62,205 nucleotides of DNA from the sequence record SRR33789315_68; one strand, 5' to 3'. Shown one piece after another: positions 1-62,205 of the stretch. The translations under genes and the position numbers were made by a program. The notes below the pieces were generated by a model. That model made no database searches. It worked only from the letters and a program-made list of their open reading frames with translations, and was not told the origin of the DNA. Positions within the stretch are counted from its first letter, which is position 1; each line of letters opens with the position of its first letter.

Positions 1-30
1 AGAGGATTGGGAGAGGATTGGGAGAGGATT
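1..30. repeat. 11-bp tandem repeat (AGAGGATTGGG)x~2.7, probably truncated by the window edge
   Basis: agaggattggg agaggattggg agaggatt read directly. Confidence 0.8.
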
Positions 31-40
31 TTTGCATAAT

Positions 41-86
41 ATTTCGTCCAGTTTTTAATGAGTTCTGCCCTAAAACCGGACGAAAT
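41..86. repeat. Imperfect 15-bp inverted repeat
   Basis: atttcgtccagtttt (41-55) vs aaaaccggacgaaat (72-86), one mismatch. Confidence 0.6.
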
Positions 87-267
87 TATACCACTAAAAT
101 ACCATTAAATGTATAAATATCAATTAATTAAGTTAAATTCATGGCAGACTAAATAGGATTTATATCTTCTGAAATATCTTCACTTAATTCTAAATAAGTA
201 AACTGCAGGTTTGGAACTGCCTGATAATAAGGTTAGTTCTTTTTCTAAGTAATTAGTGCCTGCAGTA

Positions 268-708
268 TTATTTAGCGGGTGGAAGAATATAAGTGGCAGT
301 AGCCGAAAATCCCGGGTTATCTTGCTGGCCATTATCAATGGTGACAGAAGTAAAAGCCATTGTTTTGCCTACTCTGACAATTTTAGCCCGAGCGAATAAC
401 TTTTCTCCCACTAAGGGTTTCATAAAACTGCAACTGAGGTCTACTGTAGCGGTGGGGCGAAGTTCGCCAAAATTTGCAATTAAACACATCACCATTGAAG
501 TATCTGCAAGTGCTAGAAGTGATTGGCCACAAATAATATCACCAGGTCGGTAGATATCCTTTGTGCCTTCCATGCATATATCAATGCTTTTTTTATTTAA
601 CTGAAAAACACTTAAGTTTAATTGTTTAACCCAAGGTGGAAATATCTCCAGTAAAATAGATTGTGCTGATTGAACATCTAGTTGGCTGTCGGACTCACTT
701 ACTTTCAA
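268..708 (-). CDS. PaaI-family hotdog-fold thioesterase
   Basis: 146 aa; GDIICGQSLLALADTSM and TATVDLSCSFMKP...VRVGKT motifs; GGAG RBS before a TTG start. Confidence 0.85.
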   Translation of the reverse strand: MKVSESDSQLDVQSAQSILLEIFPPWVKQLNLSVFQLNKKSIDICMEGTKDIYRPGDIICGQSLLALADTSMVMCLIANFGELRPTATVDLSCSFMKPLVGEKLFARAKIVRVGKTMAFTSVTIDNGQQDNPGFSATATYILPPAK

Positions 709-757
709 ATTTTGGTTCTCCTTTACGTTTTCATTGCATACTATCGTGTTTGAATTG

Positions 758-798
758 AGCCAACAGACATATTAAACCATTTAATATGTCTGTTGGCT
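758..798. terminator. Long perfect hairpin (18-19 bp stem)
   Basis: agccaacagacatattaa (758-775) / ttaatatgtctgttggct (781-798), T-run follows on the + strand. Confidence 0.55.
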
Positions 799-921
799 TT
801 TATTGATTAACCACCAGATTTAGCGTTAAACATGAAAGCCCGGTTTAAAGTGTTTTTGTACTTTAAATAATCGTTACTCTCACGTTTGATTGTTTGTCGG
901 TGCTCAATATTTCTTTTGCTA

Positions 922-1698
922 CTACTTTACGTATGACATTGAATCGTCCCAAGTCTGGTAAGGTAGTGGAGGGACTGGCTCAAGTGTTTGCACTGTTGAG
1001 GTCGTATAGTTACCAGGTTCATGATTGGGTCTGTCTGCCTTTGGCATGCCGCCGCCAGGAGGCCCTTTAGGTTTTTCTCCGTCTGAAGCTTTAGGCGGAG
1101 CCATCATGTGTGGTACGTCACCTAGCTCAGTCCAAGGTTTGTCATAAGGTGTATTAAAGACAGTACCAACTCTAAAATGCCAAATTTTCCATTGTCCGTC
1201 GACTTGCTTGAAATCGGCGGCGTATTTGGTCCAAGCCCAACTGGCGTTTGCTGAACCGCCTCGTACACGTGAAACAGCACCGGGCGACATCCAAATGGCT
1301 TTGGCTGTTTGTCCATCGCCTGCGACTTCGACTACAGGGCTAACTAGGGTATGGTAATGCATTTCGCCTGGTCGTTCAGCAGGCGGCTTGCCATTTGGAT
1401 CGCCGAATACACGTAAAGCAGCATCAGGGCCTTCAAATATACCCGGTGGGATCTGTATTTTCAGGTCAGGATCACCATTAGCAAATAAATCGCTGGCTTT
1501 GTATTCCATCTCAGCTAGTCGATAAAACACTAGGCGCCCCATCAAATTCTCTACACTATTTCTGGCTTCAGTACGAGATTGGGCAAGGCTTAACTTTGCA
1601 TAATCGTCTGTAGACGACATTTCAGGCTGGCAGCCAGATAATAAGCCAAGTATCACGGCTGATGCAGCAAGCGATAATTTAATATTAAATTTTTTCAT
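922..1698 (-). CDS. SnoaL/NTF2-like domain lipoprotein (paralogue 1)
   Basis: Lipobox LSG-C; HYHTLVSPVVEVAGDGQTAKAIWMSPG; YAADF...WKIWH. Confidence 0.85.
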   Translation of the reverse strand: MKKFNIKLSLAASAVILGLLSGCQPEMSSTDDYAKLSLAQSRTEARNSVENLMGRLVFYRLAEMEYKASDLFANGDPDLKIQIPPGIFEGPDAALRVFGDPNGKPPAERPGEMHYHTLVSPVVEVAGDGQTAKAIWMSPGAVSRVRGGSANASWAWTKYAADFKQVDGQWKIWHFRVGTVFNTPYDKPWTELGDVPHMMAPPKASDGEKPKGPPGGGMPKADRPNHEPGNYTTSTVQTLEPVPPLPYQTWDDSMSYVK

Positions 1699-1733
1699 TG
1701 TGGTTTACCTTCTTTTTAGGATTCCTGAGCGTT

Positions 1734-2513
1734 CTATGGGATGTAAGATAATGAGTTATCCCAGGTTGCATAAGGTTTAGGCGGCGCTGGATCCAGTGTT
1801 TGTTCTGTTGTTGTGCTATAAATTGCAGGGCCTACCTGAGGAAGATCGGGTTTTAAGCTCACAGGGTCTGGCGTGAATACTGGACGGGGTGGGGCATCTT
1901 TGGGTTGTGGAGGGAAACCAATCGTATCAGAGCCCAATGGAATAAGGTAAACCGCATTAATTCTTAAATGCCAAATCTTCCATTCATTGTTTTCTTTTTT
2001 GAAATCAACCGCATATTTAACGGTTAACTCCATACCTGTGCCTTTACCGTCTTTTTCTGATGCTTCAATACCAGGAGATAGCCAGACACCTTTTGCTGTT
2101 TGACCATCACCAGCAACTTCGATGATAGGGGTGTTTAGCGGGTGTAAATGGAGGTGTCCTGCATAGCCTTTGCCCTCGTTCATTTGGTAATAATACTCAA
2201 GCATTCTGTAACCGGCATTTTTACCTACCCAAACACCTCGTGAGGTTTGAGTTTTGGTATCAGGATCTTTGGCAAATAAGTCGATGTATCTTTGATCTCT
2301 GTACATATTGGCAAAATGATAAAGGGCATAACTTCCCATCAAATTTTGAATGTCGTTGTACGCTTGAATACGTGATTGCTGAAGTAGTATTGTTGACGTT
2401 TCAGCTGACACCGGCGTTTTAGCCTGCACTGCAGTGGTGGCCGCAAATAGCGACAGCGAGCACAGCGCCGCTGTAGCGATAATACGTGGCGCTTTGTTAC
2501 TGATAAATTTCAT
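1734..2513 (-). CDS. Secreted SnoaL/NTF2-like domain protein (paralogue 2)
   Basis: Start moved to MKFISNK (GAGG RBS 9 nt upstream); Sec signal ending AVQA; HLHPLNTPIIEVAGDGQTAKGVWLSPG; WKIWH. Confidence 0.85.
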   Translation of the reverse strand: MKFISNKAPRIIATAALCSLSLFAATTAVQAKTPVSAETSTILLQQSRIQAYNDIQNLMGSYALYHFANMYRDQRYIDLFAKDPDTKTQTSRGVWVGKNAGYRMLEYYYQMNEGKGYAGHLHLHPLNTPIIEVAGDGQTAKGVWLSPGIEASEKDGKGTGMELTVKYAVDFKKENNEWKIWHLRINAVYLIPLGSDTIGFPPQPKDAPPRPVFTPDPVSLKPDLPQVGPAIYSTTTEQTLDPAPPKPYATWDNSLSYIP

Positions 2514-2848
2514 TAGCATTTTCCTCATTAAAGTATGTAAATAAAGAATTTTCTTTGAACGATTAAATAAATGGCACGTTATGTAGGACAATACATTATC
2601 TTAATTGCCCGCAATATAAGTTTATTGCTCTACAATGCGGTCATTCTGCAGTGGCATCATTGTTAATGTCAAGTAATGAAGTTGTTAATTTCTTCTCGGC
2701 GTTAAATTATTTATGTATAAAACTTATAACTATCTGCTAGGAGAATTAGAACGATTTAAATCATCACAATAAGGTCATTAGTGTGATGATTTAATTCCTA
2801 AATTATCTTAGGTTGCTGGTATTAATTTGTTGTTTATTTTAATTTAAA

Positions 2849-2870
2849 TGCAGGGCAATATTGCCCTGCA
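2849..2870 (-). terminator. Perfect 22-bp palindrome just after the TBDR stop
   Basis: tgcagggcaat|attgccctgca. Confidence 0.55.
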
Positions 2871-2876
2871 GCGTGA

Positions 2877-5060
2877 TTACCAATACCTAGCTTGGAACAC
2901 CAGGCCAAAGGTGCGAGGGTCATATTTGGCTGCATCGGCATCAGTGACCGTTCTTGGAGTAACGGCTGCATCAGAAAAGCCTACTACACTACCAGCGCTC
3001 ATATAATCATTATCTGCCGCGTTGCGGACATATGCTGTTACAGAATAGTTATCATCTTGAGATGTCCAAGTCATTGAAACATTCGCAATGGTTTGTGGGT
3101 CAATTTCATAATATGGCTTAGAACCGTAGGGAATTCCGTCTGGGTGCACATTACCTGACAAGTGGGCTCCTAAATACCTTGCATCCACCTTGAATATCAG
3201 ACTTGAACCGTTTGATAAGTCAACTATATGCTGGTAACTGGCCGCTGCGGTATAGTCTGGTGTATTAGGCACCTCACTGTTACCTACGACAGCAACAAAT
3301 GAGCCGGGTTGATCAACAAACCTTGCATCTAGTTTAGAGAACGAGGCCGTTAGTCTGTCGCTACTGGTTATTTGGTATATGGCATCTAATTCGAGGCCAT
3401 ACATACGGGCAGGGGAGATGAGATAAGCGAATGCAGGATTATCTAAATCGGTGTTGGCTGTTGTTTGAAAACCGTCGTAATCGTAATAGAAAAGTGCAGC
3501 GTTAACTTGCAAGCTGTTATCGAGAAAACGATTTTTACTGCCTAGTTCGTATGCGGTGACAGATTCTACGTCGTAGAATAATGCGATGGGCTGATTGTCT
3601 GCATCGGTAGTGGCTTGCACATCACCAGGTAGGAATCCTGTTGATACCATCACATAGGCTAAGCTATCTTCTGACAGTTCTTTTTCTAAGCGTAGCTTGT
3701 ATGTCACATTATTGAATGTTGAAGTGCCTTCATCCCCAGCCAAAGAAACCGTTGAGTAAACGTTGGGATTAGGTGTAAAACCAAATGGGTCGCTACCAGA
3801 GGTATATTCTAATTCACTTGCTACTTTTGTGTAGTTATAGCGTAAACCCGCAGTCAGATTCCACGTCTCATCCAAGGGCAAGGTCATTTCGCCAAACACT
3901 CCCATATCAGTGGTTTCTTTTTTACCAACATTTGAAAAAACCATAATACTATCTACAATATTGACGGATGTTTCATATTCAAAGTCGTTATGATAATACA
4001 AAGCACCTATTTGCCAACTCAAACCTGAAGCTTTGTTGGAACCTAAGTGTATTTCATGAGTAATAAAATCATCTGTAGGTATGACTTCTGCCTGTTTAAG
4101 GGTTAAACCAATAGGACCCGCAGTGAGTTCTTCGGCATTTTTATAGCGGCTACGAAAGCCTGGCAAGTAAGTTAAGGTGGCAAAATCCAGATCCCAGTTA
4201 ATTTCTGCCCAATATTGGTCGAATTCATTTTCACCGCTGACAATGACTGTGTCTGACTCAACAATCACACCAGGACTACTTTGAGTCAAATTAATACCGC
4301 CTGAGTGGGTTTTATTACGTTGAAACGCCGCTCCCACTAATACCGAAAAATCTTCGCTGGGTTTGTAAAGCAATTTGACTTTGGCGTCTTTTGATTCCTC
4401 GGCGCCACCCTGAGCAGAAACAAAACCGTCTTGACTGAAATAGTTGGCGGCGACGCGCATCGCTAAGGTGTCAGACAAGGGAGTATTAATAACTAATGTT
4501 CCATGTTGGCGGCTATAGTTACCCGCTTCTAATGTTAAATCGGCAGTAAAATCATCCAACTCGGGATTGTTGGTATAAAACGCGACAACGCCACTGGTGG
4601 CACTGCGTCCATAAAGAGTACCTTGAGGACCACGAAGCACTTCCACTCGACCAACATCATAATTACTACCAACACCACCATAGATGCCGTCTACGTAAAC
4701 TGCAGTTGTAGGTACCGTCACGTTACCTGCAGCGGATTCGTTGGGTACCGCACCACGGATAATAATATTTGCGGCCAGATTATCATTTTGAGGATCGTCG
4801 AAATACATAACATTGGGAATGTCTTCAAGAATTTGCTGTATGGTGTATTTACCTTGCTTCCTTAGTTCATCCCCATTGCGTACTTCGATAGATGCAGCGA
4901 TATCCTGAGAGCTTTGAATTCGTCTTTCAGACGAAACCATGATTACTTCAATTTCATTTTTTTCCTGTTTATCTGTATTTTCACTATCTTGAGCGTGTAC
5001 GTTTTGAGGCAGTCCTGAAACTACAAGAATAACCGTACTGAACAACATTAACTTTTTCAT
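2877..5060 (-). CDS. TonB-dependent receptor 1
   Basis: Start MKKLML with GAGG RBS; signal peptide; TonB box EVIMVSSERR; VEVLRGPQGTLYGR; aromatic C-terminus. Confidence 0.93.
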   Translation of the reverse strand: MKKLMLFSTVILVVSGLPQNVHAQDSENTDKQEKNEIEVIMVSSERRIQSSQDIAASIEVRNGDELRKQGKYTIQQILEDIPNVMYFDDPQNDNLAANIIIRGAVPNESAAGNVTVPTTAVYVDGIYGGVGSNYDVGRVEVLRGPQGTLYGRSATSGVVAFYTNNPELDDFTADLTLEAGNYSRQHGTLVINTPLSDTLAMRVAANYFSQDGFVSAQGGAEESKDAKVKLLYKPSEDFSVLVGAAFQRNKTHSGGINLTQSSPGVIVESDTVIVSGENEFDQYWAEINWDLDFATLTYLPGFRSRYKNAEELTAGPIGLTLKQAEVIPTDDFITHEIHLGSNKASGLSWQIGALYYHNDFEYETSVNIVDSIMVFSNVGKKETTDMGVFGEMTLPLDETWNLTAGLRYNYTKVASELEYTSGSDPFGFTPNPNVYSTVSLAGDEGTSTFNNVTYKLRLEKELSEDSLAYVMVSTGFLPGDVQATTDADNQPIALFYDVESVTAYELGSKNRFLDNSLQVNAALFYYDYDGFQTTANTDLDNPAFAYLISPARMYGLELDAIYQITSSDRLTASFSKLDARFVDQPGSFVAVVGNSEVPNTPDYTAAASYQHIVDLSNGSSLIFKVDARYLGAHLSGNVHPDGIPYGSKPYYEIDPQTIANVSMTWTSQDDNYSVTAYVRNAADNDYMSAGSVVGFSDAAVTPRTVTDADAAKYDPRTFGLVFQARYW

Positions 5061-5136
5061 ACATTTCCTCTGATGTTTATGGTGCATTGATTCTCAAATA
5101 TTTTGGAATTTGTCACTATCTGACTATTTATTGTCC

Positions 5137-5181
5137 ATAATATAAGATCGCAGTCTTAAAATTCAAGTTAAATGTTTAAAT
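5137..5181 (-). promoter_or_regulatory. Putative sigma70 promoter of TBDR1; upstream 20-mer is shared with the TBDR2 promoter
   Basis: Minus strand TTGAAT-N16/18-TATATT/TATTAT; 5162-5181 matches 8601-8620 at 17/20. Confidence 0.4.
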
Positions 5182-5366
5182 AATGTAAATTTAATGTTTA
5201 TTTGGTGAGTATTGCTAAGGTGGGCTATTTATCGCTAAACGTATGGAAATTTGGCACAACCTATCCGTATTGAAAAACAAGGACTTAGCCGTTTTGATTG
5301 ATATATAAGGATCAGTAGCTATTTGCGCTGGGCGATCACTTATAACTACTGATTGATGGAATAAGT

Positions 5367-5394
5367 ACTAAACGCCTTTTAAAAGGCGTTTAGT
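5367..5394 (-). terminator. Perfect 28-bp palindrome after SnoaL paralogue 3
   Basis: actaaacgcctttt|aaaaggcgtttagt. Confidence 0.6.
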
Positions 5395-5404
5395 CTAAGC
5401 GACA

Positions 5405-6247
5405 TTATTTTTTAATAATTTCTGACTGATAGCTATTTTTAGGATTGAACGTTTTGTATGGCTCAGGAGGCGCTGGCTCATACGTTGGTTCACGTGTGAT
5501 GCGGTAGGAATCATAAGATGTTGGGATACCATCTGGCTGAGGCCCATGATTAATACCTCCCCCTTTCACAATTTCCTCAACCGAGGGCATGTTTAACGTT
5601 TGCTGAACCCAATCTTTTTTATAAGGAGCGCCAAAAAACGGGTTTTTCTTCAGATGCCAAATTTTCCAATTCCCGTCTTCTTTAACAAAATCAATGGCGG
5701 TGCGCCACCAAACCCACATAGCCTGAGGAGCAGGATCATCTTCATGGGTTTTACCTATGGCCATTAATGACACCCATACGCCGCGCGCGGTATTACCATC
5801 ATCGGCAACTTCAATGACAGGAGTACCGATTAATTCACTTTCAAACAATCCCGCATGATTACTGCCAAATTTTATATCGGGGAATAAACGTTTCATGCCT
5901 TTTGCATGAGATTCTTCAAAGTGTTTTTCCACCCCAATAAGGGTTTTACGGGCTCCTTCATAGCCTTCAAATACACCACGACCACCTATTTCAATCGTCA
6001 CACCGGGTGTTTTTTGGGCAATAAATTGCATGCGCGCTTCATACATTGCGGCTTCTTGCATATAAGCCATTTTGCTCACAATATTTTGGACAGTACGGAT
6101 ATCTTTTTCGTGTTGTAGCAATGTTGTCATACGGTCAACTTTTGCTTCTAACACCGTGTAATCTTGCGACGAATTTGACTCGGAAGTACAGGCGGGAAGA
6201 CACACTATTCCAGCTATACAGGCAACGCTTAATAATTGTTTAAACAT
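5405..6247 (-). CDS. SnoaL/NTF2-like domain lipoprotein (paralogue 3)
   Basis: Start MFKQLL with AAGGA RBS; lipobox LPA-C; coiled-coil-like N-region; TPVIEVADDGNTARGVW; WKIWH. Confidence 0.85.
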   Translation of the reverse strand: MFKQLLSVACIAGIVCLPACTSESNSSQDYTVLEAKVDRMTTLLQHEKDIRTVQNIVSKMAYMQEAAMYEARMQFIAQKTPGVTIEIGGRGVFEGYEGARKTLIGVEKHFEESHAKGMKRLFPDIKFGSNHAGLFESELIGTPVIEVADDGNTARGVWVSLMAIGKTHEDDPAPQAMWVWWRTAIDFVKEDGNWKIWHLKKNPFFGAPYKKDWVQQTLNMPSVEEIVKGGGINHGPQPDGIPTSYDSYRITREPTYEPAPPEPYKTFNPKNSYQSEIIKK

Positions 6248-6276
6248 GCATATTGTCCTTTGTAAATATTTCAATG

Positions 6277-8436
6277 TTAAAATTGTTTGCTGACACTAAC
6301 ACCGAAAATGCGTGGTGCCTGTAACATAACGCCACTGGTACCACCACCAGAAGCCACAGCAACGTTTTCTATATTTTTAATGTAGGCTGTAATCATTAGA
6401 TCCATATCTGTTTGTTCATAACGAACCGAAAAATCGCTACGGTGGTAGTTAAATTGATAGGTTCCGATTGGCTTAAATCCACTAGGATAATCAGCCAACT
6501 GTGCAGGTGAGACTGCCGCTAGTTGTTCGTGAGTAATATAATAAGAACTTGAATAGCTACTCTCTATACGGGCAGTGAGTAATGAACTCCCTCCCACCTC
6601 AAATACGTGCTCATAGGCCACCCGCGCCGTAAATTTAGGTGCATTGGGCAAAGATTTTCCAGAGTAATCAAACGATCTTTCACCATAAGGATAAACCGCC
6701 GTATAACTGAAAGAACTAAATTCTGATTCGGTAAATGTCATATAACCATCGAAACGATCATTATCAGTTGGCTGAAAAATACTCTCTAATTCCAGACCAT
6801 AGATACGTGCTTTACCAGCATTGACTGTTTGCACAGAAAATAAATTATCTTCAATGACCGGGTATTTAACTTGATAGTTACTGTAATCGTAATAAAAAGC
6901 CGATAAGTTGGCTTGGACATTGTTATCCCAAAAGCGGTTTTTACTGCCTATTTCATAAGCATTTAGATCTTCTGGTTCAAACGTAGCAGAAGGCCCCCCA
7001 ACATTACCATAAGTTTGATAACCTCCTGATTTATAGCCCGTTGAAACAGTGGCATAAAGCAAAGAGGTAGATGATAAATCCATCTCCATACCTAATTTGT
7101 AATCTAATGATTCAAAAGTTCTTGAAGTAGAGGGGGAAGGTTGTATATCGCTAGGATCGCTTAAGCTTGTCCAAACGTCCTCTTTAGACTTTTTATCCGA
7201 GGAATAACGTAAGCCGCCCGTTAAACGCATGTCGTCAGAAACACTCCAAGTTGTTTGACCAAACAGGCCAATTGAAGTCAATGGTTGCCGTTGATCATCC
7301 CAATAGCCTGTACCTCCAATTCCATCAGGAGACACGCGAGTGTATTCATTGTCCAAATATACAGCGCCAATTAACCAGCTTACCGACGTATCATTATCAG
7401 ATGCTATCCGCGCTTCAAGTGCTTTTTGTGTGGTTTCTTCAATTTGATGCACATCATTTGTATCATCATCACGTTTAGTATTAAGGTAAGACGGAATAAC
7501 GGTAATAACCGTATCTGCGACACTCCAATCTAACTGAGCATTGATATTGGTAAATTTGTGATCTATGGAACCGTCAATTAAGGTAGGGTCTGTCCATGGA
7601 TCATTTAAGTCATCACGATCGGTCCCAACATCAGGCAACGCATATGTTGCACTACCGTGACCGTTTTCAGCCAAATGTTCGGCCTTAACAATCAGACGCA
7701 TATCATCATTTGGCTCAAATAATACTTTAATACGACCACCAAATTGGTCAGCATCATTTTGTCCTGTAGGCTCAGCATAGCCATCATGTTTATTAGTAAA
7801 ACCAGCAAAACGTACTGCGGCATTTTCAAAAGGAACGTTGAGCATCGCATCAAAACGTTTAGCGCCATAATTGCCAATATTTAACTTTAGTGAACCAAAG
7901 GTATAGCCAAGGTCTGGGTCATTGGTTAATAAATTCAAACTTCCGGCCGTCGCATTGCGTCCGTACAAGGTACCTTGAGGCCCACGCAAGACTTCCACTC
8001 GTGCGATGTCGAACATGCCAATGGTAATGATGCCAGGGTCAGACTGATATACGCCATCGACATTAAAATTAATTGACGGATCGCCAAAACCAGTATCGTT
8101 GGAACCGATACCTCGAATAAAAACGCCCGCACCGCCAGATGTTTCCTGAATGTTGACATTAGGCATAGATAATATAACTTCATCTAACGAGGTTTTCTCT
8201 CTAGCTTCTAAATCCGCACCACTTTGTGCGGTAATCGCTATAGCTGTTTTCTGGATGGTTTTAATGCGGTGTTCTGCGGTCACCATGATGGTTTCTATGC
8301 CTTCATTTTCCTTGGCTTTTACGGGCCCATTTTGTAGTAAAGTGGCCTGTTCATCCTGTTGTTGTGCTAGAGCATTACCAAAAACACTGATACCAAGTAA
8401 AAAACTTAGGGTGGTTGAATAAACTTTTTTTTGCAT
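6277..8436 (-). CDS. TonB-dependent receptor 2
   Basis: Start MQKKVY; ETIMVTAEHR; VEVLRGPQGTLYGRNATAG; C-terminal F. Confidence 0.93.
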   Translation of the reverse strand: MQKKVYSTTLSFLLGISVFGNALAQQQDEQATLLQNGPVKAKENEGIETIMVTAEHRIKTIQKTAIAITAQSGADLEAREKTSLDEVILSMPNVNIQETSGGAGVFIRGIGSNDTGFGDPSINFNVDGVYQSDPGIITIGMFDIARVEVLRGPQGTLYGRNATAGSLNLLTNDPDLGYTFGSLKLNIGNYGAKRFDAMLNVPFENAAVRFAGFTNKHDGYAEPTGQNDADQFGGRIKVLFEPNDDMRLIVKAEHLAENGHGSATYALPDVGTDRDDLNDPWTDPTLIDGSIDHKFTNINAQLDWSVADTVITVIPSYLNTKRDDDTNDVHQIEETTQKALEARIASDNDTSVSWLIGAVYLDNEYTRVSPDGIGGTGYWDDQRQPLTSIGLFGQTTWSVSDDMRLTGGLRYSSDKKSKEDVWTSLSDPSDIQPSPSTSRTFESLDYKLGMEMDLSSTSLLYATVSTGYKSGGYQTYGNVGGPSATFEPEDLNAYEIGSKNRFWDNNVQANLSAFYYDYSNYQVKYPVIEDNLFSVQTVNAGKARIYGLELESIFQPTDNDRFDGYMTFTESEFSSFSYTAVYPYGERSFDYSGKSLPNAPKFTARVAYEHVFEVGGSSLLTARIESSYSSSYYITHEQLAAVSPAQLADYPSGFKPIGTYQFNYHRSDFSVRYEQTDMDLMITAYIKNIENVAVASGGGTSGVMLQAPRIFGVSVSKQF

Positions 8437-8899
8437 GTCGTCTTTACCTTTAAAATATTTATACTGAATGGCGTAATTCAATACTCAATTGTCTTACATC
8501 GTTAAACTTTGACGAGTTTATGTAAATTGAACTCCGCAGGCCCGCATTGTGGGTCTGTACATTCAATATGTGGACAAAATAACATTAACATACCAATAAC
8601 TTCAAGTTAAAAAGTTAAATACAAAGATTGCATGCCGTTAATTTAATTAACATTGTCAATTGATATTGAGTGATTAATTTACATTTTGTCGCGCGATGGG
8701 AGCATAGTTTGTAAAGAAACGTATTTTATTTTTAATAAATGGGTCGTGAATTTATCCATTTATTAGTCAGACATAGCGAAGAAATTGGTATTCGATTACG
8801 ACTGAAGCATGGATATGTCAAAGTTGATTTAACAATTTGAAAATAAAGTGAGCATAAATTTGTGACTTAGTGCATTTTAAAAAGCGCATTAAACTGATT

Positions 8900-9172
8900 T
8901 GTTTAAAAATGGGTGAACTTACCACGACGGTGCATAAAAAATGAAAGCCAAAGCTATGTCATTGCCGAGACCGAGCAATGCTGTCAAAGCGTTTCATTAT
9001 CGAAATGATAAATGACCAATTCAAGAACATTTCTTTTATCGAACATTCAAGACACCGCAGTATGAATGGATTTATCCTTAATTTAATCGCTGGATTGGTG
9101 GCCTATTGTCCAAAAAATAAGCCATCCTTTGATTTAACCGACGTAGAGCGTATTTCTATGATTATCGCTTAA
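8900..9172 (+). pseudogene. IS982-family transposase remnant (C-terminal fragment, frameshifted)
   Basis: MKAKAMSL at 8941, then in another frame LSKRFIIEMINDQFKNISFIEHSRHRS...NLIAGLVAYC, the typical IS982 C-terminus; 5' boundary approximate. Confidence 0.8.
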
Positions 9173-9188
9173 ACCGATCATGACTTAA

Positions 9189-9992
9189 TTAACGCACACA
9201 AGACATTGAGCTATCCCACGTTGCATAAGGCAGTGGCGGCGCTGGATTCAGTGTTTGTTTGGTTGACGTGGTGTACATGTCTCGGCCTGAGCTAGGTCTG
9301 TTGGGTTGTAAGTGTGGTTCTTTGGGAAGTTTGCTTGGCGCCCACATAGTTTCTAATGGTTTGATCCAGGATTGTTCATACGGCGTTAGAAAAATACCGT
9401 AGGTGCACAGCTGCCAGATCTTCCACTCATTTTCTATTTTCTTAAAAGCCGCGGAATATTTAACCCAAATCCACATACCGTAGGGCTCGGCGTTTTTAGG
9501 GTTACCTGATTCAAGCCCTGGCGATAGCCATACCGCTCGAGCTGTTTGCCCGTCTCCTGCAACTTCAATAACAGGACTTGTTAATGTATGTAGATGCATA
9601 TCACCGCGATAATCAGCCCCTCCGGCGTTCACAGCCATTTTATAGTAGTATGTCAAGACTCTTTCTGCGGCATCTGGACCTTCCCATACACCAGTAGACA
9701 TATCGATCTTCATATCTGGGTCGCCATTGGCAAATAGTCCAACATAATCTTTATCCATGTACATATTCGCAAAATGATAAAAAACATATCTGCCCATAAC
9801 ATTTTCTATTGCATTGACGGCGAGGATGCGTTTTTGTTGAAGTTTTATCTCCTTTAGTTCATCGCTTACCGTTGGACTGATTGCCTGGCTCATTGTGCTA
9901 AGCAAAAGGTTCACTGAGACCAATGCACTCACTGCAACTAACCTCAGTTGTTTTTTGACGTTTTGATGCTTGTATCTTTCACTGCTACTCAT
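9189..9992 (-). CDS. Secreted SnoaL/NTF2-like domain protein (paralogue 4)
   Basis: Signal peptide ending SQA; HLHTLTSPVIEVAGDGQTARAVWLSPG; WKIWQ; PPLPYATWD tail. Confidence 0.85.
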   Translation of the reverse strand: MSSSERYKHQNVKKQLRLVAVSALVSVNLLLSTMSQAISPTVSDELKEIKLQQKRILAVNAIENVMGRYVFYHFANMYMDKDYVGLFANGDPDMKIDMSTGVWEGPDAAERVLTYYYKMAVNAGGADYRGDMHLHTLTSPVIEVAGDGQTARAVWLSPGLESGNPKNAEPYGMWIWVKYSAAFKKIENEWKIWQLCTYGIFLTPYEQSWIKPLETMWAPSKLPKEPHLQPNRPSSGRDMYTTSTKQTLNPAPPLPYATWDSSMSCVR

Positions 9993-10275
9993 CGTTATTT
10001 TCTCTTTTAATTGTTAGTTGAATTTTCACCTTGAGCAATAACTGGTAAGAGAATATTACAGTCATTAGCCGTAGTGATGAATTGTCCGCAATTAAGGATC
10101 ACTGTTTTGCATAGTGGTCGACAGGGTAAGTTAAACAAATTTAAACAAAAAATCAACAATTAAGTAATGAATAATTACATCTGGATACGGGACGTTTTTT
10201 AACAAATTACACGGCATTGTTCGTATTCGACCAATGCCAGCTATTACGTCATTCTGGCGCACGGAATATGTTCTT

Positions 10276-11583
10276 TTAACCGTCCTTATAACAGGGTAAA
10301 ACAGTCCCTTTGACTTCTCCAAATCCTATCCTGACTCGCCCCTTTTGTGCGCAATGCGCCCGCATGATAACCGTGTCGCCATCTTCTAAAAATGTTCGTA
10401 GCTCACCATTCGGCATCGAAATGGCTTTATTACCGCCTTCAGATAACTCAAGTAGTGAACCCGCTTGTTCTGGTGAGGGGCCAGATTGAGTTCCTGTGCC
10501 CAAAATGTCCCCAGGCTGAAGATTGCATCCGTTAATAGTATGATGGGTGACCATTTGTGCCATAGTCCAGTGCGAGTGCTTAAAAGTGCTAGAGCTTAAA
10601 TGGCTTGGTTGGGTCATCTTTGCGGTTTGCAAAAAACAAGATAACTGGATGTCAATTGCACCTCGAAGGCTATTTTTTTCGCTCGTCAAGTAGCTTAAAG
10701 GCTGCTCTCCTTGGGTGTGTAGAAAGGGTACTCGATAAGGTTCGAGCGCTTCTAACGTGACGATCCAAGGTGACAACGTGGTGGCAAAGTTTTTACCTAG
10801 AAATGGGCCTAAGGGCTGGTATTCCCACGCTTGTATATCCCTAGCTGACCAATCATTTAACAAACCTATTCCAAATATGTGTTGTTCCGCCGATTCAATT
10901 GGAATTGATTGCCCTAAGTCATTGCCTGAACCGATGTAAACCGCCAATTCTAATTCGTAATCCATTTTCTGGCTTGGTCCGAGATAGGGAGATGGCTCTC
11001 CATCACTTTTTAGTTGTCCCTTAGGGCGATGAAATTTTTGTCCGGATATTTGAATGGATGATGCTCTGCCATGATAGCCAATTGGGATCCAATGGTAATT
11101 AGGTAAAAGAGGGTTATCAGGACGGAATAAAGCGCCTACTGCTTGAGCATGATACATCGAGGTATAAAAGTCAGTATAGTCTCCAACTTGGCAAGGTAAC
11201 GAAAATTCTGCCTTGGTTTGCGGTAACAGGCAATCAATGACTTGTTGTTCTACCGACGACCCTTTTTTTAGCAATTTAAATAGTGCTAACCTAAGACTTG
11301 ACCAAGCAGCGGCCCCCATGGCCATAAAGTCGTTTAAAGTTGACTGACTGGCCGCACTGAGTATTCGTTGCATCTTAGGTTCAAATAAATTGCATTTGCA
11401 TAAGGCGGCAAGATCGAGTATTTGCTCACCAATGGCCACCCCACCACGAAACGCTTCGTTTGTTCCTTGCAGTCGAAATACACCAAAAGGTAGATTTTGA
11501 AGAGGAAAATCAGAATCGTCATTATTCGCTGAATTAACCCAGCTTTTCGCCTCTGGATCATGGGTCTGATTTAAGCTTGCCAT
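10276..11583 (-). CDS. fahA: Fumarylacetoacetase
   Basis: DFPLQNLPFG, GDYTDFY, PIGYHGRASS, DYELE, NDWSARDIQAWEYQPLGPFLGK. Confidence 0.95.
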   Translation of the reverse strand: MASLNQTHDPEAKSWVNSANNDDSDFPLQNLPFGVFRLQGTNEAFRGGVAIGEQILDLAALCKCNLFEPKMQRILSAASQSTLNDFMAMGAAAWSSLRLALFKLLKKGSSVEQQVIDCLLPQTKAEFSLPCQVGDYTDFYTSMYHAQAVGALFRPDNPLLPNYHWIPIGYHGRASSIQISGQKFHRPKGQLKSDGEPSPYLGPSQKMDYELELAVYIGSGNDLGQSIPIESAEQHIFGIGLLNDWSARDIQAWEYQPLGPFLGKNFATTLSPWIVTLEALEPYRVPFLHTQGEQPLSYLTSEKNSLRGAIDIQLSCFLQTAKMTQPSHLSSSTFKHSHWTMAQMVTHHTINGCNLQPGDILGTGTQSGPSPEQAGSLLELSEGGNKAISMPNGELRTFLEDGDTVIMRAHCAQKGRVRIGFGEVKGTVLPCYKDG

Positions 11584-11595
11584 GTAGTTTCCTTA

Positions 11596-12894
11596 TTATC
11601 CAGAGACTCGAGCTTGGTCTTGTCTGATATATTTAGAAGCCAGGAAAAACAAAATACTGGCTAGAATTCTCACCGATGGAACGCCTATTAGCGCATATTT
11701 TAGCGCATTAACACCATATTCAGGTGTTAGAGCGTCACTCGCCATTCCAACAATAACGGTGACCAGCGCGGTACCAAAAATACTGCTAAGTAGCAAACCA
11801 ATTGCCGATGCCGTCGCGCGAGTCCGAGCTGGAACACAACTCATTTGCGCAGCAAATGCAGGACCCATATTCATCGAGGCGATAAGACTGCCAAAAAACA
11901 ACAACTGTAATGCTTGTTGCGTGTTATCGACATAAAACACCCCTGTCAAAAATGGAATACTAAGTACGGTGGCAAGCCCAGGTATCCACGCCCTCCAACG
12001 TTCATCTCTTCGCGAAAGAATATCGGATAATTTACCTCCGAATAATGTTCCTATCAGTGTGCCTCCGCCAAAAGCCAAGCCAAAAGACTTACCGACTTCT
12101 GCGATATTCAAATCGTGTACACGAATAAAAAATGTAGGTCCCCATTGTGTCAAGCCCATAGTGACAAACAGTTCAACGATTGCCGCTAAAGTCACAAAAC
12201 AATAGGTTGGCGTGTTGAGTAAACTTTTTAACTGCTGCGACAAAGGAATACCCACTTTATTAAGCTTTTTATTATCAAAGCCACCACGCACGGGTTCGCG
12301 AATAGTGAGTAAAGCAAGCAGTGCGCATAATAATCCAGGAGCACCAATTAAAATAAAAGCCAACCGCCAACCGAAATGTTCAGCTACCATTCCGCCAAGT
12401 ACAAAACCAATTATTGTGCCTAACGGAATGCCGGCCATAAAAATAGCCATGGGGAAAGCGCGCTTTTCTTTAGGGAAGTAATCGGCAATAAGTGAATGCC
12501 CGGTAGGTATACAACCAGCTTCACCTATACCAACGCCAATGCGGGTTATAAATAAGTGGGCATAACTCTGTGCCATTCCGGTTAAAGCGGTAAATCCGCT
12601 CCATATTGCTATCACGACAGCGAGTAATTTGGTCCTTGTGCGTCGGTCAGCGAGTTGGGCTAGTACTAAGCCTGCTGAGGCATAAAATAGGGCAAATGCT
12701 ATGCCGGTTAACCAGCCTAATTGGGTGTCGGTTAAGTCATATTCCAACTTTATAGGTTCTAACACGACAGCGAGTAGCATTCTGTCGATTAAATTAATGG
12801 TGTTTACAAAAAATAGAAAAATAATAACATAACGTAAATAGCCGATTGAAAACTCATTTTTCGCCGAATTTATTTCAGACATCAACAACTCCAC
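11596..12894 (-). CDS. MFS transporter (spinster-like)
   Basis: About 12 TM segments; NLIDR, LADRRTR, RIGVGIGEA motifs; true start may be 12882. Confidence 0.9.
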   Translation of the reverse strand: MELLMSEINSAKNEFSIGYLRYVIIFLFFVNTINLIDRMLLAVVLEPIKLEYDLTDTQLGWLTGIAFALFYASAGLVLAQLADRRTRTKLLAVVIAIWSGFTALTGMAQSYAHLFITRIGVGIGEAGCIPTGHSLIADYFPKEKRAFPMAIFMAGIPLGTIIGFVLGGMVAEHFGWRLAFILIGAPGLLCALLALLTIREPVRGGFDNKKLNKVGIPLSQQLKSLLNTPTYCFVTLAAIVELFVTMGLTQWGPTFFIRVHDLNIAEVGKSFGLAFGGGTLIGTLFGGKLSDILSRRDERWRAWIPGLATVLSIPFLTGVFYVDNTQQALQLLFFGSLIASMNMGPAFAAQMSCVPARTRATASAIGLLLSSIFGTALVTVIVGMASDALTPEYGVNALKYALIGVPSVRILASILFFLASKYIRQDQARVSG

Positions 12895-13202
12895 ATGTGT
12901 TTATGCTACAGCATAGTGTTTAACTACGATCAGCAGTACTAAATTTTAAGGCACTTGATTGGAACCAAATCCTATCACCATTTGCCCACATTTCAATACA
13001 TTAGGCTTACATTTTGGTGTTAATTATTTAACAATTTAATTTTTACATTAACCAATACTATTGATTTTTCTAGAGAATTTAATCTTTTATTACGCCAAAA
13101 TTATTTTCAATAGCCAAGAAAATAACTTAACAAATTTAATTCACTTAAACTATTGTTAATTAGGGATTAATTATCTTTTTGTGACAGATATGTTAATTGT
13201 TA

Positions 13203-13230
13203 TTGACAGTAGGAATATCCGAATTACAAT
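13203..13230 (+). promoter_or_regulatory. Sigma70 promoter for the cyclase operon
   Basis: TTGACA-N16-TACAAT, 25 nt upstream of ATG 13256. Confidence 0.6.
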
Positions 13231-13255
13231 ACACTCATCTTACATCGTGAATAAT

Positions 13256-14068
13256 ATGGAGCAAATTTTGATAGTGAAAGAACCGCAAACTGGGCTTGAA
13301 TTTGTTGAGTTGAGCCACGAATGGGGACATCACACTCCCACTTATCCTGGTTACGATGATGTTAAAATATTTCGTTCAGTAACAATCGCTAAAGATGGAG
13401 TGATGAGTCAGCGAGTTAAGATGACCATGCATTCAAGTACCCATATAAATGCACCAATCCATCTAATTCAAGGCGGATTTGGAGTGGGTGAGTTAGCGAT
13501 GGACCACTTCTTTGGCTCTGGTATTGTACTGGATATCAAGAAAAACAAATGGGAATTAGTTACTGCCGACGATTTGTCCTCGTATGGCGGTAAAATAAAT
13601 GAAGGTGATATAGTCATTATAAACACCGGATGGCATGAAAAATACTCGGATAGCATTGAATATTTTGGCTATTCACCAGGGTTGGATGCCTCTGCTGCAG
13701 AGTGGCTTGTAGCTAAAAAAGTGAAGTTGGTTGGTGTTGATACTGCCAATGTCGATCACCCTTTGGCTACCTCGCTTGGTCTTCACCGTAATGGTCCGCT
13801 GATGAGATATATTGCACCAGAATATGATGCGGAAACAGGTAGAAGCGCTAGAGAAGATTTTCCATTGTGGAATGTTGCCCATAAAATATTACTCAAAAAT
13901 GGTATTCCGACAATAGAAAATGTTGGTGGCGATTTAAATACTATGAATGGTAAACGCTGCACTTTTCAAGCTTATCCTTGGCGCTGGAATGAAGGTGATG
14001 CTTGTGTCATTCGCCTCGTCGCTATAACTGATCCTCAGGGAACTTACCGATTAGCTTCGGGCGAATAA
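13256..14068 (+). CDS. Cyclase-family (kynurenine formamidase-like) metal-dependent enzyme with a variant metal motif
   Basis: HSSTHINAPIH (canonical HxGTHxDxPxH); VGVDTANVDHP; IENVGG; start moved downstream of the promoter. Confidence 0.88.
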   Translation: MEQILIVKEPQTGLEFVELSHEWGHHTPTYPGYDDVKIFRSVTIAKDGVMSQRVKMTMHSSTHINAPIHLIQGGFGVGELAMDHFFGSGIVLDIKKNKWELVTADDLSSYGGKINEGDIVIINTGWHEKYSDSIEYFGYSPGLDASAAEWLVAKKVKLVGVDTANVDHPLATSLGLHRNGPLMRYIAPEYDAETGRSAREDFPLWNVAHKILLKNGIPTIENVGGDLNTMNGKRCTFQAYPWRWNEGDACVIRLVAITDPQGTYRLASGE

Positions 14069-14123
14069 CTGTTGTCTTTCCGTCATTGTTCAATCAAACA
14101 GCCTAATTCATTTGGAGTATTCG

Positions 14124-14927
14124 ATGAGCGCTTCTAACAGCACTAAAAATTTACAATTCTATGACCTAACCCACCATTGGGGGCACGGTATGCCTCAGTG
14201 GCCTTCTAGTTTGGGTATCAAAGCAGATCCAACGCAATTTCACGCTAAACACGGTGTTTTCACTATGGAAATTGATGCAATTATGCATCGTGGCACGCAT
14301 ATGGATGCACCAATTCATGTGACTGAAAATACGCCTTATTTAGATGACTATGATGTCTGGCGTTTTTTTGGTACAGGCGTCGCAGTTTCAATCCCTAAAG
14401 GCAAGTGGGGTGTTATCACCGCTGAAGATTTGGAAAATGCAGAACCAAAGATTCAAAAAGGTGACATTGTTATGATCAATACTGGTTCGCATCATAATTG
14501 GGGCGACAACGATGATTATTTCTCATATTCCCCTGGCTTATATAAAGAAGCCGCACAATGGTTAGTTGAAAAAGGGGTTAAGTTGGTCGGTATCGATGTT
14601 CAAGCTTTAGACCATCCTCTGGGTACCAAGCTAATCAAACATGGCCCTGGTCCTTCGCATCCACACTTGATAGATGAATATAAACAAGAGACTGGCCGCG
14701 ACGTAATGGAAGATTTTCCTGATTGGGAACCGGCTCACAAAGAATTAATGGTTAATGGCGGGATCCCAGGTATTGAGAATATCGGGGGAGACCTAGATAA
14801 AGTGACGGGTAAACGTTGCACATTTATGGCGTTTCCATGGAGATGGCCACAAGGTGATGGTTGTGTTGTCAGGGTTATCGCTGTGATTGATCCGGATCAG
14901 ACATTCCGCATCGAAACGGGTAAGTAA
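14124..14927 (+). CDS. Cyclase-family metallohydrolase, candidate dihydrophloroglucinol cyclohydrolase
   Basis: HRGTHMDAPIH; GIDVQALDHP; GIENIGG; paralogue of the upstream gene; adjacent to a PGR-like SDR. Confidence 0.88.
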   Translation: MSASNSTKNLQFYDLTHHWGHGMPQWPSSLGIKADPTQFHAKHGVFTMEIDAIMHRGTHMDAPIHVTENTPYLDDYDVWRFFGTGVAVSIPKGKWGVITAEDLENAEPKIQKGDIVMINTGSHHNWGDNDDYFSYSPGLYKEAAQWLVEKGVKLVGIDVQALDHPLGTKLIKHGPGPSHPHLIDEYKQETGRDVMEDFPDWEPAHKELMVNGGIPGIENIGGDLDKVTGKRCTFMAFPWRWPQGDGCVVRVIAVIDPDQTFRIETGK

Positions 14928-14969
14928 ATACAACTAACTGTTACAAATATTGAATTCATTAGGAAAATT

Positions 14970-15779
14970 ATGATTTCTGAAGCGATGAAAAACCCCGCTG
15001 CATTGTTTGATGTGAAGGGAAAATCTACTCTTATTACAGGTGCTTCTGGCGCGTTTGGTCGTGCGGTTGCCATTTCAATGGGTGCGATGGGAGCTAAGTT
15101 GACCTTAGCGGCCGGCTCGGAAGAAGAACTTGCTGCTGTTGCGCAAGAAGTGAGAGATGTCGGCGGAGAATGTCAAACTGTTAATCTGCGGCCTGATAGT
15201 TTGGCAAATACCCAAGCAATGGTTGACTTTGCGATAGGGAACTATGGCACGTTGGACAATTTAGTGATTGCCTCTGGTTACAATAAAGCTGGCTTTATTC
15301 ATGAGCAACCACTTGAAGAGTGGGAAGCCATCATGGACGCCAACGTGAAAGGTAATTACATGTTAGCCAAGGCTTATGGTCATTATCGCATAACAAATGG
15401 TCTGAAGGGCGGAAAAGTATTGATGGTTTCTTCTGTGCGAGGAAGACACGGCAATATTTCTGGTTACACCGGCTATTGCACCTCAAAAGGCGCAACCGAT
15501 ATGTTGGTTAAAGTTTTGGCGACAGAGTGGGGTAAATACGGCATCAACGTAAATGCCATCGCTCCAACCGTATTCCGTTCTAAATTGACGGCTTGGATGT
15601 ATGAAGAAGGCAACGAATTGGGCGCAGCGACGCGGAAACGTAGTTTGGCGCGTTTACCTTTGGGACGTTTGGGCGAGCCTGAAGATTTTGTTGGTCCATC
15701 TATTTACCTTTTATCGTCTGCTTCTGATTTTGTTACGGGACAGATCCATTATGTAGACGGTGGTTTTACGGCAGGTTAA
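14970..15779 (+). CDS. SDR oxidoreductase, phloroglucinol-reductase-like
   Basis: TGASGAFG; YCTSK catalytic motif; GYNKA, GYTGYCTSKG, KYGINVN..PTVFRS.LT.WM and DFVG match my recollection of clostridial phloroglucinol reductases. Confidence 0.85.
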   Translation: MISEAMKNPAALFDVKGKSTLITGASGAFGRAVAISMGAMGAKLTLAAGSEEELAAVAQEVRDVGGECQTVNLRPDSLANTQAMVDFAIGNYGTLDNLVIASGYNKAGFIHEQPLEEWEAIMDANVKGNYMLAKAYGHYRITNGLKGGKVLMVSSVRGRHGNISGYTGYCTSKGATDMLVKVLATEWGKYGINVNAIAPTVFRSKLTAWMYEEGNELGAATRKRSLARLPLGRLGEPEDFVGPSIYLLSSASDFVTGQIHYVDGGFTAG

Positions 15780-15782
15780 GTT

Positions 15783-16688
15783 ATGAATATTTCTCATATT
15801 GCTGTAATCGGCGCGGGCCTAATGGGTCATGGCATCGCTCAAGTTTTTGCCCGAGCGGGCTTAAAGGTCAATCTTTACGATACGGATGAATCTCGTTTGG
15901 CATCTGTCATACAAAAAGTTGAAGAGATATGCCATTTGTTGGAACAGTCAACCGATTGTGTTAAACACATATCACTTCATCATGACTTAGCTTCTGCCGT
16001 TGCAGGTGTGCAGTTGGTTATTGAAGCGGGTCCTGAAAAATTAGCAATAAAGCAGCAAATTTTTGAAGAGGTTGAAAAGCACGTATCTGAAAATACTTTG
16101 TTGGCAACCAATACGTCTGTCATACCGATAAAGGATATCGGCCAGCACTTGCAATTCAAACAACGTTTAGTTGGAACACATTTCTGGAATCCACCCTACT
16201 TGATACCTTTGGTTGAAGTGGTTCAAGCAGAGGCGACAGATGTTGAGAATGTAAATATTGTCATAACTGTGTTAAATCAGGTTGGCATGTCTCCGGTACA
16301 TTGTAAAAAGGATGTGCCAGGCTTTATTGGAAATCGTTTGCAGCATGCTTTAAAGCGCGAAGCCATTGCACTGGTTGCTAATGGTATATGTGATGCGGAG
16401 GCTGTCGATACTGTGACTAAACAAGGATTTGGAGCTCGATTGGCTGTAGTAGGTCCGCTGGAGCAATCTGACTATTTAGGCTTGGAATTAACCTACAATA
16501 TACACAAAGTACTCATACCTCATCTCGACAATACGGCAACGGTTCATCCCTACTTGGAACAACTTGTTAATGAGGGCAAAACCGGGATGGCGAAAGGACA
16601 AGGTTTCCGAAAGTGGCCATCGGATGCCACCAAAAAACTGAAATCTAAGCTGGACAAATTTATGTTCGAAAGCAGTAAAAAAACGTAG
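15783..16688 (+). CDS. 3-hydroxyacyl-CoA dehydrogenase family protein (candidate 3-hydroxy-5-oxohexanoate dehydrogenase)
   Basis: GAGLMGHGIA; ATNTS; HFWNPPYLIPLVEVV; GFIGNRLQ. Confidence 0.9.
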   Translation: MNISHIAVIGAGLMGHGIAQVFARAGLKVNLYDTDESRLASVIQKVEEICHLLEQSTDCVKHISLHHDLASAVAGVQLVIEAGPEKLAIKQQIFEEVEKHVSENTLLATNTSVIPIKDIGQHLQFKQRLVGTHFWNPPYLIPLVEVVQAEATDVENVNIVITVLNQVGMSPVHCKKDVPGFIGNRLQHALKREAIALVANGICDAEAVDTVTKQGFGARLAVVGPLEQSDYLGLELTYNIHKVLIPHLDNTATVHPYLEQLVNEGKTGMAKGQGFRKWPSDATKKLKSKLDKFMFESSKKT

Positions 16689-16713
16689 TTCAAAGAATAA
16701 TAAATAGGCACTA

Positions 16714-17502
16714 ATGATGAAACAATATCTTGATATACCCTTTTCCGAAACGGAAAAACGCCAGTTGTTATTAGATATATATCTTCCTGACGACATAGCA
16801 AGACCTCAACTTATCATATGGATACATGGCGGTGCGTGGCTAAAAGGGGATAAACAACCAGCATTACCACTAAAATTGCTTGAACATGGTTTTGCATTAG
16901 CTTGTATTACCTATCGATTTAGTCATGAAGCTTTATTTCCTGCACAACTTGTTGACTGTGTTACTGCCCTCAATTTTTTAAAAGAAAAAAGCGGTGAATA
17001 TGGATATTCGTCAGAAAAAGTAGGGCTTATAGGTTCATCTTCAGGTGGTCACCTTGCGGCATTAATGGGCACGACAAGTAATCAAAATATCCCTGAAAAT
17101 TTCATCGCTAAAGCGTTCCAAGTTGATGCCGTGGTCGATATGTTTGGACCTGTTGATTTTTTGTCTATGCTTGGGCAAGGCATGAAGTTTGATGCAGGTT
17201 CGCCCAAATCTCCTGAATCTAGATTACTTGGTGCGCCCATTGAGAGCGTGCCTGATTTAGTTAAATCCGCGAGCCCAATCACTTATATCAGTGAACTTAC
17301 TCCGCCATTTTTGATTATACATGGGACCAATGATTCATGGGTGCCAATTAATCAAAGCGAACTTCTCTATAGCGCTTTGAAAACAGCCAACAAACAAGTT
17401 GAGTTGATCAAAATAGCAGGGGTAAATCATGAAGATAAAATTTTTTATGCAGATGAAAATATAGCTCAAATAGCCGATTTTTTTAAATCGTCACTAGAAT
17501 AA
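16714..17502 (+). CDS. Alpha/beta hydrolase (esterase/lipase, HSL-like)
   Basis: HGGAW oxyanion motif; GSSSGG nucleophile; HGTND..VP; C-terminal His. Confidence 0.88.
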   Translation: MMKQYLDIPFSETEKRQLLLDIYLPDDIARPQLIIWIHGGAWLKGDKQPALPLKLLEHGFALACITYRFSHEALFPAQLVDCVTALNFLKEKSGEYGYSSEKVGLIGSSSGGHLAALMGTTSNQNIPENFIAKAFQVDAVVDMFGPVDFLSMLGQGMKFDAGSPKSPESRLLGAPIESVPDLVKSASPITYISELTPPFLIIHGTNDSWVPINQSELLYSALKTANKQVELIKIAGVNHEDKIFYADENIAQIADFFKSSLE

Positions 17503-17642
17503 AAGCTACTTCGTTGAGTGCCTATATTTAAATGGCAATACTCAATATTTATAAGCTGAGTATGTAGGACGAGTTTTTGCCCTGAGTTAATTGGTCATAC
17601 ATTCTACTTTTCAGCGGAAAGACAATCTAACGAGGAATTAAT

Positions 17643-19967
17643 GTGAAGACAAAATTAACTTATTGTGCCGTATTACTCGCTTTAAACTTTGGTCATGTAT
17701 CTATTACTATGGCGCAAACCACAGCTAATACAGATGATAATGTGGCTGCTAAATCAACTAATGGTTTAGAGGTTATTGAGATTACATCACAACGTCGAGT
17801 AGAGAACGTTCAAAAGGCGGCGTTAGCCATATCAGCTGTGTCTACTGAGCAACTTGCTCGCAGTGGTGTCACACAACCCGACCAGCTATCTCAACTTGTC
17901 CCTGCATTGCAAATAAATAAAACCGGTGGCTCAGGCAATAGCTTTTATATTCGTGGCGTGGGCACACAAGGCACCAATTCGTTCGCTGAAAATGCAGTTG
18001 CCTTTAATATTGATGGAACCTACATAGGTCGTCCTGTCAGTGTTGTTGGCGCTTTTTTTGATTTAGAAAGATTAGAAGTGTTAAAAGGCCCGCAAGGTAC
18101 TCTTTATGGCAGAAATGCCACGGGTGGGGCAATTAATGTTATTACGCAAAAACCGCAGTTGGGTGTAACCGAAGGTTATGTAACCGCGGGGCTTGGCAAT
18201 TATTCGTCAGAATTGCTAAATGGTGCGGTGAATTTGGACGTTAGTGATAATTCTGCACTGCGGATTGCTGGTCAGATTGTACAACATAATGGTTATCTAT
18301 CTGATGGCTATGACGATGAAGATGGCAAAGCCTTAAGAGTACAGTACTATATTGAACCTACCGCAGATACTGATGTGCTTTTGTCAGGTGATTTCTATCA
18401 TGCCGACGGCGTTGGTGCGGGTAGCGTGTTGGTAGCGGAAGGTTCCCCCGACTTAGATAAACGTATCGGAGGTGCTGATCCTATTAGTATTGCAGCTTTA
18501 GAAGCGTCGCAGTCAGCATCATTTTTTTTAAGTCGGCCTGAATTTGTCAGCACTTACCAAAACTTCCAAACCTTTAATTTCTATGCTGCTGATGAAGGGG
18601 TTGATTATCCAGGATATCAAGATAGCGACTATTGGGGGGTATCGGCCACCGTTAATACGCGTTTTGATTCGGGTACATTGACTATTTTACCGTCATATCG
18701 TGCAACCATACTTGATTCAACCTTCTATTTACCTGGCTTCCCGGTGATTAATAAGGAAGACACTAGTCAAACTTCGCTCGAAGTACGCTTTACCTCCAAT
18801 AACGACTCGCCTTTTCGTTATGTCATAGGAGCCTATTACTTTAATGAAGATCAAAAGGCCATGTTGTGGGCTGAGCCCTTCTCATTTGCTGCCATTGCAT
18901 GGGGGCCTGGAGGTCAGGTTGTTCTCTCCGATTTGGGCACGGATAGTAAAGCGATCTTTGGACAACTCACATATGACCTTTCCAATACCTTAAGGGTGAC
19001 AGCGGGGCTGCGACAAACTAAAGAAAATAAGTCCATGTTAGTGCATCAAGCATCTTTAACCCTATCTAACTATGGTCAATTTGACCTAGATCAGTATGAA
19101 GGGACAGTGGAAGTGACTGGGGATCTTGATTTCGACAATGTGTCTTATCGCCTTGGGTTGGAATATGACGTAGCGGCTGAATCTCTGCTGTACGCCAATG
19201 TGACTTCTGGATTTAAGTCGGGTGGTTTTTTTGCTGATACACAAAACAATACATTTAAACCTGAAGAAATTACCGCCTATACCATAGGTAGTAAAAACCG
19301 TTTTTTAGGCAATGAATTGCAGTTAAATGTGGAGGCATTTTATTGGGACTATCAGGATCAACAAATTAGTTATTTAGGCAATCTTCCATCTGGTAATTTT
19401 GGTTCTTTAACCCGCAATGCTGGGCAGGCTACAGTGAAAGGTGTTGAAGTAGATATCCAGTATATGATGGTGGATGATGGTTTGCTTAAAATGAATGTTC
19501 AGTACCTCGATGCCTATTATGACGATTTTGTTTACGATGGCGCAAGCGAAGATAGTACCGTAACCGATTGCGATACATCCATAAGCGAAAATGATGGGAG
19601 CCTTGTTGTAGATTGTTCGGGCAAACCGGCGATAAACAGTCCTGAGTGGACGTTGAACTTAGGTTATGAACATACACTCGAACTTGAGAATGGTATGTAT
19701 TTAATTGCAGCGCTGTGGCATCACTTTGAAACGAGTCGTTATGTGGACATTGGTTATCGGGAGGAACAACAACAAGGGGCAGCAAGTACTACCGATATAG
19801 CCTTAACCTTTGAATACTCTGATCGTTGGTCAATAACTGCTTATGTAAACAATTTAACCGATGAAACCCTCATTTCTTCTGCCATGGCTCGACCCGGTTC
19901 AGGGGCTGTTTATAGCTCATTAAAGGCGCCTCGTACTTATGGGCTAAAAACAACTTACCGTTTTTAG
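17643..19967 (+). CDS. TonB-dependent receptor 3
   Basis: GTG start with GAGG RBS; EVIEITSQRR; LEVLKGPQGTLYGRNATGG; C-terminal YRF. Confidence 0.93.
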   Translation: MKTKLTYCAVLLALNFGHVSITMAQTTANTDDNVAAKSTNGLEVIEITSQRRVENVQKAALAISAVSTEQLARSGVTQPDQLSQLVPALQINKTGGSGNSFYIRGVGTQGTNSFAENAVAFNIDGTYIGRPVSVVGAFFDLERLEVLKGPQGTLYGRNATGGAINVITQKPQLGVTEGYVTAGLGNYSSELLNGAVNLDVSDNSALRIAGQIVQHNGYLSDGYDDEDGKALRVQYYIEPTADTDVLLSGDFYHADGVGAGSVLVAEGSPDLDKRIGGADPISIAALEASQSASFFLSRPEFVSTYQNFQTFNFYAADEGVDYPGYQDSDYWGVSATVNTRFDSGTLTILPSYRATILDSTFYLPGFPVINKEDTSQTSLEVRFTSNNDSPFRYVIGAYYFNEDQKAMLWAEPFSFAAIAWGPGGQVVLSDLGTDSKAIFGQLTYDLSNTLRVTAGLRQTKENKSMLVHQASLTLSNYGQFDLDQYEGTVEVTGDLDFDNVSYRLGLEYDVAAESLLYANVTSGFKSGGFFADTQNNTFKPEEITAYTIGSKNRFLGNELQLNVEAFYWDYQDQQISYLGNLPSGNFGSLTRNAGQATVKGVEVDIQYMMVDDGLLKMNVQYLDAYYDDFVYDGASEDSTVTDCDTSISENDGSLVVDCSGKPAINSPEWTLNLGYEHTLELENGMYLIAALWHHFETSRYVDIGYREEQQQGAASTTDIALTFEYSDRWSITAYVNNLTDETLISSAMARPGSGAVYSSLKAPRTYGLKTTYRF

Positions 19968-20057
19968 GCATCTAGGGCAAATGTGAATATCCGTCAAGCA
20001 CATAGAAAATTAGATTATTTAGAGCGGATTGATTAACAAGTAACTCAGGAAAGATAG

Positions 20058-20396
20058 ATGAAAGTAACCAAATATGTGAACGCAGAAAGTTACGATGCAC
20101 CTAAGCATTCGTCAATGGTGGCCTACCGTTTACAAGGATTGGAAGCCAGTGATTGTCAGTCATTCTCCGTAGGCCATTCTCACTTCTTGCCCGGTGGAGG
20201 TGCTGAGCTTAGTGCCTCAGCTGTCGAGCGTGTATATGTGGTTACCAGTGGAAAAGTAACCGTAACCTCAGGTACTCAAACCGAGTCTCTGGAGGCGCTT
20301 GATAGTTGCTTTATTCCGGTAGGAGAAAAGCGCAAAGTCATTAACGAAAGTCATGAACCTGCTTCAATGTTAGTCATTGTTCAAAGTCAGGCTTAA
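20058..20396 (+). CDS. Cupin domain protein
   Basis: 112 aa; SHFLPGGGAE...ERVYVVTSG...DSCFIPVGEKR..N. Confidence 0.82.
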   Translation: MKVTKYVNAESYDAPKHSSMVAYRLQGLEASDCQSFSVGHSHFLPGGGAELSASAVERVYVVTSGKVTVTSGTQTESLEALDSCFIPVGEKRKVINESHEPASMLVIVQSQA

Positions 20397-20523
20397 TCAC
20401 AATGAATAATTAAAAACACGCGTAGTCATTTTTTGACGTTTGCATATTTTGATAACAATAATGCAAATTGGATTTTAGTTTAATTGGCTTAATAGTCGGT
20501 TTATCGATTAAAAAGAGGAAATT

Positions 20524-21432
20524 ATGGAAACTGGATTTGAGTTTTCGATACCAGAAAGAAAAAGCAAGGAAATTAGTCTTGCTGAAGCTGGTAAAATTAT
20601 GGCCAGCAAAAAAAGAGTATCGATTACGGGTTCTCAAGTGCTCAATACGCCGATGGCATTAATTCGGGAATTGATTCGAAGCGGGGCCAATGGCCTAACC
20701 GTTATTCCCTCTATTGATGCTGGTATTTCAGTCGATTTATTGATTGCAGCAGGGGTGATCGATACCCTTTATGTCTCTTATGTTGGGTTTGAAACACAGG
20801 GACTAGCACCCGCATTTAGAACAGCAGCACAGAAAAAAAGCATTAATATCATTGAAGCGGACGAACCCTTTATTGTATTAGGGTGTCGGGCTGCAGCGGG
20901 TGGTATGCCATTTATACCTATTAAAGGGGTATACGAGCCCACGGCATTGGCAGAATTGAATAGCCAATTAAAAAGGGTCATCGATCCCTTTACTGGGGAT
21001 GAAATGTTTGCTATTCCCCCGCTTAAGTCTGATTTATGTATCGTTCATGCTCAAGAGGTGGACCAATATGGTAATGCCCAACTGTGGGGCGGAAATGGAC
21101 AGGAATATGATCGTGTTAGTGCCGCAGACTATGTCATTGTTAGCGCGGAACGGATCATTAGTGTTGACCAAACCCGCAAATATCCAGAGAAAGTAACCTT
21201 GCCAGGACACATGGTGAATGCCGTAGTGCATGCGCCCTATGGTGCCCACCCGACAATTTCTCCATATAACTATATTGAAGACAGAAAGCATCTCGATTTA
21301 TACGTCGATTTAGTTAAAAACGGCCGCCATGAAGAATATCTTGAACGTTTTGTTTACCAAGCAAAAACTCAAGCTGATTATCTAGCACAAGTGGGCTTAC
21401 AGGATATTCTTGCTTTGCAACGTATGGTCTAG
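20524..21432 (+). CDS. Class I CoA-transferase-fold subunit A (GctA/IpdA-like)
   Basis: PMALIRELIR; RAAAGGMPFIP; DPFTG; HAQEVDQYGN; APYGAHP. Confidence 0.88.
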   Translation: METGFEFSIPERKSKEISLAEAGKIMASKKRVSITGSQVLNTPMALIRELIRSGANGLTVIPSIDAGISVDLLIAAGVIDTLYVSYVGFETQGLAPAFRTAAQKKSINIIEADEPFIVLGCRAAAGGMPFIPIKGVYEPTALAELNSQLKRVIDPFTGDEMFAIPPLKSDLCIVHAQEVDQYGNAQLWGGNGQEYDRVSAADYVIVSAERIISVDQTRKYPEKVTLPGHMVNAVVHAPYGAHPTISPYNYIEDRKHLDLYVDLVKNGRHEEYLERFVYQAKTQADYLAQVGLQDILALQRMV

Positions 21433-21474
21433 AACGCATTTTATCGTTAACGAAGAATTTAAGGAGATAGGAAT

Positions 21475-22299
21475 ATGGCCGAATTTGCTAAGCCCGACAC
21501 CGAAAAATACAGCATGGCAGAATTAATGGCCGTGGAAATGTCACGTAATCTTGCTGATGATGATGGTTGCTTAGGAGGGGTTGGCGCTGCGGCTACGATC
21601 CCCATGGCAGCGATAAGGTTAGCAACATTAACCGTCGCGCCTAATATAAATTGGTTTTGCGGCAGCAGCAGCGGAATGAATCCACAATTTAGTGAACTAC
21701 CTTTGACTTCTGCCGATCCAAAAGCCCTAGTCGGCGCAGAAGCCACAAAACGTATGGCTGATATCGTGGATATGGGTATGACGGGGAAGTGGCGGTTTGG
21801 CTTTCATGGCGGCATGCAAATCGACAAGTTTGGCAACAGTAATATGATTGGTATTGGTAAACCTTACGAGCAAATGAAAGTGCGGGGGCCAGGTGCCGTA
21901 GGCACACCATGGGGCGGAAGAATAGAAAAGTCATATTTATTTACTTGGCATCATAACCCTAGGGTTTTTGTGGAAAAGGTCGACTATATATGTTCGCCCG
22001 GATTTTTAAATGGTGGTGAAAGCCGCTGGGAACATATAGATAGAAAATCACTTGGGCCTATCTATATTTATACACCAATCTGCGTATTTGATTTTGATAA
22101 GAGTAGTAAAGCTGTTCGCTTAAAGTCCGTGCATCCAGGCTATACAGTTGAAGACGTTGTAAAAAATACGGGATTCGACATTATTATCCCTGACGCAGTC
22201 CCTCAAACCGTTGCACCACAACCTCACGAATTGTTTTTATTGAGAACAATGGTAGATAAAACCGGAACCCTTAAAAAGGTGCGTTTGACCGTTAACTAA
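21475..22299 (+). CDS. Class I CoA-transferase-fold subunit B (GctB/IpdB-like)
   Basis: GGMQIDKFGNSN; FVEKVDYICSPG; SVHPGYTVEDVVKNTGF. Confidence 0.88.
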   Translation: MAEFAKPDTEKYSMAELMAVEMSRNLADDDGCLGGVGAAATIPMAAIRLATLTVAPNINWFCGSSSGMNPQFSELPLTSADPKALVGAEATKRMADIVDMGMTGKWRFGFHGGMQIDKFGNSNMIGIGKPYEQMKVRGPGAVGTPWGGRIEKSYLFTWHHNPRVFVEKVDYICSPGFLNGGESRWEHIDRKSLGPIYIYTPICVFDFDKSSKAVRLKSVHPGYTVEDVVKNTGFDIIIPDAVPQTVAPQPHELFLLRTMVDKTGTLKKVRLTVN

Positions 22300-22314
22300 T
22301 AAGAGAGTGTAAAC

Positions 22315-23853
22315 ATGTATATTGGAGATTTACTTACCCAAACAGCAAGAAATTATCCGGATAAAGTGGGAGTGATTTGGCAAGAAAAACGTATTTCATG
22401 GGCGCAATTAAATACCAAGGTAAATAAGCTGAGTCGTGCATTATTAGCCTTAGGTCTTGCACCAGGCAGCCGTGTCGCTTTTGTTTTGGATAATGGTCCT
22501 GAAATTATTGAATTATATTATGCCATCGCCAAAGCTGGTTTAGTCGCAGCTCCCATAATGCCACGCTCTGTTGGTCGTGAAATTGCCCACATTGTTAATA
22601 ATGTCGAGGCAAAACTAGTGTTTGTCAGTGAACAATTTGAATCTCTGGTGGCTGACGCAAGCACAGAATTCAAACATGCGGTTAAAACCATAGGGATTGG
22701 TAATACGCCTGGATTGCAGTTGGATTATGAAACCCTGATAGCGGCCCAAGTAGGAGAAGAGCCTGTTATAGACATTGCGGCTGATGCGTTATATGCCATT
22801 ATTCATACCAGTGGTACAACGGGTTTCCCCAAAGGTTGTATGTTGAGCCACAGTGCTAAAATTTTCAGTCGTTTGACGGCAGTCGCACAGACCCCTCACT
22901 TAGGTGATGACAAGGGTCTGATCTACATGCCATTAGCCACCAGTTTAGGCGCTGATATGATGCATAACTATGTGATGACCGGTGTTCCATTTGTCTTAAT
23001 GCCTAAGTTTGATGAAATAGGTTTGTTACAATTAGTACAGGACGAAAAAATCACCTTGATCAATGTCATTGAATCTACATTTGACCGATTAGTTGCAAGG
23101 GATGATCTCGATAAATATGATTTAAGCAGTTTGCGCTTTTTTATGGCAACCAGCGCTACACGTGATACTTCGACGGGAATTCAGCGTCTTAATGCCCTTA
23201 AAAACTTTAGCGCTAAATTTTGGAATGGTTATGGTTGCACGGAAGGAGGTGGTTGGTTATCGCATATAGACGGTAATGATTTAAGTTTGGCCGCAGCTAA
23301 TCCTGCGCATAAGCATTTACTCAAATCTATTGGTCGCGAAGCACTGATGTGTCGCGTGGAATGTCTGGATGTAAATGGAAAGGTTTTACCGCCAAATGAA
23401 ATTGGTGAATTGGCATTTTATTCACCCCAGTTATTTGTTGGTTACTGGAACGATCCAGTTAAAACAGAGGAAACTTTGGTTAATGGTGGATTGAGAACGG
23501 GGGACTTGGGGCGTAAAGATAAAGATGGCTACATCTACCTCGAAGGGCGCATGAAAGATATGATTAAATCTGGTGGCATAAATGTTTATCCTGCCGAGAT
23601 TGAAGGGGTACTACGCGACCATCCTGACGTGAAAGAAGTCGCGGTAGTTGGTATACCTGATGCTGAATGGGGTGAAAAAGTTGTGGCCTGTATCGTTGCC
23701 AGAGGACACTGTGATGAACAGTCATTAGTTTCATTATGTGAAAAAGAATTAGCTGGATTTAAACGGCCTAAAACCTTTGTTTTTATGGATAGTTTTCCTA
23801 AAGATGTTGTTGGGAAAGTACTTAAACGTGAAATTCGCGACTGTCTATATTGA
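22315..23853 (+). CDS. Acyl/aryl-CoA ligase (AMP-binding family)
   Basis: HTSGTTGFPKG; GYGCTE; TGDLG; GRMKDMIKSGGINVYPAEIE; GKVLK. Confidence 0.92.
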   Translation: MYIGDLLTQTARNYPDKVGVIWQEKRISWAQLNTKVNKLSRALLALGLAPGSRVAFVLDNGPEIIELYYAIAKAGLVAAPIMPRSVGREIAHIVNNVEAKLVFVSEQFESLVADASTEFKHAVKTIGIGNTPGLQLDYETLIAAQVGEEPVIDIAADALYAIIHTSGTTGFPKGCMLSHSAKIFSRLTAVAQTPHLGDDKGLIYMPLATSLGADMMHNYVMTGVPFVLMPKFDEIGLLQLVQDEKITLINVIESTFDRLVARDDLDKYDLSSLRFFMATSATRDTSTGIQRLNALKNFSAKFWNGYGCTEGGGWLSHIDGNDLSLAAANPAHKHLLKSIGREALMCRVECLDVNGKVLPPNEIGELAFYSPQLFVGYWNDPVKTEETLVNGGLRTGDLGRKDKDGYIYLEGRMKDMIKSGGINVYPAEIEGVLRDHPDVKEVAVVGIPDAEWGEKVVACIVARGHCDEQSLVSLCEKELAGFKRPKTFVFMDSFPKDVVGKVLKREIRDCLY

Positions 23854-24095
23854 TTGACATGAAAAAGGGAGCTGTCAGACTAACTAATCATCCCTGAATT
23901 ATTCAATTTTTTCACTCAGGCAGCTCGAGCGCCTGAGTGCATTAAAGAGTATAGTGTCTTAGTCGATATAAACTCCGTCAGCGTATTACTAACAGTGTAT
24001 TCTGAGCCATACCAACCACTCACAATGTAACATTCTCTCTTAATTGGCCGTTTAGCCCCCTCATATTCCGCCCCTACTTGCCCGTTAATGGCATA

Positions 24096-25209
24096 ATACC
24101 AATTATCAATGATTTGTGATCTAATTGCGCAACGGCTTACTCAATGATTTTTGTCACTTGAAACTTGATACATCACAACATCTATTAACATTGTCCAGAG
24201 CAGAAGCGAACGCACCTAAGCGGCTTCGCTTGTTAGCGTTATCCCATTTTCTTGGGGGTAAAAACCGAACCCAAATTGCCCTTAGCCTTAAAGTCAGTCG
24301 GCGCAGTGTGAATAAGTGGGTAGCCGATTATTTATCAGATGGATTAGCAGGCTTGGAAGCGAAAAAGGCCCCAGGCCGCGCTTGCCCTTTATCAATAAAA
24401 CAGCGAGAGCAATTATTTGACTATATCGACAAGCAAAGTCGCAGTACAAAGGGAGGACGCTTAACAGGTGAAGCGATCAGACTCTATGTGGCTGAGCAAT
24501 TTCAGATACATTATCATCCGACTGCCATATACAAGCTACTCCATTTATTGGGGTTCAGTTGGATAACCAGCCGTTCAAAGCACCCGAAGCAATCTCAGGA
24601 AGCGCAAGACGAATTTAAAAAAACTACAAATTGAAACGATCCAATTGATCCCGGGGCATATCACGTTGGATAAGGTCGATTTTTGGTTTCAAGATGAAGC
24701 CAGAGTCGGCCAGCAAAATACGACAACCCGCTTATGGGCACAAAAGGGCAGTCGTCCTCGCGCGGTCAAACAGCAACAATTTGAGTACGCTTATCTATTT
24801 GGTGCTGTCTGTCCTACTAACGGGCGGACGGAAGCGATTCTAGCCCCTTGGGTTAATAAAGACATGATGAAACAACATCTTGAGTTGATCTCAGCGGCGA
24901 CGGAGGCAGGACGTCACGCGGTGGTGATAATGGATGGTGCGGGCTGGCACACGGATGATATTGCCAAGGACATAGCTAATCTCAGTATTATTAAATTACC
25001 GCCGTATTCACCCGAATTGAATCCGATTGAGCAAGTATGGAGTTGGCTACGTCAACACCACTTGGCAAATCGCTGTTTTAAGTCATATGACGATATACTC
25101 GACGCTTGCACCGCGGCATGGAATGACTTTGTTGCTGACTTGAAACGCGTCACCCAAATGTGCAATAGAGACTGGTTGGACATGAGCAACACTTAAAACG
25201 AAATGGTAT
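24096..25209 (+). mobile_element. IS630-family insertion sequence
   Basis: Short terminal IRs ATACCAATT / AAATGGTAT with TA dinucleotides at the ends; encloses a split transposase. Confidence 0.88.
24125..25196 (+). CDS. IS630 transposase in two ORFs (HTH 24125-24634; DDE 24645-25196) joined at an A7 run
   Basis: HTH region; FQDEAR, MDGAGWH, LPPYSPELNPIEQVW triad; TTTAAAAAAAC at 24614-24624. Confidence 0.9.
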
Positions 25210-25582
25210 AACTGCCCTACCCTCAATCTGTTCAGAAAACTCGTCAGAAATTGGCTTTTCAGCGCTGTATCTCAGTCTGCCGCCTAGAGCAGTTAAGCCG
25301 AAACACTGGATATAAACCTAACACCAAACTTATTAGACATTTCTGCATCCCTATTTATATTATGCAATATATAAATAGCAAAATAAAGCGCACAATTTTG
25401 TTCATTCACTTAGTAAGTCAACCCGACTATCGACTCAGAACACAAAGTATTGGCCGCAATTCAAGAAATGACTACAAGGCTATATTTCACCATCATGTGA
25501 AATATAACTTGTTCCAATTAAGTCTCGGTATTCCTCATTGAGTACATACAGAGCACTTTTACTCGTTGGGAAATATTCGCTT

Positions 25583-27373
25583 TTAGTGCCGCGAGGCCAC
25601 GCGAATAACTATAGATCCAGAGTAAGATCCTGCCTCAATAGGAGTCAATACACCATTGACTGTCATGCTTAAGCTTGCACCTTTTACTGCTTCAACGGTA
25701 GCCCCCTGTGCAATCACTAAGGCATTCAAATAGGAAGTTTTACTCACCATCCAACTAGAATCCCAGTCAAGAAACACTTTTAATTTTCCTAGATTAACAC
25801 TAGTACCATAGGTATTGACAACTTCACCTACGGTTCTAAATGTCTCGCGGGTGGGTTCCTGCCCCGATGCGGGATAAGACTCAGCCGTAGTCATTGCGCC
25901 GTTCAAAGTAGCATGTTGTAAATTAACTTTCATATTCCCCACAGCGGTCATGGCATGTACAACATCGCCTGCTAACTTAGTATTTTTGAATGTAACATTA
26001 ACGTCAGGACTAAACCCTCCGCTGCTAGCCCCTGGAATAATACCGTCACCAACATCTTGAGCTGGCATCGGCAACGCAGCATTGGCCATAATATCACGCA
26101 TGATGGGGTCGTCATTCTCCATCGACTGAATCAAAATACCATTACCTGCAAATAACTCTGCGTCATCTACCAGAATATCAGCGCCGCGCCCTTTCACTTG
26201 AATGGCTGTATTTTTGCTGTTGATTTTACTCTTTTTCTCTAACGTGATTAAGCTGCCTCCCGTACCTTGGTGCAACATCACCCCGAGTTTTTCTGAGTTA
26301 ATGATTGAACCATCAGTAAAAGTAGCCCAACCATTACCACCAACCACTAAACCAACATCCGGCACATTTAAGGTAGAAGCACTAAAATAATCATGCGAGT
26401 CGCCATTAGCATAGGCGCCATAACCACTACCAATAGTGTCGATTACACTCTTATTAACATACATACGTGTTGGTCCATCACCATCACTGGAAAGTACACC
26501 CCATCCATGAGAAATAATGTGACTATTATTATAATAAACTGTGCCTTTATCGACTAAGTTGGTAGCGCGTACATTACCACTCAAGCCCAAGCCATACGGC
26601 ACCTCAAGCATTTTCCCTGGTTCAATGGAAAATTTATAGTCCTCTGGTAAGGTGCCACTGAATGTTTCTATTGTTGAATCATTAACTATCATGGTGCTGT
26701 TACCACCAATAAATAATGCTGTTCTAGCGGCGCCTTTGGTTTTGATATCGGCATTGTTAATTGTTAATAGCGCGTTTCCACTCGACATAATGGCAGCACC
26801 TACACCAGCAAAATCATTGGCACCATTGCCCGTCATATCTACTTTTATGCCGTTGATGGTGTAATTTGAATTGCCAGTTACAACAACTCCATTAAAATTT
26901 TCTTCTTTCGAAACAATGTCTATGCCTTGTGCGGTTTCATTGTCAAATTTCGCTTTGCCTACGGCCGCAGTAACAGATTGTTCTGCTTGGTATTGCCCAT
27001 CATTGATCAGTAATCCGATACGAAAATGATAAGGTTGGTATTGGGTGCTGCTCATTAAAAATGAAAAATCGACTAAATATTCTTTAGTCGGAGTCAGTAC
27101 GATATCTCCCTGATATGAACCTGGCGAAATAGGCAGCCCTACGCCATCGACAGTGAGACTCAATTCAAAACCTTTAGGTGCTTGAATTAAGCCACCTAGA
27201 TGAATAACCAGCTCATCTAAAGTAGTTGTTTTATCGACCACCCACTGCGTTCCTGTTGCCACTGATTTGGCAGCTGCCTGACTTAAGGAAAGCGGTAATA
27301 GTGCTGCCATTGAAACGAGCAATAAGGAAGATAAAGTGTTCAACGTTTTTTGAAGATATTTTTGGGTAAACAT
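25583..27373 (-). CDS. Secreted protein with a probable right-handed beta-helix and duplicated terminal domain; function unknown
   Basis: Signal peptide ending SQA; Gly/Asn/Ser/Thr-rich beta-strand repeats; N- and C-terminal ~50-aa segments resemble each other. Confidence 0.75.
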   Translation of the reverse strand: MFTQKYLQKTLNTLSSLLLVSMAALLPLSLSQAAAKSVATGTQWVVDKTTTLDELVIHLGGLIQAPKGFELSLTVDGVGLPISPGSYQGDIVLTPTKEYLVDFSFLMSSTQYQPYHFRIGLLINDGQYQAEQSVTAAVGKAKFDNETAQGIDIVSKEENFNGVVVTGNSNYTINGIKVDMTGNGANDFAGVGAAIMSSGNALLTINNADIKTKGAARTALFIGGNSTMIVNDSTIETFSGTLPEDYKFSIEPGKMLEVPYGLGLSGNVRATNLVDKGTVYYNNSHIISHGWGVLSSDGDGPTRMYVNKSVIDTIGSGYGAYANGDSHDYFSASTLNVPDVGLVVGGNGWATFTDGSIINSEKLGVMLHQGTGGSLITLEKKSKINSKNTAIQVKGRGADILVDDAELFAGNGILIQSMENDDPIMRDIMANAALPMPAQDVGDGIIPGASSGGFSPDVNVTFKNTKLAGDVVHAMTAVGNMKVNLQHATLNGAMTTAESYPASGQEPTRETFRTVGEVVNTYGTSVNLGKLKVFLDWDSSWMVSKTSYLNALVIAQGATVEAVKGASLSMTVNGVLTPIEAGSYSGSIVIRVASRH

Positions 27374-27498
27374 AAGAGAATAAGCCTTAATAAATTGAAA
27401 AGTATTCAGTTTAAAGTAGCGACTCAGGTTAAATAGTTAAGCACTTAGTGATTAACTATTTCATATCAGAGTCAAAGAAATAAGTTTATTTATTGGGT

Positions 27499-29643
27499 TT
27501 AAAATTGATACGTGGCACTGATGCCAAAGGTGCGAGGCGCACCCACGACAGCCATTAGCGGCGTTGGGGGTGGGCCACCAGGGTTGGCTTGATTATGCAC
27601 CACTTCATTGGTGATATTTTTAACATACAGACTCAACCACCAATTAGTGTCTTGTGGTTCATATCGCAGTGAAGCATTAAATAATACATAAGGGGCTTGC
27701 TTCGCAGTAAACCAAGGTTGACCAGCGCCATCGTCTCCGGAACGATGTAAGTCGAGCCAATACCCGCTGTTATATTTAGCATCGAAGTTAGCCACTACTA
27801 TGCTATTGTTCGCCAGTTCCCACGTGTGGTTATAGCCTAATGAAGCCGTGTCCGACGGCGCATGGTTAAGCTCTCGTCCACCGAGTTCTTCACCATCAAA
27901 GCTTGCATCACCAAACTCACTTTTTTCTTTAGTCACAGAAAATTGCAGACGGTCATTGTCACTCAGCAGCCAAATACCTTCTAACTCAAGGCCAAACAAG
28001 GTAGTTGTGCTGGGAATATTTTGCTTAACAACTTCAATGACCGTTTCCCCTTCAAAGTCTGTAAATACAGGGGCATCAGCCACATAATTTTTCCAATTAT
28101 AATAAAAAGCCGCAAGGTTAAGCTGTAAGGTGCCATCGTTAAATCGGTTTTTACTGCCTAGCTCATAAGCGATGATGGTTTCTGGTTTCCAGCTAAAAAT
28201 AGTGCCAGTAGAGCCAGAAATAGTGGAACCACCTTGTTTGAAACCTGTAGAAACCGAAGCATATAACAATGATTCTGCAGCGATATCGTATTCAAGCCCG
28301 GCTTTATAAGTGGTTTTTGAATATTCTTCACTGGCAGCCAAAGTTTCCGATCTATCAACATAGTTAACCAAAGTATCTAGGTCGAATTGATCTTTGGTGT
28401 AACGTAAACCTCCGATTAAGCGCAGTGTTTCCGAGAGACTATACGTTGCTTGAGCATAGACAGCTGATGATTTATTAATGTCTATGCCAACCGTTTCTGC
28501 GCCAAATAGTGCGTTATCAACAATTTGTCCAGACGCATCACCTTTATACCAATATAGGCCGGTTACCCATTCCAAATCACCGTCGTCATTAGAAACCAGC
28601 CGCACTTCCATGGTTTTTTGTTTGAACGGGGTATCAGAGTCCTCCAAAATAGTGCCAAAAATTTGCGTGTATACACTGGAAAAATCTTGATAGGAAGGTA
28701 AAAAGGATAAGGTAGCCCAATCAAGATTAATATCTAGTTCAGCATAAATATTGATGTTTTTAGTGTCGGTAAACGGTATACATAAACGGTCAGTGCCTTC
28801 ACCACATCCACCTATGGTATTACCCTCTTCAGTAAAACTAAGACCTTTAAAACCCGTATTGAACACACCATTGCCAATACCTAATCCACCGTTTTTAAAA
28901 TACTCTATGCCAAGTAGCAAGCTCACATTTTCGTTCGGTTCAGTGAGTAATTTAATGCGCCCGGCGCTGGTATCAGCATCATTCAAACCACTATCTAAAT
29001 AGCCATCATGTTTGTCTTTTACCACGACTGCACGTAAGGCCGTCGACTCATTTAATGCAACGTTAGCGACTCCCTCCACATGATAAGCACCATAATTTCC
29101 TACCTGTACATTAACCGAACCATTATTTTCCCCTAGTTCAGGATTTTTGCTAATAATATTAACTGCGCCACCAATGGAGTTACGTCCATATAAGGTACCT
29201 TGGGGCCCTCTTAGCACTTCAATGCGCTCCACATCGACAAATGAAAAATTGGTCACCTCTCCTCTTGATTGAAAAACATTATCACTGTAGGTGGCCACTG
29301 AGGTATCCACTCCTGGGAAACGAGAACCAATACCCCGCACATAAAAACCTCCACTACGATTACTTTGTTGCTGTTCAACGCTAGGCATTAGTACAATCGC
29401 CGACACCAAATCGCTGCTACCATTAGCTAACAAATCTTTGCCTGTGACGGTAGATATTGCCACGCTCATTTCTTGAGTGCTTTCAGTACGTCGTTCTGAG
29501 GAAACAATAATTTTTTCGATACTGGTTTCTAATTTTCTGTTGTTTTCTGTGTTGTCTGGATTTTGCTGTGCTATGGCTGGCGCAAACCCCATAGCTAAAT
29601 ACAATGCACTTATTGTTGTGGATAAGGTAAATACGGTATGCAT
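27499..29643 (-). CDS. TonB-dependent receptor 4
   Basis: EKIIVSSERR; IEVLRGPQGTLYGRNSIGG; C-terminal YQF. Confidence 0.93.
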   Translation of the reverse strand: MHTVFTLSTTISALYLAMGFAPAIAQQNPDNTENNRKLETSIEKIIVSSERRTESTQEMSVAISTVTGKDLLANGSSDLVSAIVLMPSVEQQQSNRSGGFYVRGIGSRFPGVDTSVATYSDNVFQSRGEVTNFSFVDVERIEVLRGPQGTLYGRNSIGGAVNIISKNPELGENNGSVNVQVGNYGAYHVEGVANVALNESTALRAVVVKDKHDGYLDSGLNDADTSAGRIKLLTEPNENVSLLLGIEYFKNGGLGIGNGVFNTGFKGLSFTEEGNTIGGCGEGTDRLCIPFTDTKNINIYAELDINLDWATLSFLPSYQDFSSVYTQIFGTILEDSDTPFKQKTMEVRLVSNDDGDLEWVTGLYWYKGDASGQIVDNALFGAETVGIDINKSSAVYAQATYSLSETLRLIGGLRYTKDQFDLDTLVNYVDRSETLAASEEYSKTTYKAGLEYDIAAESLLYASVSTGFKQGGSTISGSTGTIFSWKPETIIAYELGSKNRFNDGTLQLNLAAFYYNWKNYVADAPVFTDFEGETVIEVVKQNIPSTTTLFGLELEGIWLLSDNDRLQFSVTKEKSEFGDASFDGEELGGRELNHAPSDTASLGYNHTWELANNSIVVANFDAKYNSGYWLDLHRSGDDGAGQPWFTAKQAPYVLFNASLRYEPQDTNWWLSLYVKNITNEVVHNQANPGGPPPTPLMAVVGAPRTFGISATYQF

Positions 29644-30024
29644 ATCGATGCCCTTTTTTCATTGCGGAAACACTTTTTTACCAGACAATGTAAAATTGCT
29701 GGCTCTATCAGCCACATAAATCCCACGATTGTTATTAATTCCTCATCGGCAAATTATTCAAGGGATCGCTCCCATACGAATTTAAAAATCGCACCCACAA
29801 TAAATACAACGAAGCAGATAAGTTAATATTTAGGTTTATTTATGTTAATGAAAAATCATATAGATCTGAGTCAGAAAGAAAAATTCGTTGTTTGGATGCT
29901 TTACATAAAATTAACAAATAAAGAATGATGTGAAAATTGTCCCAAATAGGTAAAGGCCCTCAAGCAACTTAAGTCAGTCTAACAAAGTGGCTTTATAAGG
30001 CTTGTTAGCAGGAATTGCAGGCAT

Positions 30025-30053
30025 AAAAAAGGCCATTTTAAAAATGGCCTTTT
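30025..30053 (-). terminator. Rho-independent terminator after TBDR5
   Basis: aaaaggccatttt-a-aaaatggcctttt; U-tract on the minus strand. Confidence 0.7.
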
Positions 30054-30066
30054 GGAACTGATGGAA

Positions 30067-32379
30067 TTAAAAACGATAGGTAGCTTTGATACCAAAAGTA
30101 CGAGGGGCCTTTAACGCACTATAAACCGCGCCACTGCCTGGCCGCGACATAGCAGCAGATAACACGGTTTCGTCAGTCACATTATTTACATATAAGGTAG
30201 TTGACCATCCCCCACTCGTGTCTAATGTTAAGGCTAAATCTAAAGTACCTGCTGCATCTTGTTGTTGTGCATCTTGATAACCAATATCCACATATCGACT
30301 AGTTTCGTAGTGATACCATGCAGCGGCAACAAGGTAGGAACCGCTATCAAGTTCGAGGGTATGTTCATAACCCAAGTTAAGTGTCCATTCAGGGCTATTT
30401 AATGCTGTTTTACCCGAACAGTCTACGGTAAGACTAACACCATCGTCAGACGCTGTAGTGTCACAACTAGTCACTGTGGTATCAGCGCCCGCGCCATCAT
30501 AAACAAATTCATCATAAGTGGCATCAAGGTACTGGATATTGGCTTTTAATAAACCATCGTCAAATACAATATATTGTAAGTCTAACTCAAGGCCTTGCAT
30601 GGTCGCAGCACCGGCATTGCGGGTTAATGAGCCAAAGTTTCCAGAAGGTAAATAACCTAAATAGCTAATTTGTTGATCGGTATAATCCCAATAGAAAATC
30701 TCGGCATTTAACTGCAACTGGTTATCTAAAAAGCGATTTTTACTGCCTATAACATAAGAGGTAATTTCTTCGGGTTCAAAGGTATTTTCATCTACATCAG
30801 CAAAAAAGCCGCCGGATTTAAAACCAGTGGTGATGTTAGCGTAGAGTAAAGACTCTTCAGCCGCATCGTACTCAATGCCAATGCGATAAGAACTATTATC
30901 AAAACTACGTTTACCCTGCGCCTGAATATTGTCGGGTACATTATTTAAATCATATAAATCATAGTTATCTAAGGTTAAGCCGGCTTGGCGAACCTCCATC
31001 GATTTGTCTTCTTGAGTAAAACGTAAGCCCGCGGTTAATCTTAAAGATTCACTTAAGTCATAGGTTACTTGCCCAAACACCGCTTGACTGTCAGTACTGA
31101 GATCCGCATAAACATACTCACCGGCAGGTCCCCACGCTGCTGCCGCAAATGAAAACGGTTCTGCCCAACTGGACGCGTTTTGCTCTTCATTGAAGTAGTA
31201 CGCACCCACAACATAACGTAAGGATTGCTCATCTCGGGATGTGAAGCGCATTTCTAGCGCAGTTTGATTGGTATCTTCTTGGTTAATAACCGGAAACCCT
31301 GGCAAATAAAACGTTGTATCAGGTTTAGTGACGCGATAAGAAGGAATAACTGTTAAAGTACCGGCCTCAAATGAAGTATTAATTGTTGCGCTAACGCCCC
31401 AAAAATCACTATCTTGGTAACCTTTGTAATCGACGCCTTCGTCTGCTGAATAAAAGTTGAAGGTTTCATAGTTTTCATAGGTACTGACAAATTCAGGACG
31501 ACTGGTAAAGAATGCGGTGGGTTGTGACGCTTCGAATGCCGCAATGCTACGCGCATCACTGCCACCAATACGTTTATCTTTATCAGGCGCGCCCTCAGCC
31601 ACTAATACGCTGCCAGGTCCTTTGCCACCGGCATGATAATAATCGGCGCTAAACAAAATATCGGTTGACTCAGTCGGTTGATAATAACCTTGCAAACGTA
31701 ATGCTTTACCATCTTCATCATCGTAGCCATCAGACAAATAACCATCATGTTTAACTATTTGCCCAGAAATACGTAAGGCTGCATTGTCGGCCACATCAAG
31801 ATTAACTGCACCACTGATCAATTTGGATGAATAATTACCGATCCCCACCGTCAGATAACCATCGGTATAACCAATTTGCGGTTTGCGAGTAATGACGTTG
31901 ATAGCACCACCAGTGGCATTTCGACCATATAATGTACCTTGTGGACCTTTTAATACTTCCAGTCTTTCCAAATCATAAAAGGTACCTACAACACTGGCAG
32001 GTCGACCGATGTAAACACCATCAAGGTTAAAAGCTACCGCATTTTCAGCAAACGAATTAGTACCTTGTGTGCCAACTCCGCGAATATAAAAACTATTGCC
32101 TGAACCACCGGTTTTATTAATTTGTAGTGCGGGCACCAATTGCGATAGTTGGTCGGGTTGAGTTATGTTGCTACGTGACAGTTGTTCAGTAGACACTGCA
32201 GAGACGGCAAGCGCGGTTTTTTGTACGTTTTCTGTGCGACGTTGAGAGGTCACTTCGATAATCTCAAGTCCACCCGCCGACACATCGGCATCGCTAGGAT
32301 TAGTTTGTGCCATTGCATAGGGAAGATTGTAACAACAGATGGCCGTAGCCACTGCACAGTAAGTTAATTTTGTTTTCAC
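30067..32379 (-). CDS. TonB-dependent receptor 5 (close paralogue of receptor 3)
   Basis: GTG start (VKTKLTYCAV) with GAGG RBS; long identical blocks shared with 17643-19967. Confidence 0.93.
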   Translation of the reverse strand: MKTKLTYCAVATAICCYNLPYAMAQTNPSDADVSAGGLEIIEVTSQRRTENVQKTALAVSAVSTEQLSRSNITQPDQLSQLVPALQINKTGGSGNSFYIRGVGTQGTNSFAENAVAFNLDGVYIGRPASVVGTFYDLERLEVLKGPQGTLYGRNATGGAINVITRKPQIGYTDGYLTVGIGNYSSKLISGAVNLDVADNAALRISGQIVKHDGYLSDGYDDEDGKALRLQGYYQPTESTDILFSADYYHAGGKGPGSVLVAEGAPDKDKRIGGSDARSIAAFEASQPTAFFTSRPEFVSTYENYETFNFYSADEGVDYKGYQDSDFWGVSATINTSFEAGTLTVIPSYRVTKPDTTFYLPGFPVINQEDTNQTALEMRFTSRDEQSLRYVVGAYYFNEEQNASSWAEPFSFAAAAWGPAGEYVYADLSTDSQAVFGQVTYDLSESLRLTAGLRFTQEDKSMEVRQAGLTLDNYDLYDLNNVPDNIQAQGKRSFDNSSYRIGIEYDAAEESLLYANITTGFKSGGFFADVDENTFEPEEITSYVIGSKNRFLDNQLQLNAEIFYWDYTDQQISYLGYLPSGNFGSLTRNAGAATMQGLELDLQYIVFDDGLLKANIQYLDATYDEFVYDGAGADTTVTSCDTTASDDGVSLTVDCSGKTALNSPEWTLNLGYEHTLELDSGSYLVAAAWYHYETSRYVDIGYQDAQQQDAAGTLDLALTLDTSGGWSTTLYVNNVTDETVLSAAMSRPGSGAVYSALKAPRTFGIKATYRF

Positions 32380-32610
32380 GTCAGATCCTCTGAGTCCTAA
32401 AGTAACATTGCATACTGTAATGGCATGTTCACCAACTGGATTTCGATTAAACAGTACCACAACAAATTTGTTGCCTTGGTTAGCTGATATCGATACACCA
32501 ACAGCCTCACACCTTTACCTTTTAATTTTTATTGTTGCTAGACCAACAGAATGTTTACACCCTAGCTACATATCATGAGCAATATAAACAGAGGCCTTAA
32601 TCAAACTGAA

Positions 32611-32647
32611 ATCGATATTATGAATAGGCGGAATTTGTAAATCAAAT
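32611..32647 (-). promoter_or_regulatory. Nod-box-like LysR site upstream of TBDR5
   Basis: Minus strand ATT-N9-AAT-N7-ATT-N9-GAT. Confidence 0.5.
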
Positions 32648-32789
32648 GTTAACCTACATTTGCTTTTTGCTGACCGATAACAACAAACATAAAAATGAGT
32701 GAGCTCCCCATTTTTATTAGTGGTAACAACAAAATTAAAACAGTGTAATGGGACTGTGTCAGAACACTAACGTGCAAGGAATGAGGGTG

Positions 32790-32815
32790 AAAAAAAAGCC
32801 TGCATGAGCAGGCTA
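32790..32815 (-). terminator. Terminator after the cupin gene
   Basis: aaaaaaaagcctgcatgagcaggct: hairpin plus U-tract on the minus strand. Confidence 0.65.
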
Positions 32816-32820
32816 AACAG

Positions 32821-33309
32821 CTAGTGTGGTTTCAGCTCATCTAAAGGCAAGCCTTCGTGTAAATAGGCCGGAGCCTCTATCAAAATAAATACAATACGGC
32901 AGGTTTGGGTTTGACTTGGATTGCGCCACAGGTGAATGGTGCCACGCTGGACAATTACGGAACCAGCCCCTAAGCGTTTAGTTACTCCATTGTCTAACTC
33001 TAGTTCAATTTCGCCTTCAATGACCACACCATAATCAATACTGTTGGTACGATGCATCGGGGATTGTTGACCTGGAAACATATCGCAAATTCGGATCACG
33101 GAACCACCATTCAAGGTTGTGCCAGCTGGACGCAACATGCCATCAGTTTCATCATTTAGATCGGCCGGCACCGTTGCTGTCGTCCACAATGTGACCATGG
33201 CGGCGTCGCCACTTGGTACTGGTTTAACCGCAAATTTTTCATCACTGCGAAAAACGGCGGTTCCGTCACTATCATGGCCTGTGACAACGCGGCGTATATC
33301 TTTGCTCAT
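32821..33309 (-). CDS. Cupin domain protein (FdeH-like)
   Basis: IRRVVTGHD..G; SPMHRTNSIDYGVVIEGEIELELD; VQRGTIHLWRN. Confidence 0.9.
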   Translation of the reverse strand: MSKDIRRVVTGHDSDGTAVFRSDEKFAVKPVPSGDAAMVTLWTTATVPADLNDETDGMLRPAGTTLNGGSVIRICDMFPGQQSPMHRTNSIDYGVVIEGEIELELDNGVTKRLGAGSVIVQRGTIHLWRNPSQTQTCRIVFILIEAPAYLHEGLPLDELKPH

Positions 33310-33388
33310 ATGCTATTCCTGCTGCTTGATTGACAATATTAAAAACTACTTAATCGCCAATCCTAATTGGGTTTAAAACATAAGTAAT

Positions 33389-33425
33389 ATCGGTTCTATC
33401 GATAATGACAATTTGTATTTTCTAT
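33389..33425. promoter_or_regulatory. Nod-box-like LysR site between the divergent cupin and lysR genes
   Basis: ATC-ggttctatc-GAT-N7-ATT-N9-TAT. Confidence 0.55.
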
Positions 33426-33688
33426 AGGCGGTCGAGGAAGGTGAAGGAAACAGCCATAAATAAAACTTACATATAATTTACATTCACTAAAAATAGTATG
33501 TAAATCAAGGTTTAAAATACGCTATTTTCTTTTAGAGTATATATAAAACAAGCGCTTCAAGGGGAGGGCGTTTTATCAGTGCGTTATTTTTTTATTGCGA
33601 GAGCGAGCTTGAATTAAAAAGGTGAATTGAAGTCCACCTCGACAAATGTTAATTGTAATTAACCCTGATGAAACAAATTATTAAAGTT

Positions 33689-34594
33689 ATGCATTTAAAC
33701 AGATTAGATTTAAATCTATTAGTTGTACTGGATGCTTTGTTATATGAAAAAAGCGTGACACGTGCGGCTCAACAAATCCATTTAAGTCAACCGGCCACTA
33801 GTGGCGCCTTGTCTCGTTTGCGAGAATATTTTAACGACGAACTATTAGTGAGAGTCGGCTCGAAGATGGCCTTAACACCACTCGGAGAAAGTCTCGCTAC
33901 CCCTGTCAACAATATACTATTGCAAATACAAGCCACCGTTGAGAAACGCCCTGAGTTTGACGCTTTAGTCTCTGACCGTACCTTTAAGTTTGTCTTGTCT
34001 GATTACACGAATGCGATTTTTGTGCCTAAATTATTGCAGCGTGCAGCGGAACTGGCACCCAATATCAGATTTGAATTTACTCAACTGTATGACTCACCTC
34101 AGGATGATCTCGAAAAAGGTAAAATTGACTTCTTATTGTTACCGCTGCATTCGTTAGCAAATAATCATCCTAGCTGCATTTTATTTGAAGAAAGTTATGT
34201 ATGTGTGGGTGATAAAAACAACCCTGCCATGCAAACAACATTAAGTGAAGATGCATTTTTATCCTTAGGACATGTAGCGGTGCATTTTGGCGCGCAAAGG
34301 TTGCCTAGCTTGATTGAAAACGTGTTGCAGGAGCATAAATTGAATGCGCGTATAGAGGTGATCACAACCTCTTTTAGTTCCGTACCTCAAGTTATTGTTG
34401 GTACCAACCGAATAGGCATCATGCACAAGCGGTTGGCGCAAAAGTGGGCCGGATTTTTGCCTCTTGCTATCGCCCCTGTGCCAATTGATTTACCCGCAAT
34501 GGAATGGGGCCTACAGTGGCATCAATACCGCAATCACGATCCGGGTACTAAGTGGCTAAAACAGTTAGTGATTGATACGGCCAAACAGTTATGA
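33689..34594 (+). CDS. LysR-family regulator, NodD/FdeR-like
   Basis: MHLNRLDLNLLVVLDALL...LSQPATSGALSRLREYFNDELLV; C-terminal QWHQYRNHDPG; ORF could start at 33668. Confidence 0.92.
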   Translation: MHLNRLDLNLLVVLDALLYEKSVTRAAQQIHLSQPATSGALSRLREYFNDELLVRVGSKMALTPLGESLATPVNNILLQIQATVEKRPEFDALVSDRTFKFVLSDYTNAIFVPKLLQRAAELAPNIRFEFTQLYDSPQDDLEKGKIDFLLLPLHSLANNHPSCILFEESYVCVGDKNNPAMQTTLSEDAFLSLGHVAVHFGAQRLPSLIENVLQEHKLNARIEVITTSFSSVPQVIVGTNRIGIMHKRLAQKWAGFLPLAIAPVPIDLPAMEWGLQWHQYRNHDPGTKWLKQLVIDTAKQL

Positions 34595-34699
34595 ACTGTT
34601 CGTTATCCTCATAATCACTAAACAACGCATATTTTATTAAATGTAGTTAAGTTCAAATCTATAGGTGTTATTAGAGTGAACTATAGGATCCAAAATATT

Positions 34700-34736
34700 A
34701 TTCAATTTGGTGATGACATCTATCTACATAACCAAT
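34700..34736 (+). promoter_or_regulatory. Nod-box-like LysR site
   Basis: ATT-N9-GAT-N7-ATC-N9-AAT; shares ATAACCAATTTGT with the site at 42378-42414. Confidence 0.6.
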
Positions 34737-34807
34737 TTGTACCCTGATAAAAACATCTTAGAATAAACCGATTATTTTTTATGTTAAGAATATGCAGTGA
34801 GAAGTTA

Positions 34808-34972
34808 ATGGGAAGGTTAGGCGATATTAGGAACGTGGTGACAGGCCACAATGCAGCGGGCAAATCTGGGTTTAAAGACGATCAATCTTTTAGCACCCAA
34901 GAAATACCATCTGGCTATGCTGAGTTTACCGTAATTTCGACTGCACCCTTAATGATAGTAACTTTGGACTAA
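34808..34972 (+). pseudogene. Truncated cupin (N-terminal fragment, paralogue of 32821-33309)
   Basis: DIRNVVTGHNAAGKSGFKDDQSFSTQEIPSG vs DIRRVVTGHDSDGTAVFRSDEKFAVKPVPSG; metal-binding half missing. Confidence 0.7.
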
Positions 34973-34975
34973 ACT

Positions 34976-36829
34976 ATGGCAGATTACGATTTTATTGCGA
35001 TGGGCGCGGGGCACAACTCGTTAACCACATGTTCTTACCTCGCAAAAGCAGGCAAAAAAGTGCTACTACTTGAACGTCAAGGCTATGCGGGCGGCGGGGT
35101 GGCAACACAACAGATATTAACCCCTGGTTACCATCATGACCTGCATTCTAGTGTGCATATCATGATTCAAGCCAATCCAATGATAACCAATGACGAGCTG
35201 AATTTATTTAGCAAATATGGCATGAAATATAAATATTCCGACGTGCCACATGCCACTATATTTGCTGACCAGTCGGTATTGATGACCTATCAAGATCTTG
35301 ATAAGACCTGTGAAGGTATTGCTAAATTTTCAAATAAAGATGCCGAATCATACCGTAAATTTGTGCAACTTGGTCAAACGATGCTGCCTATGATCATGCC
35401 CGGCATGTACAAACCTCAACCGCCTCTTGGCCAGCTCATGGCCATGTTGGATAGTAGCGACGAAGGTCGTGTTATGTTGGATTTTATGCAACGTAGCAGC
35501 ATGGATATTATTAACCATTGGTTTAAGCACGATAAAGTTAAAATGCACATTGCCCGCGCCGTGTCAGAAAACTTGCAACTACCCGATGAGCTTGGTACGG
35601 GCATGGGCACAGTCATGTTTACAGCCCTGATGCACACCTATGGCGTATCTCAACCTTGGGGTGGTTCAGGTAAGTTATCAGAATCCATGGTAAGAGCGAT
35701 TGAAGACACCGGTGGTGAGATCCGTTATAACGCAGAAATTAAACGGATTATCGTATCGGGTGGCAAAGCCGTGGGCGTTGAATTAGTCGACGGTGAAAAA
35801 ATCATGGCGAAAGATGCTGTAATTGGCTCGATGCATCCGCACAAGGTGCGCCAATTTGTTGATGGTGTGGCTGAGCCCGTGCTGCAACGCGCGGAAAGAG
35901 TGTCATTAGCGGCCTTTAGTTTGTTTGTATCACACTATGATTTACATAAACCCATTGAGTTTTATACGCCAGAAAAAGATGTTGAAAAAGCGATAATGTT
36001 GACATTGTGCCAACATGAATCGATGGCAGATATGCAACGTGACTTTGATGCACTCAAACGGGGTGAACTTATCGATAAGATGTTTTCAGCGGGCAATGAC
36101 GAATCAAAAACCGATCCTAGTAGAGTACCAGCAGGTGCGGGTATGTGGCACAGCACAGGCTTCGCCCCTTACGAATTGTTTGAAGGTGGTACTTCTCGTT
36201 GGGATGAATATAAAGAGGAATATGGTGAACTGCGTCGTCAACAACAGTCAAAATTTGTATCTAATTTAACCAGCGATAATATTATTGCGCACAAATTCTA
36301 TTCGCCACTCGATTTAGAACGAAACTCACCCAACTCCATGGTTCGAGGGGATGTACACGGTATAGCTCCCTACTTTTATCAAAGTGTCGGGCATCGTCCA
36401 ACACCTGATTTAGGGCAATATCGTGTTCCAGGGATAGAGGGGCTCTATTTAGTGGGGCCTTCAATGCCACCTGCAGGTGGTGTGGTGGGAGCAGGTCGTG
36501 CCGCAGCTATCAACATATTTGAAGACATGGGCATGGACTTTGATGCCATATTCCAAACCGGTGAAGGCAAAAAAATAACCCGCGTTAAGTCCCGCAGCCA
36601 AGCGCCCAAAGACGGTGCCATGCGTTTATTTGATGAGAATGATGAAGAGTTGATGCAAGTAAGTACCATCGACACGACTGAAGACGAAATAGTCATTAAA
36701 GGCAAAACGTTTGGCACGATGCCTCTTGTGGCCCGATTAGGTCCCGGCGATTTACGGCGCGCAATGAAGTTAACACTGACACCGAAAAAAGTAGCCTCGA
36801 TCATTGGTATGCTGTTCAAAAAAGATTAA
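34976..36829 (+). CDS. Phytoene-desaturase-like FAD-dependent oxidoreductase with a C-terminal extension
   Basis: GAGHNSL..YLAKAG..VLLLER..GGG; SPLDLER; GLYLVGPSMPPAGGVVGAGRAAA; extra ~70-90 aa tail. Confidence 0.88.
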   Translation: MADYDFIAMGAGHNSLTTCSYLAKAGKKVLLLERQGYAGGGVATQQILTPGYHHDLHSSVHIMIQANPMITNDELNLFSKYGMKYKYSDVPHATIFADQSVLMTYQDLDKTCEGIAKFSNKDAESYRKFVQLGQTMLPMIMPGMYKPQPPLGQLMAMLDSSDEGRVMLDFMQRSSMDIINHWFKHDKVKMHIARAVSENLQLPDELGTGMGTVMFTALMHTYGVSQPWGGSGKLSESMVRAIEDTGGEIRYNAEIKRIIVSGGKAVGVELVDGEKIMAKDAVIGSMHPHKVRQFVDGVAEPVLQRAERVSLAAFSLFVSHYDLHKPIEFYTPEKDVEKAIMLTLCQHESMADMQRDFDALKRGELIDKMFSAGNDESKTDPSRVPAGAGMWHSTGFAPYELFEGGTSRWDEYKEEYGELRRQQQSKFVSNLTSDNIIAHKFYSPLDLERNSPNSMVRGDVHGIAPYFYQSVGHRPTPDLGQYRVPGIEGLYLVGPSMPPAGGVVGAGRAAAINIFEDMGMDFDAIFQTGEGKKITRVKSRSQAPKDGAMRLFDENDEELMQVSTIDTTEDEIVIKGKTFGTMPLVARLGPGDLRRAMKLTLTPKKVASIIGMLFKKD

Positions 36830-36943
36830 GGAGTAAGGCTCACTGCTCACTCTAGCTAGCTGACCTAAAAGCTAAAAGACGACGCCCTATGTTAATCCAA
36901 GTTAGTAAGTAATCATTTAGTAAAATTTTCTAATTTGGATTAG

Positions 36944-36981
36944 CTAGAATAATGGCATCAATATAGATGCCATTATTCTAG
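36944..36981. terminator. 16-bp perfect hairpin
   Basis: ctagaataatggcatc-aatata-gatgccattattctag. Confidence 0.5.
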
Positions 36982-37050
36982 GTGCTGCGTGGATCAGTTA
37001 ATTGATTATCATGACCACACATCTTCATTAACTATCCGCTAAAGAGCATT

Positions 37051-37087
37051 ATAGTTTTTAAAGATAAGCGCCATTTAAATGAACTAT
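37051..37087 (+). promoter_or_regulatory. Nod-box-like LysR site upstream of the SDR pair
   Basis: ATA-N9-GAT-N7-ATT-N9-TAT. Confidence 0.45.
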
Positions 37088-37192
37088 TTTGCTTTTCTTT
37101 TACGGCCTTCCATAATTGTTAATTAAATGTAAGTTGAATTAAATTAAATTTACACCTGTCTTTTGTAAGAAACTAGGGGATAGTTTAAGTTC

Positions 37193-37987
37193 ATGCAAAA
37201 AAAATCAAATTTTAATCAGCAAAAAGATGAGCGGCTTGTCGGTAAGGTCGCCTTGGTTACTGGGGCTGGAAGCGGCATAGGTAAGGGCTGCGCTCTAATG
37301 TTTGCCCGTCAGGGAGCAACTGTGATTGCCACAGATATAAATCAAAAATCCTTGCTGCAAACTCAAATTGAAGCCGAAAATGAAGGCCTTAAAATTCATG
37401 TCATAGGGCCCGTGGATTTAGTAAATGAAAACGACGTCAATAGCATGATAATTAGCTTAATTAATCAACATGAAAAGTTGCATATTTTGGTAAATGCAGC
37501 GGCCACGGCCGTATTTAAATGGATAGAAGATTTAAGTTATGCTGATTGGCAACTGACTTTACGGGCCGAAATAGACAGCGTGTTTTTAGTCTGCAAGGCC
37601 GCTTGGCCTTATCTTAAGCAAAGCGGTAGTGGCTCAATTATTAATTTTGCCTCAGCGAATGCTTATGTTGCTTTAGAAGGTTCACCAGCTTTGGCCCATT
37701 GTGCAGGTAAAGGTGGGGTATTGGCCATGACTCGCCAATTAGCCATGGAAGGAGGCTCCTTTGGTTTACGTGCTAACACCATAGCCCCTGGCATGATAGT
37801 CACCGGAGCTACCAAACCTGTATTAGAGCAACCTGGCTTTATAGACAATGTCATGGCTAAAAATATGCTTAAACGCTTGGGACAACCAGAAGATATTGCA
37901 TGGTGTGCTGTGTATCTTGCATCTGATGAAGCATCATTTGTGACTGGCGCTGACTTTTCGGTCGATGCAGGGGCAATTGCTTGGTAA
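37193..37987 (+). CDS. SDR oxidoreductase with HxxxK in place of YxxxK
   Basis: TGAGSGIG; LAHCAGKGG; RANTIAPG. Confidence 0.9.
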   Translation: MQKKSNFNQQKDERLVGKVALVTGAGSGIGKGCALMFARQGATVIATDINQKSLLQTQIEAENEGLKIHVIGPVDLVNENDVNSMIISLINQHEKLHILVNAAATAVFKWIEDLSYADWQLTLRAEIDSVFLVCKAAWPYLKQSGSGSIINFASANAYVALEGSPALAHCAGKGGVLAMTRQLAMEGGSFGLRANTIAPGMIVTGATKPVLEQPGFIDNVMAKNMLKRLGQPEDIAWCAVYLASDEASFVTGADFSVDAGAIAW

Positions 37988-38044
37988 AGCCGAATACATT
38001 CAAATCCCAGCTTGTTTATATATATATACGTTAAAGGAATCAAC

Positions 38045-38797
38045 ATGACAAAACCAATACAAACACATAGTGGGCGAGTAGCCATCATCACTGGCGCTGC
38101 TGGAGGCCTGGGTAGTCACTTTGCGCCAACATTAGCGGCGGCTGGTTGTGATATAGCTATTGCTGATCTTGCGCCAGCCGACGATGTTGTTGCAGCAGTA
38201 GAAGCCCTAGGCCGCAAAGCTTACAGCGAAATATGCGATTTATCAGATGCCGACCAAGTAGTGAATTTTGCTAAAAACGTATTGGCTAAATTTGGTCGCT
38301 GCGACATTTTAGTGAACAATGCGGCTTATATGCCTTTGATAGCGTTAAACGAATTATCGATCGAACAATTTCGCAAATTTGAAGCCATAAATGTTGAAGC
38401 CTCTCTTTTACTTGCGCAAACATTGAGTCCTAGCATGATAGAAAATGGTTATGGGCGCATTGTGCAAATTACTTCAAGTACTGTTGGTAGCCCAATGCCC
38501 GGATTTTTGTCCTATGTGACCAGTAAAATGGCGGGTATTGGCTTAGTGAGAGCTTTAGCTGCGGAGCTAAGTAATCAGGGTATTATGGTAAATGGTCTAT
38601 CGCCTGGTTTGACTAAAACTGCTGAATCTGAAAAGAATTTACCTGCTGAATTATTTGAAGCTGTTAAAAACAAGCAAATCATAAAACGGACTGAAGTGCC
38701 CCAAGACCTATGTAATGCACTGTTATATTTAACCTCAGAGCAATGCAATTTTGTCACTGGGCAAAATTTGAACTGCGATGGTGGGCATTTGTTTTAA
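38045..38797 (+). CDS. SDR oxidoreductase
   Basis: Start MTKPIQ with AAGGA RBS; TGAAGGLG; NNAA; YVTSK. Confidence 0.9.
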   Translation: MTKPIQTHSGRVAIITGAAGGLGSHFAPTLAAAGCDIAIADLAPADDVVAAVEALGRKAYSEICDLSDADQVVNFAKNVLAKFGRCDILVNNAAYMPLIALNELSIEQFRKFEAINVEASLLLAQTLSPSMIENGYGRIVQITSSTVGSPMPGFLSYVTSKMAGIGLVRALAAELSNQGIMVNGLSPGLTKTAESEKNLPAELFEAVKNKQIIKRTEVPQDLCNALLYLTSEQCNFVTGQNLNCDGGHLF

Positions 38798-38813
38798 TAT
38801 CAAAATCTTAGCT

Positions 38814-38844
38814 AAAAAATGCAACCTTAAGGTTGCTTTTTTTT
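38814..38844. terminator. Bidirectional terminator between convergent genes
   Basis: aaaaaatgcaacc-ttaa-ggttgctttttttt. Confidence 0.65.
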
Positions 38845-38931
38845 GGGGGGGGATTGCTGTGCATTTATAATATCCTTCTGCCCTAATATAATAACGACTT
38901 TTAAGCCTAGAAATATCCGTTGGGTGATGAT

Positions 38932-39726
38932 TTAGTTGCCATCACTAATGGTCGTGCCGCCATCAATAATAATGCTCTACCAGGTAATAAAACCACCCTC
39001 TCTTGATGCCAACATCAATATGACTCCGGCGACTTCTTCTGGCTCTCCTATTCGACGTAAGGGGGTTAAATTTGTGCGTTTTTCTAACAATTCAGCATTA
39101 TTTATCAAGGGGCTGGCAAAACGGGTACGAATCACTCCGGGGGAAATAGCATTTACTTGTATGTTATCAGGCCCCCATTCTGCGGCTAAATTTCTGGCTA
39201 GCTGAGCAACGCCCGCTTTTGTCATGCCATAGAGCCCAAGGCTTTTATTTCCTCGCACGCTGGATAAACTGGCAGTAAAAATAACGACCCCCTCCCTTCT
39301 ACTCGCCATAGCAAGGATAACCAAAGAGCTTAACCAATGTGGACTTTGCAAATTTATCCGATGAGTTCGCTCCTAGGTTTCATCACTTATTTCTGTTAGT
39401 GAACAGGGCGGCGGCGCGCCCCCTGCATTACAGATCAAAATGTCAATTTTACCTAGGTGCCCTAGCGCATCGTGATAAAGTTGTTCAACTTGTGATTTTA
39501 CACCTACATCATAGGTTAATCCGTAGACATCAATACCTAAACTCTTGAGCTCTTGAACTGTGCTTTGAGTCTCATTTTTGTCAATACCGCAAATAATCAC
39601 CTTGGCACCCGCCTGTCCCAACGTTTTGGCCATGGCTAAACCCATGCCCGCCGTAGCGCCAGTTAATAGCGCGCACTTATCCGTTAAGTTAAATAGCTCA
39701 GTCATTGAATAATGTGATGAATTCAT
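38932..39726 (-). pseudogene. SDR pseudogene with two in-frame TAG stops
   Basis: One continuous frame: TGATAGMG...SDET*ERTHRINLQS...YGMTK...FITW*SIIIDGGTTISDGN; stops at 39373-39375 and 38977-38979. Confidence 0.88.
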
Positions 39727-39895
39727 GGTTACTGTTCTTATATTGTAGGAATTGGGGGGAAATTGCCGCTTAGTTTATGAATATTAAAAATCAACAGGTG
39801 TTGTCAGGAAAGCGCGTTGCATCAAGGTCTAAGCACATTGATGCATTGTACAGAGGGTAGGTGAACTGTATCATTCTCAGATACAAATTTATTTA

Positions 39896-41023
39896 TTAAA
39901 TTGGGGCAAGTAAACCGGCCATCGATAAAGCCATTATTTGTACATGTTCTTCTTTTGCGCCACCGGTCATTTCTATTTCACCTAATCGAAGTGAGTTTGC
40001 CACAATCATACGACAGCGTTCCCAGCGACGATTTTGAAAACGTTCAAAAATGTCTTTAATCTCACCACCGGCCGCAACCTCTTCACTTAATACCACGGCA
40101 TCTTCGTGTCCCATACCTGCGCCAGAAGCAAGGTGAGGCGTGGTTGCATGTACCGCGTCACCAATGAGTAATACCCGACTGTTATACCAAGGGCGAGGCA
40201 TAATCATGCCTTCAAGAGGTCGATACAAAATTTGACTTTTTTCGTTAAGACTGGCTTTGACCTTTTCGGCAATAGGGGCGGTAAACGAGCGCAATAAATT
40301 TAAAAAATAAGTCAGTTCGTCTTCTTTAGCAATGCGTTCTTTATTGGGACGTAATTCCGTATAATTTACATACATTTCATCCGCTGAAACTGGAGTGAAA
40401 CCCATTTTTCCGCTTGCTCCAAAATATAAGGAAGCACGTTCTAATCCAAAACGAGGCACCACTGCTCTCCACACTCCTTGTCCGGTATATTGCGGCTCAG
40501 GGGCACCAGGAAAAACGGTGGCTCTTACTTTAGAAAACAAGCCATCCGCAGCAACTACCACATCATAGTCTTCACTTTTACCGTTTGTCATGGTGACAGT
40601 GACTTTATCAACGCCTTCATTAATATCGGTGAAAGTGTGACCAAGGATAACGTTAACACCAGCTTCTTTGGTTTTCTCACCTAGGATTTTAGCTAGCACA
40701 GGTCGCATAATACCGCCCCCCCCGACTACGCTTGAGTCAAAGACCGCAGGAGTGGAAATTTGCTTGATAAAGGTGCCGTCTGCGGTAAACATATCCACAC
40801 CTACAGTGATTGCACCATGTTGCTTAAATTCGTCTAATAAACCTATTTTTTCAATTGCTCGTAATGAAGGCCCGCTAACCGTAATACCTGCACCATCGGT
40901 GCGCCAGTTTTTATCTATTTCTAAAACCGTGACATCCAGTCCTTGACGTTGCAGCAAGATAGCTGCCGACATACCTGAAAAACCACCGCCAACAACTAAT
41001 ACTTTTTGAATAGACTGTGTCAT
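39896..41023 (-). CDS. FAD-dependent aromatic monooxygenase (FdeE-like)
   Basis: GGGFSG; AADG; LIGDAVHATTPHLASGAGMGHEDA; gene order VOC-Rieske-monooxygenase as in fdeCDE. Confidence 0.9.
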   Translation of the reverse strand: MTQSIQKVLVVGGGFSGMSAAILLQRQGLDVTVLEIDKNWRTDGAGITVSGPSLRAIEKIGLLDEFKQHGAITVGVDMFTADGTFIKQISTPAVFDSSVVGGGGIMRPVLAKILGEKTKEAGVNVILGHTFTDINEGVDKVTVTMTNGKSEDYDVVVAADGLFSKVRATVFPGAPEPQYTGQGVWRAVVPRFGLERASLYFGASGKMGFTPVSADEMYVNYTELRPNKERIAKEDELTYFLNLLRSFTAPIAEKVKASLNEKSQILYRPLEGMIMPRPWYNSRVLLIGDAVHATTPHLASGAGMGHEDAVVLSEEVAAGGEIKDIFERFQNRRWERCRMIVANSLRLGEIEMTGGAKEEHVQIMALSMAGLLAPI

Positions 41024-41379
41024 AAATCTCGCTCGTTTGTTGATTCCATATATAGCGTTCCGTCGGCGTCACAATTTACTTTGACTGGCGTTAGAGACTG
41101 TCCAATACAAGGCCCCCTAACACACTGCCCAGATGCTATGTCAAATAGTGCGCCATGGGAGCCGCACTGGATAAATTCGCCGTTACCACTTAAAAAATGA
41201 TGTTGCCGCCATGCCATACTGGCCTGCTCATATCCCTGATGGGGACAAGAGTTTTTATAGGCGTAAAGTGTGTCTGGTTGCCGGACTACAAAAATACTGT
41301 GTTTGCCTATCGCTTGAGGGTCGAAACCTCGGGACTGTCCAAGTGTAATATCGTTGATATGTCCTAGTTGTATTTTCAT
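41020..41379 (-). CDS. Rieske [2Fe-2S] ferredoxin (FdeD-like)
   Basis: CPH and CGSHG ligands; start at MKIQLG; 4-nt overlap with the monooxygenase. Confidence 0.88.
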   Translation of the reverse strand: MKIQLGHINDITLGQSRGFDPQAIGKHSIFVVRQPDTLYAYKNSCPHQGYEQASMAWRQHHFLSGNGEFIQCGSHGALFDIASGQCVRGPCIGQSLTPVKVNCDADGTLYMESTNERDL

Positions 41380-41384
41380 TGGGT

Positions 41385-42314
41385 TTAGTGAGGGCCCCCG
41401 CCAGGCTGCCAATTATCTACAAGGGTAAAATTGAATAACTGTGAGGTATCTTCTGCCGCATCACAGGCTCTTGGCGTCCAGCTGTCATCATGTAAGTCCA
41501 TATCAGCGTCATATTCAACATGGGCGCCTAATGGGCTGTTGAAATACCAAAACCAATTAGAGCCAAAGATATGGCGTCCCGGCCCCCAAAAAGACTCATA
41601 GCCTTTTTGTACAAATTGTCGTCCAATTTGCATGAGTTCAGTGGGGCCACCCACATGAAAGGTAAAGTGCTCGACGCCCAACATATGAGGAGGCGTTTCG
41701 ATAAAGAATAAGGTGTGATGTTCCAAGGTACCGGCTGGGCGCATAAATGGCCCTAGATTGCTAAAGCGGTCAACGGTGATAAAACCCAAACGTTCATAAA
41801 ACGTTTCAGTTCTAGCTCTATCCGGCACAAAATAAACGACATGTGACAAACTACGCGGAATAATATTAGGTTCTACCACTGCACCAACACAATTTACCGC
41901 ACGTTGTGCATCGCCTGGCGCATTGACTTTTTCTGCTGGCAAAGTTAATGGTTGGCGCACGGTTAATTGAAAGCCCAGCACAAAACCATTGGGATCGGTG
42001 ACTTCTAATGAGCCATCATCTAATAGGGTCACTTCACGGTCTTTGCTCATTTCTTGTTTAATCAGTTGCAAAGTGTCTGTGTCAGCCACACCATAAACGG
42101 TTTTGCGTAACATGCTGTCGGTCGGTAGGGGCTTAGGCAGGCTGGCGTCATCGCGAGCTTTAATGACCACTGAACTTCCATCTTGGCCTTTAAATTCACC
42201 ACCATTTTTATCCACATTGTAAGGGATAAGTCCGTAATCCGTCATGTATTGACAACACTTAGCGACATCATCAACACCAAAAACCAAGCTATCTAAGCCA
42301 ACTATATTCATCAT
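41385..42314 (-). CDS. VOC-family extradiol-type dioxygenase (FdeC-like)
   Basis: SLSHVV, HHTLF, EHFTFH, WGPGRHIFGSNWFWYF...VEYDAD. Confidence 0.88.
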   Translation of the reverse strand: MMNIVGLDSLVFGVDDVAKCCQYMTDYGLIPYNVDKNGGEFKGQDGSSVVIKARDDASLPKPLPTDSMLRKTVYGVADTDTLQLIKQEMSKDREVTLLDDGSLEVTDPNGFVLGFQLTVRQPLTLPAEKVNAPGDAQRAVNCVGAVVEPNIIPRSLSHVVYFVPDRARTETFYERLGFITVDRFSNLGPFMRPAGTLEHHTLFFIETPPHMLGVEHFTFHVGGPTELMQIGRQFVQKGYESFWGPGRHIFGSNWFWYFNSPLGAHVEYDADMDLHDDSWTPRACDAAEDTSQLFNFTLVDNWQPGGGPH

Positions 42315-42377
42315 TTTTACCCAATTAATGCACAGTGTTTATGAAGTTAGTCTAATGAGCGACGGAGGGCTTAACAA

Positions 42378-42414
42378 ATTGGTTATACAAATTTTTAACA
42401 TCTGCTTGGCCGAT
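42378..42414 (-). promoter_or_regulatory. Nod-box-like LysR site upstream of the fdeCDE-like operon
   Basis: Minus strand ATC-ggccaagca-GAT-gttaaaa-ATT-tgtataacc-AAT. Confidence 0.62.
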
Positions 42415-42636
42415 GAAAGCCGCAAGATTTGAATAAAGATCAGATAATTAACGCGGGCATAAAGAGCGATGAATATTAAAAATACGAGCTATATATTGAT
42501 GTGGGGGTGTATATATTTAACCTAGAGCGACACATGCTTAATACCGATCCGTTTTGATAAGAGAAAAGCACTTCCTTGTGCCCGTGAAACTTAAAATGGC
42601 AGCCGCCATGTAAGGCTTTTTATTAAACTAGGTGAT

Positions 42637-43026
42637 TTAACGCCAGAAAAACTGCCATTTCCCACTCTTAAGCCTGCGACGAAACATATCGATGTATACC
42701 CAAGTACCTGTGATACTGAGGATTAAAAAAATAACACCACACAATACATTGATCACTCGCCCCGTCGGCCCCAAAATATAACCTGCATGAATATCTTGCA
42801 ATAAATAGTGCCAGTTAATACTTTGCTCTGGCGGTTTTACCGCTGAAACTGCCGTTACTGAAGGGGCTGGAGTCAGGTCGTTGGAACTTATTGTTGCGGC
42901 ACTCGGCTTGCCGGGTGGGGGATTAATCCACATATCCACTTGCATGGCGATGCCTGTCAGGGCAATAAGCATAAAAAAAATCGCGGGGATAATGCTTAAC
43001 CAGCGATGGAGTTGTCGAATGGTCAT
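42637..43026 (-). CDS. PepSY-associated TM-helix membrane protein
   Basis: RQLHRWLS...LTG; LQDIHAG...G; LSITGTWVY. Confidence 0.8.
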   Translation of the reverse strand: MTIRQLHRWLSIIPAIFFMLIALTGIAMQVDMWINPPPGKPSAATISSNDLTPAPSVTAVSAVKPPEQSINWHYLLQDIHAGYILGPTGRVINVLCGVIFLILSITGTWVYIDMFRRRLKSGKWQFFWR

Positions 43027-43086
43027 GGTGTTGTGCTCCTAAAAAGGCAGCGGGTTAATCAGCTGCCTTCAAGCTAAGGCCCTTAT

Positions 43087-44172
43087 TTAGTAACTAAAGG
43101 TGTCGTCAAAAGTGTAATAAGGTTCGGGAAACTTAGGATAAATGATCGACGGTCTTTCTGGACTGTAAGCAGGATACGAATATTCTGGTTTACTGAATCC
43201 AGGGGGCATTTCGCCGTCACGCTCTCCGGCTTCCGCCATGCCTACCTTGTCAAAATCTAACCACTTATCGTCTAAGGATGGAGTGAAATCGTAAGCCATT
43301 TGTAAATGCCAAATTTTCCATTGGCCATCTTCTAAGACAAAATCACCACCGTATTTCTCCCAAAAGAAAGTACCACGTACGCCGACTTTGCCATTTTCGA
43401 TATTGGTCATCAGTCCCATGCCAGGTGAATACCAAATACCTTTGGCCGTTTTACCATCACCAGCAATTTCAATAACTGGCGTAGTATTTGTGTGCATGGC
43501 CCATTCATGGCCCGCGCCTAAGTTTTCTGAGATGTTTTTGACCCCTGGGTTGATATCACTTAGCGCTTTTAAGGCCTTTTCACGGCTATCTTGGTTGTGT
43601 GCACCATAAGCGCCTTTAATAATTGAAATGCCATTCATAACCCACGCAGGGCTGGCAAAAGTAGCTGATTTACCATGGGCACCATTTTCATCTACCCACA
43701 ATGCTTCGACCTCCTGCATGTTGAGTCCAGCGGCGTGGTAGTAAGCATGTTTACTCATGGTATTTTGTACCTGCCACATGGCTAATGCCGCCTCCGCCGC
43801 AGAAATACGCGGGCGTTTATCCTCTGTTACTGGCATTGTCGCTGCCATTTGTTTGTCAAACTGCTTAAATTCTGACAGCGTTAGTTTGCCATCACCATTG
43901 ATATCAATACCTTGGGGGGCAGGACTACTGTCATAATCATTTTGCGTAACAAAACCCCTGCCTTTTTCAAACATGTTAAAGGACGATATCGGCGCTCCGG
44001 CTTGTTGCCATTCCCATCGGGTCATTTTTCCGTTGTTGTCTAAATCGACCGCTTGTACAACAGGCGTGAAGTCGGGGTTGTTAAGAGCTTTTGTATCATT
44101 GGCTGCATTCACCGCGCACGCGCCGGTTAACAAGGTCAGTGATATCGCAATTGACAGTTTTTTCAGATTCAT
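43087..44172 (-). CDS. Secreted EF-hand plus SnoaL/NTF2-like fusion protein (paralogue 5)
   Basis: Signal peptide; EF-hand-like loops DLDNNGKMTRWE and DINGDGKLTLSE; MHTNTTPVIEIAGDGKTAKGIWYSPG; WKIWH. Confidence 0.85.
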   Translation of the reverse strand: MNLKKLSIAISLTLLTGACAVNAANDTKALNNPDFTPVVQAVDLDNNGKMTRWEWQQAGAPISSFNMFEKGRGFVTQNDYDSSPAPQGIDINGDGKLTLSEFKQFDKQMAATMPVTEDKRPRISAAEAALAMWQVQNTMSKHAYYHAAGLNMQEVEALWVDENGAHGKSATFASPAWVMNGISIIKGAYGAHNQDSREKALKALSDINPGVKNISENLGAGHEWAMHTNTTPVIEIAGDGKTAKGIWYSPGMGLMTNIENGKVGVRGTFFWEKYGGDFVLEDGQWKIWHLQMAYDFTPSLDDKWLDFDKVGMAEAGERDGEMPPGFSKPEYSYPAYSPERPSIIYPKFPEPYYTFDDTFSY

Positions 44173-44223
44173 TTTATTTCCTTAATGCTCATTTACGGTT
44201 AATTGAGTTAATGCCAGTTAGTC

Positions 44224-45081
44224 TTATTGTGTTGCGCTGTCGCTTATGCAGTCAGCGTATTCAAAGGTGTGACTCAATGTGTCATAGGGTTCGGGTAGCT
44301 TGGGCGAAAGCCGCGCTTGGCGAGTGGGGCTATATTCTTGATAAAGACGTTTGGCTATGGTGGGGCCGGGTACTTCAATACCTTCAGCGCCAGGGCCGGG
44401 TGATTGTTTTTCTGCTCCCTCTGTTCCCATCGCAGCGACTGCTGAGTATTGAACAGGTAGGGCTTCTCCAAAAGGAGCCGCCCAATCCGTGGACACTTGT
44501 ATGTGTAAAAAGCGCCATTGGCCTTGTTCTTTAACCAGATCAACATGATATTTTTCCCACATGTTTATACCTTGTGACGTTAATCCATCCACACTGGATA
44601 AGATGACGCCAGGGGTATACCAAAATGCCTTAGCCGTTTGACCATCACCAGCGACTTCAATTAATGGTGTAGTCCGTAGGTGGTAGACATTGTTTCCAAT
44701 GTAACGATTTTTATTGAAGTCATTTTTAATCGCTGGATTGGCGGCACTCATGGCCGCTAACTGCGCTTTTTGCATCGCGTAGTTGACGGTGACGTAGTAA
44801 TTTTCAATCGCTTCACGGCCAATCCAACAGCCTTGGTTTTGTGCCCAACGAATTTCACTGTCTGTGGACCATAAGGCTAACTCCTGTTCATTGCGGCCAA
44901 TGGAGTGAAACATCGCGCGGCGAGCCATCAAGTTTTCGATTTCTTGGCGATCAGTGGCAAGTGTTAGTTGTTTTTTTAAGCTCTGTATTTCATCTTGCTT
45001 CGCGTTGAGCAAGTTAGGCTGGCAAGCCGTTAATAAACCCATAAGGCTGATATACAGTGCGGCTAGAGTGAAGAATTTCAT
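44224..45081 (-). CDS. SnoaL/NTF2-like domain lipoprotein (paralogue 6)
   Basis: Lipobox LTA-C; YHLRTTPLIEVAGDGQTAKAFWYTPG; WRFLH. Confidence 0.85.
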   Translation of the reverse strand: MKFFTLAALYISLMGLLTACQPNLLNAKQDEIQSLKKQLTLATDRQEIENLMARRAMFHSIGRNEQELALWSTDSEIRWAQNQGCWIGREAIENYYVTVNYAMQKAQLAAMSAANPAIKNDFNKNRYIGNNVYHLRTTPLIEVAGDGQTAKAFWYTPGVILSSVDGLTSQGINMWEKYHVDLVKEQGQWRFLHIQVSTDWAAPFGEALPVQYSAVAAMGTEGAEKQSPGPGAEGIEVPGPTIAKRLYQEYSPTRQARLSPKLPEPYDTLSHTFEYADCISDSATQ

Positions 45082-45091
45082 GATTTACTTC

Positions 45092-47287
45092 CTAAAATGG
45101 GTAGTTAACATTGAGCCCAAACGTGAAGGGTTCATTGACAAAACGGCGATATACGGGATAGACATAAGCGGTTTGTGCATCGTTTTCGAGGTTCTTTAAC
45201 CACAAGCCTGCCGACCAACCGTCATTGGCGACATAACGCAGAGTGGCGTCAGTTCGGGTATAACTGTCTTGCCAAGCGCCGGGTAAGTAATATTCGGTGG
45301 TGGTAAAATAGCCCTCTGAATATTTGCTATTAATGCTGGCTATTAGCTCGCCATCATCTAACTCCCAACTGTGTTCGTAACCCAGCATTAAAGCCCATTC
45401 AGGTGAGTTGGCCATTTGTCGTCCTTTTAATTGATAAGGACCGCCATCTGCAAATGGATTGAGTGGTAATTCAGCAGCGCCGTATTCGGTGTGCAAATAG
45501 GTTAATGAGCCGGTCAAGCGACCTGCCGAACTGACTGCCCACTCTACTGTTGCTTCTGCTCCTTGAATTTGGCTGTTACCCGCATTACTGATTAACTGAA
45601 AGTTAGAATAAGACCCAGTACTGCCTGCTGCCATCGAGGTTAATGATTGCAATTGATAGTTTTTATAGTCGTAGAAAAAAATGGCGCTGTTGAGTTGTAA
45701 AGTCCCACCGAGTAAACGATTTTTAAGGCCAACTTCGTAGCTGGTGAGTTTTTCAGGATCGTATTTTTGTACGGGTACGGTTTGCGATACACCACCTTGT
45801 TTAAAGCCGGTAGCAACATGGACATATAACAAGCTGTTTTGCGCCAAATCGTATTCTAGGCCTGCTTTCCAGGTAATTGATTCAGCGACGTTTTTGTCAT
45901 AGCCTTCTTCAAATAAACTGCCTTCGGGGCTAAATAATTCATAATTAGATTCGCGAGAATCCTTGCTCCAACGTAGCCCTGTAGTGACGCGAAACATATC
46001 GTTAATGGGATAAGTTGATTGCGCAAAAACGGCGGTGGTTGTACTTGGTGCAAAACCCTGATTAAGTATATAGGTGCCATCGTCTAGATCTATTTCTTGG
46101 CCGTCGCCGCCTAAATCACCTTGGCTATTCAAATAATACAAACCGATAATCCAATCCCACGAACTATCGACCGACGATGTGAAGCGGGTTTCTAGGGATT
46201 TATAGGTCGCATTGCCAGTACCTTCGGTATAATCATCGGTACAGCCGCAACTTAGATCGGGATCTAAAATACCAAATAAGTGGCTGGTTTTTTCCATATT
46301 TTCTTGCTTTGAATACGCAGGTAATAGAGTCAGATCGCCCCAGCCAAAGTTGATATCCAACTGTAAGGACAAGGTTTCAGCTTTACGTTCAGATACGCCG
46401 GGTAAATGCTGTGCATCATTTTCCCATGCATCGCTGTTGTCAGCTGTTACCCAGCCAGACTCAGTCACAGAGCCCAAAAAAGGTGGGAAGACAAGGTTAC
46501 CGGCACTGTTTGGTACAGGTACGGTGTTCATTCCATGACCGCTGGATGCGCTTACCTCATATTTTGCTAATAAGGTGGCATTATCTGCGGGTAGAAATAA
46601 TAACTTGGCGCGCAGGCCCCAAGAGTCGTCGTCCATGGAGCCATCACTAATATAGCCGTCACGATCAGATTTAAAGCCGGAAACTCGCAGCGCTAAATCT
46701 TCGTTAGGGGCGACGTTTAGTGCCCCTTCAGTGCGCACTAAACCATAATTGCCGAGTTGTAATCTGACATAGCCTTCGGTTTCATCTAACAAAGGGTTTT
46801 GGGTAATGATATTGACTGAGCCACCTGATGCGTTACGCCCATACAAGGTGCCTTGCGGGCCTCGTAATACTTCCATGCGGGCCAAATCAAAGGCGCCGCT
46901 TTGCACTGACTCCGTTCGCCCGGTATAGATACCATCTATCAAGGTTGCAACTGCCGGATCAGCAAATCCTGGATCTACAGATGAGCCTACGCCGCGAATG
47001 AAAATTTGCGCGCCTTGGGCTAGTCCCTGTACCTCTACCCCCGTAACTCCTTTCAGTACTTGATCAAATGAAGTATTACCGGATTTACTTATTGCTTCAG
47101 CTGATATTGAAGTGACCGCAATGGCGGTTTTGTTAATATTTTGAACACGTTTTTGTGCTGTGACTTCTATTATTTCTAATTCTGCGGTGTCATTGTGTTG
47201 TGATACTTCCTGCGCGTATGCGCCGCCACCAAACAGACCTAAAGAAATGGCGAACGCTATTTTTGTTGTTGTGAATGTGTTACCCAT
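45092..47287 (-). CDS. TonB-dependent receptor 6
   Basis: Start MGNTF; EIIEVTAQKR; MEVLRGPQGTLYGRNASGG; C-terminal YPF. Confidence 0.93.
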   Translation of the reverse strand: MGNTFTTTKIAFAISLGLFGGGAYAQEVSQHNDTAELEIIEVTAQKRVQNINKTAIAVTSISAEAISKSGNTSFDQVLKGVTGVEVQGLAQGAQIFIRGVGSSVDPGFADPAVATLIDGIYTGRTESVQSGAFDLARMEVLRGPQGTLYGRNASGGSVNIITQNPLLDETEGYVRLQLGNYGLVRTEGALNVAPNEDLALRVSGFKSDRDGYISDGSMDDDSWGLRAKLLFLPADNATLLAKYEVSASSGHGMNTVPVPNSAGNLVFPPFLGSVTESGWVTADNSDAWENDAQHLPGVSERKAETLSLQLDINFGWGDLTLLPAYSKQENMEKTSHLFGILDPDLSCGCTDDYTEGTGNATYKSLETRFTSSVDSSWDWIIGLYYLNSQGDLGGDGQEIDLDDGTYILNQGFAPSTTTAVFAQSTYPINDMFRVTTGLRWSKDSRESNYELFSPEGSLFEEGYDKNVAESITWKAGLEYDLAQNSLLYVHVATGFKQGGVSQTVPVQKYDPEKLTSYEVGLKNRLLGGTLQLNSAIFFYDYKNYQLQSLTSMAAGSTGSYSNFQLISNAGNSQIQGAEATVEWAVSSAGRLTGSLTYLHTEYGAAELPLNPFADGGPYQLKGRQMANSPEWALMLGYEHSWELDDGELIASINSKYSEGYFTTTEYYLPGAWQDSYTRTDATLRYVANDGWSAGLWLKNLENDAQTAYVYPVYRRFVNEPFTFGLNVNYPF

Positions 47288-47633
47288 AAAATGTTCCACT
47301 CTAGTTATCATCCAAAATGTCTTGTTTTCACCAGAATAAAAAAGGCAAAAACAACGACCTTGTTAGCTTGTTTCTTTGTTGTTAAATTAAGAAACATCTC
47401 ACTGGGACCGCTCCCACATTTTAACAAAAAATTTGCCAGTAATACGATGTCCTGCCCTACTGGGGTCGACTGCGGCGTCAGCTTAGATAAAGTGTATCGC
47501 GTTTAACTAAAATGAATAATTTAAATTACAAATACAACACATTAAATTAACAAATACAGAAGAGTAATTTAAAATACGAGGCCATACTTGGCAGCTATTT
47601 GGCGGCGATAGTGACAAAATAATTATATCAAGT

Positions 47634-48674
47634 TTATTTAATACTTAGGCAAGAGCCACGGACCACCAAACGCCCCGCGATAAACTCTGCTTTTTTATTT
47701 TGGTTTTTGCCCGCTAGTTGATCTGTAATATAGGCAATCATACGTTCAATGATTTTATTCAGTGGATGGGCATAGGTTGTTAAGTTAAAGGCAGGCCAGT
47801 TGGCAATGGTCACATCGTCGAACCCCACTATGGATATATCTTTACCGGGCACCAGCGCAAACTCCTCTGCTGCCACCTGTAAACAGGCAAGGGCCATATG
47901 ATCATTAATACAGAAAATAGCCTCTGGTGCTTGCTCGGCAGATAAGAGTTCACGGCTAGCTTGCTGCGCCCCAGCAAAGGTGAAGTGACCACAAACTATA
48001 GTAGGGTGGGAAAAACCGGCAGCGGTAATTTCATCACAAAAAGCTTGGCACCGTCGATGATTGGTGGAGCTTTCATCCAAACCTGAAATGATTGCAAAAC
48101 GTTGATGCCCCGCTTTTAACATCAATTGCGCTAACTCACGGGCACCAGCTTGATCATCGGTACTAATACACTTCACACTTTCATCAAGATCGATGCTATT
48201 AAACATCACAGTAGGAATACCCGCCTGCTCACAACCCAAGGCTACTTTTGCTGCATAACTACTGGAAGAAAAAATAATGGCATCTAGGCTATAGCTCATG
48301 ATTTCTTCTAAACTTGGGTCGCGCTTTTGTTCTCCATGAGTAATAAACAATACAATGCGATAATTGAGTTCAGCAAAGCGGTCAGATAATTTTTGCACCA
48401 GTTCAGGATACAATTGATTATCCATATAAGTTATAGCCACACCTATCAGATTGGAGCGCTGCATCGTCAAGGAACGGGCCGTTGGATTAGGTCGATAATG
48501 TAACGTACTGGCAGCATCTAAAATCCGTTGACGTACTTCAGGTGAAACAAAGCCGCCATTAAATACTCTGGATACCGTAGACTTAGAAACCTTTGCCAGC
48601 CCCGCTACGTCAAGGCCAGTAGCACGACGTCGAGAAGCAGTATCGCGGCTTACAAATTTACTATTTTTTGCCAT
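47634..48674 (-). CDS. LacI-family transcriptional regulator
   Basis: DVAGLAKVSKSTVSRVFN; YRPNPTARSL; ISIVGFDD. Confidence 0.92.
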   Translation of the reverse strand: MAKNSKFVSRDTASRRRATGLDVAGLAKVSKSTVSRVFNGGFVSPEVRQRILDAASTLHYRPNPTARSLTMQRSNLIGVAITYMDNQLYPELVQKLSDRFAELNYRIVLFITHGEQKRDPSLEEIMSYSLDAIIFSSSSYAAKVALGCEQAGIPTVMFNSIDLDESVKCISTDDQAGARELAQLMLKAGHQRFAIISGLDESSTNHRRCQAFCDEITAAGFSHPTIVCGHFTFAGAQQASRELLSAEQAPEAIFCINDHMALACLQVAAEEFALVPGKDISIVGFDDVTIANWPAFNLTTYAHPLNKIIERMIAYITDQLAGKNQNKKAEFIAGRLVVRGSCLSIK

Positions 48675-48740
48675 GGTTCACTTCAATACTCTGTAGAATG
48701 TTTAATCATAGAGTCTCACATGCTCACCATGGCAAACTCG

Positions 48741-49958
48741 TTAAATACCTGCAACACCAGATTTAATTGCCGCTTCAGCAACCGCTTTGGATACAACATC
48801 AAATAAGCGCGGATCCATGGGTTTGGGTATTATATACTCTTTACCAAATGTGAGTTCAGTCATACCCGATGCTTCAAGCACATATTTGGTCACTGGTAAT
48901 TTGGCGATAGAGCGAATGGCCTCAACGGCTGCCATTTTCATCTCGTCATTGATTGTGCTGGCTCTGACATCTAATGCACCACGAAAAATAAACGGAAAAC
49001 ATAATACATTATTCACCTGATTGGGGTAATCGGAACGCCCTGTAGCCATAATCAGATCAGTGCGAGCTGCCAGTGCCAACTCTGGTTTAATTTCAGGGTC
49101 AGGGTTTGAACAAGCGAATACCACAGGCTTTGGTGCCATTAATTTTAGGGTTTCGGCCGACAATAAATTGGCCCCCGATACCCCAACAAAAACATCGGCC
49201 CCTGTCATGGCATCGTCCAGAGTACGTTTGTCGGTATTATTGGCAAACAACAGTTTATATTCATTTAAATCTGCTCGTTGGCTATGAATGATACCTTGAC
49301 GATCCAACATATAAATATGCTCACGTTGCGCACCACACTTGATCAATAGCTCCATGCAAGCAATGGCTGCCGCACCAGCACCAAGACACACGATAATGCT
49401 ATCCTGTATTTGTTTTCCTTGAATTTCTAAGGCATTTAACATGGCAGCTGCGGTGACAATAGCAGTGCCGTGTTGATCATCATGAAAAACCGGCACCTTA
49501 CAACGTTTGATGAGTTCACGTTCTATTTCAAAGCACTCGGGCGCTTTAATATCTTCCAGATTGATACCCCCAAAGGTATCCGCAATGTTCGCCACCGTAT
49601 CAATAAATTCTTGGTTGGTAGTATGATTGACTTCAATATCAAATGAATCAATATTGGCAAAGCGTTTGAATAATAAAGCTTTGCCTTCCATCACGGGCTT
49701 AGAGGCCAGCGGGCCTAAATTACCTAAACCTAAAATTGCCGTACCGTTGGTAATCACTGCCACGGTATTACCTTTGGCCGTATATTGATAAACAGTTTCG
49801 GGATTTAATGCTATTTCTCTTACCGGTTCAGCCACACCCGGACTATAAGCCAAGGCCAAATCATGAGCGGTTTCAGCCGCCGTGGTTAAAGCAATGCAAA
49901 TTTTTCCTGGTCTAGGTAGGGCGTGGTAGTTTAAAGCTTGTTGTCTGAAGTCTGACAT
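48741..49958 (-). CDS. NAD(P)-dependent malic enzyme (MaeB-like, no PTA domain)
   Basis: [56 protein letters not shown]. Confidence 0.93.
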
Positions 49959-50044
49959 GAATGTTTTCCGCTTGCAGTAGGGTTATTTTTTATTGGCTGT
50001 TGCAACACCTTAGTTGCAAAATCAGTATTGTAGCGGCCTAAAGA

Positions 50045-50461
50045 TCAGTTATTTTCTTCTACAAATTCAATCAAATTGCCTGCGCAATCTCGTAAAAAGC
50101 AGCCTTTACCAAATTTTTCACGGACCACAAAAGCAACATCAGCGCCTTTATTTTGCACTGCTTGTAAAAATACTTCGAGATCTTGCACTCGAAAAGCCAC
50201 GTGTTTATTGCCGTGGGTTTTTACATCGCTTGGCGGATAACGTCTATCATCCGGCAAAGGTAAAGCGCCCTGTACCGCAAAAATTTCAAAACGCAGTGGC
50301 CCACGTTTAACCATGGCCACATCTGCATTGGCGGCGTCAATGTGAAAACGCCTCTCCAGCTCAAAACCCAGTATTTCACCATACCAACTGATCGCCTCAT
50401 CTAAATTTGGCACACTCACGCCACCATGATGAAAGGTAAATTCTGGGGTTGCCTGTGTCAT
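50045..50461 (-). CDS. VOC/glyoxalase family protein
   Basis: FHHGGVSVPNL; KHVAFRV; FLRDCAGNLIEF; start MTQAT. Confidence 0.88.
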   Translation of the reverse strand: MTQATPEFTFHHGGVSVPNLDEAISWYGEILGFELERRFHIDAANADVAMVKRGPLRFEIFAVQGALPLPDDRRYPPSDVKTHGNKHVAFRVQDLEVFLQAVQNKGADVAFVVREKFGKGCFLRDCAGNLIEFVEENN

Positions 50462-50463
50462 GT

Positions 50464-51615
50464 TTACTCCATCTCTGCAAAGGTTTGTGCACACCAGTCG
50501 GCAATATAATCGCGCATCACCGTGCCATTATCAGCGCCACAATGTTCAATCTCAAAATCGGCTTCAGTAAATATACGTAAATGCCGTTTACTGCTATTCA
50601 CCGCCTGATCATAACTTCGATGGGCGTTATGCAAAGGAATTTGCCTATCGCCAGCGCCATGTGTGACCAAAAATGGCATTTTCAATTTCTCAATCTGACC
50701 ATCCAAGGTGACATTGGGCATATAGGCCATAAAGTCTTCCATATTGTCTTTGCCCCATACCCACATCACGTGGTCCCAATAATGAGGAACGGGATTTTCA
50801 CCATCTTTTTCAAGACGTTCTTTTTGCCGTTCGCCCCATATGTGGTTAGCACCCATCACCGCACACAAAGCAAAACGCGGTTCATTGGCAGCAGCACGGG
50901 GAGCATAATAACCACCCAAAGACAAACCAAACATGCCAATTTTATTAGCGATAACATCCGACCTTGATGCCAAATATTCCCATGCTGGTGTGGCCCAACG
51001 TTCGGTATCATATACCGCCGCTAATCCTCTTTTACGTAATGCTTCACCGGTACCTGGCTGATCAATCAATAAGGTATTAATACCACGGCGTAGATTTTCA
51101 ATGCCATGGCCTGCCATCATGACTTGTTCTTTCATTGAATCTAGCCCATTACATGACACTAATGCCGGGCGCGGAGTACCGCTGCCATCGTGGACAAAAA
51201 TAGCGGGATAACTGCTGCCTTCATAAGGAATGTCGATGAAGTCCACATGCAGACCACTGCACTCAACGTATTTTTTATATAAGGCTAAACCCTTATCATA
51301 GGCAGCCCAACGTGGAGCATAATCCCGTGACTGCATACGTTCTGCTGACAAATAGTAGCCAAAAGCGCGACCATATTTAGTTCCAGCTGATAACAAATAA
51401 CCCTCTGCTTCGTCGGCTTCAGCGTTTTTACACACTTGATCGGCCACTGCAATCCAGCTATCAAATAATTTGGCAGTGCCTGCATCACCACCCGCCGCGG
51501 CAGCTTCAATAATGGGCCGACACGCCGCATCCACTTCACCGTGGTTGCCGCCACAGACTAAGGCCAAATTAACTTGTAAATTCCAAATATAATTACCTTT
51601 AAAAGGTTCAAACAT
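50464..51615 (-). CDS. Alpha/beta hydrolase, 2,6-dihydroxypseudooxynicotine-hydrolase-like
   Basis: NGLDSMKE; DQPGTGEA; GLSLGGYYAPRAAA; late EHC His. Confidence 0.85.
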   Translation of the reverse strand: MFEPFKGNYIWNLQVNLALVCGGNHGEVDAACRPIIEAAAAGGDAGTAKLFDSWIAVADQVCKNAEADEAEGYLLSAGTKYGRAFGYYLSAERMQSRDYAPRWAAYDKGLALYKKYVECSGLHVDFIDIPYEGSSYPAIFVHDGSGTPRPALVSCNGLDSMKEQVMMAGHGIENLRRGINTLLIDQPGTGEALRKRGLAAVYDTERWATPAWEYLASRSDVIANKIGMFGLSLGGYYAPRAAANEPRFALCAVMGANHIWGERQKERLEKDGENPVPHYWDHVMWVWGKDNMEDFMAYMPNVTLDGQIEKLKMPFLVTHGAGDRQIPLHNAHRSYDQAVNSSKRHLRIFTEADFEIEHCGADNGTVMRDYIADWCAQTFAEME

Positions 51616-51623
51616 ACTTTCTC

Positions 51624-52406
51624 CTATTCAGCGGTCCAGCCGCCATCCACAATCAAACTAGTACCGGTTACCAAAGACGATGCATCAGAGGCTAAAAAAA
51701 CTGCCGCCCCCATTAAGTCTTCAACCTGGCCTAAACGGCCCAATTTAATTTTTGTTAATACCGATGCTAAAAAGTCTTTATCTGCAAAAAAAGGTTTAGT
51801 TAGTGGTGTTTCAATAAAGGTCGAGGCAATAGTATTGGAACGGATCCCAAAGGGAGCCAAATCCAGTGCTAAACTTTTATTAAACCCCTCTAGTCCCCAT
51901 TTTGAAGCACAATACAATGAGCGATTTGGCCCTCCGACATGCCCCATTTGTGAACTGATATGGATCACACTACCCTTGGTTTTTTCCGCAATCATCTGTT
52001 TCACGCAGGCCTGCGTTACAAAATAAGCACTTTTTAAATTGAGGCTTAGTACCGCATCATAATCTTCTTCGCTAACATCCATTATCGGTTTGGGTCTGTT
52101 AGTACCGGCGTTGTTAATCAAGACATGAAAGGCAGGGCGGCTGGCAAAAAAGGTTTTTACTGCCACTAAATCACTGACATCTAAACACACCGCTTGGGCT
52201 TGCCCTCCGGCCTTAACAATGGCCGCTGCTGCGGCATTGATTTCCGGCGCTGTGCGAGCCACCAAGGTTACCTTGGCCCCCATATCTGCCAAGGCAGCGG
52301 CCAGTGCCAAGCCAATACCACGACCAGCACCGGTCACTAAGGCTTGTCGTCCATCCAGACGCAAACTGGGCATTTTTGGCAGTTTTATTTCTTCTACGTC
52401 AGTCAT
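51624..52406 (-). CDS. SDR oxidoreductase (HpsO/gluconate-5-dehydrogenase-like)
   Basis: Start MTDVEE just after the upstream stop; TGAGRGIG; NNAG; SSQMGHVG; YCASK. Confidence 0.9.
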   Translation of the reverse strand: MTDVEEIKLPKMPSLRLDGRQALVTGAGRGIGLALAAALADMGAKVTLVARTAPEINAAAAAIVKAGGQAQAVCLDVSDLVAVKTFFASRPAFHVLINNAGTNRPKPIMDVSEEDYDAVLSLNLKSAYFVTQACVKQMIAEKTKGSVIHISSQMGHVGGPNRSLYCASKWGLEGFNKSLALDLAPFGIRSNTIASTFIETPLTKPFFADKDFLASVLTKIKLGRLGQVEDLMGAAVFLASDASSLVTGTSLIVDGGWTAE

Positions 52407-52407
52407 A

Positions 52408-53736
52408 TCAAGCTCGAGTTTTATCACTTGGGCTCGCGGTACCGGCATAAGGCACATCACGTTTGCCGTAACGGCGCACTCGAATATTGGCTTGTTCGCC
52501 ATGCCCAGAAAAACCCTCTAGGCCGCATAAACGGGAGCAATATTCACCCACTAAAGCAGATGCTTCATCGGTGACGACTTTTTGATAGGTACAGGTTTTC
52601 AAAAATTTACCTACCCACAAGCCACCAGTAAAACGGGCTGACTTTTTAGTGGGTAAGGTATGGTTAGTGCCAATGACTTTATCGCCAAAAGAAACGTTGG
52701 TGCGCGGCCCTAGAAACAAGGCACCAAAGTTAGTCATATTTTTCAAAAAATAATCTGGGTCACTGGTCATCACTTGCACATGTTCAAAGGCAAGTTCATC
52801 GGCGATTTTCACCATCTCTTCGTAGCTCTCTGCCACAATCACTTCGCCATAGGTTTCCCACGCTTTACGTGCAATATCCGCGGTGGGCAGAATCTCTAAT
52901 AAACGCTCAATTTCAGCCATGGTTTCGCGGGCCAGTTTTTCAGAGTTAGTTAACAAAATACCTGGGCTGTCTGGACCATGTTCAACTTGGCCAAGAATAT
53001 CCGTTGCGCATATTTCACCATCTACCGATTCATCCGCAATAATCAGCGTTTCAGTCGGACCGGCAAATAAATCAATGCCTACACGGCCAAACAGCTGACG
53101 TTTTGCTTCTGCCACAAAGGCATTACCTGGACCAACCAAAATATCGATAGGATCAATAGTTTGTGTCCCTAAAGCCATGGCACCTACTGCCTGAATACCA
53201 CCTAAAGCATATATCGCATCGGCTCCGGCCAAGGCTTGTGCGGCAACAATGGCAGGGGCAGGTTTACCTTTAAATGGGGGGGCGCAAGTGATAACTCGTT
53301 TTACTCCAGCCACTTTAGCAGTAATCACTGACATATGGGCAGAGGCTAATAAGGGGTATTTCCCCCCAGGCACATAACATCCCGCCGCATTAACTGGTAC
53401 ATTTTTATGGCCTAAAATAACCCCTGGCATGGTTTCGACTTCAACATCTAATATTGATTTACGTTGAATTTGTGCAAAATTTTTGACTTGGGCTTGAGCA
53501 AATTCAATATCCTTTAAATCTTGTTTTGACAAGGTATCGATACAGGCTTGGATCTCACGTTCACTCAGTTGATAGTCTTCACGATCCCAGCCATCAAATT
53601 TAATGGATAAATCCCGCACTGCGGCATCACCACGTTGATCTATATCCGCTAAGGTAGCTTCCACAATATCTCTTACTTTACGATCTGCATCTGCTTTAAA
53701 CTCCGCGGCGGCGCCGCGCTTTAACCAAACAGCCAT
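52408..53736 (-). CDS. hisD: Histidinol dehydrogenase family paralogue (HpsN/sulfopropanediol dehydrogenase-like)
   Basis: [46 protein letters not shown]; no other his genes nearby. Confidence 0.88.
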
Positions 53737-53764
53737 AATATTATCCTCAAAAAATTGATGTCCC

Positions 53765-54784
53765 TCAGGCCTGAATTGGCTTGCGGGTACTGTTACGTAT
53801 AATTAACTCACCCGGCACGACCACATGTTGAGCGCAATAGTTCGCCAATCCGCCTTTAAGCACAAAGTCGGTGGCGTGTTTTGCCATGGTCGTAGCCGAT
53901 TGACTAAAAGTAGTCAGTTGATAACTTGACCAACTGGCACTGGGCACATTGTCAAAACCAACAATGCCAATGTCTTTACCGGCCTCCAGACCAAATTCAT
54001 ACCGGGCCACATCTAGGGCAGCAAGTGCCATGTGATCGTTGGCACAAAAAATGGCGTCTGGTCGCTGTTTTCTACTTAATAATAGCCGTGTAGCCTGCTT
54101 TGCTCCCTGCCAACTAAAATGGCCCACTTCACGAATTGGCGCTGGCTTGCCCTGACTCATTAAATAATCAGTAAAGGCATCTTCTCGTTCAGAACTGGTA
54201 GATGAATCAACAAATCCAGCCATAAAGGCAATGTTGTGGTAACCGCAATCAAGTAGATGTCTGGCAATTTGGACAGAGCCATGGTGATTATCGCCAGTGA
54301 CCGAACTGCAATCCTGAAATTGACCTGTTCTGTTAAGAAAAATCACCGGGATCCCCGCTTCCTGACATTGTTTAGCCAAAGAGGATGACAACGTGGTCGA
54401 CATCAAAATCAGCGCATCAACACGGTAATGCAGCATATCTTCAATTTGTGCATCCACCTCAGCATTGGCTGTGGCAGTAAACACCAATAAACGTTGTCCA
54501 GCCGCCGACAAACTGTTCGACAAGGCCTCTAAGGCCAAGGTAAAAAACGAGTTTTCTAAATTGCCTAAAGCAACACCAACTATATTTGAGTGGCCCTTCA
54601 GCAAACTGCGGGCTAATTGATTAGGTCGGTAGCCCAGTTTTTGCGCTGCTTGCATCACTTTTATCCGCGTACTATCTGAAATGCTCGCGCCATCAGTAAA
54701 TGCCCGCGACACCGCCGACTGAGACACCCCTGCCAAACGGGCAACATCACTGGCTGCCGCCACTAATTTAAGTCCCGTGCTCAT
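53765..54784 (-). CDS. LacI-family transcriptional regulator (HpsR-like)
   Basis: [35 protein letters not shown]. Confidence 0.92.
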
Positions 54785-54785
54785 T

Positions 54786-55085
54786 TTAAAAGCCCGTTAA
54801 AACACTAGAGACATGACAAACGTTAGGCGCTGCAGCAAAAAAGGGGCTCGCCAATTCGCGCCATTTAACAAAACCAGCGGATTCACGAAAGCCCACTATG
54901 TGGTCGTCGACACACTCCCAGCCCACCACTAAACGATAGCTATTTGGGCTTTCAATCACACGTTGTAATGCCAAACTCAGGCAACCTTTTGCCTCTTGAA
55001 AATAAGGACTCGCTTTTGCAACCGCTTTTTCAAACGCGAGTTCTTGACCCGCAATTACTGTTATTTCGGCAATTTCATAAATCAT
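54786..55085 (-). CDS. Antibiotic biosynthesis monooxygenase (ABM) domain protein
   Basis: 99 aa; FEKAV...GC...IESPNSYRL.V.WE.VDDH..GFRES. Confidence 0.85.
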   Translation of the reverse strand: MIYEIAEITVIAGQELAFEKAVAKASPYFQEAKGCLSLALQRVIESPNSYRLVVGWECVDDHIVGFRESAGFVKWRELASPFFAAAPNVCHVSSVLTGF

Positions 55086-55094
55086 GCTCTGGCC

Positions 55095-56075
55095 TTATTT
55101 CGCTTTTACAACTTGTTGGTTTATGGCACCAAAAACAGATTGTCCACTTGGATCAAAAACTTCCATGTGTACGGTGTCACCAAACTGCATAAAACCGGTT
55201 TTTGCTGCACCTTCATCCATTAACTCAATACCGCGACGCTCGGCAATACAAGAGGAGCCGATTTCACGGTAGTTACTATTTGACACTGTGCCAGAGCCAA
55301 TCACTGTGCCAGCGACTAAGGTGCGACTATGAGCGGCATGTTCCACCAACTCATTAAATCCGCAAGACATGGGCTCACCATTAGCAGCGCCAAATTGTTT
55401 ATTATTCCATTTAACTTGCAGATCTAAGGCAACTCGGCTGTTACGCCAGTTTTCACCCAATTCATCTGGAGTCACAGCTACAGGAGCCATAGCGCACGGT
55501 GGCTTGGCTTGTACCCAGCCAAAACCGGTTTTCATTTCAATGGGGGCCAATTTACGTAATGACCAATCATTGATTTGCACCACCAGTCTGATGTGCTTGG
55601 CCGCGTCTTCTGCGCCAATACCCATTGGGGTTTCATCCACGATCACCCCAAATTCACCTTCAAAGTCGATAAATTCATCTTCGCTGGTGAATAATGCAGG
55701 CTCAGTAGGTGCATAAAACTTATCTGACACCCCTTGGTACATCAACGGACGACCTTGTCTATCCATGGGTTTCATACCAAAAACTTTATCCATCAGCTCA
55801 CCATGGCAATCAAAGGCAGAACCGTCTAGCCATTGCCATGCTCGAGGTAAAGGAGCCAATGCATCGCTGGGATCAAAGGCAAAAGCGGCTGCCAAACTGC
55901 CTTCTTGCAAGGCAGCAAAACGCTCACTAAGTGGACCTTCAACCTCCTGCCAGTTTTCTAAGGCATGTTGCATGGTTGGTGCAATATCCTTGGCACTTAC
56001 GGCAAAACGCAGATTGCGCGAAACAATATGGAGGCTGCCATCTTTCGAGCCGTTTTTAAGTGTGGCTAATTTCAT
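55095..56075 (-). CDS. Fumarylacetoacetate hydrolase family protein (FdeI-like)
   Basis: MKLATLKNGSKDG; PLPRAWQWLDGSAF; IDFEGE; NDWSLR; GSGTVSN. Confidence 0.9.
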   Translation of the reverse strand: MKLATLKNGSKDGSLHIVSRNLRFAVSAKDIAPTMQHALENWQEVEGPLSERFAALQEGSLAAAFAFDPSDALAPLPRAWQWLDGSAFDCHGELMDKVFGMKPMDRQGRPLMYQGVSDKFYAPTEPALFTSEDEFIDFEGEFGVIVDETPMGIGAEDAAKHIRLVVQINDWSLRKLAPIEMKTGFGWVQAKPPCAMAPVAVTPDELGENWRNSRVALDLQVKWNNKQFGAANGEPMSCGFNELVEHAAHSRTLVAGTVIGSGTVSNSNYREIGSSCIAERRGIELMDEGAAKTGFMQFGDTVHMEVFDPSGQSVFGAINQQVVKAK

Positions 56076-56190
56076 TTTTCACCTTTTAAGTTCAGTAAGC
56101 TGATGTCGCATATTGACCTTAAATTGGTCGTAATTTTTCATCAGGTAGTGCTATTTTATTTTTTAACAAATTGTTAGCTAGTAGCCTTAC

Positions 56191-56239
56191 TTGCATAGCT
56201 ATGCAATAAAATATTGCATGCTAGATTATTTACTGTCAA
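56191..56239 (-). promoter_or_regulatory. Sigma70 promoter with a downstream LacI-type operator
   Basis: Minus strand TTGACA (56239-56234)-N17-CAATAT, then the perfect palindrome TTGCATAG|CTATGCAA (56191-56206). Confidence 0.65.
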
Positions 56240-56456
56240 TATAAATATTCAATTAAATCAAGTATTTACCAAACAAATACAGGTAATTTGTTTTATGAAT
56301 AGTTGTTAACTTAGAGTTAATACAATTTGTATTTTTACTAAGTTAATGCGTCAAGCGAGGCTTTTTTGAGCTGCTATTAGGCCGTTAAACGTCTACAGAA
56401 AAGTAACGTTTCAACAAGCTCTACTCAGCTTTAAATTTCAAAAAATTGGAGAACTT

Positions 56457-57395
56457 ATGAAAAATGTAATGATTACCGGAGCGGGTGGATTTGTTGGCCG
56501 ACATCTATGCGAACTATTGCTAAATACCACAGATTGGCAGCTTACTCTGCTCGACACTATGTTGGCTGAAGACTGGTTGGCAGATAATCAACGGGTGACC
56601 AAAATCACTGGCCAACTGCAGGATGCAGACACCCTAGAACGAGCATTTTCAAGGGTATATGATGTGGTATTTCATTTGGCTTCATTGCCCGGTGGCGCGG
56701 CGGAACAGGATCCTGAATTATCCAAAGTGGTGAATCTTGATGCGACCTTGGCCTTGTTTGAACGAGCCGCAGCCCAAGGTAACTGCCCTCGTATTGTCTT
56801 TACCAGCACAATTGCCGTACTGGGCGCACCGATGCCAGCCATTGTTGATGACAATTGCCTGATCATTCCGGCCATGACCTATGGCGCACATAAGGCCATG
56901 ACTGAGTTAGCATTAGCCGATGCCAGCCGCAGAGGATTACTTGATGCCGTTACCGTGCGTTTACCTGGCATAGTCGCCCGCCCTCTGGCCAAAAGCGGAT
57001 TGAAATCAGCATTTATGAGTAATGCCTTTCATCTTTTAGCAAAAGGACATGAGTTTATCTCTCCGGTCTCTGAACAAGCGACCTTGTGGCTGATGTCGGT
57101 GCAACAATGCGCCGCAAATCTAGCCTTGGGTGCCACACTAGATAGTACCAATATGCCCACATCAAGGGTAGTCACCCTGCCTGCGCTGAGGGTTTCAATG
57201 TCTGATTTGCTAGATGAAATAGTCTCTCAAGCTGGCGCATCCAAGCAGTTAATTAGCTGGCAAGCCGACCCTCAACTTGAAGTATTATTTGGTCAACACC
57301 CCCCTTTATTAACTCCTGCCGCTGAAAAAGCGGGTTTCAGCCATGATGTTGATTTGTCTAGTTTAGTAACAAAGGCTTTATTACTTACTGGCTAA
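56457..57395 (+). CDS. NAD-dependent epimerase/dehydratase family protein (extended SDR; FdeJ/DenD-like)
   Basis: TGAGGFVG; FHLAS; YGAHK; VRLPGIVARP. Confidence 0.9.
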   Translation: MKNVMITGAGGFVGRHLCELLLNTTDWQLTLLDTMLAEDWLADNQRVTKITGQLQDADTLERAFSRVYDVVFHLASLPGGAAEQDPELSKVVNLDATLALFERAAAQGNCPRIVFTSTIAVLGAPMPAIVDDNCLIIPAMTYGAHKAMTELALADASRRGLLDAVTVRLPGIVARPLAKSGLKSAFMSNAFHLLAKGHEFISPVSEQATLWLMSVQQCAANLALGATLDSTNMPTSRVVTLPALRVSMSDLLDEIVSQAGASKQLISWQADPQLEVLFGQHPPLLTPAAEKAGFSHDVDLSSLVTKALLLTG

Positions 57396-57716
57396 TTGGC
57401 TAGGTTGATTGACTGCCTTTTTTGGGTCGTATCACTCCGCTTAGAAGGGGCACTCTTATCCGAAGCAAATGTGATATGTTTCCAAAAACGTGTCACATTT
57501 AAAACTATACACTGAACAAATTGTTTACATTTGAATTACAAATTAGTTAATTGTGAGAGGGCGAGTTAGTCTTTCATGTCTATTACTAAACAAACTCGGA
57601 GACTTATTATGTTGTATTGGTTTATTGAGTACACACACAAACTTCCAAGCGACCACCTCAAGCAAAAAATACCGCGAATAGCAATTCGCTGTTCCTCAAA
57701 AAGAGTGTAACGATAC

Positions 57717-58916
57717 ATGAGTATTCAAACAAAAAAAGCAGGTAATCTGCAAGGTCTCGCGCTGATTTTCCCAGTCGTGCTGTCAGTGATGGGTGCTGTG
57801 TTATTAGCCCCCATTGTGCCTGCCTTAATGGAACAATTTAGTTATATTCCCAATGCCAATTATTGGGTACTTAGTTTATTGTCGGTACCGGCATTATGCA
57901 TCGCGATATTTGCCACGCCGGCGGGCTACATTGCTGATAAATTTGGTCGGAGACGCATTCTTATCTGGTCAATGTTTATCTATGCGTTTTGTGGCATGGC
58001 ACCGCTGATATTAGATAATTTTGTGGCGATCTACATTAGTCGTATTGGCGTTGGTTTGTGTGAAGCGGTAATCATGGTGGCATCAACCACCTTAATTGGT
58101 GACTACTTTGAACATGATCAACGTGATAAGTGGTTAGGCAGTCAAGCCGCCACGGCGTCTTTTTCTGCCATGTGCCTTTTTCCAATAGCCGGTGCACTGG
58201 GCAGTTTTGGCTGGCGCGGTCCTTTTGTTTTATATTCTGTAAGCTTGATTTTAGTTTTGGGCGTTATATTTTTCACCTGGGAAGTCAAAAAACCAAAAGC
58301 CGTTGAGACGAGTCAAAATGACATAAACACTCATCCCTTTCCGTGGGCCCATATGATTAAGGTGTGCTTGATCTCACTGATTGGTGCCATGATGTTTTAT
58401 ATACTGCAATTTAATTTGGGCAGTGCCTTAAAAGCTAACTTTGCAGTCAACTCAAGTTTAATGACTGGCATCATGTTAGCCATTGCCAGTTTAGGTGTGC
58501 CGATTGGTGCGGTATTTTATCGTTATGCCCATAAACGTTTGTCCATTTCCACCTTGATCATGGTGGAGTTTGGCATCCTAGCCATTGGTTTTATCTGTAT
58601 GTCAAATGCACCCAATTACCAACTTTTTCTGGCAGCAGGATTTATTAATCAATTTGGTGCAGGTATGGTATTGCCAACTATGTTGACCTGGGCAATGCGC
58701 GATTTGCAATTAAGCAACCGTGGCAGAGGAACCGGTATGTGGCAAGCCACCTTCGCCTTTGGCCAATTTGCCAGTACCATGTCCTTTGCTTTTGTGGTCA
58801 GTCAAACAGGTAGTGTCATGGCTTCATTTGGTGTGTTTGGTATTGTAGCGCTGGTTATGTGTTTGGGTACGGCGATGATGTTTATTTTAAATCGGCCCAC
58901 TGTCGCGCTGAAGTAA
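57717..58916 (+). CDS. MFS transporter
   Basis: GYIADKFGRRRIL motif A; about 12 TM segments. Confidence 0.9.
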   Translation: MSIQTKKAGNLQGLALIFPVVLSVMGAVLLAPIVPALMEQFSYIPNANYWVLSLLSVPALCIAIFATPAGYIADKFGRRRILIWSMFIYAFCGMAPLILDNFVAIYISRIGVGLCEAVIMVASTTLIGDYFEHDQRDKWLGSQAATASFSAMCLFPIAGALGSFGWRGPFVLYSVSLILVLGVIFFTWEVKKPKAVETSQNDINTHPFPWAHMIKVCLISLIGAMMFYILQFNLGSALKANFAVNSSLMTGIMLAIASLGVPIGAVFYRYAHKRLSISTLIMVEFGILAIGFICMSNAPNYQLFLAAGFINQFGAGMVLPTMLTWAMRDLQLSNRGRGTGMWQATFAFGQFASTMSFAFVVSQTGSVMASFGVFGIVALVMCLGTAMMFILNRPTVALK

Positions 58917-58949
58917 CTTAGCTAATTTGTAATACTTTAGTAGAAGTAT

Positions 58950-58979
58950 AAAGTAACCCTGTCGTTCAGGGTTACTTTT
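58950..58979. terminator. Bidirectional terminator
   Basis: aaagtaaccctg-tcgtt-cagggttactttt between convergent genes. Confidence 0.7.
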
Positions 58980-58988
58980 GCATTTCTG

Positions 58989-60047
58989 CTAGTCTACCTT
59001 CGACGACTTACTCTCAATCTCACCCTGACTTTTTAACATAGTGCCTAACACTCGTCTGGCTAACATCGCTGCCACGTCGCCACTGAGCGAAATAGGTTTT
59101 AGATCCCAAAAATCCTTGTCGCCCATCATTTTTTGCTGGGCTTCCAACATGGGTAAATCTTCGGTCGTAAAGGGTATATTCAAACCTTCAATTTGTTGTT
59201 CAGCAATTTTTTCTCCTTCTTTACCCATTTGCACAGGCATTGGAAACGAAAAGAAATAGTGGGTGGATTTTGCGCTTTCAGGAGTAAAAATATGCGGTAA
59301 TAAGGTTTCTCCTCCACCTTTTTTTCCTTCTCCCGTTGGGGTTGCGCCAGCATAAAGTAACATGCTGGCGGGTGCGTCCCATCGCACATCAATCCATCTG
59401 TCTACGGGTATACCATGTGGAATGCCCATGGCAGCATATAAAAAGTCAGGCATGATTTCGTTGATTGTTTGGCGGTAAGACCAAACCGTATTCCCTTTTT
59501 GCTCAACACTGGTAATAGCTTGACTTACATCGTCGCTGCCCAGTGTATCTGGATGTAAATACTGTATGTGAGATAGATCCAGTATATTGTCAGATTCCAA
59601 TACATAATTTGCTTTGGCAAGTAGGTACTTTTTAGCCACATAAAAATGAGCCGGATCCATACACTAAAAATCAGGTATTAGTGTTGCGTCGGCTTTTTCT
59701 GGCTCACCCATCCAAATCCAGACTAAGCTGTAACGCTCAACGACGGGATAACGCTTAACACAGGCACCACGGGGAATTTTGCCATCGCCATGGGGATTTT
59801 TAGTGCAGTTACCATCACCACCAAATTCCAAACCGTGATAAGCACATTGAACACTGTCGCCTAAATGTTTACCTGCCGACAGCGGCGCAAAGCGATGTGG
59901 GCAACGATTGTGTAAGGCATTAAGCTGATTTTTTGAGTCACGAAAAAATAGAATTGGCTCATCCAACAAAGTGCGAGTAAAGAGTTTGGCGGGTTCAACT
60001 TCACTATTCCACGCGGCCGCGTACCAAGTATTTTTTAAATAGTTCAT
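58989..60047 (-). pseudogene. VanA/DdmC-like Rieske oxygenase interrupted by one in-frame TAG
   Basis: Rieske CPHR...CAYHG in the 5' half; DNILDLSHIQYLH and EDLPMLEAQQ in the 3' half; junction reads PDF*CMDP in one frame (stop 59664-59666). Confidence 0.88.
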
Positions 60048-60080
60048 GGGGTTTCCTACTTTTCAGTTGGTGGTTTTACA

Positions 60081-61022
60081 TTACAAATTAAGCACGAGCC
60101 TAGGGCTAAGGCTGCTAGAACAACAAATCATCATGGTTTTATTGGATTGCCTCTCAGTGTCAGTCAATATCTGGTCGGCGTGACAAGGCAAGCCTTCAAG
60201 CACTTCGGTTTCGCATTGCCCACAAATGCCCTGTTGGCAAGAATAATTAAGGTCGTGTCCGGCATCTAACAGGTGGTCGAGAATGGATTGGTCTTTTTGC
60301 ATAACAAAGTTTTGTTGCGATTTAGCCAGAAAAACTTCATAGCTATCCACTGTCAGTATTTGATTGGACTGAACAGCTTCAGTTGGTGAAAATTGTTCAA
60401 AATGAACCTGACTAGGGGTTAAGTGAGCGGTCGCTTGATGATAGGCATTTAACATGGGTGCCGGGCCACAGCAGTAAAAGTGGGCCTTGTCCGTCGCCGC
60501 AGAAATCGCCTTCTGCATAGCAAAAATGCCGGATTCAACGTCAAAGTGCAGGCAGCAATTAGGATCCTGAGCAAATTCATCCAGCATGATGCCGTCCTCA
60601 CGTGAGCGACAAGCATAAAACAAAGAATAACAGGCCTTGGCTTGTTTAAGTTTGCGCCACATAGCATAAATCGGTGTAATGCCGATACCACCACCAATTA
60701 ATACATGGTGTTCAGCCTCTTGGTGCAACTCAAAGTAATTAAGCGGCTGAGAAACATTGAGGACAGTACCAACAGGGAGATTATCATGTACCCATAACGA
60801 TCCACCTCTGCCAGTGGCTTCTCGTTTCACTGCGATTTCGTAGTAACACAAATTATTGCCTGAATTAAGTAAAGAGTAACTCCGCTTTAATGTTTTACTT
60901 AAACTAAGCGTGACATGTGAGCCAGGGGTCGCAGACGGTAATAAACTGCCATCCACACTTTCAAACACAAACTTTTTGATCTCTTGGGTTAAATAGGTAA
61001 TTTGTTTTAAACGAAGCTGCAT
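60081..61022 (-). CDS. PDR/VanB-family oxygenase reductase
   Basis: RSYSL; GGIGITP; YCCGP; CQQGICGQC...C [2Fe-2S] motif. Confidence 0.92.
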   Translation of the reverse strand: MQLRLKQITYLTQEIKKFVFESVDGSLLPSATPGSHVTLSLSKTLKRSYSLLNSGNNLCYYEIAVKREATGRGGSLWVHDNLPVGTVLNVSQPLNYFELHQEAEHHVLIGGGIGITPIYAMWRKLKQAKACYSLFYACRSREDGIMLDEFAQDPNCCLHFDVESGIFAMQKAISAATDKAHFYCCGPAPMLNAYHQATAHLTPSQVHFEQFSPTEAVQSNQILTVDSYEVFLAKSQQNFVMQKDQSILDHLLDAGHDLNYSCQQGICGQCETEVLEGLPCHADQILTDTERQSNKTMMICCSSSLSPRLVLNL

Positions 61023-61145
61023 GTTTTGTCCTATTACAGTAGTTAGCGAACTAAGCGGCTATTTAAAATAATGTTAGCGAAAGGTTAATGAATTAAATAT
61101 GCTAAAATGTGCCATATTTAGGACTATTAGTACCAAAGTAGCTTT

Positions 61146-62099
61146 ATGGAAATTCTAAGCAGGGCATTACTGTCGTTAAAATCTGAATCAGTGCTGGTGT
61201 CTGACTGGCAAATGAAAGCACCTTGGGGCGTGGACAACGCCGACTTTCCCCATGCCTTTTGTTTATGTGTGATGAGTGGTGAATGTGTATTTAAACCACA
61301 AAACCAAGACGCCTTTGTTTTAAAAGCCGGTGATTCAGTCTTATCTACTAGAGGTGAAAAATGCGCTTATTCCTCGGCACCTAAACTACCTTTATCCTCC
61401 TTGGCCGAAATATGGCAGCAACCGCATTTTTTAGGATTTTCCCACTTCTCACCCACCGAGATTTACAATATTCAATGGGGAGGCAATGGCGCAGAAACAC
61501 GTTTTATTGTATTGGCTTTTGACTTTGATAGTAGTGTTAAAAAGTCCATACTCGATTCCTTGCCAAGCTTTATCTCGGTGCAAAAAGATAATTCCGCTAT
61601 GGTCGCTTCTCTGCATAGAAACATTGAATTACTCATTGCCGAAGCCGGTGCACAAATAAGCGGTTATTTCGCCTTATCCTCGCGTTTAGCAGAATTAGTT
61701 TTTATCAGTTTATTAAGAATTTACATTTTAAATCATGCCCAGTCGTTGCAAGGTTGGTTAAAAGGATTATCGGATCCCCGCATTGCTAAAGCCTTAGCTT
61801 GCATGCATGAAACGCCGTCATTAACTTGGTCAGTGAGTCAATTAGCCGCCAAAGCCGGTATGTCGCGCACCCGTTTTTTTGCAAAATTCAGTCAGTTAGT
61901 GGGCATGACACCAATGAATTATCTAAACGAATGTCGAATACAACTTGCCTGTCAGTTATTGCGCGAAACCTCTCACTCTATCTGTGAGCTAAGTGAAAAA
62001 ACCGGCTTTCAATCTGAACGTGCGTTTCGACGAACATTTAGGCAAAAAATACAACAATCTCCCACTGGTTATCGCAAGAGCATTTTAGAAAGAAACTAA
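61146..62099 (+). CDS. AraC-family transcriptional regulator with an N-terminal cupin-like domain
   Basis: APWGV; GWLKGLSDPRI; LAAKAGMSRTRF; GFQSERAFRRTF. Confidence 0.92.
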   Translation: MEILSRALLSLKSESVLVSDWQMKAPWGVDNADFPHAFCLCVMSGECVFKPQNQDAFVLKAGDSVLSTRGEKCAYSSAPKLPLSSLAEIWQQPHFLGFSHFSPTEIYNIQWGGNGAETRFIVLAFDFDSSVKKSILDSLPSFISVQKDNSAMVASLHRNIELLIAEAGAQISGYFALSSRLAELVFISLLRIYILNHAQSLQGWLKGLSDPRIAKALACMHETPSLTWSVSQLAAKAGMSRTRFFAKFSQLVGMTPMNYLNECRIQLACQLLRETSHSICELSEKTGFQSERAFRRTFRQKIQQSPTGYRKSILERN

Positions 62100-62138
62100 A
62101 AATCTCACTCCTGTTTAGCCAACAGTGAGTGAGATTTT
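62099..62138 (+). terminator. Hairpin terminator after araC
   Basis: aaaatctcactc...gagtgagatttt. Confidence 0.6.
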
Positions 62139-62205
62139 AGGGTTTTGTACTTAGGCCAAATACCTGAGAAGGGTTTTAAAACTCAGTAGAGAAAGACAAA
62201 AACCA

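Follow-up and report, generated by a model that had tools for sequence, protein, structure and literature searches.

Gene order and export signals in the window

The window, by which we mean the whole 62,205-nucleotide stretch of DNA analysed, carries six SnoaL-like paralogues (SnoaL-1 to SnoaL-6) together with six TBDRs, two MFS transporters, regulators of the LacI (two), LysR and AraC types, and many catabolic enzymes (Table 1). All six SnoaL ORFs are present at the coordinates given in the initial annotation, and each exceeds the gathering cut-off of Pfam SnoaL_4 (PF13577; 34.9–46.8 bits versus 24, E 1e-8 to 3.7e-12); no NCBIfam model matched any of them. Identity to SnoaL-1 is 26–44%, and the motifs noted earlier, TP[VI]IE[VI]A[GD]DGxTA[KR], W[KR][IF][WL][HQ] and the Pro-rich P.PY.T[WFL] tail, are common to all the paralogues, whose alignment contains 19 invariant columns.

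Table 1. Positions of the features discussed, in window coordinates
Feature	Position	Strand	Remarks
SnoaL-1	922..1698	-	NTF2/SnoaL_4; canonical lipobox LSGC
SnoaL-2	1734..2591	-	NTF2/SnoaL_4; Sec-type signal
TBDR1	2877..5087	-	Plug + barrel
SnoaL-3	5405..6274	-	NTF2/SnoaL_4; non-canonical lipobox LPAC
TBDR2	6277..8481	-	precedes SnoaL-3
SnoaL-4	9189..9992	-	NTF2/SnoaL_4; Sec-type signal
Fumarylacetoacetase	10276..11583	-	upstream of SnoaL-4
MFS transporter	11596..12894	-	upstream of fumarylacetoacetase and SnoaL-4
TBDR3	17643..19967	+	inside cyclase/SDR/3HCDH/BD-FAE esterase/cupin/CoA-transferase/AMP-ligase block
Right-handed beta-helix protein, 596 aa, secreted	25583..27373	-	downstream of TBDR4
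TBDR4	27499..29643	-	precedes beta-helix gene
TBDR5	30067..32460	-	TBDR
FAD monooxygenase, Rieske protein, extradiol-dioxygenase-like protein	39896..42314	-	downstream of TBDR6 unit; cytoplasmic-looking
PepSY_TM small membrane protein	42637..43026	-	last gene of TBDR6 unit
SnoaL-5	43087..44172	-	NTF2/SnoaL_4; LLTGAC/AVNA; EF-hand insertion at N-terminus
SnoaL-6	44224..45081	-	NTF2/SnoaL_4; lipoprotein, canonical lipobox LTAC
TBDR6	45092..47311	-	heads SnoaL-6/SnoaL-5/PepSY_TM
LacI-family regulator	47634..48674	-	heads TBDR6 module

The assessment of export signals relied on visual inspection and a Kyte-Doolittle heuristic applied to the N-termini of the window ORFs. An n-region and a hydrophobic h-region can be recognised in each of the six paralogues, the peak hydropathy over 11 residues being 2.0–2.7, and by inspection the only other soluble or lipoprotein ORF in the window with a signal-like N-terminus is the beta-helix protein. 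The original count of three lipoproteins and three Sec substrates was roughly right: two lipoboxes (SnoaL-1 and SnoaL-6) are canonical and two are ambiguous, that of SnoaL-3 having Pro at -2, and SnoaL-5 (LLTGAC followed by AVNA-AN) could be either a lipoprotein or Sec-cleaved. SnoaL-2 (AVQA-K) and SnoaL-4 (SQA-I) appear Sec-type when read from internal ATG starts, and the true start of SnoaL-2 is probably the internal MRKMLMKF. None of the lipoboxes is followed by Asp at +2, and under the Lol rule lipoproteins lacking this residue go to the outer membrane.

Five paralogues lie downstream of a co-oriented TBDR, as first described, and the sixth, SnoaL-4, is the last gene of an MFS-fumarylacetoacetase operon ~700 bp upstream of TBDR2. 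Gene order is TBDR1, SnoaL-2, SnoaL-1 in the first module; in the second, TBDR2 and SnoaL-3 are separated by 2 nt, or by 29 nt counted from the ATG start. TBDR6 is followed by SnoaL-6 (10-nt gap), SnoaL-5 (51-nt gap) and the PepSY_TM gene, after which terminator-like sites are found at 42609-42566. TBDR3 and TBDR5 share 72% identity. SusC-type identity was considered for the window TBDRs and rejected, with TIGR04056 scores of 32–36 bits versus a cut-off of 368, or no match.

The catabolic set of the window comprises fumarylacetoacetase, VanA/VanB, an extradiol-dioxygenase-like protein, a FAD monooxygenase, cupins and a BD-FAE esterase, and the N-termini of these aromatic-catabolism-type genes look cytoplasmic. 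TBDR, inner-membrane transporter, degradative enzymes and regulator thus occur in one locus, as in CUT loci, and no glycoside-hydrolase or polysaccharide-lyase Pfam domain was detected in the 52 window ORFs scanned.

Fold and active-site residues

The AF2 model of SnoaL-1 (pLDDT 87.9) consists of three helices and a curved sheet, the alpha+beta cone fold. When this model was compared with the PDB using Foldseek, 255 matches were obtained at E ≤ 0.001; LdpA was the best (E 2.7e-11, probability 1.0), followed by LinA, scytalone-dehydratase-like proteins and BaiE (E 1e-7 to 1e-5). The matches listed were NTF2-like, and MlaC was absent from them. A profile search of the PDB likewise retrieved LdpA (8abv, 8abt and 8abu, E 4e-12 to 2e-9), with BaiE at only E 0.21. 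By sequence profile and predicted fold, the nearest solved relatives are therefore the cofactor-free lignin-dimer lyases LdpA, which had aptly been mentioned in the initial annotation. LdpA is an erythro-DGPD gamma-formaldehyde lyase (PDB 8abt, 8abu, 8abv, 8abw), and PcfL is its Novosphingobium/Sphingobium homologue.

Residue conservation was scored over the six window proteins, 127 family representatives and 55 exported members, using the roles of His97, Asp40, Glu143, Tyr165, Gln170, Tyr35 and Tyr147 given in the LdpA report (PMC9942872). The His97-equivalent is His in 5/6 window proteins, 98/127 representatives and 48/55 exported members, and the Tyr147-equivalent is Tyr in 5/6, 96/127 and 48/55, respectively. 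The motif I dyad (His97-Asp40) is incomplete, the Asp40-equivalent being L, F, E, F, A and S in the six paralogues and Asp in none of the 127 representatives. In motif II (Glu143-Tyr165-Gln170), the Tyr165- and Gln170-equivalents are absent from all six; Glu143 is retained in the window only by SnoaL-5 and SnoaL-6, and is Glu in 31/55 exported versus 55/213 non-exported members. Because the Asp, Tyr165 and Gln170 are missing, the chemistry may differ from that of LdpA, and LdpA orthology was rejected for the window paralogues, which have neither the catalytic Asp nor an intact Glu-Tyr-Gln triad.

Pocket positions vary between the paralogues. The Tyr35-equivalent is Tyr in two of the six and otherwise L, M, H or R; SnoaL-2 has the equivalents of Tyr35, His97 and Tyr147, SnoaL-5 those of His97, Glu143 and Tyr147, and SnoaL-1 those of His97 and Tyr147. 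SnoaL-3, which belongs to a subfamily conserved at 50–57% identity across phyla, carries Glu and Thr at the His97- and Tyr147-equivalents. Since SnoaL-3 lacks the His and Tyr and SnoaL-1 the Tyr35-equivalent, some copies may be non-catalytic. Tyr247 of the C-terminal tail is conserved in 121/127 representatives; in LdpA, the C-terminal extension is an arm that keeps the three subunits assembled (PMC9942872).

The family across genomes

The family comprises 1835 clusters at 50% identity. Its members in monoderms, Chloroflexota and one archaeon lack a signal peptide; their genes form tandem arrays, with ene-reductase, flavoprotein, transporter and C-glycoside-type genes as neighbours. Among the first 79 related loci and the window, OYE and Pyr_redox_2 ene-reductases were found in 12, FAD_binding_2 in at least six and ABC transport ATPases in 17. 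Individual neighbours include a phloretin/DAPG-hydrolase domain (L001), a PCMH/VAO-like flavoprotein (L021) and, in Microbacteriaceae, a GMC oxidase with xylose-isomerase-like TIM barrel and Gfo/Idh/MocA genes. The gene context of the signal-less homologues is thus enzyme-like, and the context in the window and its relatives fits phenolic or aryl-glycoside catabolism. The statement that such proteins are normally cytoplasmic holds for the monoderm members; exported clades, however, exist in several phyla.

A survey of TBDR adjacency, as had been suggested, placed exported members directly beside a TBDR-type gene in 11 of the 38 exported loci outside the window, versus one of 121 loci without exported members. 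By protein, such a gene flanks 13/50 exported members outside the window, 12 of them co-oriented, and lies within 6 kb of 22/50, compared with 1/223 for non-exported members. The LacI-TBDR-NTF2(-NTF2) order also occurs in Nitrospirillum iridis (L063) and in a metagenome locus (L154), with mutual best matches for the TBDR and NTF2 genes. TBDR6, SnoaL-6 and SnoaL-5 find their best matches in these modules and in L037: TBDR6 is most similar to TBDRs adjoining family members in L037, L154 and L063, and SnoaL-6 to TBDR-adjacent lipoproteins of L154 and L037, while SnoaL-5 shares 51% identity with the product of the second NTF2 gene in the Nitrospirillum module. Acidobacteria-type CarboxypepD_reg barrels adjoin family members, on either side, in L131, L137, L145, L156 and L138. 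The Hymenobacter lipoprotein L021|6001 lacks an acidic run after its Cys, the surface-export signal of Bacteroidota lipoproteins. The occurrence of six members of a ~1800-cluster family within 62 kb, all beside TBDRs, is not due to chance. The window is not unique, however; it represents the extreme of a pattern seen more widely.

The beta-helix family is a second conserved partner, present in seven of the first 79 related loci, and the best match of TBDR4 is a Nitrospirillum TBDR that itself precedes a beta-helix homologue. In structural comparisons the top matches of the window protein were autotransporter passengers (Z 28–29), with AlgE4, polygalacturonases and alginate lyases at Z 17–21; none was a specific enzyme match.

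Possible functions and comparison with known systems

The explanation that we favour, with about an even chance of being correct, is that the six paralogues are enzymes that work without a cofactor, either in the periplasm or anchored to the outer membrane, on phenolic compounds imported by the TBDRs. A TBDR would import a bulky phenolic, such as a polyphenol, lignan, lignin oligomer or aryl glycoside, into the periplasm, where the NTF2 proteins, partly lipid-anchored and partly soluble, would catalyse a lyase, dehydratase or isomerase reaction through the conserved His and Tyr, possibly as LdpA-like trimers held by the conserved C-terminal P.PY.TF tail. Smaller products might then cross the inner membrane via the neighbouring MFS transporters and be broken down in the cytoplasm, where the oxygenases, hydrolases and CoA-dependent enzymes encoded in the island would act, the modules being presumably under the control of LacI and LysR regulators. 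Cofactor-free chemistry suits the periplasm, which contains neither ATP nor NAD(P)H. This suggests processing of plant or algal phenolics in the envelope of a marine bacterium, encoded in a gene island, before uptake, and lends partial support to the overall interpretation of the initial annotation; the substrates named there (flavonoids, phlorotannins, lignin dimers) are a matter of inference only. Several points speak against this reading: the missing LdpA-type Asp, Tyr165 and Gln170, the copies short of key residues, the terminator- and promoter-like sites between TBDR1 and SnoaL-2, the 27/38 exported loci elsewhere with no adjacent TBDR, and the features listed below that would suit a carbohydrate-type substrate.

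The exported NTF2 proteins could instead be non-catalytic binding partners for a hydrophobic or phenolic ligand, which they would capture at the cell surface, like SusD, or shuttle between the TBDR and an inner-membrane transporter, like MlaC, an NTF2-like periplasmic carrier; we consider this unlikely. The outer-membrane destination predicted from the lipoboxes, the differing pocket positions and the translational proximity of SnoaL-3, which lacks both key residues, to TBDR2 would suit such a role, and many binding proteins have the NTF2 fold (PMC3924330). However, the catalytic-type His and Tyr are kept by most window and exported proteins, the signal-less relatives are located in enzyme operons, and L021|6001 is without a surface-export signal. 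The SusD-like capture role raised initially is less likely than an enzymatic one, as SusD has an unrelated fold and none of the TBDRs is of the SusC type.

It is similarly improbable, in our view, that the proteins are envelope enzymes acting on a glycoside or oligosaccharide-derived compound, a steroid or a terpenoid, with the nearby aromatic genes forming separate pathways. The LacI regulators that head modules, the beta-helix protein with a fold characteristic of lyases, hydrolases and epimerases of polysaccharides, the sugar-type SBP_bac_8/DUF3502 binding proteins of Firmicutes loci and the one clade with Gfo/Idh/MocA and xylose-isomerase-like TIM-barrel neighbours would all fit a carbohydrate-type substrate. 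BaiE-type steroid dehydratases belong to the same Pfam family, and the OYE, Pyr_redox_2 and FAD_binding_2 neighbours resemble bile-acid operon enzymes. Yet phenolic lignin dimers are the substrates of LdpA and PcfL, the only close relatives that have been characterised; BaiE matches the family profile only marginally, no Pfam glycoside-hydrolase or polysaccharide-lyase domain turned up in the window ORFs scanned, and the autotransporter passengers that top the beta-helix matches are unspecific as to enzyme.

That the paralogues have no functional link to the TBDRs, being common periplasmic enzymes encoded in a catabolic island rich in such receptors and next to them only through gene density and co-regulation, seems very improbable: six TBDRs among ~50 genes make adjacency easily obtained, a predicted terminator-like hairpin (2870-2849, directly after TBDR1) and promoter-like site (2672-2643) upstream of SnoaL-2 count against TBDR coupling, SnoaL-4 is in another operon, and 27/38 exported loci elsewhere, many on short contigs, have no adjacent TBDR, but the gaps of 2 and 10 nt bind SnoaL-3 and SnoaL-6 to their TBDRs, the LacI-headed module and the CarboxypepD_reg neighbours recur in other genomes, and 11/38 is, by rough estimate, several-fold above expectation for a gene class accounting for a few per cent of the total.

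Among known systems, the favoured envelope enzymes, members of an uncharacterised NTF2-fold family, have LdpA and PcfL, lignin-dimer deformylating lyases, as their nearest characterised relatives. They share the NTF2/SnoaL_4 fold, the VA.DGQTAKG and W-K-I motifs, the His97 and Tyr147 equivalents and a long C-terminal extension, but identity is only ~20%, and the window proteins carry predicted signal peptides. Conserved features peculiar to the family are a His at the Ile39-equivalent, His174 and a P.PPEPY.TF tail. BaiE, LinA and scytalone dehydratase have the same fold and His/Tyr-type acid-base logic, but are cytoplasmic proteins of ~150–170 aa without the C-terminal tail, and their sequence match is marginal. 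The SusC/SusD PULs of Bacteroidota and the TBDR-centred CUT loci of Xanthomonas and Caulobacter likewise encode an outer-membrane TonB-dependent importer beside an exported partner, the same locus also providing an inner-membrane transporter, catabolic enzymes and a regulator of the LacI type. The window differs from both in that no carbohydrate-active enzyme domains were detected in the ORFs scanned and in a partner that looks catalytic, and from SusC/SusD in that this partner has the NTF2 fold rather than the all-helical TPR-like SusD fold. In 2019 Fujita reportedly described DdvT of Sphingobium sp. SYK-6 as a TBDR that takes up DDVA, a biphenyl derived from lignin, which is a precedent for TBDR import of lignin-derived aromatics near their catabolic genes; we know of no exported NTF2 partner described for DdvT, including in the literature searched. 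Since TBDR-linked aromatic uptake is already known, the PUL-like architecture for aromatics, of which the initial annotation knew no description, is not new in that respect. No description of an exported NTF2 protein paired with a TBDR was found in the literature searched. The novelty thus lies in the exported NTF2 partner, rather than in a TBDR within an aromatic locus.

The window and its exported proteins

The reading that we prefer, and hold with about even confidence, is that exported, cofactor-free NTF2-fold enzymes process a phenolic compound imported by TonB-dependent receptors (TBDRs). The six window proteins at issue had been annotated initially as SnoaL-family paralogues with shared motifs, and both points were borne out: all six ORFs pass the SnoaL_4 gathering score in Pfam (E 1e-8 to 3.7e-12), and the quoted motifs, including the C-terminal P.PY.T[WFL] tail, are common to all. 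The paralogues are 26–44% identical to SnoaL-1, and NCBIfam gave no match for any of the six. The accompanying tally of three lipoboxes and three Sec-type signals is roughly right: signal-peptide-like N-termini are present in all six, and inspection of the N-termini with a hydropathy heuristic gave two canonical lipoboxes (LSGC and LTAC), one non-canonical (LPAC), one ambiguous (LLTGAC, then AVNA) and two Sec-type signals. When all N-termini of the window were inspected, only seven ORFs encoding neither a barrel nor an integral membrane protein had an export-like N-terminus: those of the SnoaL paralogues and one for a protein of 596 aa; the remaining catabolic genes have cytoplasmic-looking N-termini.

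Coordinates of features in the window and in loci outside it (L labels)
Feature	Location	Coordinates	Strand	Arrangement
SnoaL-1	window	922-1698	-	TBDR1 -> SnoaL-2 -> SnoaL-1
SnoaL-2	window	1734-2591	-	
TBDR1	window	2877-5087	-	
SnoaL-3	window	5405-6274	-	TBDR2 -> SnoaL-3, 2-nt gap
TBDR2	window	6277-8481	-	
Palindrome, first copy	window	8637-8651		~155 bp upstream of TBDR2
SnoaL-4	window	9189-9992	-	last gene of MFS-fumarylacetoacetase unit, ~700 bp upstream of TBDR2
TBDR3	window	17643-19967	+	
IS630-type transposase, split	window	24125-25196	+	HTH ORF 24125-24634; DDE_3 ORF 24645-25196
596-aa protein	window	25583-27373	-	downstream of TBDR4
TBDR4	window	27499-29643	-	
TBDR5	window	30067-32460	-	
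Palindrome, second copy	window	33648-33663		immediately upstream of LysR gene
Short-chain dehydrogenase, two ORFs	window	38977-39726	-	N-terminal half 39373-39726; C-terminal half 38977-39351
PepSY_TM protein, 129 aa	window	42637-43026	-	last in TBDR6-NTF2-NTF2 unit
SnoaL-5	window	43087-44172	-	51 nt after SnoaL-6
SnoaL-6	window	44224-45081	-	10 nt after TBDR6
TBDR6	window	45092-47311	-	TBDR6 -> SnoaL-6 -> SnoaL-5 -> PepSY_TM
Gene set also in L021	window	50045-56075	-	
Vanillate O-demethylase oxygenase, two ORFs	window	58989-60047	-	Rieske 59664-60047; VanA_C 58989-59660; 3 nt between
596-aa family homologue	L005	4489-6336		
EF-hand protein	L018	4876-5544		adjoins family member
Gene set also in window	L021 (Hymenobacter MAG)	6641-11972		
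596-aa family homologue	L063 (Nitrospirillum iridis)	11935-12675		
GMC oxidase/TIM barrel/Gfo/Idh/MocA locus	L064	1011-6798		
GMC oxidase/TIM barrel/Gfo/Idh/MocA locus	L075	3-8320		
GMC oxidase/TIM barrel/Gfo/Idh/MocA locus	L141	2860-10351		
Alternating family members and flavoproteins	L157	199-10115		

The window, a complete contig of 62,205 bp, has a G+C content of ~42%. Its malic enzyme shares 91% identity with that of an Alteromonadaceae MAG and ~81–82% with the enzymes of Psychrosphaera, Colwellia and Thalassotalea; because of these identities we treat the host as an uncultured marine Alteromonadales-like gammaproteobacterium. Each of its six TBDRs has Plug and barrel domains (Pfam), and all score far below every NCBIfam equivalog cut-off, so that no siderophore, heme or B12 assignment is possible. 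TBDR3 and TBDR5 share 72% identity over 774 residues, compared with ~30% for other window pairs, which indicates a recent duplication inside the island.

In the TBDR6 unit, terminator-like sites occur only past the PepSY_TM gene. Between TBDR1 and SnoaL-2 there is a terminator-like hairpin (9-bp stem) with a promoter-like site (10/12), and the SnoaL-2 and SnoaL-1 pair may be transcribed partly independently of TBDR1. The small PepSY_TM membrane protein matches the C-terminal part of its domain only; PepSY_TM proteins are partners of siderophore TBDRs. Siderophore or iron uptake, hinted at by PepSY_TM, EF-hand and ECF/FecR near L018, was rejected, the regulators being LacI, LysR and AraC and no window TBDR reaching a siderophore-receptor cut-off. 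EF-hands recur as an insertion in SnoaL-5 (residues ~40–105) that its closest relatives lack, in a separate protein beside the Steroidobacteraceae family member of L018, and as a Pfam match in the beta-helix homologue P0295; these occurrences may reflect a calcium link.

When the intergenic regions of the window were searched for shared operator motifs, nothing emerged apart from AT-rich words and a single pair of palindromes. The palindrome, GTTAAT-N3/4-ATTAAC, occurs twice (0.09 copies expected) and is a candidate operator connecting the LysR regulator with the TBDR2–SnoaL-3 unit. The split transposase has the AMP-ligase block on one side and the gene for the beta-helix protein on the other. 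The short-chain dehydrogenase is probably a disrupted gene, and the vanillate O-demethylase oxygenase, followed by VanB-like reductase and AraC genes, is either stop-interrupted or a split form. A set comprising a glyoxalase/extradiol-type protein, an S9-like hydrolase, an SDR, a histidinol-dehydrogenase-like protein and an FAH-family hydrolase is common to the window and L021, where it adjoins two exported family members and a TBDR; it is a putative conserved pathway.

Relation to LdpA and the case for catalysis

A PDB profile search with the six paralogues returned only four distinct sequences, three of them LdpA (E 4.3e-12, 3.3e-10 and 2e-9) and the fourth BaiE (E 0.21). The AlphaFold2 model of SnoaL-1 (mean pLDDT 87.9, from a 127-sequence alignment) likewise had LdpA chains as its best Foldseek matches (E ~3e-11, TM 0.53–0.58 on the query), followed by LinA, a scytalone-dehydratase-like protein and BaiE. 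LdpA, the diarylpropane lyase of Novosphingobium and Sphingobium, is an NTF2 enzyme that works without a cofactor, a homotrimer kept together by an extended C-terminal arm, with essential residues Tyr35, Asp40, His97, Glu143 and Tyr147 and a Glu-Tyr-Gln triad that its authors call exclusive to it (PMC9942872). The homologue PcfL deformylates a beta-5 dimer, according to a 2026 review (PMC12997858).

LdpA residues were mapped through HMMER alignments onto an alignment of 127 family representatives. The equivalent of His97 is His in five of the six window proteins (Glu in SnoaL-3) and 98/127 representatives, that of Tyr147 is Tyr in 5/6 and 96/127, and that of Tyr35 is Tyr in 2/6 and 67/127; Glu143 has a Glu counterpart in 31/127 and, in the window, in SnoaL-5 and SnoaL-6 only. 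Unlike in LdpA, the Asp40 position is never Asp, and those of Tyr165 and Gln170 are not conserved, while Asn51, Asp128, Lys171, His174 and the tail Tyr247 are near-invariant and family-specific. Because the LdpA residues are only partly kept and the family has near-invariant positions of its own, we regard its members as relatives, not orthologues, of LdpA. Their chemistry probably falls in the same broad class, with His and Tyr in acid-base catalysis and an enol or phenol as the target; deformylation cannot be assumed.

When 55 exported members were compared with 213 non-exported ones, His was found at the His97 position in 48/55 and 150/213, Tyr at the Tyr147 position in 48/55 and 153/213, Glu at the Glu143 position in 31/55 and 55/213, and His at His174 in 53/55 and 173/213. 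Catalytic-type residues are thus kept at least as well in exported members, which favours a predicted catalytic role in the envelope, and we consider it unlikely that the exported proteins serve instead as carriers or in a SusD-like capacity. SnoaL-3, which has neither the catalytic-type His nor the Tyr and whose subfamily is 50–57% identical across phyla, may be a non-catalytic subunit or work through other residues. In a FastTree tree of 268 members, read by leaf order only, the window proteins fall in four separate places (SnoaL-1, 2 and 4 together; SnoaL-3, 5 and 6 each apart) and exported members cluster. Different subtypes of this tree are found together within single loci, which fits either hetero-oligomers or successive steps. 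Some members of 400–650 aa carry two or three tandem domain copies per polypeptide (P0036, P0037, P0046, P0122 and P0143), an architecture that fits a multi-unit NTF2 assembly.

Distribution, neighbours and coupling to receptors

A HMMER search of 1.84 billion cluster representatives found 1835 proteins at E<=1e-3, of which 1062 reach E<=1e-10 and 308 reach E<=1e-30. A word-based search gave 34, all bearing no name beyond 'hypothetical' or 'SnoaL-like domain'; its closest non-self relatives are metagenomic (57–63% identity). Species-representative genomes contained 351 loci with a relative, of which the best 79 were analysed together with 80 of at least 155 confirmed metagenome loci. Those best 79 of 351 include Oscillospiraceae, Lachnospiraceae, Streptomyces, Microbacteriaceae, Dehalococcoidia, a Bathyarchaeia MAG, Desulfobacteraceae, Hymenobacter, Steroidobacteraceae, Novosphingobium, Sphingobium and Nitrospirillum. 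In monoderms, Chloroflexota and the archaeon, the sequences begin at the first helix of the domain and therefore have no signal peptide; these members form tandem arrays of 2–6 paralogues and keep the P.PPEPY.TF.ETFSY tail.

All ORFs adjoining family members in the best 79 of 351 genome loci and the window were clustered. The neighbours comprise ABC-transporter ATPases (17 loci) and branched-chain-type permeases (9), OYE + Pyr_redox_2 ene-reductases (12), SBP_bac_8/DUF3502-type binding proteins of ~575 aa (11), UGSC-family proteins (9), the 596-aa beta-helix family (8, being 7 loci and the window), LysR regulators (7) and FAD_binding_2 flavoproteins (at least 6). A DAPG/phloretin-hydrolase domain occurs among the neighbours in L001 (Dehalococcoidaceae), and in L021 a PCMH/VAO-like FAD_binding_4 protein is flanked by two family members. 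In L157, three exported members alternate with three FAD_binding_2 proteins bearing long N-terminal extensions, possibly a periplasmic redox and NTF2 system on an anaerobe-type contig. The family members of Microbacterium trichothecenolyticum, of Pseudolysinimonas and of a related metagenome contig have as neighbours a GMC oxidase, TIM barrels resembling xylose isomerase and dehydrogenases of the Gfo/Idh/MocA type, a set that we take to resemble the C-glycoside 3-oxidase and C-deglycosidase clusters of such bacteria. Though short of proof, all these surroundings are those of an enzyme whose substrates are plant-type phenolics or phenolic glycosides; that the envelope-enzyme logic holds for a non-phenolic substrate (a glycan, steroid or terpenoid) has, in our estimation, a low probability.

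The 596-aa protein has a signal peptide, no match in Pfam or NCBIfam, and at least 300 homologues. These go by the names 'hypothetical' and 'right-handed parallel beta-helix repeat-containing protein' and come from Dyella, Pseudoxanthomonas, Steroidobacteraceae, Asticcacaulis, Nitrospirillum and Novosphingobium. Its AF2 model (pLDDT 91.0) matches autotransporter passengers (Z 28–29), then AlgE4, NosD, tailspikes and polygalacturonases (Z 17–21); Foldseek and VIA searches gave a generic right-handed beta-helix fold and no specific enzyme family. That it accompanies the NTF2 family in different phyla suggests a common substrate class for the two.

For the coupling survey, family ORFs were called with an HMM from alignment A1 in the window and 159 loci chosen by similarity, many of them short contigs. 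Export was scored as hydropathy N-terminal to the domain, three proteins just below the cut-off with evident signal peptides being re-flagged by hand. TBDR-type genes were found by iterated HMM and by phmmer with two CarboxypepD_reg-type barrels identified by Pfam, and intervening family paralogues were ignored in defining direct flanks. Of 279 family ORFs, 56 are predicted to be exported. Outside the window, a TBDR-type gene directly flanks 13/50 exported members (12 co-oriented) and lies within 6 kb of 22/50, compared with 1/223 and 2/223 for non-exported members, a contrast that is partly trivial because monoderms lack TBDRs. The TBDR–SnoaL adjacency noted initially thus extends beyond the window: counted by locus, 11/38 with an exported member show it directly, well above our estimate for a class that makes up a few per cent of genes, and 18/38 within 6 kb. 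Mere co-location of the two genes is, in our estimation, very improbable.

TBDR-linked loci occur in Alphaproteobacteria (L063, L020), Steroidobacteraceae (L022, L037) and metagenome contigs, some with CarboxypepD_reg-type barrels (L131, L137, L138, L145, L156) and others (L143, L154). TBDR6 is most similar to the family-adjacent TBDRs of L037, L154 and L063 (34–36% identity), SnoaL-6 to TBDR-adjacent lipoproteins of L154 (41%) and L037 (37%), SnoaL-5 to the second NTF2 gene of L063 (51%), and TBDR4 to the second TBDR of L063 (37%), where a 596-aa homologue also comes next. Judged by these similarities, the modules look orthologous. Nitrospirillum iridis has LacI-TBDR-NTF2-NTF2 and LacI-TBDR-beta-helix modules side by side, and L154 has the order LacI-TBDR-NTF2 lipoprotein. 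The pattern recurs in several phyla, and the window shows it at unusual density.

Proposed role and comparison with known systems

In the preferred reading of envelope enzymes acting on an imported phenolic, the TBDR would import a compound too large for porins, and the exported NTF2 enzymes, some of them lipid-anchored and perhaps forming trimers by way of their conserved tail as LdpA does, would carry out a cofactor-free lyase, dehydratase or isomerase step. The products would be taken up by MFS transporters for cytoplasmic island enzymes (fumarylacetoacetase, VanA/VanB, an extradiol-dioxygenase-like protein, FAD monooxygenase, cupins and CoA-dependent enzymes). A broader version is tentative and in our view rather doubtful: a multi-phylum uptake-and-processing module in which a TBDR, outer-membrane-anchored hetero-oligomeric cofactor-free NTF2 lyases and, at some loci, a secreted beta-helix protein would depolymerise or deglycosylate plant or algal polyphenols in the periplasm. 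If true, such a module would be a real 'polyphenol utilisation locus', with PUL-like logic built from unrelated parts.

To our knowledge, the uptake and initial degradation of large phenolics (lignin oligomers, lignans, tannins, phlorotannins, flavonoid glycosides) by Gram-negative bacteria are poorly known, and the systems characterised so far amount to a single TBDR, DdvT, plus a few cytoplasmic enzymes that cleave dimers. Exported LdpA-like enzymes working with TBDRs would provide, for the marine and soil carbon cycle, a first envelope step in the turnover of polyphenols, a function for a family of ~1800 clusters now labelled only 'SnoaL-like' or 'hypothetical', and, for the valorisation of lignin and polyphenols, new catalysts that need no cofactor. 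In gut Firmicutes the paralogues stand in tandem arrays, which suggests a related activity in the metabolism of dietary polyphenols or xenobiotics. Our searches of the main text of open-access papers turned up no account of TBDRs with an exported NTF2-fold partner, or of the wider NTF2 family and its conserved tail and tandem arrays. Catabolic loci centred on TBDRs are already known, as are LdpA-type enzymes; what appears new here is the exported NTF2-fold partner of the TBDR.

Follow-up and report, generated by a model that had tools for sequence, protein, structure and literature searches.

The stretch of DNA analysed here, referred to below as the window, comprises 62,205 nt of sequence record SRR33789315_68, and the locus under study occupies its positions 10,276–17,502 (Table 1). 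Two cyclases, a short-chain reductase (SDR), a HACD-family dehydrogenase and an esterase are encoded there as an operon, which is transcribed divergently from genes for an MFS transporter and a fumarylacetoacetase (FAH); genes, order and strands agree with the preliminary description, and Pfam and NCBIfam profile searches upheld every gene family of the locus. The promoter-like site between the two divergent units resembles the sigma-70 type (TTGACA-16-TACAAT, with 11 of 12 consensus matches). Because orthologue alignments of the first cyclase, CYC1, open near residue 19–34 and this site falls within the called reading frame, the protein probably starts at the ATG at 13256 rather than at the GTG at 13181. 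Farther downstream on the same strand lie a TonB-dependent receptor, a small cupin in which the usual His ligands are not conserved, two CoA-transferase subunits scoring under the cut-off of the NCBIfam 3-oxoacid CoA-transferase model, and an acyl-CoA ligase. The host had been described as apparently aerobic and of marine type, and so it looks from O2-dependent enzymes encoded in the window and from the nearest relatives, which are Alteromonadaceae.

Table 1. Features of the divergent locus and of the adjoining downstream block (positions in the 62,205-nt window).
Feature	Coordinates (strand)	Profile match	Remark
Long-form FAH	10276..11583 (-)	TIGR01266, 536.6 bits (cut-off 375.3)	Candidate 3,5-dioxo acid hydrolase
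MFS transporter	11596..12894 (-)	PF07690, 173 bits	Same strand as FAH, 12 bp upstream of it
Divergent intergenic region	12895..13255		AT-rich; promoter-like site 13203-13230 (+)
Cyclase CYC1	13256..14068 (+)	PF04199, 125.9 bits	Asn variant HSSTHINAPIH; ORF call starts at 13181
Cyclase CYC2	14112..14927 (+)	PF04199, 118.4 bits	Canonical motif HRGTHMDAPIH
PGR-like short-chain reductase (SDR)	14970..15779 (+)	PF13561, PF00106	
HACD-family dehydrogenase	15783..16688 (+)	PF02737, PF00725	TfD-like
BD-FAE family esterase	16714..17502 (+)	PF20434, 216.7 bits	Accessory gene specific to the window
TonB-dependent receptor	17643..19967 (+)		Plug and beta-barrel domains
Small cupin	20058..20396 (+)		112 aa; conserved extra gene of type A and type B clusters
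CoA-transferase subunit	20524..21432 (+)	PF01144	
CoA-transferase subunit	21475..22299 (+)	PF01144	
AMP-forming acyl-CoA ligase	22315..23853 (+)	PF00501, PF13193	
Transposase, split over two ORFs	24125..25196 (+)	HTH PF13592/PF13565, DDE_3 PF13358	Right edge of block

The SDR is of the classical type, with the dinucleotide motif TGASGAFG and catalytic residues Y169 and K173 inside the segment GYTGYCTSKG. All four motifs previously noted as reminiscent of clostridial phloroglucinol reductases (PGRs), GYNKA, GYTGYCTSKG, PTVFRS.LT.WM and DFVG, are present in the translation. The top PDB match of the protein is 5g4k, at 194.2 bits, followed by an entry at 133.8 bits, i.e., with a margin of about 60 bits; the PDB titles of 5g4k and 5g4l name a phloroglucinol reductase from Clostridium sp. 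In the alignment with 5g4k the last three motifs are identical, while GYNKA stands opposite GFNK. Structural Z-scores fail to tell SDRs apart. The assignment of the protein as PGR-like is supported, its closest solved relative being a phloroglucinol reductase.

The two cyclases differ in the metal motif. The DPGC motif HxGTHxDxPxH is present in CYC2, whereas CYC1 has Asn at the position of the ligand Asp, a residue that we take to be a metal ligand, as in the structures of kynurenine formamidase and isatin hydrolase. The difference is conserved: HxxTHxNxPxH was found in 62 of 68 CYC1 orthologue matches and HxxTHxDxPxH in 65 of 74 CYC2 orthologue matches, the remaining 6 and 9, respectively, showing no motif match. 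Judging from the motif, CYC2 is likely the DPGC-like catalytic ring hydrolase, and the pair might form a heteromer. In CsDPGC, the substrate-pocket residues are Trp20 and Tyr22. The top PDB match of the HACD-family dehydrogenase is 4om8 (185 bits), a family member that takes no CoA substrate. Activity on the free acid instead of the CoA ester is what characterises a TfD, with loss of the CoA-binding Lys and Asn as the corresponding sequence mark.

Phloroglucinol is the shared intermediate in the breakdown of flavonoids, tannins and phlorotannins, and the known route that opens its ring works without oxygen. In the PGR-DPGC-TfD-TAL cluster of Clostridium scatologenes presented by Zhou et al. 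2023 (mBio, PMC10470551), members of these three enzyme families reduce the ring, open it by hydrolysis and oxidise the product to a 3,5-dioxo acid. Genes scored there as DPGC and TfD homologues are orthologues of the window cyclase and HACD genes, in keeping with the roles proposed for them earlier; the tabulated identities of the window-gene orthologues to the clostridial enzymes are 39–42.5% for PGR, 31–36% for DPGC and 38.5–41% for TfD. Unlike the clostridial cluster, that of the window contains no TAL (a BKACE enzyme), has a second cyclase gene and, in one of the two products, Asn for the ligand Asp, includes an additional cupin, and comes from a Gram-negative aerobe that has TonB receptors. 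It should be noted that the pathway is stated by Zhou et al. for marine alpha- and gammaproteobacteria, and that their cblaster supplement lists orthologous clusters, those of Alteromonas portus, Oceanobacter, Rhodoplanes roseus and Marinovum algicola appearing as PGR/DPGC/TfD hits without TAL. Thus, the occurrence of the pathway in these marine bacteria is already known, and what is new is the idea that an FAH provides its last step. Steps past ring opening do differ between lineages: in the aldolase-dependent pathway reported for Collinsella sp. zg1085 (Li et al. 2024, as cited in a review), an aldolase converts 3-hydroxy-5-oxohexanoate to acetone and malonate semialdehyde. No gene for such an aldolase was identified in the window.

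The reported absence of BKACE, hmgA and maiA from the window held in both profile and translated searches. None of the corresponding Pfam families, including BKACE family PF05853, was matched by the 44 ORFs of at least 150 aa or by the 112-aa cupin, and tblastn of the window with six BKACE proteins (two type B TALs among them), one hmgA and one maiA product returned no match. The 62-kb window thus offers neither hmgA nor maiA as a homogentisate-pathway context for its FAH; hmgA, a TAL or a second FAH may lie elsewhere in the genome.

For comparison, 80 proteobacterial loci were fetched, and the core of two cyclases, SDR and HACD was named type A. The SDR is present in all 80 loci, HACD in 76, CYC2 in 75 and CYC1 in 74; the cupin occurs in 39. 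No orthologue of the MFS transporter, the esterase or the CoA-transferase subunits was found in these loci. The canonical lyase TAL (NF053538) is also present in 23 of 30 type-A genomes, compared with 4 of 121 in a sample of the family, so TAL could act in trans. The TAL equivalog is absent from the other seven type-A genomes, and in six of these an FAH-superfamily gene adjoins the cluster.

In three Alteromonadaceae (Paraglaciecola chathamensis, A. portus and Alteromonas sp.; loci L108–L110), TAL resides in a separate cluster, termed type B, with the gene order CYC-HACD-BKACE-cupin-SDR-SSF. Type B resembles the window cluster in its enzyme families and in the same small cupin, which adjoins the BKACE gene in these loci, and its borders carry genes for a TonB receptor and a transporter. 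It differs in having one cyclase, with Asp in all three checked for the motif (L034, L059 and L066), and in its BKACE, an equivalog of 3,5-dioxohexanoate:acetyl-CoA transferase (546.7 bits; cut-off 430). The type B SDR is 50% identical to that of the window in L108 and 37–38% in L109 and L110, and a type B SDR paralogue lies nearer to 5g4k (212 bits) than does the window SDR (194). The two types share genomes and stand side by side in three loci. Type A is therefore a paralogous cluster, usually found alongside the canonical TAL-bearing one, and may for this reason act on something other than phloroglucinol itself. Moreover, clusters of type B gene order (e.g., that of Paraglaciecola mesophila) outscore type A against C. 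scatologenes for all three enzymes in the cblaster table of PMC10470551, so that phloroglucinol itself could be what type B acts on.

The FAH of the window is orthodox in sequence. It matches mouse FAH (1qco) over its full length at 413 bits; its metal ligands are those of the mouse enzyme (1qco/1hyo), as are the His-Glu dyad and the oxyanion residues. Of the catalytic or binding positions examined, all 14 are kept, among them Arg142 and Tyr128, which we take to bind the fumaryl carboxylate. Thus, no sequence mark of a new substrate is seen in the window FAH. Arg142 and Tyr128 are likewise kept in the island FAHs described below, and are lost in two FAH paralogues located elsewhere and not linked to hmgA. 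In the phylogenetic tree, the window FAH falls together with the hmgA-linked enzyme of P. chathamensis (61% identity; three-row clade, SH-aLRT 96), outside the clade of Alteromonadaceae island FAHs.

It is the neighbourhood that sets the window FAH apart from the usual FAH context, since its partner gene encodes an MFS transporter and a ring-opening operon lies opposite, with the first cyclase gene only 1.6 kb away. Of the 80 loci, a single one has a long FAH no farther than 10 kb away, and most alphaproteobacterial FAHs are hmgA-linked; in one alphaproteobacterial locus (L047, of the unpublished genome G022), an FAH not linked to hmgA is found 8 kb from the cluster. In all six Alteromonadaceae and Halieaceae genomes, by comparison, a long FAH occurs 11.5–12.8 kb from the type-A SDR, within an island block of HACD2, short FAA-hydrolase, IclR, FAH and SSF, and hmgA is absent from four of the six. 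The Halieaceae FAH occupies the same slot and belongs to a different FAH clade; the six islands have a common architecture and could stem from one or two transfers. The earlier proposal that FahA completes the pathway thus has genuine though limited comparative support in these six islands, four of them without hmgA, and is contradicted by the orthodox window FAH and by the single locus with a long FAH within 10 kb. That FAHs act on 3,5-dioxo acids at all is in line with the broad activity on 3,5-diketo acids reported in PMC3196145, and such hydrolysis by the window enzyme is plausible, if somewhat short of probable.

We tentatively favour, at a little less than an even chance, the reading that the plus-strand operon is a type A paralogue of the reductive phloroglucinol pathway with the divergent FAH as its last step. 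A TonB receptor and the MFS transporter would import the substrate, which the esterase may free from esters; the flavonoid A-rings or brown-algal phlorotannin units named earlier would be candidate sources. The PGR-like SDR would reduce phloroglucinol, or a substituted derivative of it, to the dihydro compound, and the cyclase-family pair, with the full metal motif in CYC2 and Asn for the ligand Asp in CYC1, would open the ring hydrolytically. The HACD-family enzyme would then oxidise the resulting 3-hydroxy-5-oxo acid, and FAH, there being no BKACE lyase in the cluster, would hydrolyse the 3,5-dioxo product to acetoacetate and a small acid, acetate or another; activation of the acetoacetate may fall to the CoA-transferase pair.

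Somewhat unlikely, yet deserving serious consideration, is that the ring is opened as proposed and FAH stands outside the route, as an ordinary homogentisate/tyrosine enzyme or part of another aromatic route of the island, with a TAL-type BKACE encoded elsewhere performing the cleavage. The orthodoxy of the window FAH (536 bits for TIGR01266, 14 of 14 sites), its grouping with hmgA-linked FAH, the TAL equivalog elsewhere in 23 of 30 type-A genomes and the 79 of 80 loci without a long FAH inside 10 kb all fit this view, as does A. portus, whose hmgA is on another contig and whose single FAH is the island copy. Retention of the island FAH without any hmgA in four of six gammaproteobacterial relatives, the 7 of 30 type-A genomes without TAL and the short distance from the divergent window FAH to the first cyclase argue against it. 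We consider it less probable still that the type A substrate is a phloroglucinol with substituents, e.g., 2,4,6-trihydroxybenzoate freed by the esterase from flavonol depsides, yielding a dicarboxylic 3,5-dioxo acid that TAL refuses and FAH splits into acetoacetate and a dicarboxylate fragment. Such a division of labour would suit the coexistence of both cluster types in the same genomes, the greater distance of type A from the C. scatologenes enzymes, and the pattern of retention and loss of Arg142 and Tyr128; the esterase gene does lie within the window operon, but it is missing from all 80 related loci, and the SDR catalytic segment GYTGYCTSKG is identical to that of clostridial PGR.

Two further readings are improbable. 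The cluster could serve a cyclic dione or phenol of an unrelated kind and resemble the phloroglucinol pathway at the family level only, as might be read from the generic, below-cut-off names that NCBIfam models yield; against this, three consecutive enzyme families fit the published pathway and the SDR is specifically closest to PGR. Least probable, in our opinion, is a CoA-dependent route, in which the downstream CoA-transferase or ligase activates the hydroxy-oxo acid, the CoA ester is oxidised and a thiolase cleaves the product. A CoA-dependent scheme was reportedly proposed for Pelobacter acidigallici by Brune and Schink in 1992, and the CoA-transferase subunits and acyl-CoA ligase do lie 3–6 kb downstream on the same strand; however, Pfam searches found no thiolase in the window, none of the 80 related loci has the transferase and ligase genes, and the closest solved relative of the HACD enzyme, 4om8, uses no CoA substrate.

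A broader form of the FAH reading, which we regard as unlikely though worth stating, is that in aerobic Proteobacteria hydrolysis by the FAH superfamily, through long FAH or the conserved short FAA-hydrolase, replaces or supplements the thioester-conserving lyase, and that type A with its Asp/Asn pair is a second ring-opening system, directed at substituted phloroglucinols that yield dioxo acids which only these hydrolases would cleave. The Asp/Asn cyclase pair and the cupin without a metal site are, in any case, concrete and testable features of a pathway described only in 2023. The existence of two paralogous cluster types, often sharing one genome, implies that PGR hits in surveys may mean two different substrates. 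If aerobes do finish the route by FAH-type hydrolysis, annotation schemes based on PGR, DPGC, TfD and TAL would undercount polyphenol-degrading marine bacteria.

The positions and families that the preliminary description had assigned to the seven genes were borne out by Pfam and NCBIfam profile matches (see the table). The window also proved to lack BKACE (β-keto acid cleavage enzyme), hmgA and maiA, as proposed there: no BKACE, HgmA or GST-type isomerase family was found among its 44 ORFs of at least 150 aa and the 112-aa cupin, and tblastn of the window with six BKACE proteins, one hmgA and one maiA as queries gave no match. ATG 13256, just downstream of a promoter-like site (11 of 12 matches), is probably the start of the first cyclase; a search of intergenic repeats for an operator gave no clear candidate. 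The description of the host as aerobic and marine-type is reasonable, given the O2-dependent enzymes of the window (an FAD monooxygenase, an extradiol-type dioxygenase, and a vanillate demethylase-like oxygenase with its reductase), its seven TonB-dependent receptors, and the closest relatives of the SDR, which belong to Paraglaciecola, Aliiglaciecola and Alteromonas. The vanillate demethylase-like oxygenase gene is broken by an in-frame TAG between its Rieske and VanA_C parts and may be a pseudogene or reflect a sequencing error. Secreted SnoaL_4 (NTF2-like) proteins repeatedly adjoin TonB-dependent receptors (922-8481, 9189-9992 and 43087-47311), which looks like a repeated uptake module. 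The catabolic block is bordered by a transposase.

Features of the window
Feature	Position	Strand	Remarks
SnoaL_4 gene	922-1698
SnoaL_4 gene	1734-2591
TonB-dependent receptor	2877-5087
SnoaL_4 gene	5405-6274
TonB-dependent receptor	6277-8481
SnoaL_4 gene	9189-9992
Long-form fumarylacetoacetase (FAH)	10276-11583	-	TIGR01266, 536.6 bits (cut-off 375.3)
MFS transporter	11596-12894	-	12 bp upstream of FAH
Promoter-like site	13203-13230
Cyclase CYC1	13181-14068	+	PF04199; ORF call
Cyclase CYC2	14112-14927	+	PF04199
SDR	14970-15779	+
HACD-family dehydrogenase	15783-16688	+
BD-FAE esterase	16714-17502	+
Transposase	24125-25196		two adjacent ORFs (HTH domains, then DDE_3); right end of catabolic block
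SnoaL_4 gene	43087-44172
SnoaL_4 gene	44224-45081
TonB-dependent receptor	45092-47311
FAH-superfamily gene	55095-56075	-	FAA_hydro_N_2 + FAA_hydrolase
Vanillate demethylase-like oxygenase	58989-60062	-	VanA_C part 58989-59663, TAG 59664-59666, Rieske part 59667-60062

Kinship to the characterised phloroglucinol reductase (PGR), dihydrophloroglucinol cyclohydrolase (DPGC) and triacetate-forming dehydrogenase (TfD) was gauged by PDB bit scores together with a published cblaster table. The PGR-like nature of the SDR is confirmed: its best solved relative is 5g4k/5g4l, entries titled "Phloroglucinol reductase from Clostridium sp.", at 194 bits versus 134 for the next entry. Three of the four sequence motifs on which this assignment had been based are identical in the alignment with 5g4k, whereas GYNKA is aligned with GFNK. 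Relatives of the SDR were collected in a one-genome-per-species scan, from which the best 80 of 237 loci, some of them cut by contig ends, were retained. In these 80 loci the SDR (80) is accompanied by HACD (76), CYC2 (75) and CYC1 (74), and in 39 by a small cupin. None of the 80 carries counterparts of the MFS transporter, esterase, CoA-transferase or ligase genes found in the window. In the first ORF clustering of these loci, high-GC genomes contributed long antisense ORFs that partly distorted it, and it serves only to name neighbouring families.

That aerobic marine Proteobacteria have a reductive phloroglucinol-type pathway has been published before and is not new. Zhou et al. 2023 place the phloroglucinol cluster in "marine alpha- and gamma-proteobacteria" (PMC10470551), and their cblaster supplement lists Alteromonas portus, Oceanobacter sp., Rhodoplanes roseus and Marinovum algicola as PGR/DPGC/TfD matches without the BKACE lyase TAL. 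The clusters listed there are 39-42.5% (PGR), 31-36% (DPGC) and 38.5-41% (TfD) identical to the clostridial enzymes, and these four are among the loci fetched here that carry the CYC1-CYC2-SDR-HACD core of the window, hereafter type A. Type A is rare, turning up in one of 121 genomes of the family and in at least one of 401 of the class (6 candidates per genome scored), in both samples in the centre genome alone.

Type A is a paralogue of the canonical cluster. In P. chathamensis, A. portus and Alteromonas sp., type A is accompanied by a second cluster on another contig, in which a TonB receptor faces CYC-HACD-BKACE-cupin-SDR-SSF (type B); in three alphaproteobacterial loci the two types are adjacent. 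The type B BKACE is the equivalog of 3,5-dioxohexanoate:acetyl-CoA transferase, i.e., TAL (NF053538, 546.7 bits, cut-off 430). The type B SDR of P. chathamensis scores 212 bits against 5g4k and is 50% identical to the SDR of the window; those of A. portus and Alteromonas sp. are 37-38% identical to it. In the cblaster table of PMC10470551, clusters whose genes follow the type B order, e.g., that of Paraglaciecola mesophila, outscore type A against all three C. scatologenes enzymes. The catalytic segment GYTGYCTSKG, on the other hand, is exactly shared by type A and the clostridial PGR, whereas type B differs. Of 30 type-A genomes, 23 contain the TAL equivalog, as against only 4 of the 121 sampled in the P. 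chathamensis family; type A is therefore usually an extra beside the canonical pathway.

The two type A cyclases differ at one motif position. The family motif HxxTHxDxPxH is intact in CYC2 and in 65 of its 74 orthologue hits. In CYC1 the Asp is replaced by Asn, a change shared by 62 of its 68 hits; none of the other hits in either set matched the pattern. The single type B cyclases have Asp in all three cases examined. This Asp is a metal ligand in the structures of kynurenine formamidase and isatin hydrolase, and cyclases of this family are homodimeric. We infer that the catalytic and variant subunits of type A would form a heteromer. The small cupin was considered as an O2-dependent, diketone-cleaving substitute for TAL and ruled out, since it occurs with both cluster types, adjoining BKACE in type B, and no His ligands are conserved across 14 aligned cupin sequences.

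The preliminary description had proposed that FAH completes the reductive route to acetoacetate and acetate. This is chemically sound: PMC3196145 describes FAH as broadly active on 2,4- and 3,5-diketo acids. Of the 80 loci, just one has a long FAH within 10 kb. In six gammaproteobacterial genomes (two of Aliiglaciecola, two of Alteromonas, that of P. chathamensis and a Halieaceae chromosome), a genome search located a long FAH just beyond the flanks fetched for these loci, at a distance of 11.5-12.8 kb from the SDR of type A. All six share an island block of HACD2, short FAA-hydrolase, IclR, FAH and SSF, adjoining a TonB receptor, a second PGR-like SDR and the type A operon. A search for hmgA found none in four of the six, so FAH there cannot serve homogentisate breakdown; one of these four, the culturable Aliiglaciecola sp. 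G003, lacks TAL as well; P. chathamensis has, in addition, a separate hmgA-fahA-GST operon. The Halieaceae FAH occupies the same slot yet belongs to another FAH clade, hinting that selection favours an FAH at this position. The single architecture of the six islands may reflect one or two transfer events. Among alphaproteobacteria, an FAH unlinked to hmgA lies 8 kb from the cluster in locus L047 (unpublished genome G022), next to UbiD-type decarboxylase, TctC and Fe-ADH genes, and in locus L106 an FAH that adjoins a type B cluster is itself split by DDE_3 transposase genes. Nine of the 13 alphaproteobacterial FAH stretches fetched (L094-L106, from 12 genomes) are linked to hmgA.

The FAH of the window is itself of orthodox sequence. 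In the database it comes closest, at 60-65% identity, to ordinary gammaproteobacterial fumarylacetoacetases; in the tree it falls outside the island clade of Alteromonadaceae and shares a group (SH-aLRT 96) with the Halieaceae FAH and with that FAH of P. chathamensis which is linked to hmgA. All 14 positions checked are kept, including Arg142 and Tyr128, which we take to hold the fumaryl carboxylate and which the island FAHs also keep. Judged from these residues, either an unchanged tyrosine-pathway enzyme or one whose substrate bears a second carboxylate would fit, and they do not point to a dedicated triacetate hydrolase. Two alphaproteobacterial long-form paralogues unlinked to hmgA (L097 of genome G024 and L100 of G030, beside GST, metallo-beta-lactamase, Ldh_2, MAPEG and Rieske genes) no longer have Tyr128 and Arg142 (Ser/Gly and Leu/Ser), suggesting an altered distal substrate pocket.

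Shorter members of the FAH superfamily recur as well. In 12 of the 80 loci (L087-L092, from genomes G001-G006, and L009, L010, L013, L031, L032 and L041), type A is joined by a trio without a cyclase of its own: a second PGR-like SDR, 42-47% identical to that of the window, another HACD (about 33%) and a short, roughly 330-aa FAA-hydrolase, which lies just outside the fetched flank in six. In two genomes, both metagenome-assembled and possibly incomplete, neither BKACE nor long FAH was detected, and the short FAA-hydrolase is the sole FAH-family candidate. Of the seven type-A genomes without TAL, six have an FAH-superfamily gene beside the cluster. The window holds a second FAH-superfamily gene of its own, whose product matched no NCBIfam model; in L009 and L010 an orthologue of this gene (45-46% identity) is located 8.6 kb away from the SDR of type A.

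Thus, the proposed FAH step has chemistry and moderate comparative support on its side, but neither the FAH sequence nor most related loci demand it; that FAH performs the last cleavage in the pathway of the window is, in our opinion, a tentative assignment, slightly more doubtful than probable. Among the papers searched, none was found that ties FAH to the breakdown of phloroglucinol or triacetate, and none mentions the PDB codes 5G4K or 5G4L. The recurrence of FAH-superfamily hydrolases beside type A is new. Also new is the recognition that type A is a separate paralogue, marked by an Asp/Asn pair of cyclases and usually coexisting with a TAL-bearing canonical cluster. This coexistence speaks for a difference in substrate between the two clusters, or for type A relying on a borrowed TAL.
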